DNA from: Pelagomonas calceolata
Taxonomy: Eukaryota
Length of the DNA stretch: 64,000 bases
Direction: 5' to 3'
Assembly (NCBI GenBank): GCA_918797485.1
Contig: CAKKNE010000002.1
Coordinates: 3,162,001-3,226,000, forward strand
The notes below the pieces were generated by a model. The model was not told the origin of the DNA, searched no databases, and saw only the letters and a program-made list of their open reading frames with translations. Within the stretch, counting starts at the first letter, position 1; each line of letters starts with the position of its first letter. Made by a program: the position numbers and the translations under genes. Below, in pieces: positions 1-64,000 of this stretch.

Positions 1-107
1 CTGACAGCGACAACGTTAGGCAGAGCTGGGTAAAAACAGTGCAATCCTACTCCGCGCGCTGCGGCAAACAGCTCTACAGCACAAGAGCCGGCGTCGGCGG
101 AGCAGCC

Positions 108-1592
108 ATGAAGCAATTCCAGCCGCTGGCTCCTTCCAGCACGAGACGCCCGCCGCTGCGGCCGCGGCAGTCGTCGGACGCCGGCACGAAGAAGTTCCGG
201 CCGCTCGTCGCGCGGAGCTCGACGCCGCCGCGGCCGCCGGGCGCGCGCGTCGGCGCCGTCGCGGCGGTGACGTCCCGCTTCCTGACGGGCGGCGCGGTCG
301 CGCGCGCGAAGTACCGCGCGCCGGTGCTGGCGCGAGCACCGGCGCCGGCGCCCGCGGCGCCACCGTCGCCCGAGACGCAAGAGCCGGACGCGCCACCACC
401 CGCAACGACGCCCGCTACCGCCGCGGCGACCACGACGGCGCCGCCTGTAACCACGCCCGTCGTCGTCATGCACAACGCGTGCGTCGAGCGGCACCTCGTG
501 CCCGCCGGCCACCAGGAGCGGCCCGAGCGCACGGCGTCGGCGCGGCGCGTCGCGCAGAATGTGGTGAGACGGCGCCCGGCCGCCGTCGGGGGCGCCTGGG
601 CCGCCGGCGCGAGCGTGAGTGGCGGCGACGTCACCGAGGCGATCCTGCGCGCGCACTCGGCGCGCTACTACGCGTCGCTCGAGGCGGCGACGGCGCGCGC
701 GACCTCGCCGGACGCGCGCGTCGAGCTCACGCCGGCGGGCGACACCATGGGCTGCGGCGACTCGCTGCTGGCCGCGCGCGCGGCCGTCGCTATTAGCATA
801 GAGGCCGTACGCGCCGCGCGGCGGGTCCCGTGCGCCGCGTGTTTGGTAAGACCGCCGGGCCACCACGTCGCGCGCGACGGGAAGACGGCCGTCGCGCCGA
901 GCCAGGGCTTCTGCCTGCTGAACTCCGTCGCCGTCGCGGCGCTCGAAGCATCAGCCAACGGCTTCGCCAAGGTGGCGGTCGTGGACTTCGACGTGCACCA
1001 CGGCAACGGCACCGAGGACATCTTAAGTGGAGACGACCGCTTCTTCTTCGCGTCGGTCCACGCGTTTGGTGGGGGGACCTACCCCGGCACCGGCGGCGCG
1101 CGGACCAAGAGCGCGGCGAACGTGCTCAACGTGCCGCTCCCGCCTCCAATAAAGAAGAGCGGCTTCCGGCGCGCCGTCGAGAAGATTGCCAGGAGGGTCA
1201 AGGCCTTCGGCCCGGATTTGTTGTTGCTGTCGGCGGGCTTCGACGGGCATAGGGACGATCTGGCGGACCTCGGGCGGTTGGACGAGGAGGATTATGGGAG
1301 GTGCACGAAGATATTGCTCGCGAGCTGCGGCTGCCCGTGCGTGTCGATCCTCGAAGGGGGCTACGGCCGCGACTGCGAGGGCGACGACGGCGTCGCGCGC
1401 GAGCCGGGCGCGGGGCTCGCGGCGGCGATCGACGACCAGCGCCTCCGGTCCTTCGACGCGTGCCTCGAGGCGCACCTCGACGCGTGCGCCGACCACTTCC
1501 ACGGCGCTGGGGCGACGCCGCCGACGCCCCCGGAGCCGGCGTCGCCGCTGGCCGTGGTGCGGCGGCTGTCGGAGGAACTGGAAGAAGAGTAA
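108..1592 (+). CDS. Zn-dependent histone deacetylase family protein (class II/AcuC-like) with low-complexity N-terminus
   Basis: Motifs HQERPER, RPPGHH, GFCLLN, DFDVHHGNGT, SAGFDGH, LEGGY. First in-frame ATG is at 108 (gccATG); the ORF track starts at a GTG at 39. Confidence 0.9.
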   Translation: MKQFQPLAPSSTRRPPLRPRQSSDAGTKKFRPLVARSSTPPRPPGARVGAVAAVTSRFLTGGAVARAKYRAPVLARAPAPAPAAPPSPETQEPDAPPPATTPATAAATTTAPPVTTPVVVMHNACVERHLVPAGHQERPERTASARRVAQNVVRRRPAAVGGAWAAGASVSGGDVTEAILRAHSARYYASLEAATARATSPDARVELTPAGDTMGCGDSLLAARAAVAISIEAVRAARRVPCAACLVRPPGHHVARDGKTAVAPSQGFCLLNSVAVAALEASANGFAKVAVVDFDVHHGNGTEDILSGDDRFFFASVHAFGGGTYPGTGGARTKSAANVLNVPLPPPIKKSGFRRAVEKIARRVKAFGPDLLLLSAGFDGHRDDLADLGRLDEEDYGRCTKILLASCGCPCVSILEGGYGRDCEGDDGVAREPGAGLAAAIDDQRLRSFDACLEAHLDACADHFHGAGATPPTPPEPASPLAVVRRLSEELEEE

Positions 1593-2097
1593 GTGTGTGA
1601 ACAAGTCACGGACGGTCGCGCGGTGGCGCCGCGTCGCGACTTTGAGTACCGGTCCGGGTCCAGGGCTGTCTTGGCGGTGTCGCGGATCGAAAAAAGGCGA
1701 ATTTCGGCGCGTGAGGTTGGCTTCAATTCCCAGGTCCGTTCAGATGAGCTCCAATTCCCCCAGGTAAAGGCACAAAGTGGCTTCGACATACGACGCGGCT
1801 CAAACGAGATAGAAACGCCGCGGCGCCCCGCCAAGCGTCGTAGCGAGGTCGTCGCGCTGCAGACAACGCGGAGAAAAAATAGTGCGCGGTCTGAGACGCT
1901 GCAGCCGAAGTTTAAGCTGCGGCAGAGCAGGCGAGGCATTCGTGGCACCTCCTCTCCCAAAAACCACAGAACGCGCCGCAAAACGCTGCGCAGCGGACGC
2001 CCACAGCCCAGCAATCAAGACCACAGCTGCGCGCCGCGCCACGTTCGAAAACAAGCGAGACACGCGCCTCACAACAAGCGTTCGAAGCAAAAAAACC

Positions 2098-4102
2098 ATG
2101 AAGCGCCCCGCCGCCGCCGCCGCCGTCGCGCCCAAGAAGCCGAAGAAGGACTACCCCACCGTCGGTACTATTATAGAGGCGAAGTGGTCGACGGAGTTCG
2201 GCCCCGGCAAGGAGTGGTACCGCGGGAAGATCGCCAAGGTCCACGCCGGCAAAACGTCCAGTAGAGATCCTAGTTTCGACGTGGCTTATGATGATGGCGA
2301 GCTCGAAGAGAAAGTACGGTGGGAGAACATAAGAGTTGTGGACCCGTCGACGCCCGCGCCGGTTTATGACTACGACGAGCCCGAGATCGTGGCTTCGAAG
2401 ACATCCCTCGAGCCCACGCGGCCGCGGTCGAAGCGCGAAATAAGAGCGCCGCAGAAGGGCCCCCTCGCCTCGGCCGCCCTCAGTCCTCCGCCTCAACCGA
2501 AGCCGCGACCTAGACAGCCCAAACAGAGGGCACCGCTGACCGTGAGACTCCCAAAACCGCCGCCGCCGAAGCCTCCCGTGCCCCAGAAGGAGTCCGCAAG
2601 GATGGTGCGGCAGTTGGTCAGGACCGATCGGGAAAAATTAGATCTGGAAACGGTCAGAGATGCCTTGAGGACGGACCCGATCAAGGACCAGGCGGATCAT
2701 GGGAGGGTGGGTGGCATGCTCGCTGGAAGAATAGGCGAGAACAAGTACGTCGTCGAGTACGCGACCGATTGCCGAGCGAAGTGCAAGCTCTTCTCCTGTA
2801 AAAGGTCGCTGTTCCTCGGCGAGCTGCGCATCGGCAAGGTGCCGCCCAGAGTGAACCCGTTGCAGAACAAAAGGGTGCACTGGTACCATCCCTCTTGTGT
2901 CTTCCAGTCGTTCCGGAGGGCGTCCAAAAAGACGAAACTCATAGACCACCCCGAGAAGGATTTGGAAGGATGGCACGCGCTGCAGCCCAACGACCGGGCG
3001 TTCATCGATTTATGTTTGCGGCGGTCGCGAGAAGCCCCCGGGGATTGGGCGCTCGACGAGGACACGTCTTCCAGTAATGCGCCGCCGGAGCCCGTCGACG
3101 GCGCCGCGGTCGATTTGTTACTGTCGTTACAGGCGCCGGGCGCGGCGGCGGCGGCGGCGCCGGCGGCGCCGCGACCGCCGACCTACGCGCCGCCCGTGCC
3201 GCGCTTCGAGCGGCCGGGGCAGAACGCCGCGCCGCGCTACGCGCCGCGCTACGGCGCCCCGCCGCCGCCGCTCTACGGCGCGCCGCCTCCGCCGCCCTTG
3301 GTGGCGCCGCAGCCAGCGTACGTCGGCCGCACGGGCGAGTACGCGTCGCCGGCCTCGCCGCTCCGCCAGCGGGCGCCGCCCCCGGCGCCGCCGCCGCAAC
3401 CACTACCCCAGTTTATGCCGCCGCCGCCGGCCTTCCCCGACGCGGCGGCCTACAACGCCGCCGTCTCCGCCGCGGCGGCCGCCGCGGACCCGCGCTACGC
3501 CGCGGCGGCGGCCGCGGCGGCCGCGGCGCACCACGCGCGGCGCCTCGCGCTCGAGACCGCGGGCGCGCCGCCCTACTACGTCCCCGGCGGCGCGCCGCCG
3601 TTCCTGCAGGGGCCGCCGCCGCCGATGGCGCCTCAGGTGCTGCAACAGATGCCGCCTCAGGCGGCGCCGCATCTGGCGCCTCAGGTGGCGCGTCAGACGC
3701 CGCCGGCTCCGGTTCAGGCGCCGCCTGCACAGGCGCCGGCTCTGGCGCCGGCCGCTCCGGTGGGACCAGGCGCACCCGCTACTGCGCCACCTGCCGCGCC
3801 ACCGGCCCCGCCGTCATCTGTGCCGCCGGCCGCGCCACCGGCCGGCCCTCCGCCGCAGCGACCGCCTCTGCTGGTGGCCGCCGCGGCACCGGCGCGGCCG
3901 CGGCCGCCGCTCGTGATGGTCGCGCCGCAAATCATGCGCCCGCCGCCGCAAATTCTCGCGCCCGCCGAGTTCGACGCGGCGCGGCGGCGCGGAGACCTCG
4001 CGGGCATGATGGCGGCGCCCCCGCCGCCGCGGCCCTACCCGTTCGTGCCGCCTCCGCCGCCCGCGATGGCGTTCCCGTTCGACGCCTCGGCGCGCGTGGG
4101 CG

Positions 4103-4133
<31 letters not shown>

Positions 4134-4176
4134 CGCTCCTGTGAAGCCGGAGCAACCCTCCCGCGTGATGATCTAG
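2098..4176 (+). CDS. Tudor-like domain + PARP-type zinc finger + Pro/Ala-rich tail protein
   Basis: ATG at 2098 after an A-rich leader. Tudor-like: EWYRGKIAKV...FDVAYDDGELEEKV. zf-PARP pattern: VEYA-x3-RAKC...C...GELRIG...WYHPSC. Confidence 0.75.
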
Positions 4177-4291
4177 TGATAAAGGAGCTTGTTTGCAAAT
4201 GCTTCGTGTGCATCTCTCGGGTTTTCCACAGCAGCCTGAGGAGATACCGTCCCCGGGGCACAGCTTCCAGGGCTCGCGGACAAAATCGTGG

Positions 4292-4312
4292 GCTAGCGGC
4301 CTGTACACTAGC
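4292..4312 (+). promoter_or_regulatory. Upstream CTAG-box motif (3-nt deleted variant)
   Basis: GCTAGCGGCCTGTACACTAGC, upstream of the gene at 4539. Confidence 0.6.
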
Positions 4313-4538
4313 AAGCAAGCATAACTAAACCGCGCGGCAAGCCCGTATCGGCCACTGATCGGGACAAAATTAGTCGCGGCACAATCACAAACGCTACGTA
4401 AACGGCTCATTGAGCCGAAATCGGCTGCATAGGAAATCCTAGTGGGAGTTACATTGGACGTTAGTGAAGAGCACAACAGCGGTTTTTGGACTCGCGCGCG
4501 GCGCAAAATTTCAGTTTCAGCGTCGAGAGGAGTAACAT

Positions 4539-5376
4539 ATGTCACCAGAAAACGTACAAGTCTCGCGCCGCGCCGGCGCCCTCGCCGCGGCCATGAACGC
4601 CCGCCGCGTCCAGCGGGCGCGACTCCGCGCGGCGTTCTTCAATCGGTGGCGCGCGACGACCCTCGCGGCCGCCGTCCACGCGACGCGACGCCTCTTGGAC
4701 CCGACGCCCCGACCGGAGCCGAGCCCCGAAGCGGCTATCGGTGCCTTACGCCGCGATCTCGCGCGAGTGCTCGTGAAGGACTCGGCGCTCGACGAGAGCT
4801 GCATCAAGGCGGCCGCGGCGCGAGCGAGCGCCAAGCGGCGGCGGCGCCCGCTCACGCCCATTTCGCCGCCGCCGCCGCCGCCTTCGGTTCAGAAGGAGAA
4901 CGTCTCGCCGGGCGCGCGGCGCGTCAAACAACTCGGCCGCGGCATCCGACGGCTCTACGACGCCTACGCGACAACGCACGCGAAGAAGCTCTTCCCCGAC
5001 GCGGCAGTGGACCTCTTCCGCGACTGCGGCGTCGTCCCGGCGCACGCCTCCGCGGATGATATCAAGGCGGTCGTAGGAACGGAGCCGATCGACTACGGCG
5101 GCTCGTCCGCGGCGTCGACGCGTCGTGACTTCGACGTGGATCGATCGCGGCGATGCCGTGCCGGCGGACGCTGGCAACGACTCGGTTCACACAGGCTTCT
5201 GCAGGGCCGTCGCCGAGCTCGGCCACGTGTGCTTCTGCCGCGCCGTCGACGTCGAGGGCGTCGGCCGCGTCTGGACGCCTGCCAGGGACGACGACCCGCT
5301 CCGCGCGCTCTTCCGCGTGATCTCGTCGTCGAAGGCGTTCTACGCGGCGCAGAAGCACTCCGCAGCGCTCTGGTAA
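4539..5376 (+). CDS. Hypothetical protein, probably two exons (4539-5100, 5195-5376)
   Basis: Coding-like frame switches between EPIDYG and GFCRAVAEL. A phase-1 GC-AG intron ending cacacag at 5194 restores the frame. Start could instead be 4593. Confidence 0.5.
5101..5194 (+). other. Putative GC-AG intron (donor could also be 5098)
   Basis: gctcgt...cacacag|g; removal joins two coding-like frames. Confidence 0.5.
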
Positions 5377-5419
5377 ACATCAAAACTTAAACGAGGGGGC
5401 GGGGACAACTTCCACAACT

Positions 5420-5803
5420 TCAGTTCTTGCCGTTCTCGTCCTGGTACTTCTCGAGCGCCGACTTCCAGCCCTTGGGGTAGACCGACGCCTGCATGTGCCA
5501 GCCCTCCTTGAACCAGCGGCCGAAGATCGGCCCGAGCTTGCTCTCGTCGGGCCGGAAGTCGCCCGCGACGCGCAGGTTGATCTCGTCGGGCTCGTAGCCG
5601 AGCTGGGCCTGGATGATGTGCTTGAGGTCGAGGACGTCGTAGTCGTACTCGATGGGGATCTGGAAGGGCGCGAAGGACTGGTAGTTGCCGTCGCTGCCTT
5701 CCGGGCCGACGCCCATGATCATGATGTAGCGGTGGTCGTCGTCGAGGTGGTACATGGGCACCTGCTGCTCGAGCACCGCCGCGGGGTCGGCGCAGACGGG
5801 CAT
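5420..5803 (-). CDS. Small protein with ubiquitin-like fold pattern
   Basis: Strong GC3 codon bias. VLDLKHIIQAQLGYEPDEINLRVAGDFRPDESKL follows the V..LK..I....G......L...G....D...L Ubl pattern; no C-terminal GG. Confidence 0.6.
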   Translation of the reverse strand: MPVCADPAAVLEQQVPMYHLDDDHRYIMIMGVGPEGSDGNYQSFAPFQIPIEYDYDVLDLKHIIQAQLGYEPDEINLRVAGDFRPDESKLGPIFGRWFKEGWHMQASVYPKGWKSALEKYQDENGKN

Positions 5804-5820
5804 CGTGCGATTTTATGCGC

Positions 5821-5926
5821 CTGCGCGCGGCGGTGGCGTTTTGGGCGGCGACGGCGGCTCGTCTCGCGGCCGCGTCGACGGCGCCTTCGCGGTGACGGCA
5901 CGCCATCGATGCGACAGTGGTGTGAC
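5821..5926 (-). other. Putative 5'-UTR intron (GT-AG, 106 nt)
   Basis: Minus strand aag|gtcaca...gcgcag|gc ends 17 nt before the ATG and contains the shared intron motif. Confidence 0.5.
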
Positions 5927-6089
5927 CTTCAGACGGGGCGCGCGCAGCGCGTAGAGCGACGTTCGCGCTAAGAATTGCGTTGATTGCTCGCGCGTAAATG
6001 CAGCTTTGATTTGAACATGAACTCACCACGAATGCTTCGCGCACGAGCGAACAAAGAGCCCAAAACCAAGTCGCCTCGGCCTTGCTCTT

Positions 6090-6113
6090 GCTAGTGTCTT
6101 ACAGGCCGCTAGC
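6090..6113 (-). promoter_or_regulatory. Upstream CTAG-box motif
   Basis: Reverse complement is GCTAGCGGCCTGTAAGACACTAGC; lies between divergent genes. Confidence 0.7.
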
Positions 6114-6285
6114 AAAAACCCCAGCGCCACGACCTATCCGAGCGCGACGCACGCGCTCCGACGGCTCCTTCCGGCCCGCGCCACACAACCCACGGAGAGA
6201 CGAGGCTCGGCGCGGCCCAGCGGCAGTCTGTGCAAATCGAGCAGCCTCCAATTGATCGCCCGGGCAGCCCCCGCGGTGGCAAATC

Positions 6286-7779
6286 ATGGGCCTCAGGCCA
6301 TGGCTCGCCGCCCTGCTCCCGCTGATCGGCGCCCAGACGCCGGCCCCGACGACTGGGCATGAGTGCCCCCCACCGACAACCTTGGACTGCGCCGCGGGTT
6401 TAAGGCCGTCGCGCTTCGTCGCCCCCTCGCCGACGGGCGGCCTGCGGCCGGACTGCCCCGGCGCGGCGCGCTTCCTGCGGCCGGACCCCTTGACAGGGGC
6501 CGTCGTCGAGGTGTGCGCGAGCCACCCGAACGGGACGCAGGTCGAGCCCCGGGCTTTGCCGGTGAGGGACTGCGGCGAGGCTAGGATTGGTGGCTTGGCT
6601 GCTTATTTGGAGCATGTGTACTACGCGTCCGGGAGCGGGGTGAGAAGGATTACTGGTAATCAAGATATCGAGATCGCCGGCGCCGTCGGCGAGATTGTTA
6701 TCAGGGGCGCGAATTTCGGTGAAGATTTGGAGTACCTCGAGATCCGCGCGAAGCACTGCAAATCGTTGATAAGGATATCGTCCGAGGAGCTGCGATGTCG
6801 CACCGGCGACCCTGGTTGGGTCGGGCCTAGAGCATCACCTTTGGACCGGAATTGTATCGTGGCGAAGACGACGAAGGGCGGCGTTGGTGGCAGCACGGAG
6901 CCCTGGGCGTCGCGGTATCGCGAGGCCGAACTTGGTGACCACGCGCCGCCGGCAATTTTTGATGTGGAGGTCTCATTATCTATGGCGTTGCGGACGCGCG
7001 CTGTTGCCGTTGATGGGGATGGTTCTGTGTTTGCGTCGTCATTGGGTTCTGAGGACGTCTTTGGTGGGATCATAAAAACGACCGAGACTGATGTACAAGT
7101 GTTCTTGAGAGACGCGCCGCGGATACTGGGGTTGCTATTTGTGGCGGATGAGAAGTGCGGTCTCTTGTACTACGCCGACGCGTCGCGACGGTTGATTGGT
7201 AGAAGGTCTGCTTGTAAGGCTGGACGCGCGGGCGACGCGCACGAAACAATTGTGATGAAAAATGTCGACGAGCCGCGCGGGTTGTCCCTGGACCCGTCTT
7301 CACCAAATCATCTGTACGCCGCTTCATCAAATGATATCATCCGGATAGACCTCGAGTCGGGCAAGACGGATATTGTTATTAGGGGGCAAGCGCACGACGC
7401 GCCGGACGGCGTCTTGGTGTTGCCGCTTCCCGACAATGCGCAATTGAGAGGAGACCGGAGCCTGCGGCTGCTTTGGTTGGATGCTAATAGAGTATCGGTA
7501 AGGGCCGCAACTACTGCGGGAACTCGCGCGCGCACGCTGAAAACACCACCAGAAGCTTTGCGCTTCCCGCGGGCCCTCTCACTGAATACGGATGGGAGGT
7601 TATTGGTCGGCGAGTGGCTCGGGCGCATCTGGTCATTATCTCAAAGCATGAGGGACGGCGAGCTGCTCCGGCCCGACGCGTCGACGGCGGCCGCGGCGGG
7701 CGTCCGCGCGGCGGTTGAAAATGAGGAGCTGAGGCGGTCGCGGCTCCAGCCGGCGCTGTATACGCTGCTGAAGGTGTAA
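6286..7779 (+). CDS. Secreted protein with IPT/TIG-like segment and beta-propeller (YWTD/NHL-like) repeats
   Basis: Signal peptide MGLRPWLAALLPLIGA; IVIRGANFG; LYYAD, PRGLSLD, PDGVLV, LLWLD, FPRALSL propeller-like motifs. Confidence 0.6.
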   Translation: MGLRPWLAALLPLIGAQTPAPTTGHECPPPTTLDCAAGLRPSRFVAPSPTGGLRPDCPGAARFLRPDPLTGAVVEVCASHPNGTQVEPRALPVRDCGEARIGGLAAYLEHVYYASGSGVRRITGNQDIEIAGAVGEIVIRGANFGEDLEYLEIRAKHCKSLIRISSEELRCRTGDPGWVGPRASPLDRNCIVAKTTKGGVGGSTEPWASRYREAELGDHAPPAIFDVEVSLSMALRTRAVAVDGDGSVFASSLGSEDVFGGIIKTTETDVQVFLRDAPRILGLLFVADEKCGLLYYADASRRLIGRRSACKAGRAGDAHETIVMKNVDEPRGLSLDPSSPNHLYAASSNDIIRIDLESGKTDIVIRGQAHDAPDGVLVLPLPDNAQLRGDRSLRLLWLDANRVSVRAATTAGTRARTLKTPPEALRFPRALSLNTDGRLLVGEWLGRIWSLSQSMRDGELLRPDASTAAAAGVRAAVENEELRRSRLQPALYTLLKV

Positions 7780-7961
7780 GGCATTTAACTGAAGCTTTCG
7801 CTGTTCGACACGGGTTTTTCAAGCTTTGTGCGCAGCTTTGTAGTTTTACGCGGCCGCGCTACTTTGTGGCTCTCCGCATTTCACGCTTCATCGGCAGATA
7901 ATACCGATAACAACCGCCGAGCGCTCTATATAGAGCCAAAACACAAGCCAAAAGCTTGAAG

Positions 7962-9198
7962 TAGGGGCACTTTAGGTCCGGGTTTTGGGGCCCTGGAGGA
8001 CGGCTAGCCGCGTTTTTCGCGCGGATTTTTGTACCGAGCCCTGCACCGGGTCGATTACGACCCCGCGGAGGTGGTTTGGGGCTGGGGGCGACCGCCTCTG
8101 ATTTAAGGGAATTTATTTCGTGACGAAAAATGGCCTCGGGATGGGCAACGGTACACTAAATCGACCCGAGGTGAGCCCTTAGCCCGCGGGATAGCTCCGA
8201 TGACACCCGGCGATAGCTGGTGCAACTCATACCCGCCCAGGTGGGGAGGGTGTGCGTGCGGCCCGGCAGTAGGCTTATCGGCTCGGGGGTTCGTACGGGA
8301 ACAAGAACTTGCACCATACAGCTCCACAGCTCAACAGAAGCACCCTCGGGGACCACATAGCTTCCCCGCTCCTCGGAGGCGTCGTAGGAGACCATTTCAA
8401 GAAATGTGAATTTTGGCCGCTTGTTCGATGGCTTTTGCGGCTCCAGCGCGGAGTCAAAACGCGAGAGGCCCGATCCGGGCACGATTCCGCCGGCTAGAGG
8501 GACACATTCGCTCGAGGGGGATGGCGGTCACCGACGGTGGGGAGCTCGTAACGGCGGATAACGGGGGCGACAATATTTTGGCTTTCCACGCCATCGCCGC
8601 GATTCCCATCAGGAAAGCCTCAACCAACTCGAAAGGTCACCACGCGGTGGTATGAATAGTATCGATGCCTCGGGTACCGCGTTTTCGACCAGGGTGCTGC
8701 TACGTGGCTTTCCAAAGCCTCGACAGAAGCGCCGCACAAACGGCTTCGCGCCGAGCCGTTATGACCTGCCCATCGTCGGTCGTGTCCATTTTCCTACAGC
8801 GCAGGTGTTGGCGTCATCGCTGAAACACCCCCTGAACACCCCATCTCGCGTCTCGAGATCGTAATCATGGTAATGCTAAGCTGCTGGTTTTGGCGTGCTG
8901 GTGGTCCGTGAGCGCTGCGGTTGGTTCTCTCTTTCTCGGCAGGGCTGCAGCGATGCAGGGTGAGCACTGCTATGTACTCACATCTCTCCTAATCGTCTAC
9001 GCTGGCCAGCACGCAGCGTTTAAAGACGAAATCGGGCCATCCAGAGCTCGTCTCGACGCGAGAGCCGATTCGCGCAAAGGAGCTATAACTTTGCGGAGGC
9101 GTCGCCGGAGCCCGTCCGACAGCCCTCGAGGCCTAGGGGGAGCTATAGTCTCGTTTTCCTTTTGTTTGCTAAACCTGTTTTGTCTTAAAGTGCCCCTA
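7962..9198. mobile_element. Non-autonomous DNA transposon, 1237 bp, 13-bp TIRs, 7-bp TSD
   Basis: TAGGGGCACTTTA (7962-7974) / TAAAGTGCCCCTA (9186-9198), flanked by CTTGAAG at 7955-7961 and 9199-9205; no transposase ORF inside. Confidence 0.8.
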
Positions 9199-9245
9199 CT
9201 TGAAGAAGGTCTGGCCTCAAAGCGCCATACGCTAACGCGGCTAAG

Positions 9246-10355
9246 ATGGCGGCGGTCACAGTCGACGGGACGGTCGTCGAAGAAGAGAAGGTCGACCTGG
9301 AGATTCCTCAGGAGAAGGTCGACGTCAAGAAGGCGGACGAGGCGGAGCCCGAGAGCGCCGGCGGCTGCGACGTCTGCTTGCCGCCGAACGGGCTCATCGG
9401 ATGCGGCGCCTACGATTATAAATATCTCTGCCTGCCGTCGATGCCCTGGTCGCGCGGCGGCGTCGCGCCGCCCCAGTTCCTTGGGAAGGACGCCCGCTTA
9501 CCGCTACTCCTCGCGCTCGTGATGGGCTTCCAGCACGCGCTGGCCATGGTCGCGGGCATCGCCACGTCCGGCGGCATGCTCATCGCTGGCGACACGTGCT
9601 TCCCGTGGCAGTACGACAGCGCCATGTGCGAGGCCCAGAATTACCTCGTCAGCGCCGCCTGGATCACGTCCGGCATCCTCACGATCATCCAGGTCTTCCG
9701 CGCAAAGATACGGGGCACGCCCTACTATTTGGGTACGGGCCTGCTCTCGGTCATGGGTACCTCTTTTACCTTCCTACCGATCGCGAGAGAGATGGTCGCC
9801 CGCTGTGTGGAAATCAAAATTTTACGGCGCGTTCAATCGTCACGTCGTCCTCCACGCCATCGACGCGACGCCTGCTCGATGGCGTGGCGATGCCGGTTCC
9901 TCGCCGCTCGACCGAGCCAGGACGGCCGCGTCATCGCCAAGAATTGTCGGGTACGCGCCGGCGACGTGCGAGGTCAACGGCTACACGTGGTGCGGACCCA
10001 GCGTTGCGTCGAGCTCCACGCCATCGATGCGACCCGCTCCGCTCGCAGGCCGTCGGACGCCAACGACTTCGACACGACGTGTGCCGCTGTGTCGGGCGTC
10101 TTCACGCCGGCCGTGACCGAGTCCGAGACGACGCGCACATGCGCGAACGACAACGGCCGCTGCTGCAACCACTACAACAAGCGCGAGGACTCGCACCGCA
10201 CGACTCTGATCATCCTCCTCAAGACTCCGTATGCGATAGGCACGATCGCCGCGCTCTTCCTCCACCTGTTGCTGCCCGAGGACCGCGTCCTAGACGAGGA
10301 GAAGGAGCACTACCCGCGGGCCTTCTCGGACGGCGAGATCGCCTACGAGACCTGA
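9246..10355 (+). pseudogene. Nucleobase:cation symporter-2 (xanthine/uracil permease) gene lacking its central part
   Basis: N-terminal LALVMGFQHALAMVAG and YLGTGLLSVMGTSFTF, C-terminal TPYAIGTIAALFLHLLLP. Only intron-like sequence and a short loop lie between them; most TM helices and the NCS2 signature are missing. Confidence 0.6.
9990..10048 (+). other. Putative 59-nt GT-AG intron
   Basis: tg|gtgcgg...ctcgcag|g joins GYTW to PSDANDF; contains CCACGCCATCGATGCGAC. Confidence 0.5.
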
Positions 10356-10513
10356 GCGCCACGTTCCACGGTCATGCTGCACACACGTCCGACGAGTCCT
10401 GATGCTGCACACATTCCATCTGTTCCCACCAAACACCCATCACATAGGAATAACATGTATAGTCGATCAAGGTCTCCTTCTTTCTTCGCTTCCTCAGGAG
10501 TACAACGAACAAG

Positions 10514-10774
10514 TTATTTTACCCTCGCGAAAAGCTGCTCCAGGAGCGCCGCGTGGTCGACGGGCGCCGCATGGTTGAGCGGCAGGGCCGAGTCGCCGCG
10601 CGTCAGCGGCGAGATCCAGGCGCGGGGCGGCGGCGGGCCGGCGCGCGCGTCGGTCGCGAAGCCTTGGCGCTGCTTGTGCCGCGGGTTCTTCGTGCACCGC
10701 ACGTAGAGCGTCTTGCCGCGGCGCACCATGTAGCAGTGCTCGCACAAGCGCTTGACGGCACTCTTGATCTTCAT
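10514..10774 (-). CDS. rpl36: Ribosomal protein bL36 (organellar, probably mitochondrial) with C-terminal extension
   Basis: MKIKSAVKRLCEHCYMVRRGKTLYVRCTKNPRHKQRQG is the canonical bL36 pattern. Confidence 0.92.
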   Translation of the reverse strand: MKIKSAVKRLCEHCYMVRRGKTLYVRCTKNPRHKQRQGFATDARAGPPPPRAWISPLTRGDSALPLNHAAPVDHAALLEQLFARVK

Positions 10775-10981
10775 CGCACGCGTCGCCGGGCGCGAGTGGC
10801 AGCAAGAGTGCTACACCACCTGGTGCTGCCGGTGTACGGCGCCCGCGCACGAGCGAGTTGCTGCGGCGGTTTCTGTGCTTCGCAGGCGTGCTGCTGCGAA
10901 AGTCGCACTTCCACGGGTACCCTCGCTCTCCCTAGCTAACCAATGCCGCGATAATCTGCGTGAAGCTAAAGTCTGCGTGTA

Positions 10982-11005
10982 GCTAGCGGTCTGTAAGACA
11001 CTAGC
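10982..11005 (+). promoter_or_regulatory. Upstream CTAG-box motif
   Basis: GCTAGCGGTCTGTAAGACACTAGC, between divergent bL36 and dynein-like genes. Confidence 0.7.
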
Positions 11006-11176
11006 AATTTTAGCGCCCCGGCAGCCCGAGGCAACTGCGGGCCAGCCAAGCACCCAATTGAGCTGGTGGGCGCTGTAGCTCACGCAGGGTAGCCTCCGGG
11101 CAGCCTGCGCCCCCACTCGCACTCAGGCGGAAGGCCTGTGCGCCCACACAGAATCACTTGGGAGAGCTGCCCAGCA

Positions 11177-14100
11177 ATGGACACGACCATGCGGTCGCAG
11201 TCGGCCGACGGCCCGCGAAAACTGCCCAGACTCGAACCCGCGGACGTGCTCACGGCCACCTTCCCGCACCTGAAGCGCTCCGCGGCGGTCGAAGCACTAG
11301 CGAACTCACCTCCGTCCTCGCCCGTCACCAAGGGCGAGAAGAAAGTTTTTAGACCGACAGCAACCGCAGCGGCAGCCTTGACGAACGAGACGGGCACGGA
11401 CACGGTCAAGTTCTTCGCCAAGGCCGGTTCAAAACACCCTACAAAATTTGTCTGTTTAGTCGGCGAGGACGGCCTACGAAGGGAAGCGGCTGAAAGAGCA
11501 GCAATGTACGAGGCCATTGCCGCGAAGGCCGCGGAGTCACGTCTGTTCAAGGGCGAGAAGCCGTTACCTCCCAAGAAGCTGACACCTTTACCTGTTACTC
11601 AGAAAGACGTGAGAGATAGAGTAGTGCAGGACTTCCAGCCCTACAACCTGCGGAAGGTCAATTTGATCCAGTCCGAGGCCGCCGCCAAGAAACACCACAA
11701 AATTTATAGTATGACGGCGACCGCGTTGGTGCAACTCCAACCGGGACCCGGCCAAGCGTTAAAATTGCAAGATTGGGCCTGGGCCAAGTCCTGCTTTAAA
11801 GTACTTAGAGAGTCATTTAAGATCTTCCGGTACGCTCGCGAATTACGATTATTATATAGATGGAAGCTCTTTACCCGGAGAAGCATCCACGAACGACTGA
11901 AACAAAATTTCGAAAAGAAGTGTTTGTTAGCGCGCATGTCCTTCGTGGAGCCCATTTTGGAAATCATGGCGGCGGCGCGGGAAGCGCGGCAGGTGGAACT
12001 GTTGGATCTGACGGGTAAGCGAGCTCCATTGATAGACGCCCCACCACGATCACCATCACAAGACATCGAAGACCGGGATTTTGAACAAGAACCGGAGACG
12101 TATCGGGACAAGGACGCGGTCTTTGAACGAGGTGTCGACCGGCAGACCATGCACCTGTGCCCCGTCGCGCGCGCGCGGAAGAAAGCGCTTAGGTTAGAGG
12201 ATGAGGTAAAGACCATGAAAGAAGCCCCGCCTCTACAAATATCGGACCCGTCCGACGGCCAGCCTTTAGTCGGTCCGTCCATGGCGTCGCCTACGAAATC
12301 GAGGGATGCGGTGGCGTCCGAGGCCTATGTGGCCCGAGCCTTGGAATTGGATGTCTTTGAACGCGCCCAGGAGCTCGCTCGAGACGACGGGACCGCTATT
12401 CTGGAGAGGTGTGTGCATCGCGCGGCGGACGCCGTCCAGAAAGCGCGGGACAACGCGCATACACTTGTGGAGCGCGATGATGCCATAAAAATTAAGGCTG
12501 AGGAACAACGGCTCCTAGACCAGGCGGGCGGCGTCGACGCTACCGACGGCCAGCAGTTCCGGAAGGACTTGTCGATGGCCGAGGAGCGGCAGATTGTTGA
12601 TGAAAGAAAGGCACTTGTAAGAAGAGAACGCGAGGAGCGGGTGCTCGTTGGCACGTTGGCGGAACTCGCGGACTGCGTCTTGGTGGCTTCGTTATCTCAA
12701 GCTTGTTTAACAGCAACAAAAGCTTTCAGAGACCGTTTAGATATCGCGCGATCCACGAAGCAAGGTCTGTTCGAGGTGCACGTCTCGTTCACGACGACTA
12801 GTGTAGAGCCGCCACTACCGCCGGCGCGAGGATTGGCACAACCGACGTTGTTCCCTTCATTAGAATTATTAGCACCGGTCGACGAGGAGAAGAAACGTAA
12901 AGCGAAGGAGGAGCCGCTGCGGACGGAACTAGAATGGCGCGGCAAAGCAAACAACGTCACAGATTCACAAATTAGCGAGGCGAACGACGGCGCCGACATC
13001 CTGAAAGGCGTTTCTGATGTACAATCTGACCTAGAAGATGATCAAAAAGCAGCTATTCTATGTAGAGGTATGGGGGGTACAAAATACACGCCTGAACCTT
13101 CAGATGTGCAGCACGCGGCAGAACATGTCCTCCATCAAGCTATAGATGATGTTGACGCTTTATTAAGAATCACGGCGATGTGGCCCTTTTGTGACGACGT
13201 CGAAGCTTCAAAGGCGGGAGATGAAGAATGGCGCCGATCGCTCAAAGCGAACCACGCTGCTGACATTTGTCGGAATCGGTGGCTGCGCGCGGCCGAAGAC
13301 ATCCAGGAGGTCAAATCCCAAGAAGCGGAGGTGCGGAGCCAGATGAGCGCGGACTCGCCGACAGCCCCTTCGACGACGATGACCGACGTCACGCTGCCGC
13401 ACCACGGCTTGGTCAAGGCCATCGTGCTTGCCGATAGTGGGTTTCAAGATGATTCTCGCGTCATCCTCAAGGAGATCCTGCAATCGTTTGCTGAATGTGA
13501 CGAGTTTGTTATTTCATTGGATCCGGTGCGGTCGATCGTCGATACGATACCAGCTGTGGCGGCCCATACCCCATCGGAAGGTGCAATATTTGGTGAATCC
13601 TTACAACGGTACGGGAAGAACCCGAAGTGCTGGCGGTTGCTGGCCGTCGCGGCGTCCGTGGATGCGCGCGCGGTGTTCCGGGACGCGTCGCGCATGGAGC
13701 GGTGGCGTTTGGAATTATCTAAAATTGCGGCCAAGGGCTATTGTGGTGCGGTCGAGTGTAGCACAAGAGGTCTCCGGCGCGATCTCGCGACGCAAGCGCG
13801 CCTGAAAAGAGCAGCGGCTAGGGCATCGGCGAGACGTGTGTGTCGAGGCCACGCCGTCGCTGCATTAGCGGCGGCTCGAAGCTTCAGAAGTTTATTAGAG
13901 GACCAGCCCCATCCGTTGCGAGCGTACGCGAGGCACGCGGCCCACGTCACGTCCTGTCGAGCCTTTGGCCTGCCCGCGCTCGAGGTCCTCGAGAAAAGTG
14001 TGAGGCGGATCCACCAGGTCACGAGAAGGGCCTCACTCCTAGAAGACGGTTTTGATCTCGGCGTGCCCGGCGAGGACAAACCTATTAATAGGGAACGCAA

Positions 14101-17100
14101 AGCCGCGGCGCTCGAGCGGGTCCAGCACGTCCTCGGCGATGATGGTCATGACATCACCTTCGAGGCCGAGAAATGTCTGAGATTGCTCGACGAAGAATTG
14201 AACCTGAGACCGGGTGCCCAGAAGGCGCATGCTACTTGGTTAGTACAAAGACTGGAAAGTGCACATGACGAGGTCGACGAATTGGTGTCGAAGTGCCGGG
14301 GCCAGGCCCGAGCGGTAGCAAGAGCCTTGTCCGGACCGCGCTTCTGTGCCGCCGACGTCGAGAGGTACCAGCAGCCGATGCAGGTGCTGGACGACGTCGA
14401 CGGCCAGGGGCGGAAGCTCAATGCAGCTGAGGACGGCAGAAAAAAGCTTCAACATCTAAGGAGGCTGTTAGATTTCTTAAAGCTGAAGGATGGTATTGTT
14501 CCGGAGCCGCTACCTCGAGGTGTGGACCGGGAAATTGCGGGCGACGCGAGGGCTGCTCGGGCCTTCATGGGACGAAGTCAACTGCTCTGGACCATGGTCG
14601 CGCGCTGGGCCCAGGTCTATGATACGTGGGTGTCCTCACCTTTGACAGCGTTTGACGGCACGGAGATGGATGCTGAATCAAGGCTGTTCGCGTCCGAGTC
14701 CCAAGATCTGGAAGCGAGGCTGTTCGAGCCCCCTAGCATAGACGAGGACTACTATTTAACGATAGAACGGCGGAGCGTCCCGGGCGACGTTACGCAAATC
14801 GGACGGCCCGACAAGAAGGCCGACGAGGCCTTCCACGCGCGCGGCGGCGGCGCGGCCCAGCGACTGGTGAGGGAAACGCGCCAGTTTAGGGAATTAGCCC
14901 CGGTCATTCTAGATCTGAAGAACCCGAATTTCAAGCAAAGGCATTGGTCTCGTGTGGCGAAGTTGTTAGTACCATCAGCACAAGTTCCCATCAAGATCAA
15001 TCCGCACGAAACTTCATTGGGGGATTTGCTCGACATCGGCGTGGAGAAGCACGCCCAGCAGGTGTCGCAGATCGCCAGGGACGCGACGGCCGAAGCTCGC
15101 ATAGAAGCGTCAGTGAAGAACATGGCCGACGCTTGGAGATCTGCGGAGGTTCCGGTCATTGCCATCCCTCAAGGGGATGATTGCGATACGGATGATGAGG
15201 ATGAACATACCTACGAACTCGGGCCGTTAGATGAACTACACGCATTGTGTAGCGACCACCGGGCGGCGCTGCGGGCCGTAGCATTAGGTTCTCATGGTGA
15301 GTCGTTAGCACCATTGATCTCGGCGTGGAGAAGAAGACTCGATCGACTCGCGGAGGCCATGGGCGTCGCCGATAGTTTAGAGCGCAAGTTGAGGGTCCTG
15401 GGACCCACGCTGGCAGGCGAGAAAGACGGAGCTCTCAAACACGCCTACCACCGCTACCGAAGCGTCGATAAGCGGTGGCGATTGTTCTTAAAGTCGTTGT
15501 ACGCGAAACCGCTACCGGAACGCTTTATTACGGACGAAGGTGAGAGATCGGACACCTCCAAAAAAAGGGTTGAGGAACACGTCTCCAAAGAAGATAGACT
15601 AGCCTTCGAGATCCCGGACGAGCCGTCAGATGCAAAACTAAACCGGTGGCGCGACGACGCCGTCATTCTGGATGACTTGCGGGATGAGCTCAAAACACAT
15701 TTAGAAGAAAAACGAGAAGCGTTCCCTAGATTTTACTACTTGACGGATCTAGAGCTCGTCACGGCCTTAGGCAACTTACGTAATAGAGGCTCGGAAACGC
15801 TGAGGTATGTGGTCCTGGCCTTGCCGCAGTTGTTCGACGGCGTGCGGACCGTGGACCGAGCTGTCGAGAATGAAGATGACGACGCGTCGATCGGTTCCCT
15901 GGGGTCGCAGCCGCCACCCAAAGGTCGAAGGCCGCAACTCATCGGAAGTCTGGTGGACACGCACAAGGAGCGACTCGTATTATTGAAACCGGTTCGCGTC
16001 TGGCGCGGTGTGGAAGTGTGGTTGTCAAATCTAGAAAAAGAGATGCGCCACGCTCTCAGGGCGTCCTTCGCCGAAGCCAAGTCCTCCAAGCGAAGCAAGA
16101 AGGTGACGACCTGCGCCCAGGTCGCTTTGCTCGTTCAACGGGTCAAGTGGACGCGCGACGTTGAGTTCGCCATCGACGCGTCCCTGAAAAGAAATGACCT
16201 CAGCGCCTGGGACGACCTGGCTGCTACGTACAAGCAGGACGCCAAGGAGAAGGCTGAGATATTACGCAGTCCGCATGTGGCCGACGACGTCTCGAGGGCT
16301 GCGCGATCGAAGAACGAAGTTTTGTTACTCGTCGCGCTGCAGCACAGAGAGTGCATCACGTCCCTGAAAGAATACGCTCAACATATCAAGAGTGATCAAG
16401 ACTGGTGCTGGCAATCATTGTTAAGGTTCTACGCGACTGATAAAAAGAAGAAGAAGAAGGCTGATGATGAAGACGAGGACGACCCTCTGACGTTGGATGC
16501 ACATGCCAAGCAAACGGACTTCATCACGCCGATCAATTTGGAGTACGTCGGTTCTTGGCGACGGACCGTGTGGACGCCGCTCGCCGGGAGATGTGTCCTA
16601 GGCTTGACGGCCGCATTAAAAGCAATTAGGGGAGCGTGCGTCGTGGGCGGCCACGGCTGCGGGAAGCGGGAACTCGTGGCTAATTTAGCCACGGAGCTGT
16701 GGGCTAGATGTGTGGTGAGAGAACCTTCCCATTTCGGCGTGGCGTGCGACGGGGAAAGTCTCGCGCGGGCGGTAGGCCACCTCTTCGCCGGGACAGCCGC
16801 GACGGGCGCCTGGTTCGTCCTCGCTCTTGGTAGTTTGCAGCACCGGCCCGGTGGTTCTGACCTTGTTAGATCTTTACTGAAAGCTGTGGCAGCAAATCTC
16901 GAAGTGTTCGCAGGGGCGGTAGCGAAGAAAGCCGAGACCGTGTCGTTCGCCGGACGGGCCGTGCCGTTGCCTTCGATCAAGTTAAGGCCCGGACAACTAG
17001 CGCCTTTGCCGCCGTTAGTTTGCGTCACACTAGGAGACGGCGAGGCGTCGCGGGCCCTGGACCACGGGCTCGCGCTGTCCTTGCGACCCGTTCGATTAGC

Positions 17101-20100
17101 CTCACCGGACATTTCGAGAGTTGTTTGTGGTGGCTTGATCGCGCGGGGCTTCCACACTTCTGAAGCTTTACAAGCGGGCTCAGATATCTCAGTAGCATTA
17201 CAATTATGTCTAGATGCGGAGCTCGGAGAAAAGCCGGAAGACGGCCACCCGCGGCGGCACCATCTGCTGGCGCGGTGGGGCATGCGGAGCGCGTTGATGG
17301 TCGTGCGGGAGGCGGAGCGGTTACGGGAAACGGGCGAAGAGGAGCGCGTCTGCATTTGCCGAGCGGCTCGTAGACTATTACCGCGGGCGTTACGCGGATC
17401 TACTGATGACGAGACAGCCACCTTAGCTATTGTAGATAGTGTCATGGGTTCAAGTGATGACCGCGACGACGACGACGGCGACGCTACTTCCCAAACCTAC
17501 TCCTTCATCGAAAAGGCCTTTATGGAAGCGTGCGGCGGCCGCCCTTCATTTTTACAGTCGCAGTGCGCCGCTCGGTTGCTAGCCGCGACGCAGGTCGGCA
17601 TGGGCGTCGCGCTCGTCGGGCCGGCCGGCTGCGGCAAATCTCTATGTATCCACGCGGCGGCGAACGCGGACGCGACGAAGACTGTGGTAGCTTCGGTCGC
17701 GCCGGGGGCTTTACCGCTGGAGGACTGCTTCGGGACCGCCAGTGGTTCGCAAGGCTGCGTGCTTTCTCGATTGGTGAAGCTCGCCGAGCGGCGGCGGCGG
17801 AAAGTGGGCGGCGACGCCTGGATCGTCTGCGACGGGCCCCTCGAGGCGTGCTGGACGGAGGCGCTCGCCGCATCGATTAGTAGTCTGACGGCCAAGGCCG
17901 TGGCGGCGGAGTTGGCTGGTTCCAGTAAAGTTGCGGTGCGGATATTGATCGAGACGGACGCGTTGGGCCACGCGTCGCCGGCGACGGTGGGCCGCCTGGG
18001 CGTCGTTTGTTTGCCGTCGTTTCGGGAAGATGCGAATCAGGCGATCGAGCGGGCGCGCGCGTTCTGTTCCCGTAATTTACGAGGAACGATGAAGGACGCG
18101 GTCGATGCCTGCCTGCAACAATATTGTCCCCTCAATGCCGCACTCGCGGTCGCGTCGAAGGTCGACGCCTGGTTGGATAGAGGCGGCGCGTACCCCTTTT
18201 CAGACACGGCGACCAGCTCTCCTTCCGAAGATGACATGAGGCGCACGCAGGGTTTTGCTACACTGGTCTGCGCCTTACTCGAAAAGGACGTCGATTCCAC
18301 TGATCTCGTAGCAGTGCGCGTCGCCGTCGCCTGGGCCCTCGCCTGGGGCGTGTTGGGACGAGCTCTGGCTTGCGGCGAGACCGACGACGTCCAAGAGCCC
18401 ATCCACAAAGACTGTAGCGCGTGGTTACATGAACATGTCAATGCGGGCGACGACAAGCGCATCGAGGAGGCCTGTGCCGGCCCGGCGCCGCGGCCGGACC
18501 TCCAGATGTTCGCTCCCTGGTCGGCTCTAGCCGACCTCAGGAGAGAGGCGGCCGAGGCGAAGCGGCTGAAGGCGACGCACGTAGTCTCATCATACGTGGT
18601 CGCGCCGACGCCGCGTCTAGAACGGGCCGTGTTTGTGGGAAGGTGTTTTCTGCGAGGCATGCGCGGCGGCGTCTGTTGCATCGAAGGCGTTGCTGGCACT
18701 GGAAGGACCACCATAACGGAGGCGCTCTGTTCTAGAGAGAGGCACAACGTCAAGAAAGTGCACTGCCACGCCACGACAACGTCGACCGGGTCATTATTAA
18801 AAAGGATGCTGGCCCAGTTCACTCAAATAAGGAAGCAGCCCTACGCGGATGAAGATGACGATGGGTCATTGGAACGGGACGCTATCATTGGTCCCCAACA
18901 ACGGCAGAAACTTCTGTTGGTGGTTGATGATTGTTCCTTACCTCAACAAACGTCGGAGAGCGACTCCATCACCAGAGAACGGCACGGCGGTTTAGATGAG
19001 ACCTTACGGGCCTTGCTGGACCGGGGCGCGTGGCACGATAATATGAAAGACGAGCCGGCGGCGGCCGACGCGTCGCTATCCGGTGGTTTAGTGCCTCCTG
19101 TGTTACGTCATGTCAGTGATGTATTGGCATTGGTGGTAGCCAGGCCGAACGAGCTCAGTGCCCGACTGAGGCGCCATTTGCCCTCCATACCACTCATGCG
19201 GCCGGGGACCCAAGAATTAGCCACGGTCTTCACGGATTGCATACGCGCGGCGCATCCTGATTTTGAGAATAAGTCAGGCGACCTGGCCAAAGCATCTCTA
19301 GCGTGCGCGAGCGTCTACAAACGCTTGTCCGAGGACCCCGACGCGCCATCAAGCTTGCCTCCGGCCTTATGTCTCGCGGCTCGCATCGCACGAGGAGCTG
19401 TTTATCTAGAACCGAACCAAACCACTCTCAAATTGCGAAGAGGTTTGGCCCATGAGCTCCAACGAGAGCTGAGAGATGGATTACCCTTCGCGATGCGCGA
19501 CGATTATGATGAGGCTGTGAAACTAGAAGGCTTGCTCGCGAAGGAAGACAGGATTGTGGTCAATAACAATGGTTGGTCCTACGCGGACCGCGCCGACGGC
19601 CTGCCAAAATTAGAGTCAAGGTTAGCCCAGAAGAAGCTCGAGGCGGCCATGACCGACGACGCGAGAGCCTCGATGACGAAGAAGGGCATCTCGCACGCGC
19701 GGCACGCGCACGCCGCGGATGTTTTTGACGACGACGAGGACGAGCACGGCCCGCCGTCCATTGAACGCTTCGCGGCGCACTACCAGCGCAACTTTGACGA
19801 TGCTCGCGAAGTTAAAGGTTTACCTGCTTCTCCGCTAGCTCCTTTGGAGAAGGGCACGGGCCACGCCGTGCACATCACCCGAGCGTGCCGGGCTTTGGCG
19901 CGGGAAGGCGTGCCCCTGGTGCAGGCCGGGGTTCGCGGGGTTGGTCGACGTTCTGTTGCTGATGTGGCTTGCCATATTGTTGGAGTGGAGGAGATTGTGC
20001 ACGCCTCGCCGCCGCCGGTGCCGCATCACGTCGACGCGCGGCACCGCTCATCAGTAAGGGAGGGCTGCGGCCAGGTGGCCCCCCACGCCATGCACGAGGA

Positions 20101-23100
20101 CGAGGACGAGGACTTCAAGGACCCGGACCAGATCTGGAACGATTTGCTAAGGGAGGCTATCTTAGATGCTGGTCGAAATAGGAAAATATGCATCATTCTC
20201 AGTGACGGCCAGTGGGCCCACTCCGCCATCACCGCGCGGCGACTAGACGATGTCCTCTCAGCGCTGCAGACGGGCACGGTCGCGAACCCGTTGGTCGTGT
20301 GGCCAGAAGATGAGGCAAAAATTGTGAGTGATTACTTGAATTCGAAGCAGGAGGACAAGGATGATCATGGAGGCGACACGACGACGGCGGCCTTGACAGC
20401 GTTCCGGGACCGCGTCAAGCGATCTCTGAGAGTTGTGGTCAACGTCGCGCCGGACGACGCGTTCGGGCGCGGCGCGGCTCATGATGCCGCCACGCAAGCC
20501 TTGAAACGACTGCTGCCTCATGCTACACTGAATTTGTATCATAAAATAGAGGGTGAGAAAGCATTGGTAAGTCTCGCGGAACGATGCCTGGGTTGTGGTA
20601 GGGAATGGAGATTAGCAGCACCGGAATCGGAGCCGCTCGTGGCCTGGCTGGTGCGGCACGGCGACGACCCGCGCTACGCGTTGCGGGACGACGCGGATCC
20701 TGATTTAGCCCCTTCGTTAGAAGGCTACGCCCAGCGGTGCGCCAATGAATTGCGAACTCATCTTTCTTCCCTAAGGTGTGTGAGAGCCTTTGCGCGCAAG
20801 GACGGGTTCAAGGTCCGACGCATACAAAGGCACTGGAGGAGAGCCAAGGACCACTCCTTCCGCCACCTGAACCTCATGGGCAAACTTACGGAGATGCGGA
20901 AAGCCGCGGACCTTGTAAGAATGCGCGGCGCCGCCTCGCAGCGAAGCGAAGCGGCTTTGGTGTGTGTCAAGACGTTTTTGGCGCGGCAGGAGGCGCCGAA
21001 CGTGCCTCCACCCTCGTTAATTGCTCTTAGATCGCAACTCGCTTTAACTGCTAGGATCGCCATGATCCGCGGAACACGGCTGCGAGCTGTGGAGAATAGA
21101 GTCGCCACGGCTCTGGACAAACTCAAACAAAGCCGGATCCAGGCCGAATACTTGAGGCTCGAGAGCGTGGCATCGCAAGCCATTGCCGACGCTCGGTACG
21201 AGGAATCGCAAGTGATGCAGGTCTTACTAAATAAGTGCGCCGATGGGGTGGATGACGCCCTGGCGAAGATGAATCGACAAGAATCTATCAAGAAGCGGAC
21301 TTTAGACGCGCGCCAGCGCATGTTACGGGCCCACATGAAGACGCTCGGTACCGCGACGTTAGAACAGCTCGAGACGTCGACCGCTCAAATCATAAAACAC
21401 GCGCCCTGCGACCCGACGGTGAATGGGGGCGAGATGCCCCACGCCAAGGCCATCCAGCGCTGTTTGGAAGCTCTCTCGGCGTTTCTGCTGGACGAGGAAC
21501 CTAGGGCCCAAAAGGGCTGGGACTCGTTTACGTCGACCACGTTCCCAGCAACCATGCGGAGCTGGTTCAACCAGGCGTGCAAGGCCGCCGCGGGCCAGTT
21601 CGACGCTGGTGTTACCAAAAGACTAAAAGCGTGGAAGAAGGGTATCGGGTACGCTGAAAGAATCATGAACGACCCCGCGTTGGCCCCGTCACAAATCAGA
21701 AAAATGTCGACGGCGGGCCACCAGGTCGGCATCCCCGTCAGCGTGTTTGTCAGGGCGGGCTGCGCGTTCTTTCGAGCCGCTTCTTCTCCACCTTCGCTCG
21801 CGGCGTGGGCGACGGCGTGCGACGCGTGCAAGGCTGATGATGATGCCCAGCATGATTTAGATGTTTGTAGGGACGGTCATCATACGTCAGAAACAGCTCG
21901 AGACGCCGCGCAGTACTTATTAGATGAATCTAGGCGAGTGTCGTCAGAATGCTCGACGCACGCCACAGATTTAGTCAACAGGCACACGGCCGCTTTAGCG
22001 CGCTTCGGCGAATTGGAGTCCACAAGATGGCGCTGGGACGGGCGCAACGCCTGGCTCGCGGCGCACCACGCCCACCTGAACCACGAGGCCGCTTGTGCGG
22101 CCGCGGTCGCGTCGTTCGCGGGGGGGCTGCCTTCAGCGGAAAATGCGCGGAAGAATTTTGTCGATGAGGTCCGAAAGCTGTGTGCTGTCTTCCCGTCGTC
22201 GCTGGAAGTCCACGCCTCGCTCCACGTCCAAGTGCCGCGGAGCTCCATGAAGGCCCTTGCACCCTTGTCGGACGACGACGTCTGCGACATCGGGGGGCAG
22301 GGCGAGGGCGGGTCCGCTTTTAGGAGATGGGACAACCAAGGTTTATTACCAGGAGGCATCGAGGGGGCCGTGGCCTTTGGCGCCGCCGCCGTCGAGGCTG
22401 AAAGGAGCAGAGTGGTCGTCATGTGCGATTCCTTGGGAGACGGGGCGCGGTGGCTCTGTGCATCGTATTGTCGGGCCCGACCGAAACCTGGTCAGAGGTC
22501 CCTCTGCCGCGTCTTCGTGGATCGAGGGGGAGGTGCCTCGGTTATACCGTGCCATGCGACGGGCGAACAGTTGAGACGTCCGGTGTCGCCGACAAGAGCT
22601 GCAGCTCGCAAAGCGGAGGAAGCCCGAGAAACGGCGCCTCCCTTAGTATTGGCGCTGCGCGAGGCTGTGAAAGGCGACCCCGATGTTATTTTAGTAGACC
22701 TGCCGGACGCGTGTTTACAAAAGGGTTTGTTGAGAGAGCTCCTGGAGCCCCTCGAACCTCTACTAAGGGCGCGGCACGATTCGGTACGAGTGGCGACGGC
22801 GCGCGCGCCGCTGGCGCGTTGTTTGCGCATGGTCTACGGCCCCGCGTCCTCCGCGCCGGAGCCCGTCGCGCCGACGGGCGGGCCGCGCTTAGTTTTTAGA
22901 ATTGCGGCCCCGGCCGGCGCCGTGCAGTCTGCATTGGGGACGCCGGCGAACGACTGTCGACATGCGCTCTCATTGGTCGACTTCGCGCCGGAGCTTGAAG
23001 AAGCGGCTCAGCGCCTCGCGGCCTTTGGGTTGATCGGGGTGGATGACGGGCCGTTCGTGGGCGCCTACGATAAAGCTGCGGAATTCAGAGATAAGGCCTT

Positions 23101-26100
23101 CCTGGCCGCTTTGGCTGCGAGAGATGATGATGATGACGTCCTCGACATCGCGATCGACATGGACCCCAAGGCTTTATGTGCGGCCGCTCCGAAGCCTCCC
23201 AAGGGCAAGTCGGCGTCGTCGGCGCAATTTAAGTTGCAAGCCAAACAGAACGCGCCGAAGATCGTCGCCGCGGCGCGGCGCCGGAGCGGCGTTGAAAGAA
23301 GGGCGGTCCAGGCCGACGAGAAGTTCCAGAAAGCTAGGTTGCACGTCGAGGAGGGTGAAAAGGCGCTCTTACCGCTCGCTAGAACGTACGCGCAGGTCGT
23401 CGCGGCCTGCGACGGCGTCTGCGGGCCCGGGGCCTACAACGCCGCGGCGCAGCGCGCGCGGCGCGCGACGGCGCCCTTCGCCGACCACCTTCTCAGATTC
23501 GCGGCCGTGGCCAAGTTCTTGGAGACGGACGACGCGACCTGGTCGGAGACGGACGCCGCGGAGGCACGCCGCGCGGCGTTCGACCTCGAGCGGCCGCGGT
23601 TGCTGGCGGCGGACGTCGCGCCCGTGGCGCTTGCTTTGGCGCTGCGGGCGGCCGATGATAGTGACACGAAGCGCAAGCTTCTGGATCAAACGTTGGATGT
23701 ACAGGCGGTCGTCGACCGCTACCGGTCGCGCTCGAAAGATTCGCTGACGGTGCTGGCGTGGCTCGACGGTGAAGTGGTTGCCGAGGCGCCCGCGCCGGCC
23801 GCGTGCGCGCCCGCCTGCGCGCCGGCGTGCGCGCCGGCGCCCGCGCCGGCCTCGCTCGTCACGGAGGCGCCGGCGCCGGCGCGCGACCCCTGGCCCGACG
23901 CGGAGACGCGAAAGCGCCTCGCGACGACCGAGGCGGCGCTGCCCGAGCTGCGCGGGCTCTGCGAGACCATCCACGAGAATGAAGAAAAATGGCGATCCGA
24001 GACGCCGGAAGAGTATCTGGATACGGTCCCGGGCAACGCCGTGGCGAAGCTCCTCGTGCTCCGGTGCCTCCGGCCCGACCGCTTCGTCGCGGGCTGCAAG
24101 CTCCACGCGAAGCGTTGTTTAGGCGACGACGGCGCGCCGCACGTCGCCGTGCCGACGCCCGCGTCGCAGTGGCCCCCGTCGCCGAGCGAGGAGGCGGACC
24201 CGGGCACGGCCGCGGCCGTCGCGCTGCGGGTCGCGGGGGCCTGCAGGGCGGCGGCCTGCGACCGCCCCGTCCTCATCCTGCGGACGGCGGCCTGCGAGGA
24301 CGACGCCGTGGCGCTGCGGCCGGCGATCGCCGCCGCGGCGCGGCTGTGGGCCGCGCCCGAGGGGCCGCCGAACGTCGTCGAGCTGTCGCTGGGCTCGGCG
24401 TTCCGGTGCGACGCCGCCGCGACGAAGCTGGCCGAGAGCCGCGTGACGGGGTCCTGGATTTTACTAAGGCACGCGCAGCTCGCCGAGGACTGGCTGCCTT
24501 CCTTACTCGCGCAGTACGACCAGCTCGACGCCCAGGTGCTCGACCGCGCCGCGCGGTTCCGGGAGCAGGTCCAGGAATTCCTGGACGAGGGCAAGGGCGA
24601 GAAGCAGGCCGTCGCCCTGGCGACGGCGGCGGGGCCGCGCGAGGGCGTGCTGAGCGGGGGCATTACGTATGATGCGCCGGCGAAGGCGCCCCACGCGCGG
24701 CACCGGCTCATCCTGGAGATGGTCGTGCCGCCCGGTTATTCTACGGAGACGTGTCGCGCGCCGCGCGACCTCGCGAAGCGTTGTATTTGTGTCGCGACGG
24801 CGCCGCCCGCGTCGCTGCGGCAGCGACTGGTCTGGGGCGTTGCGGATGGAGGCGGCGCGCTGTCCTCGACGAAACTGTACCAGCGGTTATCGGATGAGCA
24901 GCAGCGCATGGGCTACGCCCAGGTCTTGCTGCACGCTTTGATAAGAACGCGGCGCGACTTTGGCGGCCGCGGGTTCAGCCATCGCGTGACGCCGGGGCAG
25001 GCGGCCTGGTGCGCGTGGGCTGCTTTAGCTGTGCGGCAGGCGCCGGGCGCGTCGTGCAATGCGTTAGGCGCCAAGGCCCACACGAAGGTGGACACGGAGG
25101 GCGGCCAGGACGCCTGGGGCCGGACCTTCGACGCGACGCGGGGCGAACGGCGCGGCGGCGGCAGGAAGGACGGCGACGAGCCCTGCTGGTCGCTCGGCGT
25201 CGGCGACCGGTTCCCTGCCACAAAAGACGCGCGCGCGCAATTGGCGCTGGGTGATATCAATGCGGCCTATGCGAACATCGACCACGCGCGCCTGAGCCGC
25301 GCCGAGCGCTGCGACTCCGCGGTGTCGGCCGCGCTCGGGCGTATTGCGTTAAAGTGCTCCGACGCGGCCGCTGCGTATCAAGTGCCCGACTGGGAGAAAG
25401 CACCAGATGCGCGCGGCCAGAAGAGCTGGGACGGCGTGCTGCAGTGGATCCGGTCCCTCGACGATCGAATAGATGCGCAGCTCGTGGGCTTCGGTGAAAG
25501 CGAGGCCCGGGCGGTAAATGAGTGCGAGGAACGCGCCGTGGCCGCAAGCGCCGCGCGGGCGGCGGCGACGCGCGGCGCCGTGAAGCGGTGGCGGCGCGTC
25601 CGCGCGGCCTTCGCCATCGGGCAAGACGCCAAGATGTCCGCGGCGATGGCGGCGGGGACCGTGGCCGCCGTGGCGCGCGCGTGCCGGGGCGATCCAAGCG
25701 ATACGGCCGAACCCGTGGACGAGGCGTGGGCCGCGGCGCGCCGGCGCGAGCGGACGTGCTTCGACGACCTGCTGGACCTCGTGTCGCGGACGCTCGCCGA
25801 CCGCGACGTGCGAGCGGCATTAGAAGTAGGGGAAACCCCAAAAGCGTGGGCCCGCGCGACGCGCCACGCCTCGGATGTTAGGGGAGACGCTTACTCGCGG
25901 CTCGACGGCGACGAACGGAGCGCGGCGGAGGCGGTCCCGAAGCTCAACGACTGGCTCGGCCACCTGCGCAAGGTCCGGGCCCAGTTCCGGGCCTGGCCCC
26001 GCGGCGGGCCGCCCGAGGTCGCGTGGGCGCCGGGCCTCTTCCGGCCGACCGCGTTCTTCGCCCAGATCCGGGGGCATAGCTCGGTCCTGGTCGCGTCGTC

Positions 26101-26353
26101 GGGGGCGGGCGGTGTCCGTGTCAGTGGTTTGGAGTTGAGCGGCGGCGAGTTCGACAATGACATGATGACTCTACGCGACGGCGCGCCCCAACCAGTCACG
26201 CTCTGGGTCCGCGGAGGCGACCAGGAAGACGGCTACGACCTTCCGCTGTATACGGCGGCAACACGCGGCGAGCTCTGCGCGACGCTCCGCGTCCGGACGG
26301 CCTGTCCCGACGACCTGGCGCTGCGGGGGTGTGCGCTCGTCGTTTCTCTCTAA
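11177..26353 (+). CDS. Highly divergent dynein heavy chain-like protein (about 5058 aa)
   Basis: LKNPNFKQRHW, FPRFYYLTDLEL, VEVWLSNLEKEM, WIVCDGP, four P-loop remnants, CLRPDRF, GSWILLRHAQL and WAPGLFRPTAF occur in dynein order; first ATG at 11177. Confidence 0.85.
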   Translation: MDTTMRSQSADGPRKLPRLEPADVLTATFPHLKRSAAVEALANSPPSSPVTKGEKKVFRPTATAAAALTNETGTDTVKFFAKAGSKHPTKFVCLVGEDGLRREAAERAAMYEAIAAKAAESRLFKGEKPLPPKKLTPLPVTQKDVRDRVVQDFQPYNLRKVNLIQSEAAAKKHHKIYSMTATALVQLQPGPGQALKLQDWAWAKSCFKVLRESFKIFRYARELRLLYRWKLFTRRSIHERLKQNFEKKCLLARMSFVEPILEIMAAAREARQVELLDLTGKRAPLIDAPPRSPSQDIEDRDFEQEPETYRDKDAVFERGVDRQTMHLCPVARARKKALRLEDEVKTMKEAPPLQISDPSDGQPLVGPSMASPTKSRDAVASEAYVARALELDVFERAQELARDDGTAILERCVHRAADAVQKARDNAHTLVERDDAIKIKAEEQRLLDQAGGVDATDGQQFRKDLSMAEERQIVDERKALVRREREERVLVGTLAELADCVLVASLSQACLTATKAFRDRLDIARSTKQGLFEVHVSFTTTSVEPPLPPARGLAQPTLFPSLELLAPVDEEKKRKAKEEPLRTELEWRGKANNVTDSQISEANDGADILKGVSDVQSDLEDDQKAAILCRGMGGTKYTPEPSDVQHAAEHVLHQAIDDVDALLRITAMWPFCDDVEASKAGDEEWRRSLKANHAADICRNRWLRAAEDIQEVKSQEAEVRSQMSADSPTAPSTTMTDVTLPHHGLVKAIVLADSGFQDDSRVILKEILQSFAECDEFVISLDPVRSIVDTIPAVAAHTPSEGAIFGESLQRYGKNPKCWRLLAVAASVDARAVFRDASRMERWRLELSKIAAKGYCGAVECSTRGLRRDLATQARLKRAAARASARRVCRGHAVAALAAARSFRSLLEDQPHPLRAYARHAAHVTSCRAFGLPALEVLEKSVRRIHQVTRRASLLEDGFDLGVPGEDKPINRERKAAALERVQHVLGDDGHDITFEAEKCLRLLDEELNLRPGAQKAHATWLVQRLESAHDEVDELVSKCRGQARAVARALSGPRFCAADVERYQQPMQVLDDVDGQGRKLNAAEDGRKKLQHLRRLLDFLKLKDGIVPEPLPRGVDREIAGDARAARAFMGRSQLLWTMVARWAQVYDTWVSSPLTAFDGTEMDAESRLFASESQDLEARLFEPPSIDEDYYLTIERRSVPGDVTQIGRPDKKADEAFHARGGGAAQRLVRETRQFRELAPVILDLKNPNFKQRHWSRVAKLLVPSAQVPIKINPHETSLGDLLDIGVEKHAQQVSQIARDATAEARIEASVKNMADAWRSAEVPVIAIPQGDDCDTDDEDEHTYELGPLDELHALCSDHRAALRAVALGSHGESLAPLISAWRRRLDRLAEAMGVADSLERKLRVLGPTLAGEKDGALKHAYHRYRSVDKRWRLFLKSLYAKPLPERFITDEGERSDTSKKRVEEHVSKEDRLAFEIPDEPSDAKLNRWRDDAVILDDLRDELKTHLEEKREAFPRFYYLTDLELVTALGNLRNRGSETLRYVVLALPQLFDGVRTVDRAVENEDDDASIGSLGSQPPPKGRRPQLIGSLVDTHKERLVLLKPVRVWRGVEVWLSNLEKEMRHALRASFAEAKSSKRSKKVTTCAQVALLVQRVKWTRDVEFAIDASLKRNDLSAWDDLAATYKQDAKEKAEILRSPHVADDVSRAARSKNEVLLLVALQHRECITSLKEYAQHIKSDQDWCWQSLLRFYATDKKKKKKADDEDEDDPLTLDAHAKQTDFITPINLEYVGSWRRTVWTPLAGRCVLGLTAALKAIRGACVVGGHGCGKRELVANLATELWARCVVREPSHFGVACDGESLARAVGHLFAGTAATGAWFVLALGSLQHRPGGSDLVRSLLKAVAANLEVFAGAVAKKAETVSFAGRAVPLPSIKLRPGQLAPLPPLVCVTLGDGEASRALDHGLALSLRPVRLASPDISRVVCGGLIARGFHTSEALQAGSDISVALQLCLDAELGEKPEDGHPRRHHLLARWGMRSALMVVREAERLRETGEEERVCICRAARRLLPRALRGSTDDETATLAIVDSVMGSSDDRDDDDGDATSQTYSFIEKAFMEACGGRPSFLQSQCAARLLAATQVGMGVALVGPAGCGKSLCIHAAANADATKTVVASVAPGALPLEDCFGTASGSQGCVLSRLVKLAERRRRKVGGDAWIVCDGPLEACWTEALAASISSLTAKAVAAELAGSSKVAVRILIETDALGHASPATVGRLGVVCLPSFREDANQAIERARAFCSRNLRGTMKDAVDACLQQYCPLNAALAVASKVDAWLDRGGAYPFSDTATSSPSEDDMRRTQGFATLVCALLEKDVDSTDLVAVRVAVAWALAWGVLGRALACGETDDVQEPIHKDCSAWLHEHVNAGDDKRIEEACAGPAPRPDLQMFAPWSALADLRREAAEAKRLKATHVVSSYVVAPTPRLERAVFVGRCFLRGMRGGVCCIEGVAGTGRTTITEALCSRERHNVKKVHCHATTTSTGSLLKRMLAQFTQIRKQPYADEDDDGSLERDAIIGPQQRQKLLLVVDDCSLPQQTSESDSITRERHGGLDETLRALLDRGAWHDNMKDEPAAADASLSGGLVPPVLRHVSDVLALVVARPNELSARLRRHLPSIPLMRPGTQELATVFTDCIRAAHPDFENKSGDLAKASLACASVYKRLSEDPDAPSSLPPALCLAARIARGAVYLEPNQTTLKLRRGLAHELQRELRDGLPFAMRDDYDEAVKLEGLLAKEDRIVVNNNGWSYADRADGLPKLESRLAQKKLEAAMTDDARASMTKKGISHARHAHAADVFDDDEDEHGPPSIERFAAHYQRNFDDAREVKGLPASPLAPLEKGTGHAVHITRACRALAREGVPLVQAGVRGVGRRSVADVACHIVGVEEIVHASPPPVPHHVDARHRSSVREGCGQVAPHAMHEDEDEDFKDPDQIWNDLLREAILDAGRNRKICIILSDGQWAHSAITARRLDDVLSALQTGTVANPLVVWPEDEAKIVSDYLNSKQEDKDDHGGDTTTAALTAFRDRVKRSLRVVVNVAPDDAFGRGAAHDAATQALKRLLPHATLNLYHKIEGEKALVSLAERCLGCGREWRLAAPESEPLVAWLVRHGDDPRYALRDDADPDLAPSLEGYAQRCANELRTHLSSLRCVRAFARKDGFKVRRIQRHWRRAKDHSFRHLNLMGKLTEMRKAADLVRMRGAASQRSEAALVCVKTFLARQEAPNVPPPSLIALRSQLALTARIAMIRGTRLRAVENRVATALDKLKQSRIQAEYLRLESVASQAIADARYEESQVMQVLLNKCADGVDDALAKMNRQESIKKRTLDARQRMLRAHMKTLGTATLEQLETSTAQIIKHAPCDPTVNGGEMPHAKAIQRCLEALSAFLLDEEPRAQKGWDSFTSTTFPATMRSWFNQACKAAAGQFDAGVTKRLKAWKKGIGYAERIMNDPALAPSQIRKMSTAGHQVGIPVSVFVRAGCAFFRAASSPPSLAAWATACDACKADDDAQHDLDVCRDGHHTSETARDAAQYLLDESRRVSSECSTHATDLVNRHTAALARFGELESTRWRWDGRNAWLAAHHAHLNHEAACAAAVASFAGGLPSAENARKNFVDEVRKLCAVFPSSLEVHASLHVQVPRSSMKALAPLSDDDVCDIGGQGEGGSAFRRWDNQGLLPGGIEGAVAFGAAAVEAERSRVVVMCDSLGDGARWLCASYCRARPKPGQRSLCRVFVDRGGGASVIPCHATGEQLRRPVSPTRAAARKAEEARETAPPLVLALREAVKGDPDVILVDLPDACLQKGLLRELLEPLEPLLRARHDSVRVATARAPLARCLRMVYGPASSAPEPVAPTGGPRLVFRIAAPAGAVQSALGTPANDCRHALSLVDFAPELEEAAQRLAAFGLIGVDDGPFVGAYDKAAEFRDKAFLAALAARDDDDDVLDIAIDMDPKALCAAAPKPPKGKSASSAQFKLQAKQNAPKIVAAARRRSGVERRAVQADEKFQKARLHVEEGEKALLPLARTYAQVVAACDGVCGPGAYNAAAQRARRATAPFADHLLRFAAVAKFLETDDATWSETDAAEARRAAFDLERPRLLAADVAPVALALALRAADDSDTKRKLLDQTLDVQAVVDRYRSRSKDSLTVLAWLDGEVVAEAPAPAACAPACAPACAPAPAPASLVTEAPAPARDPWPDAETRKRLATTEAALPELRGLCETIHENEEKWRSETPEEYLDTVPGNAVAKLLVLRCLRPDRFVAGCKLHAKRCLGDDGAPHVAVPTPASQWPPSPSEEADPGTAAAVALRVAGACRAAACDRPVLILRTAACEDDAVALRPAIAAAARLWAAPEGPPNVVELSLGSAFRCDAAATKLAESRVTGSWILLRHAQLAEDWLPSLLAQYDQLDAQVLDRAARFREQVQEFLDEGKGEKQAVALATAAGPREGVLSGGITYDAPAKAPHARHRLILEMVVPPGYSTETCRAPRDLAKRCICVATAPPASLRQRLVWGVADGGGALSSTKLYQRLSDEQQRMGYAQVLLHALIRTRRDFGGRGFSHRVTPGQAAWCAWAALAVRQAPGASCNALGAKAHTKVDTEGGQDAWGRTFDATRGERRGGGRKDGDEPCWSLGVGDRFPATKDARAQLALGDINAAYANIDHARLSRAERCDSAVSAALGRIALKCSDAAAAYQVPDWEKAPDARGQKSWDGVLQWIRSLDDRIDAQLVGFGESEARAVNECEERAVAASAARAAATRGAVKRWRRVRAAFAIGQDAKMSAAMAAGTVAAVARACRGDPSDTAEPVDEAWAAARRRERTCFDDLLDLVSRTLADRDVRAALEVGETPKAWARATRHASDVRGDAYSRLDGDERSAAEAVPKLNDWLGHLRKVRAQFRAWPRGGPPEVAWAPGLFRPTAFFAQIRGHSSVLVASSGAGGVRVSGLELSGGEFDNDMMTLRDGAPQPVTLWVRGGDQEDGYDLPLYTAATRGELCATLRVRTACPDDLALRGCALVVSL

Positions 26354-26635
26354 CTTGAATGTGTAGTCTTATTCTAAGAGTCGCTCAAAAGAAAAAAGTA
26401 TAAAACTCGCGCGATAAAAATAAGTAATTATTCCGGGGCTGCCCCATCTAGCTCTATCGTCTGCTGCCACCTGGGTGGTGGCCCAGCTGCGATGGCCGAA
26501 CGGGAGACCGAGGTGATGGCCGAGGGCGTGGTCGTCGCGTCTAGTCCTGTCCACCTCCCGTGTTTTGCGCAAATTCGCACCCCGAGATCTCATTTCCTAG
26601 TATTCAGTATTCAGCTTTAGCGTAAGCGTTTCTTA

Positions 26636-29119
26636 CTAGCTCCTCCCGAACGTCGACAGCGACGACACGCCGAGCCGGAGCCGCTCGGACAGGTCGTTGG
26701 ACGACGCCGCGGCCGGCGGCGGGCTCTGCGATCGGACCTGCTCCTCGGCCGCAGATCTAGCAGTCGCCGCGTCGGCCCCAAACGTCTCGAGCGTGAACGC
26801 GATCTCGGCGCGCTTCATGCCTTTCACAGCGCACACGCGCGCCAGGTCTTTCTCGGAGCCGTCAGGCCACATAATCTTGAAGCGCTCCACCAACGCGTCC
26901 GTCGGCGTGCCCACGAGTTTTAGTAAAGTTTCGACCTTGGCGCTCTCTGATAGTATAAATTTGTTGTACGCGGCCGGCGCCGGAGGTGATGACTCGTCTC
27001 CCATGGTTGGCAGTGCCAACAGAGCGGGCTTCAGGGAATGCAGATCCAACAATAACTGATGCGTGCCCATCTCGTTGATGCGTTTTTGGGTTCTTATGAG
27101 ATCATAATATTTCGCGAAAAACGCGGAAGCAAACTTGTCGCAAAAGTTGCGGAAGTATAGAGGAGACAGCAACGCCCTAACCGCGGGCGCCACCCGCTTG
27201 ATCGCCTTCACGACGTCGCCCACGTACACGCTTTCTTCGTCGATCGTGTCGAGGACGCCCCATTTTGCGGTCTTAGCTTTGCGCAAGGCAGGCGCGATCG
27301 CGGTCTCCAACGCCCCGACCACTTTCGTGACCGCTCTGGCAACCACATCATGGAACGCGTCCTCCACTTGAGTGAGATCGACCCTTTCTCGGTACTGGTC
27401 GTCGATCTTACCTCGCACGATCTCGGCCAGCTGCCCCGCGGTCTCGGCGCAGTATTCCGCCGTGTTCAAACAGTAGCAGGCCGCCTCCGCATCATTAATC
27501 GCGAGGTCCTCGCCATCCGACTCGTTCTGCTCGGTTTGATGCCGCTTCATGGCATCTAACAAAACGCGCGCCCCTCGCGACGAGGACTTTTGTTGTTGCG
27601 GCGCGTCCACAACATCTAGCAAACCCCCAAGCCGCGCCGCATAACTCTTCAAACACTCACCAAAGGCTCGGTGGAGTTTAAAGAAGGTCTGGCCCGTCGT
27701 TAACGCGGTACACCGCCTCACGCTCGTCTTGATATAAGCAAACACATGCACGGAAGAAGCCAGCACCGGCAGAGCCCCGTCCCGGTCCACGGCGTCCTCG
27801 GACACGGTCCGTTGGAGCACATCCTCCAAATTCTGCTTCTCCAATGAAATATAACCGTCCATGAACGGGTCAAAAACACTACTCAGTGCACCTAAGATTT
27901 TTGTTCTCGCGAGCCCGTCTTCTTCCTCTTTGGCTCGCTTGTCCTCCTGCACCCGTTGTAACTGCGCATCGGTCAGGTGGTCCTCGTTGATTTCACTCTC
28001 CTCAGAAGGAGGCTCCCTTCTCAGTGCGGCTTCGTCATCTTCCACCGACTGCTGGGCCTCCTTCTCGAAGACCAAGGCTTTCTGGAGAGCTGTGAGCACG
28101 GGCGCGACGCCCTCGTTCTCTCCGGATGATAGGACATCGAGGAGCATTTCTCGTGATCTTGCTGCAAACGCTAATACTAATCGTTTCTCGACGCGCCATT
28201 TCGCGGGTAGTTTGACGGCGTAGGTCTCCCGGTACTTCTTGAGCACTCGCCGGATCCAGGCGAAGCGCCGATCCACATTTTCTAGTGTAGAATCTTCACC
28301 ACCCTTCGGGAACAGTTTTCGATAGGGCTGCAATTGCCTCGCCACAAAGGCCGAGACCTGCCTTTCTCGAGCCGCAGGACCCAGAGCATCGACAACGAGA
28401 CAGCAGTCCCGCAAGCCCCCATACGCATCAAAACCATCAATGGTGCTATTCTCGGACAATATCGAGGCCTTCTCAAAGGCCCCGAAGACCTCTTGTTTTA
28501 ACCTAGAACGCACCTGTTCCACGTCTTGCGACAAGGACGCCACCCGTGGCACGTTCCCGAAGGGCGCAAAATAAGTTTCCAAGTGGCCGATGGCATCTAA
28601 CAGGTTGGCCGCCTCGCCGTACCTCTTTTGTGCTACCGCGTCTTTGAGTTGCGCGGACGCCGCATGAAGCATGTGGAGCCGTTTTAAAGCTGTTATCGTT
28701 CTCTGTAGATTCCGTTTCGCGCGATCTAGATCTTTTATATCTGCACAAATTTCCCTGACCAAGTTCTCGCTCTCCGAGGCCTTGGTCTTGATGGACGCGA
28801 CCCGTGTGCAAAGTTCGGCCATGGCCTCGCGCGCCGTCGCGATGTCCTTCGTCGCTCGTGCGCCCGCTTCGGCCTGGGCGTGGACCGCTTTACTAATCTC
28901 CAGATCTAGTTGTGATACTTGTTCCGCGGCGTCCTCGATGCGTGGTTCGAGCGACGGCAAGGACCGCTCGTTCGGAAACAACACGTTTAGATACGCGACC
29001 GGGTCAAAATCAGTGGCATCTAGTGGATCTTCGCTCGGCAGCACGTCCGCCAAATTCTGTTGCTGCTGGTCGGACATCGAGGGCAGCTTGCGCGGCGGGT
29101 CCGTCGCGGGGGCGGCCAT
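26636..29119 (-). CDS. VPS53: GARP/EARP complex subunit Vps53
   Basis: DPLDATDFDPVAYLNVLFPNERSL, EICADIKDLDRAKRNLQRTITALKRLHML, LNTAEYC, QLLLDLHSLK. Confidence 0.92.
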   Translation of the reverse strand: MAAPATDPPRKLPSMSDQQQQNLADVLPSEDPLDATDFDPVAYLNVLFPNERSLPSLEPRIEDAAEQVSQLDLEISKAVHAQAEAGARATKDIATAREAMAELCTRVASIKTKASESENLVREICADIKDLDRAKRNLQRTITALKRLHMLHAASAQLKDAVAQKRYGEAANLLDAIGHLETYFAPFGNVPRVASLSQDVEQVRSRLKQEVFGAFEKASILSENSTIDGFDAYGGLRDCCLVVDALGPAARERQVSAFVARQLQPYRKLFPKGGEDSTLENVDRRFAWIRRVLKKYRETYAVKLPAKWRVEKRLVLAFAARSREMLLDVLSSGENEGVAPVLTALQKALVFEKEAQQSVEDDEAALRREPPSEESEINEDHLTDAQLQRVQEDKRAKEEEDGLARTKILGALSSVFDPFMDGYISLEKQNLEDVLQRTVSEDAVDRDGALPVLASSVHVFAYIKTSVRRCTALTTGQTFFKLHRAFGECLKSYAARLGGLLDVVDAPQQQKSSSRGARVLLDAMKRHQTEQNESDGEDLAINDAEAACYCLNTAEYCAETAGQLAEIVRGKIDDQYRERVDLTQVEDAFHDVVARAVTKVVGALETAIAPALRKAKTAKWGVLDTIDEESVYVGDVVKAIKRVAPAVRALLSPLYFRNFCDKFASAFFAKYYDLIRTQKRINEMGTHQLLLDLHSLKPALLALPTMGDESSPPAPAAYNKFILSESAKVETLLKLVGTPTDALVERFKIMWPDGSEKDLARVCAVKGMKRAEIAFTLETFGADAATARSAAEEQVRSQSPPPAAASSNDLSERLRLGVSSLSTFGRS

Positions 29120-29380
29120 GTTATGTTGTTTCTTCTACTATGTGCTGCCGCTGGTCTGCCGCGAGGTTGGCTTCTGTTGTAGCGCTCGTCTGCTGGTCGC
29201 GCACGGGTGCGTCGCGTCGCGCCAGGCGGTGGTCCAGCCGAGGTGAGGGTTACGAGCTGGCAGCTTGCACGGTTTGAGCGCGGTGTCAGCTGGCGATCTG
29301 TAGAGCAATAGAAATCGCATTCAGAGCCTATGAAACGGCAGGCGCGCGGAGGCCGCGAGCGCGACCTGGACCAAAATTGC

Positions 29381-29404
29381 GCTAGCGGCCTGTAAGACAC
29401 TAGC
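29381..29404 (+). promoter_or_regulatory. Upstream CTAG-box motif
   Basis: GCTAGCGGCCTGTAAGACACTAGC, upstream of VPS53. Confidence 0.7.
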
Positions 29405-29539
29405 AATCAGGCGGGTTTTGAGCGTTTTTACGCGGTCAAGCGCTGACGCGCGGTCCCCCCGAGGCGAGGCTCCTCCGACGAGTCCTACTCCACCCGCCAC
29501 GCCGTCGCCGCGGCGCACTGGAATCGACATCGTAGCAAC

Positions 29540-30655
29540 TTAGCTCCCCCGCGTCGGCTCCCACGGCCGCTGCGGGATCTGCGCGCGCGCCCGATCTCTC
29601 AACACGCAGAGCATCTCGCGCTTGTATTTTTCTTGGGACGGCCGCTTGCTCAGACACGACCAGGGCCCCTCGCCGAGCTCCCTATCTTTGTCATCTTCCC
29701 TAATGAGCGCGACGTTCTGTGTGAGTTCCGGCGTGTTGTCGCCGATGTCGCAGATCTTGTACGCGCGCGTGCAGAGCATGCGGTTGATGCGCGTCGCGAC
29801 GTCGCTATTCCTTAAACCTTTGTCCTTCTGGAACATCGTGGGTGGCGCCACGGCCGGCGAGACCTTGGCCGTCGTCCTTCTAGAGCGTTTTGTCGAGGTC
29901 AGCGACTTGCGCGAAGCTGTTTGAGAACCGCCGAAGCCCACTCTAAGAGGCTTCCTCGCAACTAAGGGATACATGACGCGCATCTTTTTAATGCGGTCCT
30001 CGCGAAAGGCCAACACGCGCTGCTGCATCTCGTGGAAGCGCATGGTCCCGTCCGGCGACGTCTCCACCCCTTCAAAGATGTCCCTGACCTCATCTTTTGA
30101 CAACTGCGGCATGAGGCCCTTGCCCCGCTTCGACTTCATACGCGCGTCAGCTTGACTTATCAATTCGTTCTGCTGCTCCTCACTCAACGTGCATAGGGCC
30201 CTCCCTTCTGAGACGTAAACCTGCAGGCAGTCCTCCCTTTCAAACTGGTGGCACATCGCGTCTAATTCCCACCTCCCCAAAACATGCTGGCCCTTCGGGC
30301 CACTTCGTAACTGCTGCTGTCGGTCTAACGGTCCATAGAACCCAAATGCGTACAATCTTCCAGTGGACAGCGGGTGGTAGAGGTCCGCCGGGAAGACGAA
30401 GCTGATGAGGTCGTCGATCGACACTAAACTCTCTGGATTTTCACCCTCGAAGCCCGTTAACGCGAACCTTGTGCGCTGGGGCTCCGGCTCCTGGTCTAGG
30501 TCCGGCGCGGCCTCGGCGGTCTCGGGCCGGCTGCCCTGGGCTGAGCCCTGGGCTGATTCCTGGGCCGTCGCGGGCCGGCTGCCTTCCTGGCTGCCCTGGG
30601 CCGTCGCGGGCCGGCTGGGGTCGGCCTCCTCCGGTGCCGCTTCCGCGTCGGCCAT
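29540..30655 (-). CDS. Hypothetical protein with N-terminal SRPATAQ repeats and a possible degenerate EF-hand
   Basis: 371-aa ORF with good ATG context; EVRDIFEGVETSPDGTMRFHEM resembles an EF-hand loop. Confidence 0.6.
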   Translation of the reverse strand: MADAEAAPEEADPSRPATAQGSQEGSRPATAQESAQGSAQGSRPETAEAAPDLDQEPEPQRTRFALTGFEGENPESLVSIDDLISFVFPADLYHPLSTGRLYAFGFYGPLDRQQQLRSGPKGQHVLGRWELDAMCHQFEREDCLQVYVSEGRALCTLSEEQQNELISQADARMKSKRGKGLMPQLSKDEVRDIFEGVETSPDGTMRFHEMQQRVLAFREDRIKKMRVMYPLVARKPLRVGFGGSQTASRKSLTSTKRSRRTTAKVSPAVAPPTMFQKDKGLRNSDVATRINRMLCTRAYKICDIGDNTPELTQNVALIREDDKDRELGEGPWSCLSKRPSQEKYKREMLCVLRDRARAQIPQRPWEPTRGS

Positions 30656-30803
30656 GGCTCTTCGTGCTCCTTTGCGGCTGCCCTTCGCGGCGCTGCGAGT
30701 TGCGAGCGGCTGTACGTGAGGCTAGTGGAGTCGGTCTGGGCGTCGAATAAACGGCCTGAACTGGCTCAGGGAAGTGTTCCTTGGTCCTAGACGTGCGGGT
30801 TTC

Positions 30804-30825
30804 GCTAGCGGAGTGAGACACTAGC
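30804..30825 (+). promoter_or_regulatory. Upstream CTAG-box motif (22-nt variant)
   Basis: GCTAGCGGAGTGAGACACTAGC, between divergent genes. Confidence 0.6.
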
Positions 30826-31053
30826 GTTTCCCGACTCGTTTGCTCCGGCGGGTCGTTTGAACCGCTACAGCAGAAGCGGTGAAGACTGATCAGTGATATA
30901 CAAAGCCAGGCAGTGCGCGCATCTTTGAAAAACGCGAATTGCAGCGAAACTCCGCTGAACGGCCGCAAAAGTGAGTTGCCACACACACTGACTTGCTCGC
31001 AGCACTGATAGCTCCGTTACTGATTCCCCGTCACGCGCTGGAAACCGTGAACC

Positions 31054-32640
31054 ATGCTCGACCCACTGCTGCGCTACGCTATAGCGGCAGCCATCGCGGC
31101 GACGGCCGGCCGCGGCCTCGTGCGGCGCGGCCAGCACGCGGCGTTGTTTCCGGCACCGGCGGGCCTGCTCGACGCGGCTCTGGACCACGGCGATTCAAAG
31201 TTCGGACGGACGAGCCGCACGGAGGTCCTCGGCTCGCTCGCGGCACGCATCGACGAAAACGGGCGCACGACCGCGGACGAGACGGCCTACGCCGATGCGG
31301 CGCTGCGGCTGGCGCGCGACGCAGAATTACTCTTCGCCGCGCGGCGGCTGCGGGCGGCGCGGCGCCGCGGCGCGCGAGCCAAGCCCAACGCCTTATCAGA
31401 GGATCTGGCGGAACCGCTGGCGTCCATCGGCGCGGCGGAGAAGGTGCTCAGCGCGCGGCCGCTCGATGAAGACTGGCAGGCGCGGAACTGGGCGCGCGAG
31501 GCTCGTGCTCTCGCGGCGGACATTTTGGGGGTCGACGAGACTACTCCTGTGAAGCTCGTCGCAGCGGCGCGCCAGCGGTTCCAGGAGGTCGCGGGCGACG
31601 CCGACGCGACGTACCTCCGCTATCAGGGCCGGCGCAAGGCCGCGGTGCGGGTGGTTTGTTGCGTCGCCGCGGCGCGCGGCGGCCTCGCGCTGCGCCGCTT
31701 CGCCCGGAGCCAGGGCGGCGTGCGCGCGGTCGCGGGGCGCGTCGCCGTGACGACCAAAGAGATTATTGAAAGACGCCTGATCGTGCCGGCCGTCGAGGTC
31801 CTTGCCGATCTACTGTCTCCCTCGAAAGAGCACCTGATGGCCGACCCTCAAAGCCTCCGTCAGGCCGAAGCGACGCTCGAGGCGATGCTGACGGACTGGC
31901 TCCGGGACCGGGAGTCTACCTTGTCATCTGACGAGATCGCCGCGCTCGCCAAAAAAGGGGACCTCACGTCCGTCGGCGAGACTTTGGCCGCGGAGACGCG
32001 CAAGCCTCTGACGGGATTAATCAGCGGTGCTGACACGGTGTCCCTACATAACCCTCACGCCGTCGCCGCGACCCGTCGACTCGCCTCCGCAGGCAACATC
32101 GTCCGCGCGCTCCTGATCCAGTTGCAAGCGTCGGCGCGCGACGCGCAAGTGGCCTTGGCGGCGGTCGACGACTTATTGGCTGCCCAGACGGTGACGATCC
32201 GCGCCCTCGCGCTCGTGCCCGCGCTACTACTCCTGGTGCTGCTTACCAAGGGCGTCAGGATCCTGTTCCTGGCGCTGTTCTCCCGGTCGGTCAAGCGCAC
32301 GGACGACGTTAAGAGCGAAGCGGCGGCCACCCTCCAGGAGATGCAGCGCATCGCTCTATTGGCCCGCGACGACAGCGAGCCGCTCTCGGACGTCGCGCTG
32401 GGCGCGCTGGCCGTCGAGACGTTCGCGCTCTCCAATTTGCTCCGAGTGCACCGCGCCCGCTTCAAGCCGGCGCGGCTCCGGCGCCTCGACCGCGCCCTGC
32501 GGGACCTGTTCGCGCCGCTGCCCGCGCGGGCCGTCGTCGCGGCGCTCGACGCGCTCGAGCGCGACCACGCCTTTCTCCGACTCGCGAACGCGCGCGAGCC
32601 GCCGCCGCCGCTGACGCTCGTGTGGAGGGACTCCCCGTAG
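31054..32640 (+). CDS. NCA2 (nuclear control of ATPase 2)-like membrane protein, one in-frame intron
   Basis: G-x2-VRALLIQLQ...ALAAVDDLLAAQ...LALVPA matches my recollection of the NCA2 C-terminal pattern. Confidence 0.65.
   Translation: MLDPLLRYAIAAAIAATAGRGLVRRGQHAALFPAPAGLLDAALDHGDSKFGRTSRTEVLGSLAARIDENGRTTADETAYADAALRLARDAELLFAARRLRAARRRGARAKPNALSEDLAEPLASIGAAEKVLSARPLDEDWQARNWAREARALAADILGVDETTPVKLVAAARQRFQEVAGDADATYLRYQGRRKAAVRVVCCVAAARGGLALRRFARSQGGVRAVAGRVAVTTKEIIERRLIVPAVEVLADLLSPSKEHLMADPQSLRQAEATLEAMLTDWLRDRESTLSSDEIAALAKKGDLTSVGETLAAETRKPLTGLISGADTVSLHNPHAVAATRRLASAGNIVRALLIQLQASARDAQVALAAVDDLLAAQTVTIRALALVPALLLLVLLTKGVRILFLALFSRSVKRTDDVKSEAAATLQEMQRIALLARDDSEPLSDVALGALAVETFALSNLLRVHRARFKPARLRRLDRALRDLFAPLPARAVVAALDALERDHAFLRLANAREPPPPLTLVWRDSP
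32027..32092 (+). other. Putative 66-nt in-frame GT-AG intron
   Basis: g|gtgctg...ctccgcag|gc; removal gives LISG-NIVRALLIQ; contains CACGCCGTCGCCGCGAC. Confidence 0.65.
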
Positions 32641-32683
32641 TGTGCAAGTGTTGTAAGCAAATTATTATTATGATATACTATGT

Positions 32684-33070
32684 TCACGGGAACGATAGCG
32701 AGTCTGATGTGTAAAATCTTCGTGCAGTGGACGTACCAAAAGCCGGCATGAACTTCGTGAAGAAGAACTTGAGGAAGCCGCTGATCGTGTACTCGGGCGT
32801 TCCACTTCTTCTCGGCGCTTCCTCGGCGACCTGCTTCTGGTACTTGAAGACTGCGTAGACGAAGACGAAGCCTGCGAGGGCGACGTCCTCAGAGCGCGCG
32901 TAGGCGACGGACGACTCGAAACGGCAAAATTATCGATTTGGGCGCCGCGGCTCGCAGAAGCCCGCGATCATCACGAAGGGGATTAGGCGAATTACGAGGT
33001 CCCACGCGCCGGACGCGCCGAGCGCCGCCGCCGCGGCCAACGCCACAGCTGCTCCAGCAATTTCGATCAT
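32684..33070 (-). CDS. Small membrane protein, exons 33070-32962 and 32871-32684 (5' end uncertain)
   Basis: Splicing yields a continuous hydrophobic helix IPFVMIAGFVFVYAVFKY; exon 2 has host codon bias. Confidence 0.5.
32872..32961 (-). mobile_element. Introner-like GC-AG intron: 86-bp element with 7-bp TIRs plus 4-bp TSD
   Basis: Minus strand reads GCTT-CTGCGAG...CTCGCAG-GCTT. Confidence 0.55.
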
Positions 33071-33410
33071 GTTATCGCGGCGATGGCGTACGTCACCGTG
33101 CGCCGTCGCGTGCGGCTTGCGAGTCGATATGATGACGCGCGCGGCGATGGCGTACCACCACGCCGTCGCCCACCGGGGTGTGTACGCCACCACCGCGTCA
33201 ACCAACGTCTCCTCATAAAGACGACCGCCCCGGACTGAGCCGCTCGGACGCAGCCCCCATACGCCATCAGCGCGTGGCGCGGTCCTCAGCAAGTCGATAT
33301 AAATAATTTTACGTCGGCGGCGGCGGGGGGTGCCAACGGGGACCACCACAAAAGGGTAGACAACAGAAGCCTCTGCACAGGGCGTGGGAATGGGAGCTCC
33401 GCGCGACGTG

Positions 33411-33757
33411 TCAGGCCAGCGTTCTATATGATGCGCTCGGCGACTCCATGTTGAGCTGGTCCGCCGCCGAGGGCGCCCCGACGGGCGCCGCCGATTTGGG
33501 GGAGGGCGTCGGCGAGTTCTGGGCCGAAACGGAGGGCTCGCTCGGCGCGCGCGACAGGAAGCTGCGCTCCATCATCTCCGCCGCCGCGACCCAGCGGTCG
33601 TAGTTCTGCTCGAGCGCGACGTGCGACTCGTAGGTCAGCTTGAGGCAGACGGAGTCGCGGCCGGCCACGCGCGCCCAGGCGACGTCCACGAGGCCCGGCC
33701 ACTGGCGGAAGCTTCCGCTGTTCAGTTGGAGCCAGCGCTCGAGCGCCTCGAGTTGAC
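33411..33757 (-). CDS. Terminal exon of a hypothetical protein; upstream exon not identified
   Basis: Acceptor ccgcag|g at 33758, then open frame QLEALERWLQLNSGSFRQWPGLVDVAW... to the stop at 33411. Confidence 0.4.
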
Positions 33758-33793
33758 CTGCGGTCGGGGTCGCGTCGATGGCGGGGCGCTTGA

Positions 33794-33862
33794 AGCGTGC
33801 GTCTCTCTGGAATTTTTCATGGACATGTCGCGAGCGTGCGTCTCTCTGGAATTTTTCATGGA
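33794..33862. repeat. Two perfect 30-bp direct repeats, period 39
   Basis: AGCGTGCGTCTCTCTGGAATTTTTCATGGA at 33794-33823 and 33833-33862. Confidence 0.9.
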
Positions 33863-34859
33863 GCCGTCGCGGCGATGGCGTGGCGGTTGAAGGGTAGTTT
33901 ACTTTTTCGACGCCGCGCGTTGACCCGGCCGCGCGGCAAGCGTGGTCTCGCAGCAGAGATTCGAGTTCTCCCGTTTCATGACTATAAGCGGCTTCAAATG
34001 GCGAGTCTTGGGGCGATGGCGATCCCGGACCGTCGAATTATAGCGGCGTTTTGCTCGGCCTTCCCCAGCAGACCGGCCAGCGTCCCGGGCGACCAGTTAG
34101 GGGCTGTTTCCTGTAGGAACGCACTGCAGGTCCCGCGCTCCCTCACGCAGGAGGGCGGGTGAAGGCACAGCCCTCCTGCTGGGTCCTTCGCCCGCAGCGA
34201 GGTGCGCCCCCGTCTGGGCTAGTTATGAGGCTTCTACTGTCACTGTTCGACGGCGTTCCCAGCCTCGTGCCCTTTTTTCACGGGCCGTGGTAGTTTTTAT
34301 CACTGACCGCCTTGGATCATCAATCAGCCTAGCGTACCCTCGTTGACCCAAACGAAACACGCATGCAACCACCAGGGCGGTCACTCTACCGGTGCGCGGA
34401 CTCGTACTGAGCCTGCTTTTTGGCGTCTGTTGGGGTTGAGTCCGGCCGACGTCGCCGACGACGGACGGCACCGGAGTTACTTACCTATTGTTAATCACGA
34501 AAGCTAGATGCCGCTCGGCCCCGGGACGTTCGTTTGAGGGATCGCGTCGAGGACGACGTACACGTTGAACAGGAAGTAGAGGACCAGCAGGAAGTAGCCG
34601 TGGCGCGCCGTGTATTGGTCGGCGCCAGTGGCTAATTGACCGGGGTTTTGCCTCGAGCTTGCACACCAGAGGCAGGAATTAAATGCTGTTTTGAGAGACA
34701 ATTATCACGCAAGCCGGCACGGATAGCAAACGCTGAATGGCTCAGGCGACCTGAGGAAAAAATGCTGCAAACCCGTTTTTTGACGACACGCCTCGATGCG
34801 CATCCCTTAGTAGGGTGCCAGCACGCAACGAGAGAACTCGCTTCTCAAATCACAACACA

Positions 34860-36167
34860 TTACCCGGGACCACCCTTCCGCACCCGCGCCGCGTAGTGCG
34901 CGTCGCAGCCCCCGACGTCGCTTGCCACGTGCCACGGCCAGAGCCGCAGCGCGCCGTCGACGACACTATCATTATCCACAAAACCGAGCTCCGCCGCGGC
35001 CACCTCCACGAGATGCGCGTCCGCCGTCCTTTCTAAAAACGCCGCGAAGCTCGCCTCCGCGTCGGCGGTCAGCGCCGAGCACGAGCTGAACACGAGCAAA
35101 CCGCCCGGTTTCAAGCAGCGCCAGGCCGCGTCTAATAAAGCCGCCTGCGTCGCCGCCAACGCTTCCAGATCGAGGTCTTTGCGAAGCACGTCCGGCCGCC
35201 GCCGCGCCGTCCCCGTGGCCGAGCACGGCGCGTCCACGAGGACGCCGTCAAACATATCTTCCACGCGCGTCGCGTCCTGGACGCGTACATCTACATTACA
35301 CCTGCACCTCTGCAAATTCTGGCGCAGCCGTGCAGCCCTATTTGTACTCTTCTCGACGGCCACGACCTCAAAACCAAACGAAGATAATTGGAGGGCCTTG
35401 CCGCCCGGCGCGCTGCACATATCCAAAACCTTTGCGCCCTTCGGCAGGCTTTTGAGGAGTTGGGCCGCCTGCGCGGCGCCGGCGTCCTGCGCCCACCAGA
35501 CGCCCTCGTCGAAGAGAGGCAGCGCGGGGACCGGCGTCCTCTTGTACGGTCGGAGGGCCACTCCAAAATCGCCGTAGCTTTGCGTGGCGCCGTCGACGGC
35601 CTCGATTAACTGATCCCGTTTCTCGGAAGAAGCGCAGGTCACCTGGAGCATGGCTGGTGGTTTTCTACATGCCTCGAGGTAGCGGTCCGCGAGTTCCGCG
35701 CCGCGGTCCTTCACCAATAAATCATATAAAGGCGGCTTCGTTTCCTGTATTGAGGGCGTCTCTCTACTCAACCGCCTTAATACCGCATTAGTTAAACCCG
35801 GGTTGCCACCCCGCTTCTTGCAGAGCTGGACGCTCGTGTCGACGGCCGCGCGGTTCGGGATGCTGTCGAAATACAACAATTGCGCGACGCCAAGCCTCAG
35901 TATTTGGAGTGTGGAGCCGCGCGGCCGTTTGTCGCACGCTTCGTCTAACAAAGCGTCTATTTCGGCCGCGTGGCGGTGGCACTTCTCGACGAGGTCGGCA
36001 GCGAAGCGTTTTTCCCTTTCATCGAGGCTCGTCGTGTGCCTTGCGAGCAGCGCCGCGGGCGTTTCCTTGCCGGTTTCTCGCAGCACTTTGTGCGCTGCGA
36101 GGCGTGCCGCGAGGGGGTCCAGCGCTGACGCCTGGATCGCTAACGCTGCGACGAGGAGGTTGTGCAT
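34860..36167 (-). CDS. rsmB: RsmB/Sun-like RNA m5C methyltransferase with NusB-like domain, probably plastid-targeted
   Basis: ILRLGVAQLL...NAVLRR (NusB-like), VLDMCSAPGGK, VLVDAPCSATG, GGLLVFSSCS; signal peptide from ATG 36167. Confidence 0.85.
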   Translation of the reverse strand: MHNLLVAALAIQASALDPLAARLAAHKVLRETGKETPAALLARHTTSLDEREKRFAADLVEKCHRHAAEIDALLDEACDKRPRGSTLQILRLGVAQLLYFDSIPNRAAVDTSVQLCKKRGGNPGLTNAVLRRLSRETPSIQETKPPLYDLLVKDRGAELADRYLEACRKPPAMLQVTCASSEKRDQLIEAVDGATQSYGDFGVALRPYKRTPVPALPLFDEGVWWAQDAGAAQAAQLLKSLPKGAKVLDMCSAPGGKALQLSSFGFEVVAVEKSTNRAARLRQNLQRCRCNVDVRVQDATRVEDMFDGVLVDAPCSATGTARRRPDVLRKDLDLEALAATQAALLDAAWRCLKPGGLLVFSSCSALTADAEASFAAFLERTADAHLVEVAAAELGFVDNDSVVDGALRLWPWHVASDVGGCDAHYAARVRKGGPG

Positions 36168-36322
36168 TCTTGCTGCAATGTGAGCAAGGTGTGGCACGGC
36201 GTTTTGCGGCGCTTCCAATTGCTGTGTATCGATGCGGCGGCAAGCGTGCTGTACTATAGCAAACACTACCCCACTCTTGAAGCTCTGAGCGTGCAGTAAA
36301 GCAACTTCACCGCAAAACTCGA

Positions 36323-36346
36323 GCTAGCGTGCTGTAAGACACTAGC
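36323..36346 (+). promoter_or_regulatory. Upstream CTAG-box motif
   Basis: GCTAGCGTGCTGTAAGACACTAGC, between divergent rsmB and frr. Confidence 0.7.
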
Positions 36347-36450
36347 CAGCATCGGTGCCCCCAAGTGGTGCAAGGCTGAGACGCCGCATAGGACCGCTGG
36401 TGGAGCCGCAGGCTCGTGGAAAGTCACAGCTCTTCAGCGAGTGCGCAACC

Positions 36451-37113
36451 ATGGCCCGCATCACCGCTCTCGTCGCCGCGGCGACGCTGTGCAACGCCTG
36501 GACGCCAGCACGGCACATCAGGCCTAGATCGATCCAACTTAGAGCAGCGGACGAGGACTTCGACGTCGACATGATGTTATTGGAAACGGAAGAAAAGATG
36601 CAGAAGTCGATCGCGGCGTGCGTGTCCAATCTCGGCGCGCTACGGACGGGCCGCGCCTCTCCAGACGTCTTGAAGCGCGTGGTGGTGGACTACTACGGGG
36701 CGGAGACGCCCTTGAACCAGCTCGCGTCCATCTCCGTGGCGAGCGGCACGCAGTTAGTTGTGAGCCCTTTCGACAAAAGTACGTTGGGCGACGTCGAGGC
36801 CGCGCTACTAGATGCCAATTTAGGAATGACGCCGAACAACGACGGCGAGATCATCCGCCTCAACATTCCCCAGTTGACCGAGGATAGAAGGAAAGACGTC
36901 GCCAAGGAGGCGAAAGCTGTAGGGGAAGAAGCAAAAGTCGCGGTGCGCAGCACGCGGAAGAAGGCCAACGACTCCGTCAAGAAGAAGGGCAAGGATTTGA
37001 GCGAGGACGTCGCGAAGGACGCCCAGGACCAGATCCAGAAGCTCACCGATAAACTGGTGAAGGAGATCGATGCCTTGGTCGCGAAGAAGGAGAAGGAGGT
37101 CATGACCGTCTGA
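36451..37113 (+). CDS. frr: Ribosome recycling factor, plastid-targeted
   Basis: LRTGRASP, VDYYGAETPLNQLASI, IPQLTEDRRK, KKEKEVMTV; bipartite leader ...TLCNA-W. Confidence 0.93.
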   Translation: MARITALVAAATLCNAWTPARHIRPRSIQLRAADEDFDVDMMLLETEEKMQKSIAACVSNLGALRTGRASPDVLKRVVVDYYGAETPLNQLASISVASGTQLVVSPFDKSTLGDVEAALLDANLGMTPNNDGEIIRLNIPQLTEDRRKDVAKEAKAVGEEAKVAVRSTRKKANDSVKKKGKDLSEDVAKDAQDQIQKLTDKLVKEIDALVAKKEKEVMTV

Positions 37114-37128
37114 GTAACGACCTTTACT

Positions 37129-39807
37129 CTAGGGGTAGGACGGCTCCTCGGATGATGAAGGCGCGTCGCCCGGCGGCGTGGACGCGTCGGCCGCCGACAC
37201 CCAGCCCTTCTGCGCGAAGGAGAAGACTTGCGTCGCCGTCGACTTGGCCGACGTCTTCATCGACTCGTCGAAGGAGTTGTAGCGGTCGATCTCCGACTGG
37301 GGGATCGACTTGCGCGCCCGCGAGACGGCCTCCTCGAAGTGCTCCTTGGACACGAAGGGGAGTTGCGCCTCGCCGGCCTGTTCGCGCCGGACGGCGTCCT
37401 TGACCGCGTTCTTGGCCGCGCGCTGGCAGATCTCGGAGATGTCCGCCCCCGAAAAACCCTCCGTGAAGTCCGCTAATTTTTCCAGGTTTACCTTTGGATC
37501 TAGAGGCGCTTTCCTGAGTGATGCCTGGAAGACGGATAGTCTCGAGTCCCTATCAGGCAAAGGAATATGGATGAGCTGGTCCAAGCGACCTGGCCGTGTC
37601 ACAGCAGGATCCAGGATGTCGGGCCGGTTCGTCGCACCGATCACAAAAACGTTCTTCTGGCCCACGGCGTCGATCTCCGCGAGGATCTGGTTCATGACGC
37701 GGTCTCCCGCCTCCGAGCCGCCTGAACTTCCGGATCTAGCTTTGGCAATAGAATCCATCTCGTCGAAGAACAGGATGCACGGGGCGGCCGCGCGAGCTTT
37801 ATCGAACAAGCTTCGGACGTTCGCCTCGGACTCGCCGAACCACATCGTCAACAATTCAGGCCCTTTCACGGAGATGAAGTTCGCCCCGCATTCATTGGCA
37901 ACAGCCTTGGCAATGAGAGTTTTACCGCAACCGGGAGGGCCATAAAACAGCACGCCCTTCGAAGGAGGCATGCCAAATTTCTCATATTCTCCGGCAAATT
38001 GCACGGGATATTCAACCGTCTCTTTCAGCTCCGTCTTCACGTTCTCGAGGCCGCCGACGTCGGCCCAGGAGACGTCGGGCACCTCGACGACCGACTCTCG
38101 CAGCGAGGAAGGATTGCACGTCTTGGCCGCTTTTGTGAAGTGCGCCTTCGAGACTTTGAGGTGGTCCGGGTCCAGGTCCAACTGCTCGGCCAAAGCCGCC
38201 CAGGAGGCCTCCTGCCGTTCCTCATCGAGCATGCCTTCCGTGAAGGGCGCGTTCGACTCGGCGTCGCGTAATGCGCCTCTCACACACAGTAAAGCGGCTT
38301 CCGTGCACAGTTGCGCCAGATCCGCCCCGACGAAACCATGACAATCTCGCGCGACGTCGTCCAAGTCCACATCGTCCTCCAAAGCCATATGTCGCGTCTT
38401 CACTGTGAGGATTTCCCGTCTCGCCGCCTCGTCGGGCACCTCCAGGGCTACCTCTCTGTCTAGTCTACCGAACCGTCGGACCGCCGCATCCAATTCGTTG
38501 GGCGCGCCCGTGGCTGCCAATACGACAACACCGGAATTACTTCGTAGACCGTCCATCAGTGTCAACAACTGAGCACAGACCCGCTTGTCCTGCTCCGAGT
38601 CGGCCTTGTCCCGCTTCTGGGCGATGGCTTCGAGCTCGTCGATCATGACGACGGAGGGCGCGTTTCGTTCCGCGGACGCAAATTTAGCTCTTAACAACTC
38701 TTCTGCTTCGCCGGACTTCTTGGACGCGACGTCGCCGCCGTTCAGCTGCTCGACGTGGGCTCCCGACTCGTAGGCCGCCGCTCTCAGTAAGGTGGTCTTG
38801 CCACAGCCCGGCGGGCCATGCAACAACACACCTCGAGGGGGATCCACACCTAGTGATCGAAATAGCTCAGGCGAATGCAAGGGCATCTCCAGGACCTCCC
38901 GCAACACATCGATGTGATGACTGCATCCCCCAACATCAGCATAAGTAGGCATCGTTAATGATTCATCGTCATAAGGCGAATCGCATATTAATGTGGTTGT
39001 TGAACCGATGATGGCCTCGTCTCCCGAGTAGGCGCCCTCGATACTCACGACCTTCCACTGGACGTCGTAGGTCTCGCCGTCCATGTCGAGCGGCGCCGTG
39101 AAGATCTGATTGAGCGATACGGGTCGTTCTTTCCCCCCAAAGTACGGGGCTAGACAGCCGTCAAATGCTATGTCATCTGCTGCGGCGTCGTCACTTCCAA
39201 GGGCGTCCTTGAGCGGTTCTGGTAGGGTTTCCCTTAATGGTGCTACCGAACAAGATAAAGCTTCTCCTAGCTGCACGCCGTGCAGCGTGACGGCACTACC
39301 GGTGAAGGCGGCGTTGTCCGCGACGTTCTTTGAGAGTACGGCTGCGGCACCTTCTGTCGATTGGTCTAATCTTGAAACGCGCGCGACTGACTTTTGCCGC
39401 CTAGACCCGTGGACGCGGACGCAGTCGCCCTCGTCGAGATCCAGCGTGGCGAGGGCGTCGTCGGACAGCTCTATACTGGAAGCGTCGAGGTCGGAAATAG
39501 ACGCGTCGACGGACGCCGTGGGGAAGTCGCGCGGCGGCGGCGGCGGCGGCCGTTCCACAACTTCCGGGGCTTCTTCCTCCTCGTCTTCCTCCTCTTCCTC
39601 TTCAACAACAACCTTCTTCTTGGCCTTCTTCTTTTTCCGGGTTTTCGTCGAGCCGCCCCGCAGCAGGTAGAGCTCGCTCGCCGCCGCGGACCGCGCGGCG
39701 AGCTCGCCCTTGGTGCGCGGCCCGAGCCAGCTCGTCAGCAGGCGCCGGGTCACCGACCCCTCGGCGAGCAGCGCGAGGGCCGCTAGCCGCAGCAGTGTGC
39801 GCAGCAT
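37129..39807 (-). CDS. CDC48: Cdc48/p97 AAA ATPase with N-terminal signal peptide (SELMA-type candidate)
   Basis: Two AAA modules (GPPGCGKT twice, IDELE / FFDEMD), SVKGPELLTMWFGESEANVR, RPGRLDQLI; leader MLRTLLRLAALALLAEG. Confidence 0.92.
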   Translation of the reverse strand: MLRTLLRLAALALLAEGSVTRRLLTSWLGPRTKGELAARSAAASELYLLRGGSTKTRKKKKAKKKVVVEEEEEEDEEEEAPEVVERPPPPPPRDFPTASVDASISDLDASSIELSDDALATLDLDEGDCVRVHGSRRQKSVARVSRLDQSTEGAAAVLSKNVADNAAFTGSAVTLHGVQLGEALSCSVAPLRETLPEPLKDALGSDDAAADDIAFDGCLAPYFGGKERPVSLNQIFTAPLDMDGETYDVQWKVVSIEGAYSGDEAIIGSTTTLICDSPYDDESLTMPTYADVGGCSHHIDVLREVLEMPLHSPELFRSLGVDPPRGVLLHGPPGCGKTTLLRAAAYESGAHVEQLNGGDVASKKSGEAEELLRAKFASAERNAPSVVMIDELEAIAQKRDKADSEQDKRVCAQLLTLMDGLRSNSGVVVLAATGAPNELDAAVRRFGRLDREVALEVPDEAARREILTVKTRHMALEDDVDLDDVARDCHGFVGADLAQLCTEAALLCVRGALRDAESNAPFTEGMLDEERQEASWAALAEQLDLDPDHLKVSKAHFTKAAKTCNPSSLRESVVEVPDVSWADVGGLENVKTELKETVEYPVQFAGEYEKFGMPPSKGVLFYGPPGCGKTLIAKAVANECGANFISVKGPELLTMWFGESEANVRSLFDKARAAAPCILFFDEMDSIAKARSGSSGGSEAGDRVMNQILAEIDAVGQKNVFVIGATNRPDILDPAVTRPGRLDQLIHIPLPDRDSRLSVFQASLRKAPLDPKVNLEKLADFTEGFSGADISEICQRAAKNAVKDAVRREQAGEAQLPFVSKEHFEEAVSRARKSIPQSEIDRYNSFDESMKTSAKSTATQVFSFAQKGWVSAADASTPPGDAPSSSEEPSYP

Positions 39808-40124
39808 CGTGCCGCGGGCCCGACTGCAAGCCTACAAGCTTGGACAGCAAGTCCTTTGAGCGAGAGCCGCAGCGATTGCTGGATTCCGTGCGTGATCGCT
39901 GGTCGTATGCAGCAGTGTGGAGGGCTTGGTGCCTTTTCGAGGATCAGCGTCGCGCACCGTCGCCCAAGAGACGCGCCTCCTCCTTGCATCCACGCGGTAC
40001 TACAACCAATTTTGGAAACCTAAATTGCGTCTACGAGCCCTATTGGCACCCTTGGGACGCCTCTTGGAGCCTGTGAACGAGTTTTGGCAGACACAAAACC
40101 CGCGCTCGAGTTTCGGCTGGCTGC

Positions 40125-40590
40125 ATGGGGGGGGACACAAAAATGGGAGGGCGGGTTCTCGATGAGCCTTGCTTCAGCAGTTCCGGGGATTTGTCCGGAG
40201 GGAGGCCTCTAGCCGGCTCGTCGACCAAACCTCGTGTTTGGGGACGGCCGATTCGGGACCCTAAATTGGCCGTCGTCGTGCCATTAAGCGCCTCTACCGA
40301 GCCGCAGGCTGCTCCTACGCAAAAACTTCATCGATGGCGCACCGTCAGTGGGCCCTCACGGACATCGTCAAGCAGTGGCTGTTGATACCGGCACGCCGCG
40401 GCGGAGATACGGGGCTGCCAATTGCATCGGTGCGGTAATATTAGGGTCCCGAATCGGCCGTCCCCAAACGCGAGGTTTGGTCGACGAGCGGGCTAGAGGC
40501 CTCCCTCTGGACAAATCCCCGGAACTGCTGAAGCAAGGCTCATCGAGGTCTTGCGCTAGAACCCGGTTTGGGGTTAGTGTCCCCCCCCCT
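40125..40590. mobile_element. 466-bp foldback MITE with 8-bp TSD
   Basis: CTGGCTGC at 40117-40124 and 40591-40598; ends ATG8ACAC / GTGTC9T; 107-bp inverted arms 40158-40264 / 40441-40547 with 3 mismatches. Confidence 0.88.
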
Positions 40591-40731
40591 CTGGCTGCCG
40601 CGCGACGAGCTCGCGTAGCGCCGTGCGGTCACGTAGGAATCGACGAGAGTGCCTTCCTCCGATTCTCCATCTATTGATCATCAACTGGCTGCCCTTCACT
40701 CAGCAGTGCCACACTGTGCAATCAATCAGGA

Positions 40732-41304
40732 ATGGAGGGCCAACGCATCACGCTGGACCCCACAGCACATACCTCATTCGCAGAACGCCTCGCCGCGGCG
40801 GAGCGCGCGCGCGCCGGGCGCGGCGCCGCGCCGGACGACGAGGGCGAGCGCAAGGGCGCGACGACGCTGTTCCTCTACGGCGCGTTGCTGGTCGCCTGCG
40901 CGGCCGTCGCGGGGCAGACCGAGTTCGACGAGGCCCTGGAGCGTGTCGCGGCGGACGCCGTCCTCAAACTCGCGCACGGCGGCGGCGTCGCGATCGTCTG
41001 CGCGTTCTCGCTGCACCGCAGCGAAACGCGGCCCGGGCGCAGACGAGGCGTCCAGTCCAACGCCGCGAAGTACCTGCTCTGCGCCCTGGGCGCGAACTTC
41101 GCGTGGCGCGCGTACCGGCTCCGGGGCGCCGCGCCGCTCGACGAAGAGGGAGAGGTGCCCGAGGCGGCCCAGGCGCTCGCGGCCGTCATCCTGCTCCTGG
41201 GCCTCGTGGGGCTGCTGGCTTCTTGCTTCGAGGGCGCGGGCCAGCAGCGCGACCGGCGCCGGCGCGCGATCGCCGAGTACTCGCGGCGGGCGAAGGTCGA
41301 GTAA
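40732..41304 (+). CDS. Hypothetical multi-pass membrane protein
   Basis: 190-aa ORF with about 4 hydrophobic segments and GC3-rich codons. Confidence 0.55.
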   Translation: MEGQRITLDPTAHTSFAERLAAAERARAGRGAAPDDEGERKGATTLFLYGALLVACAAVAGQTEFDEALERVAADAVLKLAHGGGVAIVCAFSLHRSETRPGRRRGVQSNAAKYLLCALGANFAWRAYRLRGAAPLDEEGEVPEAAQALAAVILLLGLVGLLASCFEGAGQQRDRRRRAIAEYSRRAKVE

Positions 41305-41422
41305 ATGTCTTGTTGTTTGCTACTTTCCTGTGTCTTGCTGCGGGGACGTTTCTCAGGCCAGAGAGGGCTTTGGGAGTTTTTCGACGCTTTTGACGACGCT
41401 TTGGCGGCTCGGATTAAAACGT

Positions 41423-41446
41423 GCTAGCGACCTGAAACACACTAGC
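41423..41446 (+). promoter_or_regulatory. Upstream CTAG-box motif
   Basis: GCTAGCGACCTGAAACACACTAGC, upstream of the kinesin. Confidence 0.6.
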
Positions 41447-41735
41447 TCTAATCGGCTGTTGTAGTCTAACAACCCTTGCTACGCGCAGCGCCGGCCAAAA
41501 TACGGCCGCCAAATCCTTGTACGCAAGCCTATACACTCTGGCACGCGGCTGAACGCGAAAAATCGCACCGAACGGCGTCCCTCGCGCCGATTGACGGCGT
41601 TAAGCGCTCGAGGCCGTCGCAGCGCATTTTGACGCCCCGCTCGCGCCCCGCAGGCAGCGCGCGAGCTAGTGAAGGGATAGCAAGCAGCGCGCAACGAAAA
41701 AAAACAGCAAGCAACGCGCAACGAAAAAAAAAAAG

Positions 41736-44228
41736 ATGCCGACGCGCCGCGGCTCGATCCAGCTCGGCGGCGCGCCGGCGCCGGTCGAGGACAGCGCCAT
41801 GCGCGCGGTGGACGTCGGCGCGGCGGTGGAGGGCCGCGACTCCTTCGGCGAGGAGGACGACGACGAGGTGCCGGTCAAGGTGCTGGCCTCGGACTTTGAC
41901 TCGGCCGCGATGGCGCCGCCGCCGCCGCGGGCGCCGGCGCCGGCGCGCGAGGAGTCGCTCCAGGTCTTCTGCCGCCTGCGGCCGCTGGCGCGGGGCGAGC
42001 AGGGCGGCGTCGTCGACGTCATGGACCCGCACACGATCCGGTCGGCGCCGCCGGCCGCGACGCAGCGGCACGCGTCGCACCACGTGCGGCGCGAGGCGCG
42101 GGACTACACGTTCGCGCGCGTGTTTGACGCGGCGGCGACACAAAATGAAGTCTACGAGCGCACGACGGCGCCGCTCGTCGACGGACTGTTTGGAGGACGG
42201 TCCGCTTTGTTATTCACCTACGGCGTGACGAACGCGGGCAAGAGCTACACGATGATGGGCAGCCCCGAGGACAATGATACGGCGGGCCTCCTGCCGCGGT
42301 CGCTCGGCGCGATCTTGGCGAGGGCCGAGGACCAGCGGTGCGAGGTGCGCCTGAGCTTCCTCGAGATCTACAACGAGCACGTTTATGATCTGATGGCCCC
42401 GACGGGCCGCTGGGCCAAGCGCCGCGCGTTGAGGGTTAAGGACGTCACGACCAGGATCGAGGTCGCGAATCTCACTTCCACGAGGGTGACGTCGGCGGCG
42501 CACGGCTTGGAGCTCTGCCGCGCGGCGCAATCACAACGAAAGACGTCGAAGACGGGCCTCAACCAGACGTCGTCGCGGTCCCACGCGATCTGTAGCTTGG
42601 AGGTCCGGAACGCGGCCGGCGCGTCCACGCAGCTCATGCTCGTCGATTTAGCTGGAAGTGAAAGAGGAGACCGCACGGGCGCCGCCGTGGGCGGCGCGCG
42701 CCAGAAGGAGGCGAACCACATCAACCAGTCCATCTCGCGGTTGATGAACTGTTTGAGAGTGGTCCGAGAAAAGCAGCACCACCCCTCTTCATCTCTGTGC
42801 GTGCCCTGGCGCGAGTCGAAGCTGACGCACCTCTTCCAGTACCTGCTCCAGCCGCCGAACGACGGCCAAATTGCAAGGGTCAGCATGGTCGTCTGCGCGT
42901 CGCCCGCCGCTGCGGATCATTCGGAAACGACGTATGTGGTCGGCAACGCGGCCCAGGCCAAGGCCGTGGCCATCGTGGCGCCGCCGCAAAACCAGCAGCG
43001 GGCGGCGCCGACGCGGAACCAGAACTACGATCGGAACGGGCGTCGGGTGGTCGAGGGCCAACAGACGCAACCGATCCCGAAGAAGCGCAAGGTGCCCGGC
43101 GGCGCGCGGCCGTCGCAGGAGAGCCTCGCGGACACGGCGTCGACTACTTCTGATTTGGAGTCTGAGGTTACTGCTCTGAAGGCCGCTCTCACGGCCGCCC
43201 ACGAGCGCATCTCGGAGGTGGAGCGCGAGGTGCGCGCCGAGTGCGCCGAGGAGATGGCTGCCACAATCCAGCGCATCCAGCAGGATTATGCGAGACGCGC
43301 GCGGCATTCGAGCGTCGCGGGCCCGCCTCCAGCACCGATGGATGTGGAGACCCAACCCGCACAACAAAGGGACCTCTGCAAGAGCGCGCGCAAGGCCCAG
43401 GACCGGGACCGGCTCGAGGCCTACGTCCTGGATTTGGAGGCGCAATTCCAAGAGGCGGAAGAGGAATTGGAGCGGGTCCGCGCGGCCAAGGACGCCGAAA
43501 TTACTTCATTGCAAGCGCAGCACGGCGACGGCGTGCCGCGGGCGGAGTACGACGCCGTCTGTCATAGATTGGAGCAGCTTGAAAGAGATGCCGCCGCGAG
43601 GCAGGCGGCGCGCGCGGAGGCCGAAGCGCAAAAACTGCGGGAGGCCGTGCGTGCCGCCGAGGCGGCGCAGGAGGCGCGCATTCAAGAAGCGGAGCGGCGC
43701 GCGGCGGCCGACGCCGACCGCGCGCGGCAAGCCCTCGAGGAGGCGTCGTCGGCGCGCGCCGCCGCGGACTCGTGCAAGGCGAAGTCGGACCGCGACGCCG
43801 CTTTATTAGAAGAAGCGACGCGGCGCGCCGAGGCCGCCGAGGCCGCCGTGAAGCACGCCGAGGCCATGGTCCAGCGCCAGCGCGAGTCGCTGCCGCCGCC
43901 GCCGCCGCCCATTTATGCTGATGCCGGGCCCGTCGTGCCGCCGGCGGCCGGCCCCTTCTCGCCCGCGAAGTCGCCGAAGAAGTCGCCGAAGCGCAAGAGC
44001 CCCGCGAAGAGCCCGGCCAAGGAGAACGCGTCGCCCCTCCGGAGCGTCATGGCGGCGCTGACCGGCTCGCCGAAGCGGACCAAGGCGCCGGCCGACGCGG
44101 CCCTCTCGCTCGACGCGCGCGCGCGCAAGATCAAGGACGAGCGCATCGCGCGCGCGAAGGCGCAGCGCGGCGGCGTCGCGACGGAGGTGCCCGTCGCCAA
44201 GCGCACGCGCGGCTACAAGATCCTCTGA
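41736..44228 (+). CDS. Kinesin motor protein, kinesin-6 (MKLP/KIF20)-like
   Basis: VFCRLRP, FTYGVTNAGKSYTM, SFLEIYNE, SSRSH, VDLAGSE, VPWRESKLT; coiled-coil tail with SPxK repeats. Confidence 0.9.
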   Translation: MPTRRGSIQLGGAPAPVEDSAMRAVDVGAAVEGRDSFGEEDDDEVPVKVLASDFDSAAMAPPPPRAPAPAREESLQVFCRLRPLARGEQGGVVDVMDPHTIRSAPPAATQRHASHHVRREARDYTFARVFDAAATQNEVYERTTAPLVDGLFGGRSALLFTYGVTNAGKSYTMMGSPEDNDTAGLLPRSLGAILARAEDQRCEVRLSFLEIYNEHVYDLMAPTGRWAKRRALRVKDVTTRIEVANLTSTRVTSAAHGLELCRAAQSQRKTSKTGLNQTSSRSHAICSLEVRNAAGASTQLMLVDLAGSERGDRTGAAVGGARQKEANHINQSISRLMNCLRVVREKQHHPSSSLCVPWRESKLTHLFQYLLQPPNDGQIARVSMVVCASPAAADHSETTYVVGNAAQAKAVAIVAPPQNQQRAAPTRNQNYDRNGRRVVEGQQTQPIPKKRKVPGGARPSQESLADTASTTSDLESEVTALKAALTAAHERISEVEREVRAECAEEMAATIQRIQQDYARRARHSSVAGPPPAPMDVETQPAQQRDLCKSARKAQDRDRLEAYVLDLEAQFQEAEEELERVRAAKDAEITSLQAQHGDGVPRAEYDAVCHRLEQLERDAAARQAARAEAEAQKLREAVRAAEAAQEARIQEAERRAAADADRARQALEEASSARAAADSCKAKSDRDAALLEEATRRAEAAEAAVKHAEAMVQRQRESLPPPPPPIYADAGPVVPPAAGPFSPAKSPKKSPKRKSPAKSPAKENASPLRSVMAALTGSPKRTKAPADAALSLDARARKIKDERIARAKAQRGGVATEVPVAKRTRGYKIL

Positions 44229-44303
44229 AGCAGGAACCCCTCTCCCCTTTCCCTCCCCCGGTTTAAGCAGCCTGTTTATCGACAAATAGATTTAGTCTCG
44301 ACT

Positions 44304-44789
44304 TCAGATGTAGCCGAGGTACTGCGGCTTCCTCCCGCCGATGATTTTCTTCGACAGGACCGGCGCGGACGCGTGGCAGAGGGCCAGCGCGGCCGCGGCC
44401 CGCGCGGCCTGAGTGACGTGCGGCGCGACGGCCGCGGGCGCGTTCGTCGAGAGGGCCCCCAGCGCGGCCGCCCAGGCCGCGGCGTAGAGGGCCATCGTCA
44501 TCCAACACCGCGTCCGCGCCGTCGCGAGGGCGCCGACGGCGGTGACGACGAGGAGCGCGCCGACGGCGTCGTAAGCCGGTGCGCCGCCGGCGAGGTCGCA
44601 CCACGGCCCGCGCGCCGCGCAGAAATCGACCGGGTCCGTCAGCAGGTGATAGCCCGTCCAGAGCAGGACGACGGGAGTTATGCGGTAGAGGAGGGCGTAC
44701 AAAGCCACGTAGGCGAAGGTGCCCAGGAGGATGGCGGCGGACGTGAGGGTGGCTACCGCGCCGACGCCGAGCACTAATGCCTCAGGCAT
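44304..44789 (-). CDS. Hypothetical multi-pass membrane protein
   Basis: 161-aa hydrophobic ORF with a motif copy about 140 bp upstream. Confidence 0.55.
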   Translation of the reverse strand: MPEALVLGVGAVATLTSAAILLGTFAYVALYALLYRITPVVLLWTGYHLLTDPVDFCAARGPWCDLAGGAPAYDAVGALLVVTAVGALATARTRCWMTMALYAAAWAAALGALSTNAPAAVAPHVTQAARAAAALALCHASAPVLSKKIIGGRKPQYLGYI

Positions 44790-44931
44790 GTTTGCTTGTG
44801 CAGCCTCTTGCTTTTGTGTCGCCTTGGAGGCTGCCCTTCGTCCTGGAGTGCTCTACGGTCCACGATTCGTGGAGTTTTGATGCCTTCGCGCCACAGGTGA
44901 CGTGCGAGCGAGCTGCCGAAACCAGAGAACT

Positions 44932-44955
44932 GCTAGTGTCTTACGTGCCGCTAGC
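44932..44955 (-). promoter_or_regulatory. Upstream CTAG-box motif
   Basis: Reverse complement is GCTAGCGGCACGTAAGACACTAGC; upstream of the gene starting at 44789. Confidence 0.7.
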
Positions 44956-45052
44956 CCTCGGATCTAAACGCGGAGCCCTTGATTTGCGCGCGCGGTCTAT
45001 CGGTACATATCCCGGACATATGAGAGCTCACAATACAATTAAAACAGTCATC

Positions 45053-46273
45053 CTAGTCCGGCCGCAGCCGGTCGCCGGCGCGCGGCTTGTCGTACCCGTA
45101 AAATTCCGCGAGGCGCAGCATCTCCGCCGCGAGCGGCTTGTCGACGCGTCGCAGGTCGCGCCAGGACAGGCGCAGGCGCCCCTCGTTGCGCCGGTTCGCG
45201 CCGTCGTCGAACGGCCCGACTTCAAAAATCCGCTCCCACCGCTCGCGGAGCGCCGGCAGCCACGCGCGCCATCCGCGGTGCGCGCACGTCTCCGCGGCGG
45301 CGGCCAGCCGTTGAGGCGGCTTCGCGGCGGCCGCGGCCTTGGAAACGATGGCGCAAACGCCGTCGTCCTGCTCGACGCGGACGACGCCGGCCGCCGCGCC
45401 CTTTTTAATAAGAAGCTCGAGCGCGCCGTAGTAGGCCGCCCAGGCCCGGGCGAAGCCGTGCGCGCACGAGATTTGCGCGAGCGGCGCCTCCTCCAGCCCG
45501 ACAATGCGCGCCATGGCCAGGATCTGCGGCTCAACCGAACGCGTCCCGTTCGCGGCGAGCGCCCCGTCGCCGCAAAAACCAGCAACGAGGGACTCGACGG
45601 TGCGCAGCGGGTGTCTCACCAAAACGACGGGCTTCGGCGCCAGCTGGATGGGGCACGTGCCCTTGGCGCCGCAGCCGCGCCAGCGCCGCGCCGCCGCCGG
45701 GCACGCTTTCCGCCAGCATTGACCGATGCGCTTCATCGCGCCGCCCGGCGCCGCGCCGCGGTGGTCCCGCTCCTCGCCGCACTCGCCGCGCGCGTCCAAA
45801 AATATTAGTTGGGGGTGCCACGCGCGCTTCAGATTAGTCAAACAGAGCGGGTCCCGCTCCTTGTCGTCGAGCGGATCTAAATAAAGGAGCGCATGCGCGT
45901 AGCCGACGGCGCCGTCCCGCCCATCAAAGCGCTCGTGCGTCACGTCCAGCCCCAAGGCCCGCAGCTCGCGACTCGTGTGCACCGTCCCGGAACCCATCGC
46001 TCCGACGACGACCACGGACGCCACGCGCGACGGGGGTCCGTCCCGCAGGAGCGTGCAGAGCGTGTACGTGGCCACGCACGCTACGACGAACCGCGTCGCG
46101 CGCCACCGGCTCCGCGGCGGCGCGCGCGGCATGAGTCGCCGCCGCGGCGGGAGGCCGCGGTAGTAGCGCGGCGTCGGCCGCGGCGAGCGCACGGTCGGGT
46201 GCCAGCGCACGTGCGGGCTTCTCTCGGGCGGCGGCGGTGGCGGTGGCGGCGCGCTTTCCGTGTGGCGGCGCAT
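45053..46273 (-). CDS. Type II membrane protein, possible sulfotransferase-like fold
   Basis: Single TM, then VVVVGAMGSGT...THE and VVLVRHPLRTVESL, resembling 5'-PSB and 3'-PB motifs. Confidence 0.5.
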   Translation of the reverse strand: MRRHTESAPPPPPPPPERSPHVRWHPTVRSPRPTPRYYRGLPPRRRLMPRAPPRSRWRATRFVVACVATYTLCTLLRDGPPSRVASVVVVGAMGSGTVHTSRELRALGLDVTHERFDGRDGAVGYAHALLYLDPLDDKERDPLCLTNLKRAWHPQLIFLDARGECGEERDHRGAAPGGAMKRIGQCWRKACPAAARRWRGCGAKGTCPIQLAPKPVVLVRHPLRTVESLVAGFCGDGALAANGTRSVEPQILAMARIVGLEEAPLAQISCAHGFARAWAAYYGALELLIKKGAAAGVVRVEQDDGVCAIVSKAAAAAKPPQRLAAAAETCAHRGWRAWLPALRERWERIFEVGPFDDGANRRNEGRLRLSWRDLRRVDKPLAAEMLRLAEFYGYDKPRAGDRLRPD

Positions 46274-46463
46274 TATTGCGTCCTCTTCTCCAGCGCACTC
46301 TTTGAGAGCTGAACCCAGACTGGCCTGTCTAAAAGCTGCGATGTCCCCTACGGCTTGTGATTGCCTGGGCGCGAGCGCACGCCTTCAAAGGCTTCAAAGG
46401 CTTTAATTCAAGCACACGTTTGGCATGCGTTCGGCCCGACAAGCCTGACCGCGAGAGGAGCGT

Positions 46464-46487
46464 GCTAGCGTAATGTAAGACACTAGC
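46464..46487 (+). promoter_or_regulatory. Upstream CTAG-box motif
   Basis: GCTAGCGTAATGTAAGACACTAGC, between divergent genes. Confidence 0.7.
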
Positions 46488-46569
46488 AAGCACGAGGTCG
46501 TGCAGCGCTTTACGAGGATATTCGCCTCCCGCGGCTGCCCCGCGCAGAGAACAGCTGCCCACGACCAAG

Positions 46570-47430
46570 ATGTTCGTCCAGCGCATGCTCAAGGACCCGG
46601 CCTTCGCCGCAAAGGTCAAGGAACAGCAATTGATAGCCGCCTCAAAAGGGCAAAACGCGGACCCGAACGTCATCGACGAGGCGACGGCGCAGCGATATTT
46701 GGATGAGGACGAAGCAGCTCAAAAACGAGAGAAGACGGAGGTCAAGCCCATGTCACAGAAGGAAGCCGAGAGCCTGGAGCGCGTCGACAACCGCGCCGAG
46801 CAAGTCAAGGTCGTCGCGCAGTCGCTGGCCTTCGTGGGGCTCGGTGTGCGGGCCGTGGCGGCGGGCATGCTCGGCGCGACGAACGATCCCGAGGTGGCGC
46901 GGGACGTCTGTACCATAATAAGACAAGCCCACAAGCCGGAAGAAACAAGGGTCGGTGAGGCGTTTAGAGAAGGTGAGATGATCGACGTGGAGACGGTCGA
47001 GGCGATGCTGGGCGATGTTTCAATACGATGGGTGGCCGTCGAGGCGGCCTCCGGGCGGGGCGTGGAACAGGACGGCGCGAGACTGGGCGTCGCGGCTTTT
47101 AGTGTTGCGGGGAATAGGTGTGACGTGCGTTTTTTATGTGTCAGGCCGACGTACCACGGGCTGTACGTAGGGCATCGACTCTTGGAGCGCGTCGAGCGGC
47201 TCGCGGTGGCCGCGGGCGCGCGGCAGCTGTGCTGCTGCGTGCCGTCTTGTAGAACGTCGATGCGGCGGTGGGTCGAGCGGCGGGGCTTCCGGCCCTTATC
47301 GGTCGCGCCGTTCCCGCTCGAGGCGCTCCCGTTCAAAATTACGAGAGCGGACGCGAAGCTTGTTGTGTATGGAAAAGACATCGGCGACGCGCAGCCGCCG
47401 CCGCCGCCGTCGTACGATAATATGGATTAG
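46570..47430 (+). CDS. GNAT family acetyltransferase
   Basis: LCVRPTYHGLYVGHRLL (motif A) and WVERRGF (motif B). Confidence 0.75.
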   Translation: MFVQRMLKDPAFAAKVKEQQLIAASKGQNADPNVIDEATAQRYLDEDEAAQKREKTEVKPMSQKEAESLERVDNRAEQVKVVAQSLAFVGLGVRAVAAGMLGATNDPEVARDVCTIIRQAHKPEETRVGEAFREGEMIDVETVEAMLGDVSIRWVAVEAASGRGVEQDGARLGVAAFSVAGNRCDVRFLCVRPTYHGLYVGHRLLERVERLAVAAGARQLCCCVPSCRTSMRRWVERRGFRPLSVAPFPLEALPFKITRADAKLVVYGKDIGDAQPPPPPSYDNMD

Positions 47431-47671
47431 CTTTCTTGTTTTTTTTGGATCTGTCCGGGCGAGTATCACGGAATGCTAGTATGTCACACCTAGGGTGGCA
47501 GGTAAAAAGTGCGCGGAGCGTGCCTCGGGTGCATTTTCGCACAGGTCTGGGCTTCTTGCGGGGTTTGTGGTGCTGGTGTATTGCTGCAACGCCCAGGAGC
47601 ACGCGCAACCGCTGCAGTTTCGCGCCATAAGCAAGCTTATCAGCACGACCACCGCTCACTGTGCCGCACGC

Positions 47672-50600
47672 ATGAGTTTCGCCGCCATGAGCGCCCAGGT
47701 CGTGACGCCGGACGCCTACAACAAACTGCAGCAGGACCACGAGCAACTGCGCGCGAAGACGGCGCAGCTCGTCGGCCAATTCAAAGCGCTAAAGGCCGAG
47801 AAGGAAGCTGCCGCGGCCGAGGCGGCGGCCAAGAACGACGCCGTCGTCGCGAAGACGCGGGAGTTGGTCGCGCGGTACAAAGCGTCACAAGCGGAGGTCG
47901 AGGACCTGCGGTCCAAGGCGGGCGCGCCGGACCCAGCATTAGTGGAGCGGAGCCGCGCCCTCGCGGCGCGCTACAAGCAGCTCCAGGGCGAGAAGGCGGC
48001 GGCCGACGCCGAAATCGCGAACCTCCGCAGCTCGACGAGCGAGGCCGAGGCCTCGTCCTTCGCACTAGAGACCACCAAGGCCGAGCTCGACGTCGTGCGC
48101 CGGGAACTCGACGCGGCGCGCAAGACGACGCAGGGGTTGCGCGCGGACGCGGAATCGGCGAAGAAGGCGGCGGCGGCGGGCAGCGCCGAGGTCGCCGGCC
48201 TCAAGCAGCAGCTCGCCGCCGCGGGTAGCACGAGTAGCCAGGCGGTCGACGCCCTGCAAAAGGAGCTCGCCGCAGCGCGCGCTGACGGGGACGCTCTGAG
48301 GGGCGCCGACGCCGCCTCGCGCAAGGAGATCGACGCCCTGAAGGGTGCGCTGGACGCCGCGCGAGCATCCACGGGCGACGCCGAGGCCGCGGCGCGCCAG
48401 GAGGCCGACGCGCTGCGCGGCGAGGTCCAGGCCTCTCGCCAGGAAACCGAGACGCTCAAGAAGGCTCTCGAGGCGGCGCGGTCGAACGCGCACAAGGCCG
48501 CGAAGCAGGAAGCGGAGGCCCTGCGCGGCGAAGCGGCCGCGGCGCGCGGCGAGTGCGACAAGCTCAAGCAAGCGCTCGCCGCGGCACAAAAAAGCACCGG
48601 CGAAGCCGCCGCGGCGGCGGCCAAGGAGGTCGAGGCATTGAAGGGCGAGGCCGCCAAGGCCCGGGAAGCCTTATCCGCCGCCCGCGAGAACGCGAACGCG
48701 AAGTCCAAGGCCATCGAGACCGCGCGCGCCGAGGCCAAGGCCGCGGTCGCCGCTGCGAAGTCGGAGGCCCAGGCAGCACAGGCAAAGCTCCAGGGCGAAG
48801 TCGACGCCGCCAAGGAGCAGCTCGCGACGGCGACCGCGGCGCTCGAGGCCGCGCGCCAGAGCTCGGGCGACGCGGCGAAGCAAACGTCCGCGGCGGTCGA
48901 GGCCGCGGGCCGCGAGGCCGATAAATTGCGCGGCGAGCTCCGGGCAGCGCAGCAGGCAGCCAAATCCGCGGCGACCGAGGCGCAGCAGGGCGCGGCCAAG
49001 GCGGCGGCGGCCCTGGACGCGGCGAAGGCGGACGCCGCTGCCGCGACGCAGGAGGCCAAGAAGCTGCAAAGTGCACTCGCCGCCGCGCGCCAGGACGCCG
49101 GCGACGCCGCCTCCGCGCGCGAGGCCGCCGACGCGGCGAACAGCGAGGCCCAGAAGCTGCAGAGCGACCTCGCGTCGGCTAAGAAAACGATCGACGAGCA
49201 GGCGCAGAAGCTCAAGGCCGCGGAGCGCGGCCGCGACGAGGCCGTCGCCGCTGCGGCGACGACGAAGACCCTCGCGGAGAAGACTGCGGAAAAGGCCGGC
49301 AGGGAGACCTCGAAGCTGAAGGAGGAACTTGCCGCCGCGCGCCAGGGCGCCGGCGACGCGGCGAAGCAGACGGCCGCGGCGGTCGACGAGGCGCGGGCCG
49401 AGGCGAAGGCGGCGCGCGGCGACGCCGACGCGGCACGGAAAGAAGCTAAAGCCGCCCAGGACGCGGTGGACGCGGCGCGCAACGAGACCAAGGCCGCCCA
49501 GGACCTGCTCGCGGCCGCGCGCGAGACGTCCGTCGCCGCCGCGCAAAAGCTAACCGAGGCAATCGACGGCGCCGCTGCGGCCAAAAAAGAAAACGCGGCG
49601 CTGCGGGACGCGCTCGCCAAGGCGAGTAGCGGCGGCGGCGCCGCCGAGACCGAGGCCCAGCGCTTGAAAAAGGAGCTCGCCGCGCTGGGCGACCGCTTCG
49701 ACGACGCCTCCGCTTCGTTGGATGCCGCCAAGGCGGAGGCCGGCGAAATCACGCACCAGCTCGAGACCTGCGTCGTGAAGAGCGAGGAGGCGGCGAAAAC
49801 GTTAGGAGCCGCGCTTGAGGCCGCGAGGCAAGAGAACGACGCGGCGCGCAAGGAAAATCTCCGCCTCGCGGGCGAGCTCGAGGACGCAAAGCAGGCGTTG
49901 CACGACGCGCGCGATACTGCCGACCAGGCGACCGCGGGGTCCGCGGACGCCGTGGCCGCCGCCAAGGCGGAGCTCGAGCGCCTCGCGGGCGACGTGACGA
50001 GCCTGCGGTCGGAACTGAAGGAGAAGGACGCCCAGCTCAGTGTCGCGGCCGAGCTCGAGGCGAAGGCGAAGGCGCAGCTCGCGGAAGCCGAGGATTCGGC
50101 GAAGCGCATGCAGGCGGTGCAGCAGAGCGCCACGGCGACGCAGGCGCAGCTCGCCGACGCCGTCAAAGAGGCCGTCGACAACAATGAGGTCCTCGCGCGG
50201 GAGCTGAAGGCGCGCGACGACGAGCGGGCGGCGCTCGAGGCGGACCTCGCCGCCGCCAAGGGCGAGCTCGAGGCGGCGCGCACCGAGGCCGGGGCGGCCG
50301 GCGACCGAGAGGCGCTGGAGACAGCGGCGGCCGCGCGAGAGGAGGCGTGGCGGGCCGAGGTCGACGAGCTCAAGGCCAAAGTATCTGAACTCGCCGCGGC
50401 CAAGGCGGATGTCGTCGACGTGCTGCGGCGCGCGAAGGCCGCGGACGGCACCGAGCTCGCTAAGGCAAAGGCCGAGGCAGCGGACGCGAAGAAGCGGCTC
50501 GCCGAGGTCGAGGCCGCGGCGCAATCGTTAAGGAGCGGCGCCGACGCCGTCCGGCAGAAGTTTCAACAACTGGAGAGCGAGAACGCGACGCTGCGGGCAA

Positions 50601-50833
50601 ATGGAAACGGCGTCGAGTTCGAGCCCGAGGACCGGTTTGTGTACCTCAAAAACCTCATGTGCGAGTACCTCGCGACGGCCCCCGAGGACTCCGCGCGCGC
50701 GCCGATGGAGCGGGCGATGAAGGCCGTGATCGGCTTCGACGATTCCGACGCGAAGCGCCTCGAGGCGAAGAAGGCCGAGCACGCGAAGCGGGCGCTCGGC
50801 GGGCTGGCGGTGTTCTTCGGCGGGAGCGGGTAA
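47672..50833 (+). CDS. Long coiled-coil protein with C-terminal GRIP-like domain (golgin)
   Basis: About 1000 aa of A/E/K heptads; FVYLKNLMCEYL...MKAVIGFD at the C-terminus; ATG at 47672. Confidence 0.75.
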   Translation: MSFAAMSAQVVTPDAYNKLQQDHEQLRAKTAQLVGQFKALKAEKEAAAAEAAAKNDAVVAKTRELVARYKASQAEVEDLRSKAGAPDPALVERSRALAARYKQLQGEKAAADAEIANLRSSTSEAEASSFALETTKAELDVVRRELDAARKTTQGLRADAESAKKAAAAGSAEVAGLKQQLAAAGSTSSQAVDALQKELAAARADGDALRGADAASRKEIDALKGALDAARASTGDAEAAARQEADALRGEVQASRQETETLKKALEAARSNAHKAAKQEAEALRGEAAAARGECDKLKQALAAAQKSTGEAAAAAAKEVEALKGEAAKAREALSAARENANAKSKAIETARAEAKAAVAAAKSEAQAAQAKLQGEVDAAKEQLATATAALEAARQSSGDAAKQTSAAVEAAGREADKLRGELRAAQQAAKSAATEAQQGAAKAAAALDAAKADAAAATQEAKKLQSALAAARQDAGDAASAREAADAANSEAQKLQSDLASAKKTIDEQAQKLKAAERGRDEAVAAAATTKTLAEKTAEKAGRETSKLKEELAAARQGAGDAAKQTAAAVDEARAEAKAARGDADAARKEAKAAQDAVDAARNETKAAQDLLAAARETSVAAAQKLTEAIDGAAAAKKENAALRDALAKASSGGGAAETEAQRLKKELAALGDRFDDASASLDAAKAEAGEITHQLETCVVKSEEAAKTLGAALEAARQENDAARKENLRLAGELEDAKQALHDARDTADQATAGSADAVAAAKAELERLAGDVTSLRSELKEKDAQLSVAAELEAKAKAQLAEAEDSAKRMQAVQQSATATQAQLADAVKEAVDNNEVLARELKARDDERAALEADLAAAKGELEAARTEAGAAGDREALETAAAAREEAWRAEVDELKAKVSELAAAKADVVDVLRRAKAADGTELAKAKAEAADAKKRLAEVEAAAQSLRSGADAVRQKFQQLESENATLRANGNGVEFEPEDRFVYLKNLMCEYLATAPEDSARAPMERAMKAVIGFDDSDAKRLEAKKAEHAKRALGGLAVFFGGSG

Positions 50834-50847
50834 GATTACTACTAGTA

Positions 50848-52185
50848 CTAACTCTCTTTACCATTGTAATACCAAGAGTGAATAATACGACCATCGTCAA
50901 CCATACCAAAACCAAGTTGCAATTCATCAAAATCGCAGGCTTCGACCGTCGCGCCGCGGTCCTTCAAGAGATCGACGATGCCTTGACACAGTACACGATC
51001 TAGTCCGGCGCGGTCGCTATCGTACTCGCGCAGAGACCAGCCCAGACCCCTAAGATTCGGGCAGCCCTGGAGGAGGCGGAGCACGTCAGCGGCGCTGAGT
51101 GGACTTCCTGGTTCCGGGGGATCCGAGGCGGAGTACTCAATTGTGATACTAGAGAGCGTCGCTGCGGACTGGCTCCGAGTTATTGCGTCGACAATACCCG
51201 AGGTCAAGAGGCCGAGATACTCGAGCTCCAACCACTCCAGGCGTAAGTGAGAGCAGGCCGCAGCAATACATGCGTCCGTCGTCGTTTCGTCTTCGAGATG
51301 GAGGCACGTGATCCGCGCAGTCGTGCGCGAGAGATCAATATAAAATCCTGGCCCCGGCATCGAAGAACCCTGGGGTATTTTGAGCGAGCAAAACTCCGGA
51401 AAGCCGCGGGCCGCGGCAAGAATTGCATCGGGTTCGAGCACAGTGTCGTCATCGATCTCGCCAAAGTGCTGGAGGCTATCGCCGAGGGGCGTGCCGACGA
51501 TGGCCTCGATAACGTCAGCGGTGACATGGCAGCCATCTAATTCCAGGTACCTCGCGTGGCGGCAAGTGAGCGCCGTTTTTCTTATGGCATCGATGAGCGT
51601 CGGCCTGTAGGGTCGGCTGCCGCCGTCGAATAATAAATTGACGTGATTAAGCCGGGGGAAATGGTGCTCGTAAGTTTCTGCGGGACTGTGCCCAATGTGC
51701 GAGAAGCTTACCTCATTCAAATCGGGACAGGCCGCACTGATGGAAATCACGGTACTATCAGGGATAGCAACACTCGATGGACCTCGTAACTTGGTTAATT
51801 TTGGCGATGCCTGGCACATCCTCAGTAGTGCCTCCGCCGTAACGTCGCAGGTCCATAAATTGAGCGAGAACAAACCACCATTCGTTCTCCGGACGAACGC
51901 GTCGAGCGCCGCGATCCTTTCCGGGGAACGAACATGGGCGGAGAGACGAATGCAACCGGCGCCGAACACGCGCCCCACGGCCTCGTCGCGTCGCGGATCC
52001 GCTTCGCCGCGAAAGTGAACATGCCGGCACAGGAACGAGCACGACGACGAGAGCCCGCGCTGCGCCAATGCGAGCCCGCTTTTGGAGGTCGCGCGCAAGG
52101 CGTATAATTCCTTGCTTATCCGGAAGCTGTACTGTGCCACCTTCGTGGTGAGGACCTCTTCTGGCAGAGAATATGTGGTGCCCAT
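50848..52185 (-). CDS. RNI-like leucine-rich repeat protein, possible N-terminal F-box
   Basis: SLPEEVL at the N-terminus; SPKLTKL, CPDLNEV, LELDGCHVT, GCPNLRGL LRR-like units. Confidence 0.6.
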   Translation of the reverse strand: MGTTYSLPEEVLTTKVAQYSFRISKELYALRATSKSGLALAQRGLSSSCSFLCRHVHFRGEADPRRDEAVGRVFGAGCIRLSAHVRSPERIAALDAFVRRTNGGLFSLNLWTCDVTAEALLRMCQASPKLTKLRGPSSVAIPDSTVISISAACPDLNEVSFSHIGHSPAETYEHHFPRLNHVNLLFDGGSRPYRPTLIDAIRKTALTCRHARYLELDGCHVTADVIEAIVGTPLGDSLQHFGEIDDDTVLEPDAILAAARGFPEFCSLKIPQGSSMPGPGFYIDLSRTTARITCLHLEDETTTDACIAAACSHLRLEWLELEYLGLLTSGIVDAITRSQSAATLSSITIEYSASDPPEPGSPLSAADVLRLLQGCPNLRGLGWSLREYDSDRAGLDRVLCQGIVDLLKDRGATVEACDFDELQLGFGMVDDGRIIHSWYYNGKES

Positions 52186-52338
52186 CCTGTCTTGCAGGTT
52201 GGGCTGCCCCTGGCACCTGGTACGACGATTGCGCGCGTAAGATCTGTGTGCTCGCTAGTATGTATGTTGTTATAGCCCCCCCCTCGCCCGCTGACGAGCG
52301 GTTGCGAAAAACGAGACTTGATGCCCCTCACAGCCCCA

Positions 52339-52362
52339 GCTAGTGTCTTACATGCCGCTAGC
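52339..52362 (-). promoter_or_regulatory. Upstream CTAG-box motif
   Basis: Reverse complement is GCTAGCGGCATGTAAGACACTAGC; lies between divergent genes. Confidence 0.7.
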
Positions 52363-52453
52363 TCTCGCAACAAACGCGCTTTGCTGCCGGCCTCTCTCCG
52401 CATCCTGTGTTTGTTTTCGACTCCTCTTTTGGCTGCTGTTGGATCGCTGCATA

Positions 52454-53419
52454 ATGCCAGCACTCATGCTGCGCTCGCTGGCTCTCACAATGGTTTGCTC
52501 TCAGACCACAGCCTGGGTCCGCGCGCCCACGCTGCGACCACCGTCGTCGCGCAACGGTTTCTTAGATGACGCGTTGGACAACGTCAAGTCCGGCCTGGCC
52601 AAGATGTCGCAGACGGCGACGGTCCAGCACGTGCTCGTGCCGAGCCGGACGACGGCGCTCAAGCTGCAGCGCGAGTGCTGGCCCAGTGTTTTGAAATGAA
52701 GCGCCACGCCATCGACGCGACGGGTCCGTCCATCACGCAGGGCGGAGGAGGAGGGCGTGAGCCCCGAGGTCATCGGCCGCCTCGCGCAGCAGTACTCGAC
52801 GTGCGGCTCCGCCCAGAAGACGCCCGACGCCTCGTTCAAGATGCTGCGCGGTCGGCCGGGCGAGCTGACCTTCAAGCGCGGCGAGATGGCCAAGGAGTTC
52901 GAGGACGTCTCTTTTACGGCGCCCGTCGGCAGTTTACAAGTCGTCGACACGCAGTTCGGGTCGCATTTGATTTACATCAACGCGCGCGACGACGCGGACC
53001 CGAAGGTTGGAAGGGGGAAGAAATCCAAAAAGCAGAAGGGCTTCGGCGTGCGGGGCGGCTTCGTTGCGCCGACGCGGACGAGGCCGTCTTCACGTCTCGC
53101 CGCCTCGAAACTACCCCCGCTCGTCGAGAAGCTGCAGTTGTTAGTACCGTTGGGCTTCGTCGCGCAGATCAGTTTTCTGGTTGCGTCAAATCAAATCTCG
53201 GGGCCCGAGAATTTGGAGGAGTACGGCCGCATCGGCACGGAGTACCTGAAGACGAACACCGACTTTTCGGGCCCGCGCGGCGAGGTCATGCGCATCCAAT
53301 CGGAGGCCCAGCAGATCTGGTGGAACAACGTGCTCCGGGACCTCGAGGCGGGCCGGCCGGTCAAGCCGCCCATCACTTCCCCTTACCCGAAATACGAGCT
53401 GTTCAAGGGGGGGAGTTAA
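52454..53419 (+). CDS. Plastid-targeted parvulin (PpiC-type PPIase) with extra C-terminal module; exons 52454-52674 and 52741-53419
   Basis: VQHVLV, LAQQYSTCGS, GELTFKRGEMAKEFE, TQFGSHLI; leader ...SQTTA-W; start is 52454 or 52466. Confidence 0.8.
52675..52740 (+). other. 66-nt GT-AG intron
   Basis: ga|gtgctg...cacgcag|g removes an in-frame stop and joins the parvulin halves; contains CCACGCCATCGACGCGAC. Confidence 0.8.
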
Positions 53420-53571
53420 GTTTTGTGGCTCAATCCTGCCGCCAGTGAGGTTGCGGAAAGGGGGGAGAGAAGTTGAGATGATAGTACGATACGTTTTTAT
53501 CCACAAGGCTTGGTCCGGGGAACGGGAAGGCGGGCGGGAGAGGGAGAGGAAGGGAAGGAAGAGGCTTCTTG

Positions 53572-56500
53572 CTAGCGCGAGCCGCGGAGGCGGCGAGCGG
53601 CGGGCGGCGGCGCGTCGACGACGCGCAGGTCGCCCCACCAGTGGGGGCCCGAGTCGTCTTTGTAGTTCCAGGTGGCGAAGTAGCCGTCGCCGTACGTGTC
53701 GTCGACGGCCTCGGCGCTGCCAAGCACCCAGTCGCCGCGCATGATCTGACACGTGATGCGGTTGCCGACGGCCGAGCCGGAAACCGTGTACCACGTCCCG
53801 GGCTCGAGGGCGAACGCTGGTGCGTAGGAGGCGACCGTCGACCGGCTCCCGTCCTCGCGCAGCACCTCGACCGAGAGCGTCGAATCCGCCTTGCCGTCTC
53901 GTCCCGTGTTGACGGTGCAGCGGTAGCCCGCGCGGGGTTGGTAGCGGAAGGAGTCGTCCCAGTCGTCCGTGACGCGGAGCAGCAGGCCGTAGTCGCGGCG
54001 GATCGAGCCCTCGGACATAATTCGCGCCGAGATCGTCGCGTCGGTTTTGGGGGCCGCCGTCGCGTACGATGAAGAGAAGCGGTCGTCGCCCGACCGCATG
54101 AGGCATCCTTCTTCGTCGTCGTCGTCGCGCGTTGCGCCGAAGGTGAGGGACCCGCTCACGACCGCCATCTTGGTCCCGTCGTCGCGCGCGCAGAGCGAGA
54201 GCGCGCCCGCGGCCGTCGGGGCGGCCGTCGGCATCGCTGACGGTCCCAACGTGGGCTTGGCCGTCGGGTGGACGGTGGGCCGCGGCGTCGGGCGCGGCGT
54301 GGGCCGCGGCGTGGGCGTCGGCGTCGGTTCCGGCGTCGGGCTCGTCGTCGGTTCGGGCGTGGGCTCCGGCGTCGGCCCCGCCGTCGGCGCGGCGACGGGC
54401 TCGCGCGTCGGCGCGGCCGTAGGGACGAATGTCGGTTTGAGCGTGGGCGAGACCGTCGGCGCCGTCGGGTGCGCCGTCGGGCTGGTCGTCGGCGGCGCGA
54501 AGCACGCGACAAGAACTTCGTCGGACGTCGCGTGCTCGGACTCGAGCCCGCCGGGGAACACGGCCCACGCGCGGGCGCGGACCTTGTCGCCGCACGCGAT
54601 GTCGGGCGTCTGCAGCAGGAAGTAGCGCCGGCCGTCGTGGTGGCGCGGGATGTCAAATCCGTACTCGGGCCCGTGCCAGGCGCCTTCTCCATTCACGCGG
54701 TACTCGACCCAGAAGGTCTCTCCATGATCATAATTCCAGTGCAGCAGCATCACGCTGTTCATCTCCGGGGGGCTCACGAGCTGGACATCGGTGAGCGGGT
54801 CGGGGACGGCCGAGGGCGCGTAGGTCGTTTTCATGGAAGGCGCGTAGCTCGGGACGGCGGTCGGTTGAGAAACGGGCGGCGTCGTGTGGTGCGTCGGCGT
54901 GTCGGTCGCGGCCGACGTCGGGCGGTAGGTCGGGGCAGGAAGTGCGTCGGGCGGCACTTGTTGCATCGTCGGCCGCGGCGTCGGTCTCAACGTGGGGTCG
55001 CCGCCGGACACCGTCGGCCGCGGCGTCGGCGCCGGGATCGGTCTCGCGGTCGGTCTTAAAGTCGGCGCCGGGATCGGTCGCGGCGTGGGCCGCACCGTTG
55101 GCGCCGGGAGCGCCGCCACCGTCGGCGATAATGTAGGCGCGCGCGCGCTCGAGAAGACGTGCACCTCGAATCTGCCGAAGTCGCCGCCCTCCATAACCAC
55201 TTCACCGTCGATCCGGAGCTTGTACCAGCCCTCGCCGAAGGCGCAGCAGTTGCCGTCGCCCCAGGCGTCGTAGATCGCCCACCGGTAGGTGCACGCGCCG
55301 CGGGGCAGCGCGACTTCCTGCTCGATGTACGGCTCGTCCGAGTTGAAGGGGCCGCCGGCCTTCTCGCCGGGCCAGTCGCACTCGTCGGCGTCGCCCTCGA
55401 CCAAGTCCAGGGTCCAGGTCGTCTCTTGCGGGTAGTTGTCCGTCTGGATCTCGATGTGTAATCGTAAACGGTTCTCGGTCGGCGCCATGGACGTCGTCGG
55501 TTTCATCGAAGGCGCGGCGGACGTCGGCACTTTGGTGATTGTCGGGGCCGCCGTCGGCGCGCCCTCTACACAACAGTCGACGAACGCCTCGGCATCTACT
55601 AAACCTTTGCCGAGCTTGCCCTCCATGGCGGGGGTGTTCTCCGACGTGATGTCGGCGGCCGTGTCGTACAAACAGTGAAGCAGCTCGGCCTTCGACGCGT
55701 TCGGGTTCGCCGACTTTCCTAAGGCTAAAATGCCGGCGACATGCGGGCACGCCATCGACGTGCCACTTGCCGTGCCGTAGCCTTCGTCGGTCATCGTCGA
55801 CATGACGTCGACGCCCGGCGCGCTGATGTCGACCCACTCGCCGTAGTTAGAGAACGACGCCCGCGTGCCGCCGTTGTCTAGGGCGGCGACGCCGACGACG
55901 CCGTCGTAGCAGCCGGGGTAGTAGCACGCCTCGGAGTTGCTGTTGCCCGCGGCGAAGACCACAATACCGCCCATGTCATTGTAATAATCAATAGCGTCGA
56001 GCACCGCCTGCTCGTAGACGTCGGGCGAGGTGTAGCCCCAACTATTGGATGAGATCTGCGCGCCGTTGTCCGCGCCGTAGACCAAGGCCTCGGCGAAGCC
56101 GCCCGTGTTCGAGTCGCCGAAGCCCAGCGAGATCATGAGCCGCGCGCCGCTGTCAGGAGAGCCGTTCCCGCCGGCGACGCCCGCGACGCCGATGCCGTTG
56201 TTCGTGTCCGCGGCGATGGTGCCGCCACAATGACTGCCGTGCCAGTGGCCGCCCAGTAAATCGTTGCCCGTGTCGTCGGCGTGGTTGTAGCCGTTGCAGT
56301 CGTCGACGTAGCCGTTGCCGTCGTCATCAACACCGTTGCCGCAGATCTCGCCCGGGTTCTGCCAGATGTTCTGCTGGAGGTCCGGATGATTGGTGTCGAT
56401 GCCCGTGTCGAGGACTTGCACGACGACGTCCGGAGAGCCGGTCGTGTGGTTCCACGCACCAAAAAGGTTGGCGACGTCGTAGTGGTGCTGCGAGTCGAGC

Positions 56501-57088
56501 ATGGGGTCGTTCGACGCCGCGGCGAAGAGGCTGATCTTGAGTTCCGCCTCGGCGGCGGACACGGCCGCGCCGAGCGTGTCGTCGTGCGCCGTCAGCGCGG
56601 ACATCTTCTCGAGGGCCGCGACGGTCGCGGCGCCGCCCTCGCTCTCGCACTCGTACCACATGTCGAGGCCTGCGCAGGACGAGCGTTCGGACGTGCGGGC
56701 TTCCTTCACTGATTCGCCGGCGCCAGCGGCGTCTCTGAAATTGATTGTGGGACACTGCGGACGCACCGTGCGCCTTGTGCTGCTTCTCGTGCGTCTTGCT
56801 CGGTCGGAACAGACGGTGCGGGTTCTTACACGCGACGCCGTCGGCAATTTTCCCGGCAATGGCCGCGGCGCCGTCGGCCGAGGCCGCGACCGCGCTGCTG
56901 TCCAGCTTGTAGCGCAGGCGCTTGTTGACCGTGTCGGGCTTGCCCTTGAGATCGTTGATGGTGGCGTCGAGCTTGTCGTGCACCGCCGGAGACATGGCCG
57001 ACGAGCCTCCGAGCAAGGCCAATGCAAAAAGGACGCGCCGCGCGGCTCCTGCAGTGTTTGCAGTGGTTTTTCGATGGTTTGCAGCCAT
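53572..57088 (-). CDS. Secreted subtilisin (S8) protease with PT-repeat linkers and C-terminal beta-sandwich modules; exons 57088-56767 and 56669-53572
   Basis: Catalytic triad VLDTGID, HGSHCGG, GTSMACPHVAG; FAAGN oxyanion Asn; hydrophobic signal LFALALLGGSSA in exon 1. Confidence 0.9.
56670..56766 (-). other. 97-nt GT-AG intron
   Basis: cacg|gtgcgt...tgcgcag|gc joins KQHKAHG to LDMWYE. Confidence 0.75.
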
Positions 57089-57396
57089 TTCTGGTAGGTT
57101 GCGAGCTTATTGGGGGTAGTTTGCGAAGGTGCCAAATTGTGATGTGTTGGAGCTGCCATGATGGTGTTTTCAGGGACCATGCCGGGCAGCCTCGATTTGC
57201 GGCAGAGGCCAGGAAACAAGGCGGTGCGATTTGATTGGGCCTTCTTTTGTAGTATTTCTAAGACCCATATCACTGCTCGGAGATACATAGCACGCTACCC
57301 CAATCACCGTCGACGCGCCCAAGCAACACAAAAAACACCGGGCCGCGCGCGAGAGACCGACATCTGAAACCTAAAGCTTACGACCCCCGTCATAAT

Positions 57397-59166
57397 CTAG
57401 GGCGTCAGGCGCCCCGGGTCGCGCGGGAAGCACGAGGTCTTGCGGATGTTCGTCAAATCCAAAAAGAGCATGACCACCCGCTCCAAGCCGACGCCGCCGC
57501 CGCCGTGCGGGAACGCGCCGAACTTGAACGCATCGGTATAACCCTTGATGGAGTCGGGGTGCGGCCCGCCGTGGCCCGCGTCGCCGTGGCAGTGGTTGAC
57601 CCGCTCCATGAGTAAGGTATGGTCGTGGATGCGCTGCGCCCCGGAGCAGATCTCTTGACCCCGCATGAAGATGTCGTAGCTATTGGACAACTGTTCCGCC
57701 GCGGGTACTTTCTTATAAGTAGCAGGATCCGGCATGGTATAGAACGGTCGGATCGACAGGGGGTACTTGTCCATGATATAAAAGTCGGTATCGTACTTTT
57801 CTAAGATGAGATCGCCCAAGATCTTCTCATTTACCGTAGATAGATCATCAAAAGCGCCCTGTTGTTCTTCGGTGACGCCCGCTTCTCGCAGCAACGCAAT
57901 ACCCTCCGCAAAACTAATTCTGAGAGGCTTATCCAAAAATTTGAACGGCTGGAACGGGTAGACCTGCGATACCAACTCCAGCTCCTTGCCGTACTTATTT
58001 TGTAAAGTACGGAAGATATGGTTGAATAACTTGCCGAACAAATCCAGGACCTCGTAGTAGTGCTCGTAGATGGCCATCTCGAAGTCGAGGCCCGTGAACT
58101 CGCACAAATGCCTCCGCGTGTTGCTGTCCTCCGCGCGGAAGACGGGGCCGATCTCGTACACTCGTTCGAAGTCGGCGCATGCTGAGAGCATCTGCTTGTA
58201 GAGTTGGGGCGACTGGGCTAAGCAGCAGTCCCTTCCAAAGTACTCGAGCTTGAATACCGACGAACCACCTTCTGATGATCCAGCTAACAATTTAGGGGAG
58301 TTGACTCCCGTAAAGCCCTGGTCGTTGAGGTAGGACGCAAATAAGAGAGGTACCGCACTTCGAATGCGCATGATGGCCTGGTTGGCCGGGGTTCGTAGAT
58401 CAATCACCCTATGATTCAAGCGCGTGTCCAACCCAACCGTGACTTCGCCCTCCTTCGGGTCGTTCTCGTTGCGACTCGCGTCGACGATCTGGAACGGCAG
58501 ATCGGGTACGGCTTTGGACACGATAAAGCACTTCTTGATCGCGAGCTCGACAGTCGATTGGGTGGTGGCCGAGACCTGGGCCGATGCTACTGAAGCTTCC
58601 ACATCTACAATAGATTCGGAGGGGATCTTGCCCAGGAACGCGACCATGGCCTTGGGGATGGCCGGGGCGCTTGCGACGCCCTGCACCGTGAAGCAGCCCT
58701 GCCTCAGGACGACGAACGCTAAATTGCCCTTCGCTCTGACAGCATGCACTCTAGCGCGGACCCACACGTCGCTCCCGATCAAATGAGGTCCCACAGCACC
58801 GACGGACGTCCACCGCCGCGCCGTCATGGACGCACTCATACAAACCCCGGGCTCGCCGAAGACGTCGGCCGACGCGGCTTCCGCTTCTTTGGCCTTGGCC
58901 GCGTCCTCGGCCGCCTTCTTCTGCTTGGCTAATATCCTCAATTCTTTTTTGGAGGGGCCTTGCGGCGCCTTGGCCTTCTCCTTCTTCTTTTTTTTATCTA
59001 CAATGGCTAAAGCGTGATTGGGGTCGAGGGCCGTGATCTCCTGCTTGAGTTTCAATAAGCCGGCGACCTCGGCCTTGATCGTGTCGGCGTCGGCTTTGCT
59101 GGTCTTGAGCTCCTTGACCTTGAGGCCTTGCGCGCTGATCTGCTGCTCGAGCTCGGGGACGCCCAT
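57397..59166 (-). CDS. DARS: Cytosolic-type aspartyl-tRNA synthetase with N-terminal WHEP-like domain
   Basis: OB-fold VRARVHAVRAKGNLAF, RVIDLRT, LAQSPQLYKQ, GPVFRAEDSNTRRHLCEF, SGAQRIHD, GGGVGLER, FPRDP. Confidence 0.95.
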   Translation of the reverse strand: MGVPELEQQISAQGLKVKELKTSKADADTIKAEVAGLLKLKQEITALDPNHALAIVDKKKKKEKAKAPQGPSKKELRILAKQKKAAEDAAKAKEAEAASADVFGEPGVCMSASMTARRWTSVGAVGPHLIGSDVWVRARVHAVRAKGNLAFVVLRQGCFTVQGVASAPAIPKAMVAFLGKIPSESIVDVEASVASAQVSATTQSTVELAIKKCFIVSKAVPDLPFQIVDASRNENDPKEGEVTVGLDTRLNHRVIDLRTPANQAIMRIRSAVPLLFASYLNDQGFTGVNSPKLLAGSSEGGSSVFKLEYFGRDCCLAQSPQLYKQMLSACADFERVYEIGPVFRAEDSNTRRHLCEFTGLDFEMAIYEHYYEVLDLFGKLFNHIFRTLQNKYGKELELVSQVYPFQPFKFLDKPLRISFAEGIALLREAGVTEEQQGAFDDLSTVNEKILGDLILEKYDTDFYIMDKYPLSIRPFYTMPDPATYKKVPAAEQLSNSYDIFMRGQEICSGAQRIHDHTLLMERVNHCHGDAGHGGPHPDSIKGYTDAFKFGAFPHGGGGVGLERVVMLFLDLTNIRKTSCFPRDPGRLTP

Positions 59167-59321
59167 GGCTTTGCTGTGGCGTGCTGCTTGAGGTGGTCGC
59201 GTCGGCTAGCGTGCGGTTGCAGCTGTGTTGATGCTGCCTTGTTCTTGCAATCGCCGTGCAGCAATGGCAAGCAAGTGAACGCCCACTCGCTGTGTGTGGC
59301 TCGTCGACGATTTTTGGGAGA

Positions 59322-59343
59322 GCTAGTGTCTTACAACGCTAGG
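59322..59343 (-). promoter_or_regulatory. Upstream CTAG-box motif (22-nt variant)
   Basis: Reverse complement is CCTAGCGTTGTAAGACACTAGC; between divergent AspRS and HAD-ankyrin genes. Confidence 0.65.
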
Positions 59344-59660
59344 GTCGATGTTTCTCCAGCAGTCTTCTTTCGCTGCATCTCAGTGCCGAAAGCACGCATG
59401 GCTCATGCAAGGCCACGGCCCCTGAAGCTTGGACTTTTGGCCACCGCAGTCCGTGATTGATGCCCCATTAATCGGCTGGTGATTGGGTTGCAAACGACAT
59501 AACCTGCGAAGGACGCGAGTTCGATTGCATCTATCGCTGCTGCATATTGGCAGACTTTGGTAGGGAGAGCAGACAGCTCACCACTCAAAGACTCAAACGT
59601 GCGCTGCTTTGATAGGTTGCACGCCACGCATTTGCGACCAGGATCACGCGTTGTGTGTGA

Positions 59661-60818
59661 ATGCGTTCGAAACTCCTGATGATGGCCGCGCGCGGCCTGT
59701 CAACGACAGCACGGCGCCCGCTGCGAGGCGTCGTCTTCGACCTGGACGGCACGCTCACGGTGCCGAACCTGGATTTCAAGGTCATGTACGAGCGCTGCGG
59801 CGTCCCTCAGAACGAGGACATTCTCGAGGCCATCGCGGCGATGCCCGACGCCGAGGCCGCAACAGCCGCGGCGATCGTCGAGGAGATGGAGGAGGAAGGG
59901 CGCCGGACCTTGGAGCTGACGCCGGGCGCGCGGGAGTTCGCCGAGTGGCTGGCGCGGCAGGGCATTCCCACGGCCCTCGTGACGCGCAACACACGCGCAA
60001 CAATCGACCACCTCCACGCGACGCTCTGGAAGGGCCTGCCGCCCTTTTCGCCCGCGATTTCTAGGGATGACACCTACGCGCCCAAGCCGCATCCCGCGGC
60101 GCTCGAGGCCATTTTGAAGACGTGGGAGATCGCTGATCCGGCCGAGGTTGTGATGGTCGGGGACTCGCCGGCGAACGACGTGGTCTTCGGGAAGAAAGCG
60201 GGCGTGGCGACGGCGCTCGTCGACTCCGGAAGACGGTTTGTAGAAGGTGGCTCCGACGAAGGCGCTTCCATGGTAGTGGAGAACATCGCGGCCTTGGCCG
60301 CCGGCTTCCACGAGCGCTTCGAGCTCCCGAAGGCGGGCCCGCTTCAGAAGTACGACGTCCCTTCTCCTAGTTCGGACGCGGGGAAGGCGGCGGTTGCTGG
60401 GGACCTGGCCCGCCTCGAGGCCTGCGCCGACGTCTCTCTTCCCGACGCCTCGGGGAACACGCCGCTCATCTGGGCGGCCGACAGCGGGGCCGCCGACGTT
60501 ATTCCTTACTTGCGGGACCGCTGCGACGTGAATCACCGCGGCTATCTTGGTGCAACTGCTGTGTGTCGCGCGGCCCGCAAGGGCCATCTCGACGTTTTAC
60601 AATTATTGCTCAAGGCGGACGTAGACGTTAATCTACCGAATGACAAGATGCAGTCGCCGTTGCACTTCGCAGCCTTCAAGCAGAACCGCGCTTGCGTGGA
60701 TGCGCTGCTCGCCGCCGGTGCGTCGACGTACGTCCTCGACCGCAAGGGCCGCACGCCGGCGGAAGACACAAGTGACGAAGAGATCCGCGCGGCCATCCTG
60801 GATGGCCGCGCTAGCTAG
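59661..60818 (+). CDS. HAD-superfamily hydrolase fused to ankyrin repeats
   Basis: VFDLDGTL, VTRN, KPHP, MVGDS; GNTPLIWAA, GATAVCRAA, QSPLHFAA, GRTPA ankyrin units. Confidence 0.9.
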   Translation: MRSKLLMMAARGLSTTARRPLRGVVFDLDGTLTVPNLDFKVMYERCGVPQNEDILEAIAAMPDAEAATAAAIVEEMEEEGRRTLELTPGAREFAEWLARQGIPTALVTRNTRATIDHLHATLWKGLPPFSPAISRDDTYAPKPHPAALEAILKTWEIADPAEVVMVGDSPANDVVFGKKAGVATALVDSGRRFVEGGSDEGASMVVENIAALAAGFHERFELPKAGPLQKYDVPSPSSDAGKAAVAGDLARLEACADVSLPDASGNTPLIWAADSGAADVIPYLRDRCDVNHRGYLGATAVCRAARKGHLDVLQLLLKADVDVNLPNDKMQSPLHFAAFKQNRACVDALLAAGASTYVLDRKGRTPAEDTSDEEIRAAILDGRAS

Positions 60819-60840
60819 TGTTGTAATATGCAAAAAGTTA

Positions 60841-61497
60841 CTACGCGTGCAGCGCCGCGAGCTTCTCGTTGAGCGACTTCAGGAGCCCGCTCTCCGTCTC
60901 GAGGGCGGCCCTCAACTCCGTGACGATGCCCTCGGCCTCCTTGGCGATCCTGGCGAGGTCCTCCGGGGTCGTCGCGGCGGCCGCCGGCGCCGCCGGCGCC
61001 GGCGACGCGGCGGCCTCGGTCGCCGACATGGCCGGCGTCTTATCCTCCTCGACGGGCTCGACGGTCGCCGCCGCCGCTGCCTCGGCTTTCTTCGCGGCCC
61101 GTGCGGCCTTTCGCTCCTCCTTGGTCGATCCGTCGGACGCTGCGGTCTCAGAGACGGGCTCGACCGTCGCGGCGGCCGGCGCCGCGGCTGCGGCCGGCGC
61201 GGCCGCTGTGGCCGCCGGCGCCGCGGCCGTGGCCGCCGGCGCCGCCGGTGCCGCCGCGGCGGCGGCCTTGGCCTTCTCGGCCTCGGCGAGCATGGCCTTG
61301 GCTTTTTCCATAGCGGCGGCAGCTTCAGCCATGGCCTTCTCGCGCTGCGCCTCCTCCTGCTTTTTTAAGTCGGCCGCCTCGTCCTCGGGGACCAAATTCA
61401 CCTCCTGGAGCGTGCGGCCTCGGCTGCGCGTTGCTCTCAGGTTGTCCGCATGGGAGAGGCTGAGGGCCAATGCTACGACGAGCTTGCGCAGCATCAT
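60841..61497 (-). CDS. Secreted Ala/Glu/Lys-rich protein
   Basis: Signal peptide MMLRKLVVALALSLSHA, an NLRA...RTL propeptide-like stretch and a coiled-coil end. Confidence 0.6.
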   Translation of the reverse strand: MMLRKLVVALALSLSHADNLRATRSRGRTLQEVNLVPEDEAADLKKQEEAQREKAMAEAAAAMEKAKAMLAEAEKAKAAAAAAPAAPAATAAAPAATAAAPAAAAAPAAATVEPVSETAASDGSTKEERKAARAAKKAEAAAAATVEPVEEDKTPAMSATEAAASPAPAAPAAAATTPEDLARIAKEAEGIVTELRAALETESGLLKSLNEKLAALHA

Positions 61498-61710
61498 CGA
61501 CGGTCGCTCGCGAGGCCGGGGCTATGGGATGATGCGGGGGCAGCTTTTAAAGCCGTGGGAGCGCACGGTGTTGGTTGCAGGAGATGCACAAAAATTATTT
61601 TGTGTCCAGCAAGTGATCGAGAGGCCGCCTAGCAGGCGCTCTGCTTAGCCGCGTCTGTCACTCTGCGGTGGTAAGTATCCAAATAATCACAGATTACACA
61701 CAGAATAAAA

Positions 61711-63129
61711 TCACCCGCGCGGCATCTCCGAGTAGTCGTCGACGACGAAGGAGCCGCTCGTCGCTCGCGTCGTCGGCGCGGCCTCCTCCATGAGCGGCTC
61801 CTCCAGGGAGTCCTCCGTCGGCGCGCGCCGCCGCGGCACCAAACCCGCGGTGTGCGGGTCGACGCGGCCTACCAACGCCAGCCAGACCAATGCCGCGATT
61901 AATTGTGTTGCGGCAGTCACGACAAACGTCAGGGCGTACCCTCCTCGATCGACCAAATAGCCGCCGAGCACGGCGCTCCCCGACCAGCCGAACCGTGTGA
62001 CCCCGTCGAGCGCGTTCCAGCGGCCTCGACTCGCGTGAGGCACGTGGTCGTTGAGCGCCGCCTTTTTTAATGGGCGACAGGCGTGCTGCGCGCAAGTGAG
62101 CAAATATAAGAGAACTGCACCGGCGCGCTTGATGGTTGACGTCAACGCGGGCCGCCCGGGGCGCAGGACGTTTAGACGCCCTGCGTCGGCCCAAGCCAGA
62201 CCTATCAGTGCAATCGCGGCCAGGACCATGCAGACGGCGCAGACGCGAGCTTTCCCGGCGGACTGGCTCCACCGCTCGCAGACCCGCGACCCGCAGATCA
62301 TAACTAAAGCGGCGCCGATGGACAACGCGTTCGCCGCGACGGGCGAGAAGGCCGCCCGGTTCTTGAAGAAGAGCGGAATAAACTTCACCGTCATGCCCGA
62401 CCCGAAGCCTGATATTAGATCCGCCACCAGTATCAGCCGCGCGATGCCCTCGTCGCCCTCCTTGTCTGCCTCCTCGTCGTCGCACGCATCCGCGCCCACG
62501 TCTCGCAACCCCAGTAAGAGGAGCGCCGGCGGCGCGCACAGCGCCAGACCGACGACTGCCACTGTTTTCAGCGCGGCGAGGGACCAGTCGTCCCCAATGC
62601 ATAGGAAGAGCACCAGCGCCAGCGCCGGGCCCGCCGTCGTCGCCAAAAGGGTCAGCATGAATTTTTGTGATGTCGCCTCGGCGCGTTGCGCGCCGCGCGT
62701 CGTCGAGTCCGCGAAGAGCGTCTCGAGGGCCGTGCTCCACACTCCTTGATACGCGCCGAACGCCGCAAGGCCGACCGTGACGTAGTCGAAGCGCGCCCGG
62801 GCGGAGACGTCGCTTACGGCAATGGCCAGGATCAGTCCTAACGAGGCCACCACGCCCGTGACGCAGGCGACGCGGCAGACGGTCCGCCGCCGGAACCGGT
62901 CGGCCGCCCAGCCCGCGAGCAGGCCGCAGGCGCACTGCGCGATGCCCTGGGCGCCCTCGGCGAGGCCCACCCGCGCGTTCGACCCGCCCGTGAGCACGTA
63001 GAGGTAGCCGCTCAGCACGGCGTAGGACCAGACTCCTCGTGCCGCGCCGGCCGCCAGCGTGAAGGCGTAGGCGAGGCTGAGGTTTCTTGCTTTTGTCTTG
63101 TCGATTGTTGGTGTGGGTGGAGCGCACAT
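61711..63129 (-). CDS. Major facilitator superfamily transporter
   Basis: GWAADRFRRR (MFS motif A), about 12 hydrophobic segments, GGYLVDRGGY; ATG at 63129. Confidence 0.88.
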   Translation of the reverse strand: MCAPPTPTIDKTKARNLSLAYAFTLAAGAARGVWSYAVLSGYLYVLTGGSNARVGLAEGAQGIAQCACGLLAGWAADRFRRRTVCRVACVTGVVASLGLILAIAVSDVSARARFDYVTVGLAAFGAYQGVWSTALETLFADSTTRGAQRAEATSQKFMLTLLATTAGPALALVLFLCIGDDWSLAALKTVAVVGLALCAPPALLLLGLRDVGADACDDEEADKEGDEGIARLILVADLISGFGSGMTVKFIPLFFKNRAAFSPVAANALSIGAALVMICGSRVCERWSQSAGKARVCAVCMVLAAIALIGLAWADAGRLNVLRPGRPALTSTIKRAGAVLLYLLTCAQHACRPLKKAALNDHVPHASRGRWNALDGVTRFGWSGSAVLGGYLVDRGGYALTFVVTAATQLIAALVWLALVGRVDPHTAGLVPRRRAPTEDSLEEPLMEEAAPTTRATSGSFVVDDYSEMPRG

Positions 63130-63325
63130 TCTATCAGAGCTTGTGCGCCGCCCGGCGGCCCGCTGGTTGCACAGGGCTCCCGCTTCAGAGAGGCTCTCTG
63201 GTACTACCCTAGTCGAAGTCGTGCGGCAAGCGCACTGGGTCCAGAGCTTCTCGCAACTTGCGAGTTTCCCAAATTTCACGTGTAAGCTGCGGTGTAGGAG
63301 CTGCCAGCTCGTGCAGCAGCCGCTT

Positions 63326-63349
63326 CCTAGTGTCTTACAGACCGCTAGC
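63326..63349 (-). promoter_or_regulatory. Upstream CTAG-box motif
   Basis: Reverse complement is GCTAGCGGTCTGTAAGACACTAGG; lies between divergent genes. Confidence 0.7.
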
Positions 63350-63415
63350 TCCTGGCGCGGCGGACGCGAAGCACGCTGTTTTCGAGCCTCTGCGCAAGCG
63401 TGGCGCTGCATTTCC

Positions 63416-63959
63416 ATGGCTGCGAGTGATCTTGGTCCAAAGGCGTTGAATGTCGCAGCGCTCAATGACTTGTGCCATCTGTGCCCAACCTGGACCCAGG
63501 CTGGCTGTGCGCTAAACGCGGTCAGCCGCGAGGTATCAAAGCTCGCAGCAAACGTGCGACGCCGGCGGCGGCGGAAACTGCTCGCGCTGCGCAATGAGAT
63601 CCGCCGGCACACTTTCGTGACGCTCCGGACCGTCAAAGGCGAGTGCAGCTGTTGGTGGAAAATCCACGGCGTGCGGGACGAAACCGTCGCGGTCTGCGCA
63701 GAAATTATTCATGTCAAGTCGCATTTTCGCGCGTGAGTTAAGATTTCACCCGTTCGGTGCAACGCAGGTCGTTCTCGAGCGCCTCGAGATGCGTCATGAC
63801 AAGAACCGCTTCTGCGTCATCATGGTGCCTCTCGACGAGTGGGAGGCGAAGTTCGAAGAGTGGAACGACGACGAAGACCATAGAGTGTCCCTCTGCCAGG
63901 AATGCTGGTACGACGGCTTTATGATGTACCCTCACGTTTTCGGCCATGAGTCGGATTAG
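63416..63959 (+). CDS. Hypothetical protein, probably spliced (GC-AG intron 63731-63767)
   Basis: ATG 63416 lies downstream of a motif copy; cgc|gcgtgagt...acgcag|gtc joins to VVLERLEM...HESD*. Confidence 0.45.
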
Positions 63960-63981
63960 TTGGCCATGAGTCGGATTAGTT
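63942..63981. repeat. Perfect 20-bp tandem duplication
   Basis: GGCCATGAGTCGGATTAGTT twice, spanning the stop codon. Confidence 0.9.
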
Positions 63982-64000
63982 GGCTTGGCGCTATGTACTA

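What the first reader, a model, noticed from the sequence alone, without database searches (positions are those of the whole stretch)
4292..63349. A long, conserved 24-bp motif marks most promoters: GCTAGCGGNNTGTAAGACACTAGC
Seen: 12 clear copies at 4292, 6090, 10982, 29381, 30804, 36323, 41423, 44932, 46464, 52339, 59322 and 63326, plus a weak remnant near 47475. Each is a single copy in an intergenic gap, about 65-320 bp upstream of the neighbouring start codon(s). Eight sit between divergent gene pairs. I found none in coding sequence or in the convergent (tail-to-tail) gaps. Both orientations occur, the CTAG-containing ends and the AGACACTAG half are the most conserved parts, the middle varies, and the flanks are unrelated. 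The neighbouring genes are functionally unrelated (dynein, bL36, Vps53, AspRS, MFS, kinesin). Inference: this is a general bidirectional promoter or nucleosome-positioning element, much longer than typical eukaryotic core promoter boxes and probably bound by a dimeric or multi-finger factor. Alternatives are a replication-origin/insulator element or a domesticated transposon end. I know of no description of it, but I cannot search the literature.
Basis: partly seen in the sequence, partly recalled or inferred. Interest (0 to 1): 0.88.

Follow-up and report, generated by a model that had tools for sequence, protein, structure and literature searches.

The report
Long palindromic promoter mark in Pelagomonas
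A 24-letter near-palindromic DNA motif sits once in many promoter gaps of an abundant ocean alga (most likely Pelagomonas), about 30 bases before the apparent RNA start at the four genes where one could be seen, and likely acts as a TATA-box substitute read by an unknown two-part protein that probably spread by DNA copying.

Summary
The motif is real: 12 window copies score 26-42 bits, nothing else exceeds 10; 0 matches in 100 shuffles. About 6,200 metagenome stretches hold it; two sampled loci match Pelagomonas calceolata proteins. It is a pseudo-palindrome with near-invariant arms and an indel-tolerant middle. It stays at least 47 nt from start codons (0 of 113 nearer than 45 nt) but not from stops (6 of 32). 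In stranded RNA reads, four motif genes show 5'-end pile-ups 28-31 nt past the right arm (one sample, not CAGE). 'Most promoters' is overstated: 12 of 20 gaps here, 14 of 52 elsewhere. No flanking target-site duplication and no real hairpin. But about 9% of copies share a longer upstream block, and 8 of 134 carry a footprint-like insert at the right CTAG, so the copies likely descend from a repeat. Best reading: a bidirectional factor site that fixes the Pol II start, resembling DRE/DREF or CERP2/HIM-17. The binder and function are untested. Not found in 10 paper searches.

The parts
4292..4312 (+). motif copy, 3-nt deletion in the middle; tandem gap
   Evidence: 28.9 bits
4236..4291 (+). upstream block ('module A') shared with non-orthologous loci such as L015, L089, L030
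6090..6113 (-). motif copy, perfect; divergent gap
10982..11005 (+). motif copy; divergent gap upstream of dynein heavy chain
29381..29404 (+). motif copy, perfect; tandem gap, left arm faces Vps53
30804..30825 (+). motif copy, 2-nt deletion; divergent gap
   Evidence: 26.5 bits
36323..36346 (+). motif copy; divergent gap RsmB / ribosome recycling factor
36374..36374 (+). RNA 5'-end pile-up of the RRF gene, 28 nt past the right arm (minor one at 36369, 23 nt)
   Evidence: 12 and 17 molecules in X21 and X24
41423..41446 (+). motif copy, 3 mismatches; tandem gap upstream of kinesin
44932..44955 (-). motif copy; tandem gap; module A remnant on its left-arm side
44901..44902 (-). RNA 5'-end pile-up, 30-31 nt past the right arm
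   Evidence: 29+23 and 17+17 molecules
46464..46487 (+). motif copy; divergent gap upstream of a GNAT gene
46515..46515 (+). RNA 5'-end pile-up, 28 nt past the right arm (the other run shows 46547, 60 nt)
   Evidence: 6 molecules in X24; 7 at 46547 in X21
52339..52362 (-). motif copy; divergent gap; end of a 117-nt block (52246-52362) shared with L008/L106
59322..59343 (-). motif copy, 2-nt deletion; divergent gap AspRS / HAD-ankyrin
   Evidence: 30.1 bits
59291..59291 (-). RNA 5'-end pile-up of AspRS, 31 nt past the right arm
   Evidence: 7 molecules, listed in X23 only
63326..63349 (-). motif copy; divergent gap, right arm faces the MFS gene

Best explanation
The 24-mer is a two-armed pseudo-palindromic DNA site placed once in promoter gaps, and it likely binds a sequence-specific dimeric or two-domain factor that opens the promoter and likely sets the RNA polymerase II start about 30 nt beyond its right (ACACTAGC) arm, as a TATA-box substitute that can serve genes on either side. 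Shown: sequence, symmetry, placement, conservation pattern, 5'-end offset at four genes. Inferred: protein binding, a causal role in initiation, and looser or more distant initiation off the left arm. Also inferred: the copies are related by descent, spread by copying of promoter-sized or repeat-derived DNA and then trimmed by selection to the bound 24 bp, with spare neighbouring copies decaying.
For: Bimodal scores, 12 at 26-42 bits and nothing between 10 and 26. Arms (positions 2-7, 18-23) differ at 6 of 384 letters versus 20 of 192 at the equally weighted positions 12-17, P=4e-6; 12 of 32 copies not selected by the exact pattern have a changed spacer length; the CpG in the left arm is kept. 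In 122 fetched loci, information falls to background within about 2 nt left and 5 nt right of the motif and flanks fall into 117 clusters for 124 hits. Pattern hits with both neighbours called: 22 divergent, 11 tandem, 1 convergent; 1 of 124 in a weakly called ORF. 0 of 113 ATGs versus 6 of 32 stops within 45 nt, P=8e-5. In 30 divergent gaps the motif lies at 0.34-0.78 of the gap. All 12 window copies in different gaps, P about 0.01. 5'-end pile-ups at 28, 28, 30-31 and 31 nt; chance of so tight a cluster about 7e-5, computed after choosing the nearest-fitting pile-up per gene. Descent: 14 of 151 sites (4 are the seeds) share an upstream block versus 0-2 in control orientations; decayed twin copies in L089, L099, L030 and near 36240.
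Against: No binding, accessibility or reporter data. The RNA is poly(A) RNA-seq from one sample (about 6-12% of each run read), so pile-ups only approximate starts; two listed pile-ups at motif genes fall off the window (23 and 60 nt), 11 rows of the begin/end tables were hidden, and none was listed for the 7 genes facing a left arm. Motif-less genes are expressed as well (34300 and 61584 genes, depth up to 110 and 66), and a gene facing the right arm of 52339 is nearly silent, so the site is neither necessary nor sufficient. No initiator-like letter pattern appears 15-50 nt outside either arm. Spacer changes of -3 to +1 nt are odd for a rigid dimer. Gene calls in the loci come from a simple codon model trained on the window.
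Confidence: 0.66

Rival explanations
1. The site is a chromatin landmark (nucleosome-free-region maker, insulator or replication origin) bound by a general factor; the start-site offset is a by-product of where the +1 nucleosome falls, not of direct recruitment of the initiation complex.
For: One copy per gap, central in divergent gaps, orientation-independent, no gene-function bias, no clear expression difference between motif and motif-less genes.
Against: The offset is tight (28-31 nt) and seen only on one arm's side; density of 1 per 5-11 kb is high for origins (general knowledge).
Confidence: 0.16
2. It is a selfish or neutral micro-element: the 14-16 bp remains of a DNA transposon that inserts at CTAG/TA in open promoters, with no host function.
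For: Formally every copy is an insert between duplicated TA or CTAG (118 of 118); shared upstream blocks; a 10-nt present/absent difference between allelic loci L008 and L106 and recurrent inserts at the right CTAG.
Against: Arms are far better kept than the middle; few intermediate decayed copies; flanking letters are asymmetric, unlike a palindromic target preference (P<1e-4 at each of 4 positions); one copy per gap and none in the longest window gaps; fixed distance to RNA ends.
Confidence: 0.13
3. It acts as a hairpin or cruciform in DNA or RNA.
For: 8-9 of 12 position pairs are complementary in the consensus.
Against: Seven folds of five copies give -1.6 to -4.2 kcal/mol, z between -1.3 and +0.5; positions 1 and 24 do not co-vary (P=0.58); the motif lies upstream of the RNA 5' ends; no Rfam match in the window or 120 of 122 loci scanned.
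Confidence: 0.03

Closest known systems
C. elegans CERP2/CELE2 m1m2 promoters bound by HIM-17 (bioRxiv 10.1101/2022.01.21.477252; part 1 of 5 of the text read)
   Same: An inverted motif pair found at a large share of promoters (36% of germline promoters there), required for activity there, derived from a repeat; a transposase-related reader.
   Different: There the parent MITEs are recognisable and thousands of non-promoter copies remain; here about 90% of copies have no shared flank, almost none lie outside promoter gaps, the arms are joined by only about 6 bp, no parent element or reader is identified, and the genes share no function.
Drosophila DRE/DREF and human ZBED1 (PMC7471704; passages read)
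   Same: Palindromic promoter site read by a self-associating factor descended from a hAT transposase.
   Different: DRE is 8 bp with another sequence; this site is 24 bp, two-armed, spacer-tolerant; no BED/hAT reader was looked for.
Drosophila Motif 1/M1BP-TRF2 and TATA box (PMC5737516 seen as search listing; TATA position of about -30 recalled)
   Same: A sequence-specific site at a set distance from the start of TATA-less genes.
   Different: Those are short, non-palindromic and directional; this one is long, symmetric and serves either side.
Toxoplasma AP2XI-5 site GCTAGC (PMC13734140; passages read)
   Same: The same hexamer forms the left arm; promoter-enriched with a positional peak (-84 from the annotated start there).
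   Different: A single 6-mer in 12% of promoters, tied to a late cell-cycle programme, in a distant phylum; here two arms in a 24-bp unit.
Oomycete INR+FPR and DPEP core elements (PMC3599244; abstract read) and SNAPc USE/PSE (PMC8287931; passages read)
   Same: Long TATA-less core elements in a stramenopile; upstream start-setting element.
   Different: INR+FPR overlaps the start and is not palindromic; USEs listed are 8-9 bp, of other sequence, and belong to snRNA genes.

Membership tests
Pol II core/proximal promoter element | fixed distance to transcription start | tested here: met
   28-31 nt at 4 of 4 motif genes with a listed 5' pile-up; poly(A) RNA-seq, one sample
Pol II core/proximal promoter element | confined to promoter gaps | tested here: met
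   26 sites in 73 promoter gaps, 0 in 59 convergent gaps, 1 doubtful in 196 kb of called CDS
Pol II core/proximal promoter element | required for initiation (mutagenesis) | not testable with these tools
   needs reporter or genome editing
Pol II core/proximal promoter element | bound by a sequence-specific factor | not testable with these tools
   inferred from symmetry and arm conservation only
MITE / DNA transposon copy | target-site duplication outside the element ends | tested here: not met
   no excess of 3-10 nt duplications at boundaries -4 to +1; only the motif's own TA/CTAG repeat
MITE / DNA transposon copy | homology beyond the motif, bounded by terminal inverted repeats | tested here: inconclusive
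   14 of 151 sites share a 30-70 nt one-sided block with ragged ends, no TIR seen
MITE / DNA transposon copy | uniform neutral decay and copies in any tolerated place | tested here: not met
   arms 6/384 vs 20/192 changes; motif-less gaps no better than shuffles, P=0.72
CERP2/HIM-17-type co-opted MITE promoter | parent MITE family with non-promoter copies | tested here: inconclusive
   none found in 370 kb; no whole genome held
CERP2/HIM-17-type co-opted MITE promoter | transposase-derived reader | not tested
   no genome to search
DRE/DREF | 8-bp DRE palindrome | tested here: not met
   sequence differs
SNAPc USE/PSE | upstream of snRNA genes | tested here: inconclusive
   no Rfam gene in the window or 120 loci; the organism's snRNA promoters could not be fetched
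structured RNA or DNA hairpin | stable fold with compensatory changes | tested here: not met

The most novel reading that the evidence does not exclude
A transposon- or repeat-derived 24-bp site has become the general core promoter of a large part of this alga's genes, read by a domesticated transposase-like dimer that replaces the TATA box; it is still being copied between unrelated promoters, and a TA-duplicating transposon is steered to its right CTAG, where insertion regenerates the site and does no harm.
Probability: 0.22. Interest if true: 0.88.

Novelty: new variant of a known kind. Interest (0 to 1): 0.68.

Why it matters
Core promoters of photosynthetic stramenopiles are poorly defined, and Pelagomonas is abundant in the open ocean. 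A 40-bit motif that predicts the start site would give an immediate annotation mark, a short bidirectional promoter for transgenes, and a bait to find a master regulator of thousands of genes. If the repeat ancestry holds, it is a case of a mobile sequence taking over general, not tissue-specific, initiation.

Tried and rejected
No whole genome was held, so no genome-wide scan. Viral contigs: 0 matches. Prokaryote genomes: 4 hits, all matching the consensus at the unconstrained first and last positions too, in marine bins, GC 0.59-0.66, one or two per genome even at 2 mismatches; L123 looks like a bacterial peptidase gene joined to eukaryote-like DNA; read as mis-binned algal DNA, not proven. 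Half-sites near the motif-less starts 34300 (28 nt) and 61584 (25-27 nt) looked suggestive, but score under 8 bits and motif-less gaps as a class match shuffles, so they are not counted. Longer ATG distance on the left-arm side (median 192 vs 150) is not significant (P=0.06; 18 of 30 paired). No initiator pattern. No second motif replaces it in 35 motif-less gaps, apart from GGCTGCCC, which also occurs near motif copies without a fixed position. The repeat shared by L001/L003/L021/L025/L041 is a multicopy protein gene family, not a carrier element. No full element with the footprint's ends was found in 374 kb. Run X5 (another organism's library) gave only low-depth pieces identical to the window, so it says nothing about other species. 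Conservation in other pelagophytes such as Aureococcus could not be tested. Earlier-findings look-ups gave nothing on this motif.
Full report
Observation. The pattern matches 9 places in the window with up to 3 mismatches and never in 100 shuffles. A gapped profile built from outside loci finds exactly 12 sites at 26.5-41.9 bits and nothing else above 10 bits; shuffles give none at 16 bits or more. With genes from Pfam, a codon model and RNA strands, copies lie in 8 of 9 divergent, 4 of 11 tandem and 0 of 9 convergent gaps, one per gap (six gene pieces added by hand, one intron dropped from the tandem class). The empty convergent class is uninformative in the window (P=0.44 by length) but all 12 in separate gaps is unlikely (P about 0.01).

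Organism and spread. The window is 63.7% GC; the best named relative of its ribosome recycling factor is Aureococcus at 75%. An exact 18-letter pattern is held by about 6,200 stored metagenome stretches, estimated from 2 of 64 parts; 122 loci were fetched. One locus is 99% identical to the window. Of 10 locus proteins looked up, 8 were found and 2 fall in clusters naming Pelagomonas calceolata; the other clusters gave no organism. The organism is therefore most likely Pelagomonas (inference). Viral contigs gave 0 hits and 185,579 prokaryote genomes 4, probably mis-binned algal DNA. Other pelagophytes could not be examined.

Anatomy. The 124 pattern hits have flanks in 117 clusters. Information drops to background within about 2 nt on the left and 5 nt (AAGC-like) on the right. 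The consensus is a pseudo-palindrome: arms GCTAGCGKC and GACACTAGC around a 6-nt core. In 32 copies not chosen by the exact pattern (12 window, 20 locus), positions 2-7 and 18-23 differ at 6 of 384 letters, positions 12-17 at 20 of 192 (P=4e-6), and 12 of 32 have a length of 21-23 or 25 nt; my scanner allowed gaps only in the middle. It does not fold better than shuffles, its ends do not co-vary, and Rfam has no match in the window or 120 of 122 loci.

Placement outside the window. Of 124 hits, 34 had both neighbours called within 700 nt: 22 divergent, 11 tandem, 1 convergent; 1 lay in a weakly called ORF; 89 lacked one or both neighbours. Leaving out the gap that was searched for, 9 of 26 divergent, 5 of 26 tandem and 0 of 50 convergent gaps hold a copy, about 1 per 11 kb against 1 per 5 kb in the window. 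So it marks many, not clearly most, promoters; a few thousand copies per genome is an extrapolation. Pooled, 0 of 59 convergent gaps has P=0.03 by length. No start codon lies within 45 nt (0 of 113; nearest 47) while 6 of 32 stops do. Either arm can face the gene in tandem gaps (8 vs 7) and the motif is central in divergent gaps. Genes with and without it have the same share of Pfam hits (35 of 86, 16 of 38) and no common function. Motif-less gaps hold no excess of weak copies.

Transcription. Stranded poly(A) reads of one sample were laid on 28600-48000 and 47000-64000. Listed 5'-end pile-ups at motif genes: 36374 (28 nt past the right arm; minor 36369, 23 nt), 44901-44902 (30-31 nt), 46515 (28 nt; 46547 at 60 nt in the other run) and 59291 (31 nt, one of three runs). 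Four of 8 genes facing a right arm and 0 of 7 facing a left arm had a listed pile-up; depth was low for most of the rest and 11 rows were hidden. Other listed ends (34300/34308, 61582/61584, 52650-52668, 40568, 52795) are not at full copies. These are fragment ends, not capped starts, and the chance estimate (7e-5) is after the fact. Motif-less genes are well expressed and one motif gene is nearly silent, so the site is not an on/off switch.

Origin. There is no duplication outside the motif at any boundary tested; the only universal repeat is its own TA/CTAG, and flanking letters are asymmetric, unlike a simple insertion target. Yet 14 of 151 sites (4 are seeds) share a 30-70 nt block on the left-arm side versus 0-2 in controls, including 4292 and 44932 with unrelated genes; in L089, L099 and L030 that block separates two tandem copies, one decayed; 52246-52362 recurs at another promoter; and 8 of 134 right arms carry a footprint-like insert absent from left arms, present in L106 and absent in its allele L008. 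A 40-bit word cannot plausibly arise thousands of times by point mutation, so copying followed by selection on the 24 bp is the simplest account (inference). Whether the parent was a transposon end, a MITE or a tandem repeat is open.

Mechanism. Most likely (0.66) a dimeric or two-domain factor binds the two CTAG arms, keeps the gap open and places Pol II initiation about 30 nt past the right arm, with the left arm serving the opposite gene. Rivals: chromatin landmark or origin with an indirect offset (0.16), functionless targeted micro-element (0.13), hairpin (0.03).

Comparison and novelty. It works like DRE/DREF (PMC7471704, passages) or CERP2/HIM-17 (10.1101/2022.01.21.477252, part 1 of 5), and shares its left hexamer with the Toxoplasma AP2XI-5 site (PMC13734140, passages), but is a member of none by the features tested. 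It differs from oomycete core elements (PMC3599244, abstract) and listed USEs (PMC8287931, passages). Ten library searches, including four substrings of the motif (67 papers, 40 listed, none on algae by title), showed no description; the P. calceolata genome preprint has no occurrence of 'motif' or 'promoter' in its main text. Subscription papers on pelagophyte methylation, introners and pangenomes (recalled, not seen) and bioRxiv supplements were not searchable and could hold a logo of it. Verdict: real, probably functional, apparently undescribed; new variant of a known kind; interest 0.68.

Noticed in passing
window 40127-40588: A MITE-like element: 107-nt arms 97% complementary (40158-40264 / 40441-40547) inside G-run/C-run ends, filling the one divergent gap that lacks the motif; RNA reads with loose ends show transcribed relatives elsewhere in the genome.
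   Followed up: partly
window about 52265-52668, minus strand: A roughly 400-nt antisense poly(A) RNA over the 5' part of the gene at 52455-53419 and over the motif at 52339, deeper than the sense RNA in that bin in all three runs; no ATG-started frame over about 75 codons in 52201-52720.
   Followed up: partly
window 52246-52362; L008 4762-4894; L106 300-430: A 117-nt block (motif plus downstream DNA) shared at about 80% between promoters of different genes: promoter copying between loci.
   Followed up: partly
L042, L043, L044, L067, L068, L069, L092, L106: Recurrent insert starting GGCATCC or GGGATG right after the TA of the right-arm CTAG, in both orientations; 8 of 134 right arms, 0 of 134 left arms, 4 of 1549 other CTAGs. 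Looks like a footprint of a TA-duplicating transposon (IS630/Tc1-mariner targeting of CTAG is recalled, not checked) or a flipped mini-hairpin inherited by a subfamily.
   Followed up: partly
window about 9806-10060 and 52675-52741: Introns or inserts of a repeated family also seen in L021, L034, L035, L058; introner-like by recall.
   Followed up: no
window 50848-52185, minus strand: A 445-codon ORF with no Pfam hit, missed by the codon model and nearly silent in three RNA runs, although it faces a motif's right arm.
   Followed up: no
window 29894-30540 and 40246-40892: Reads on both strands; possible antisense transcription or repeat mapping.
   Followed up: no
L123-L126: Prokaryote genome bins carrying perfect copies of the algal motif, probably contamination; the motif could flag Pelagomonas DNA in bins.
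   Followed up: partly
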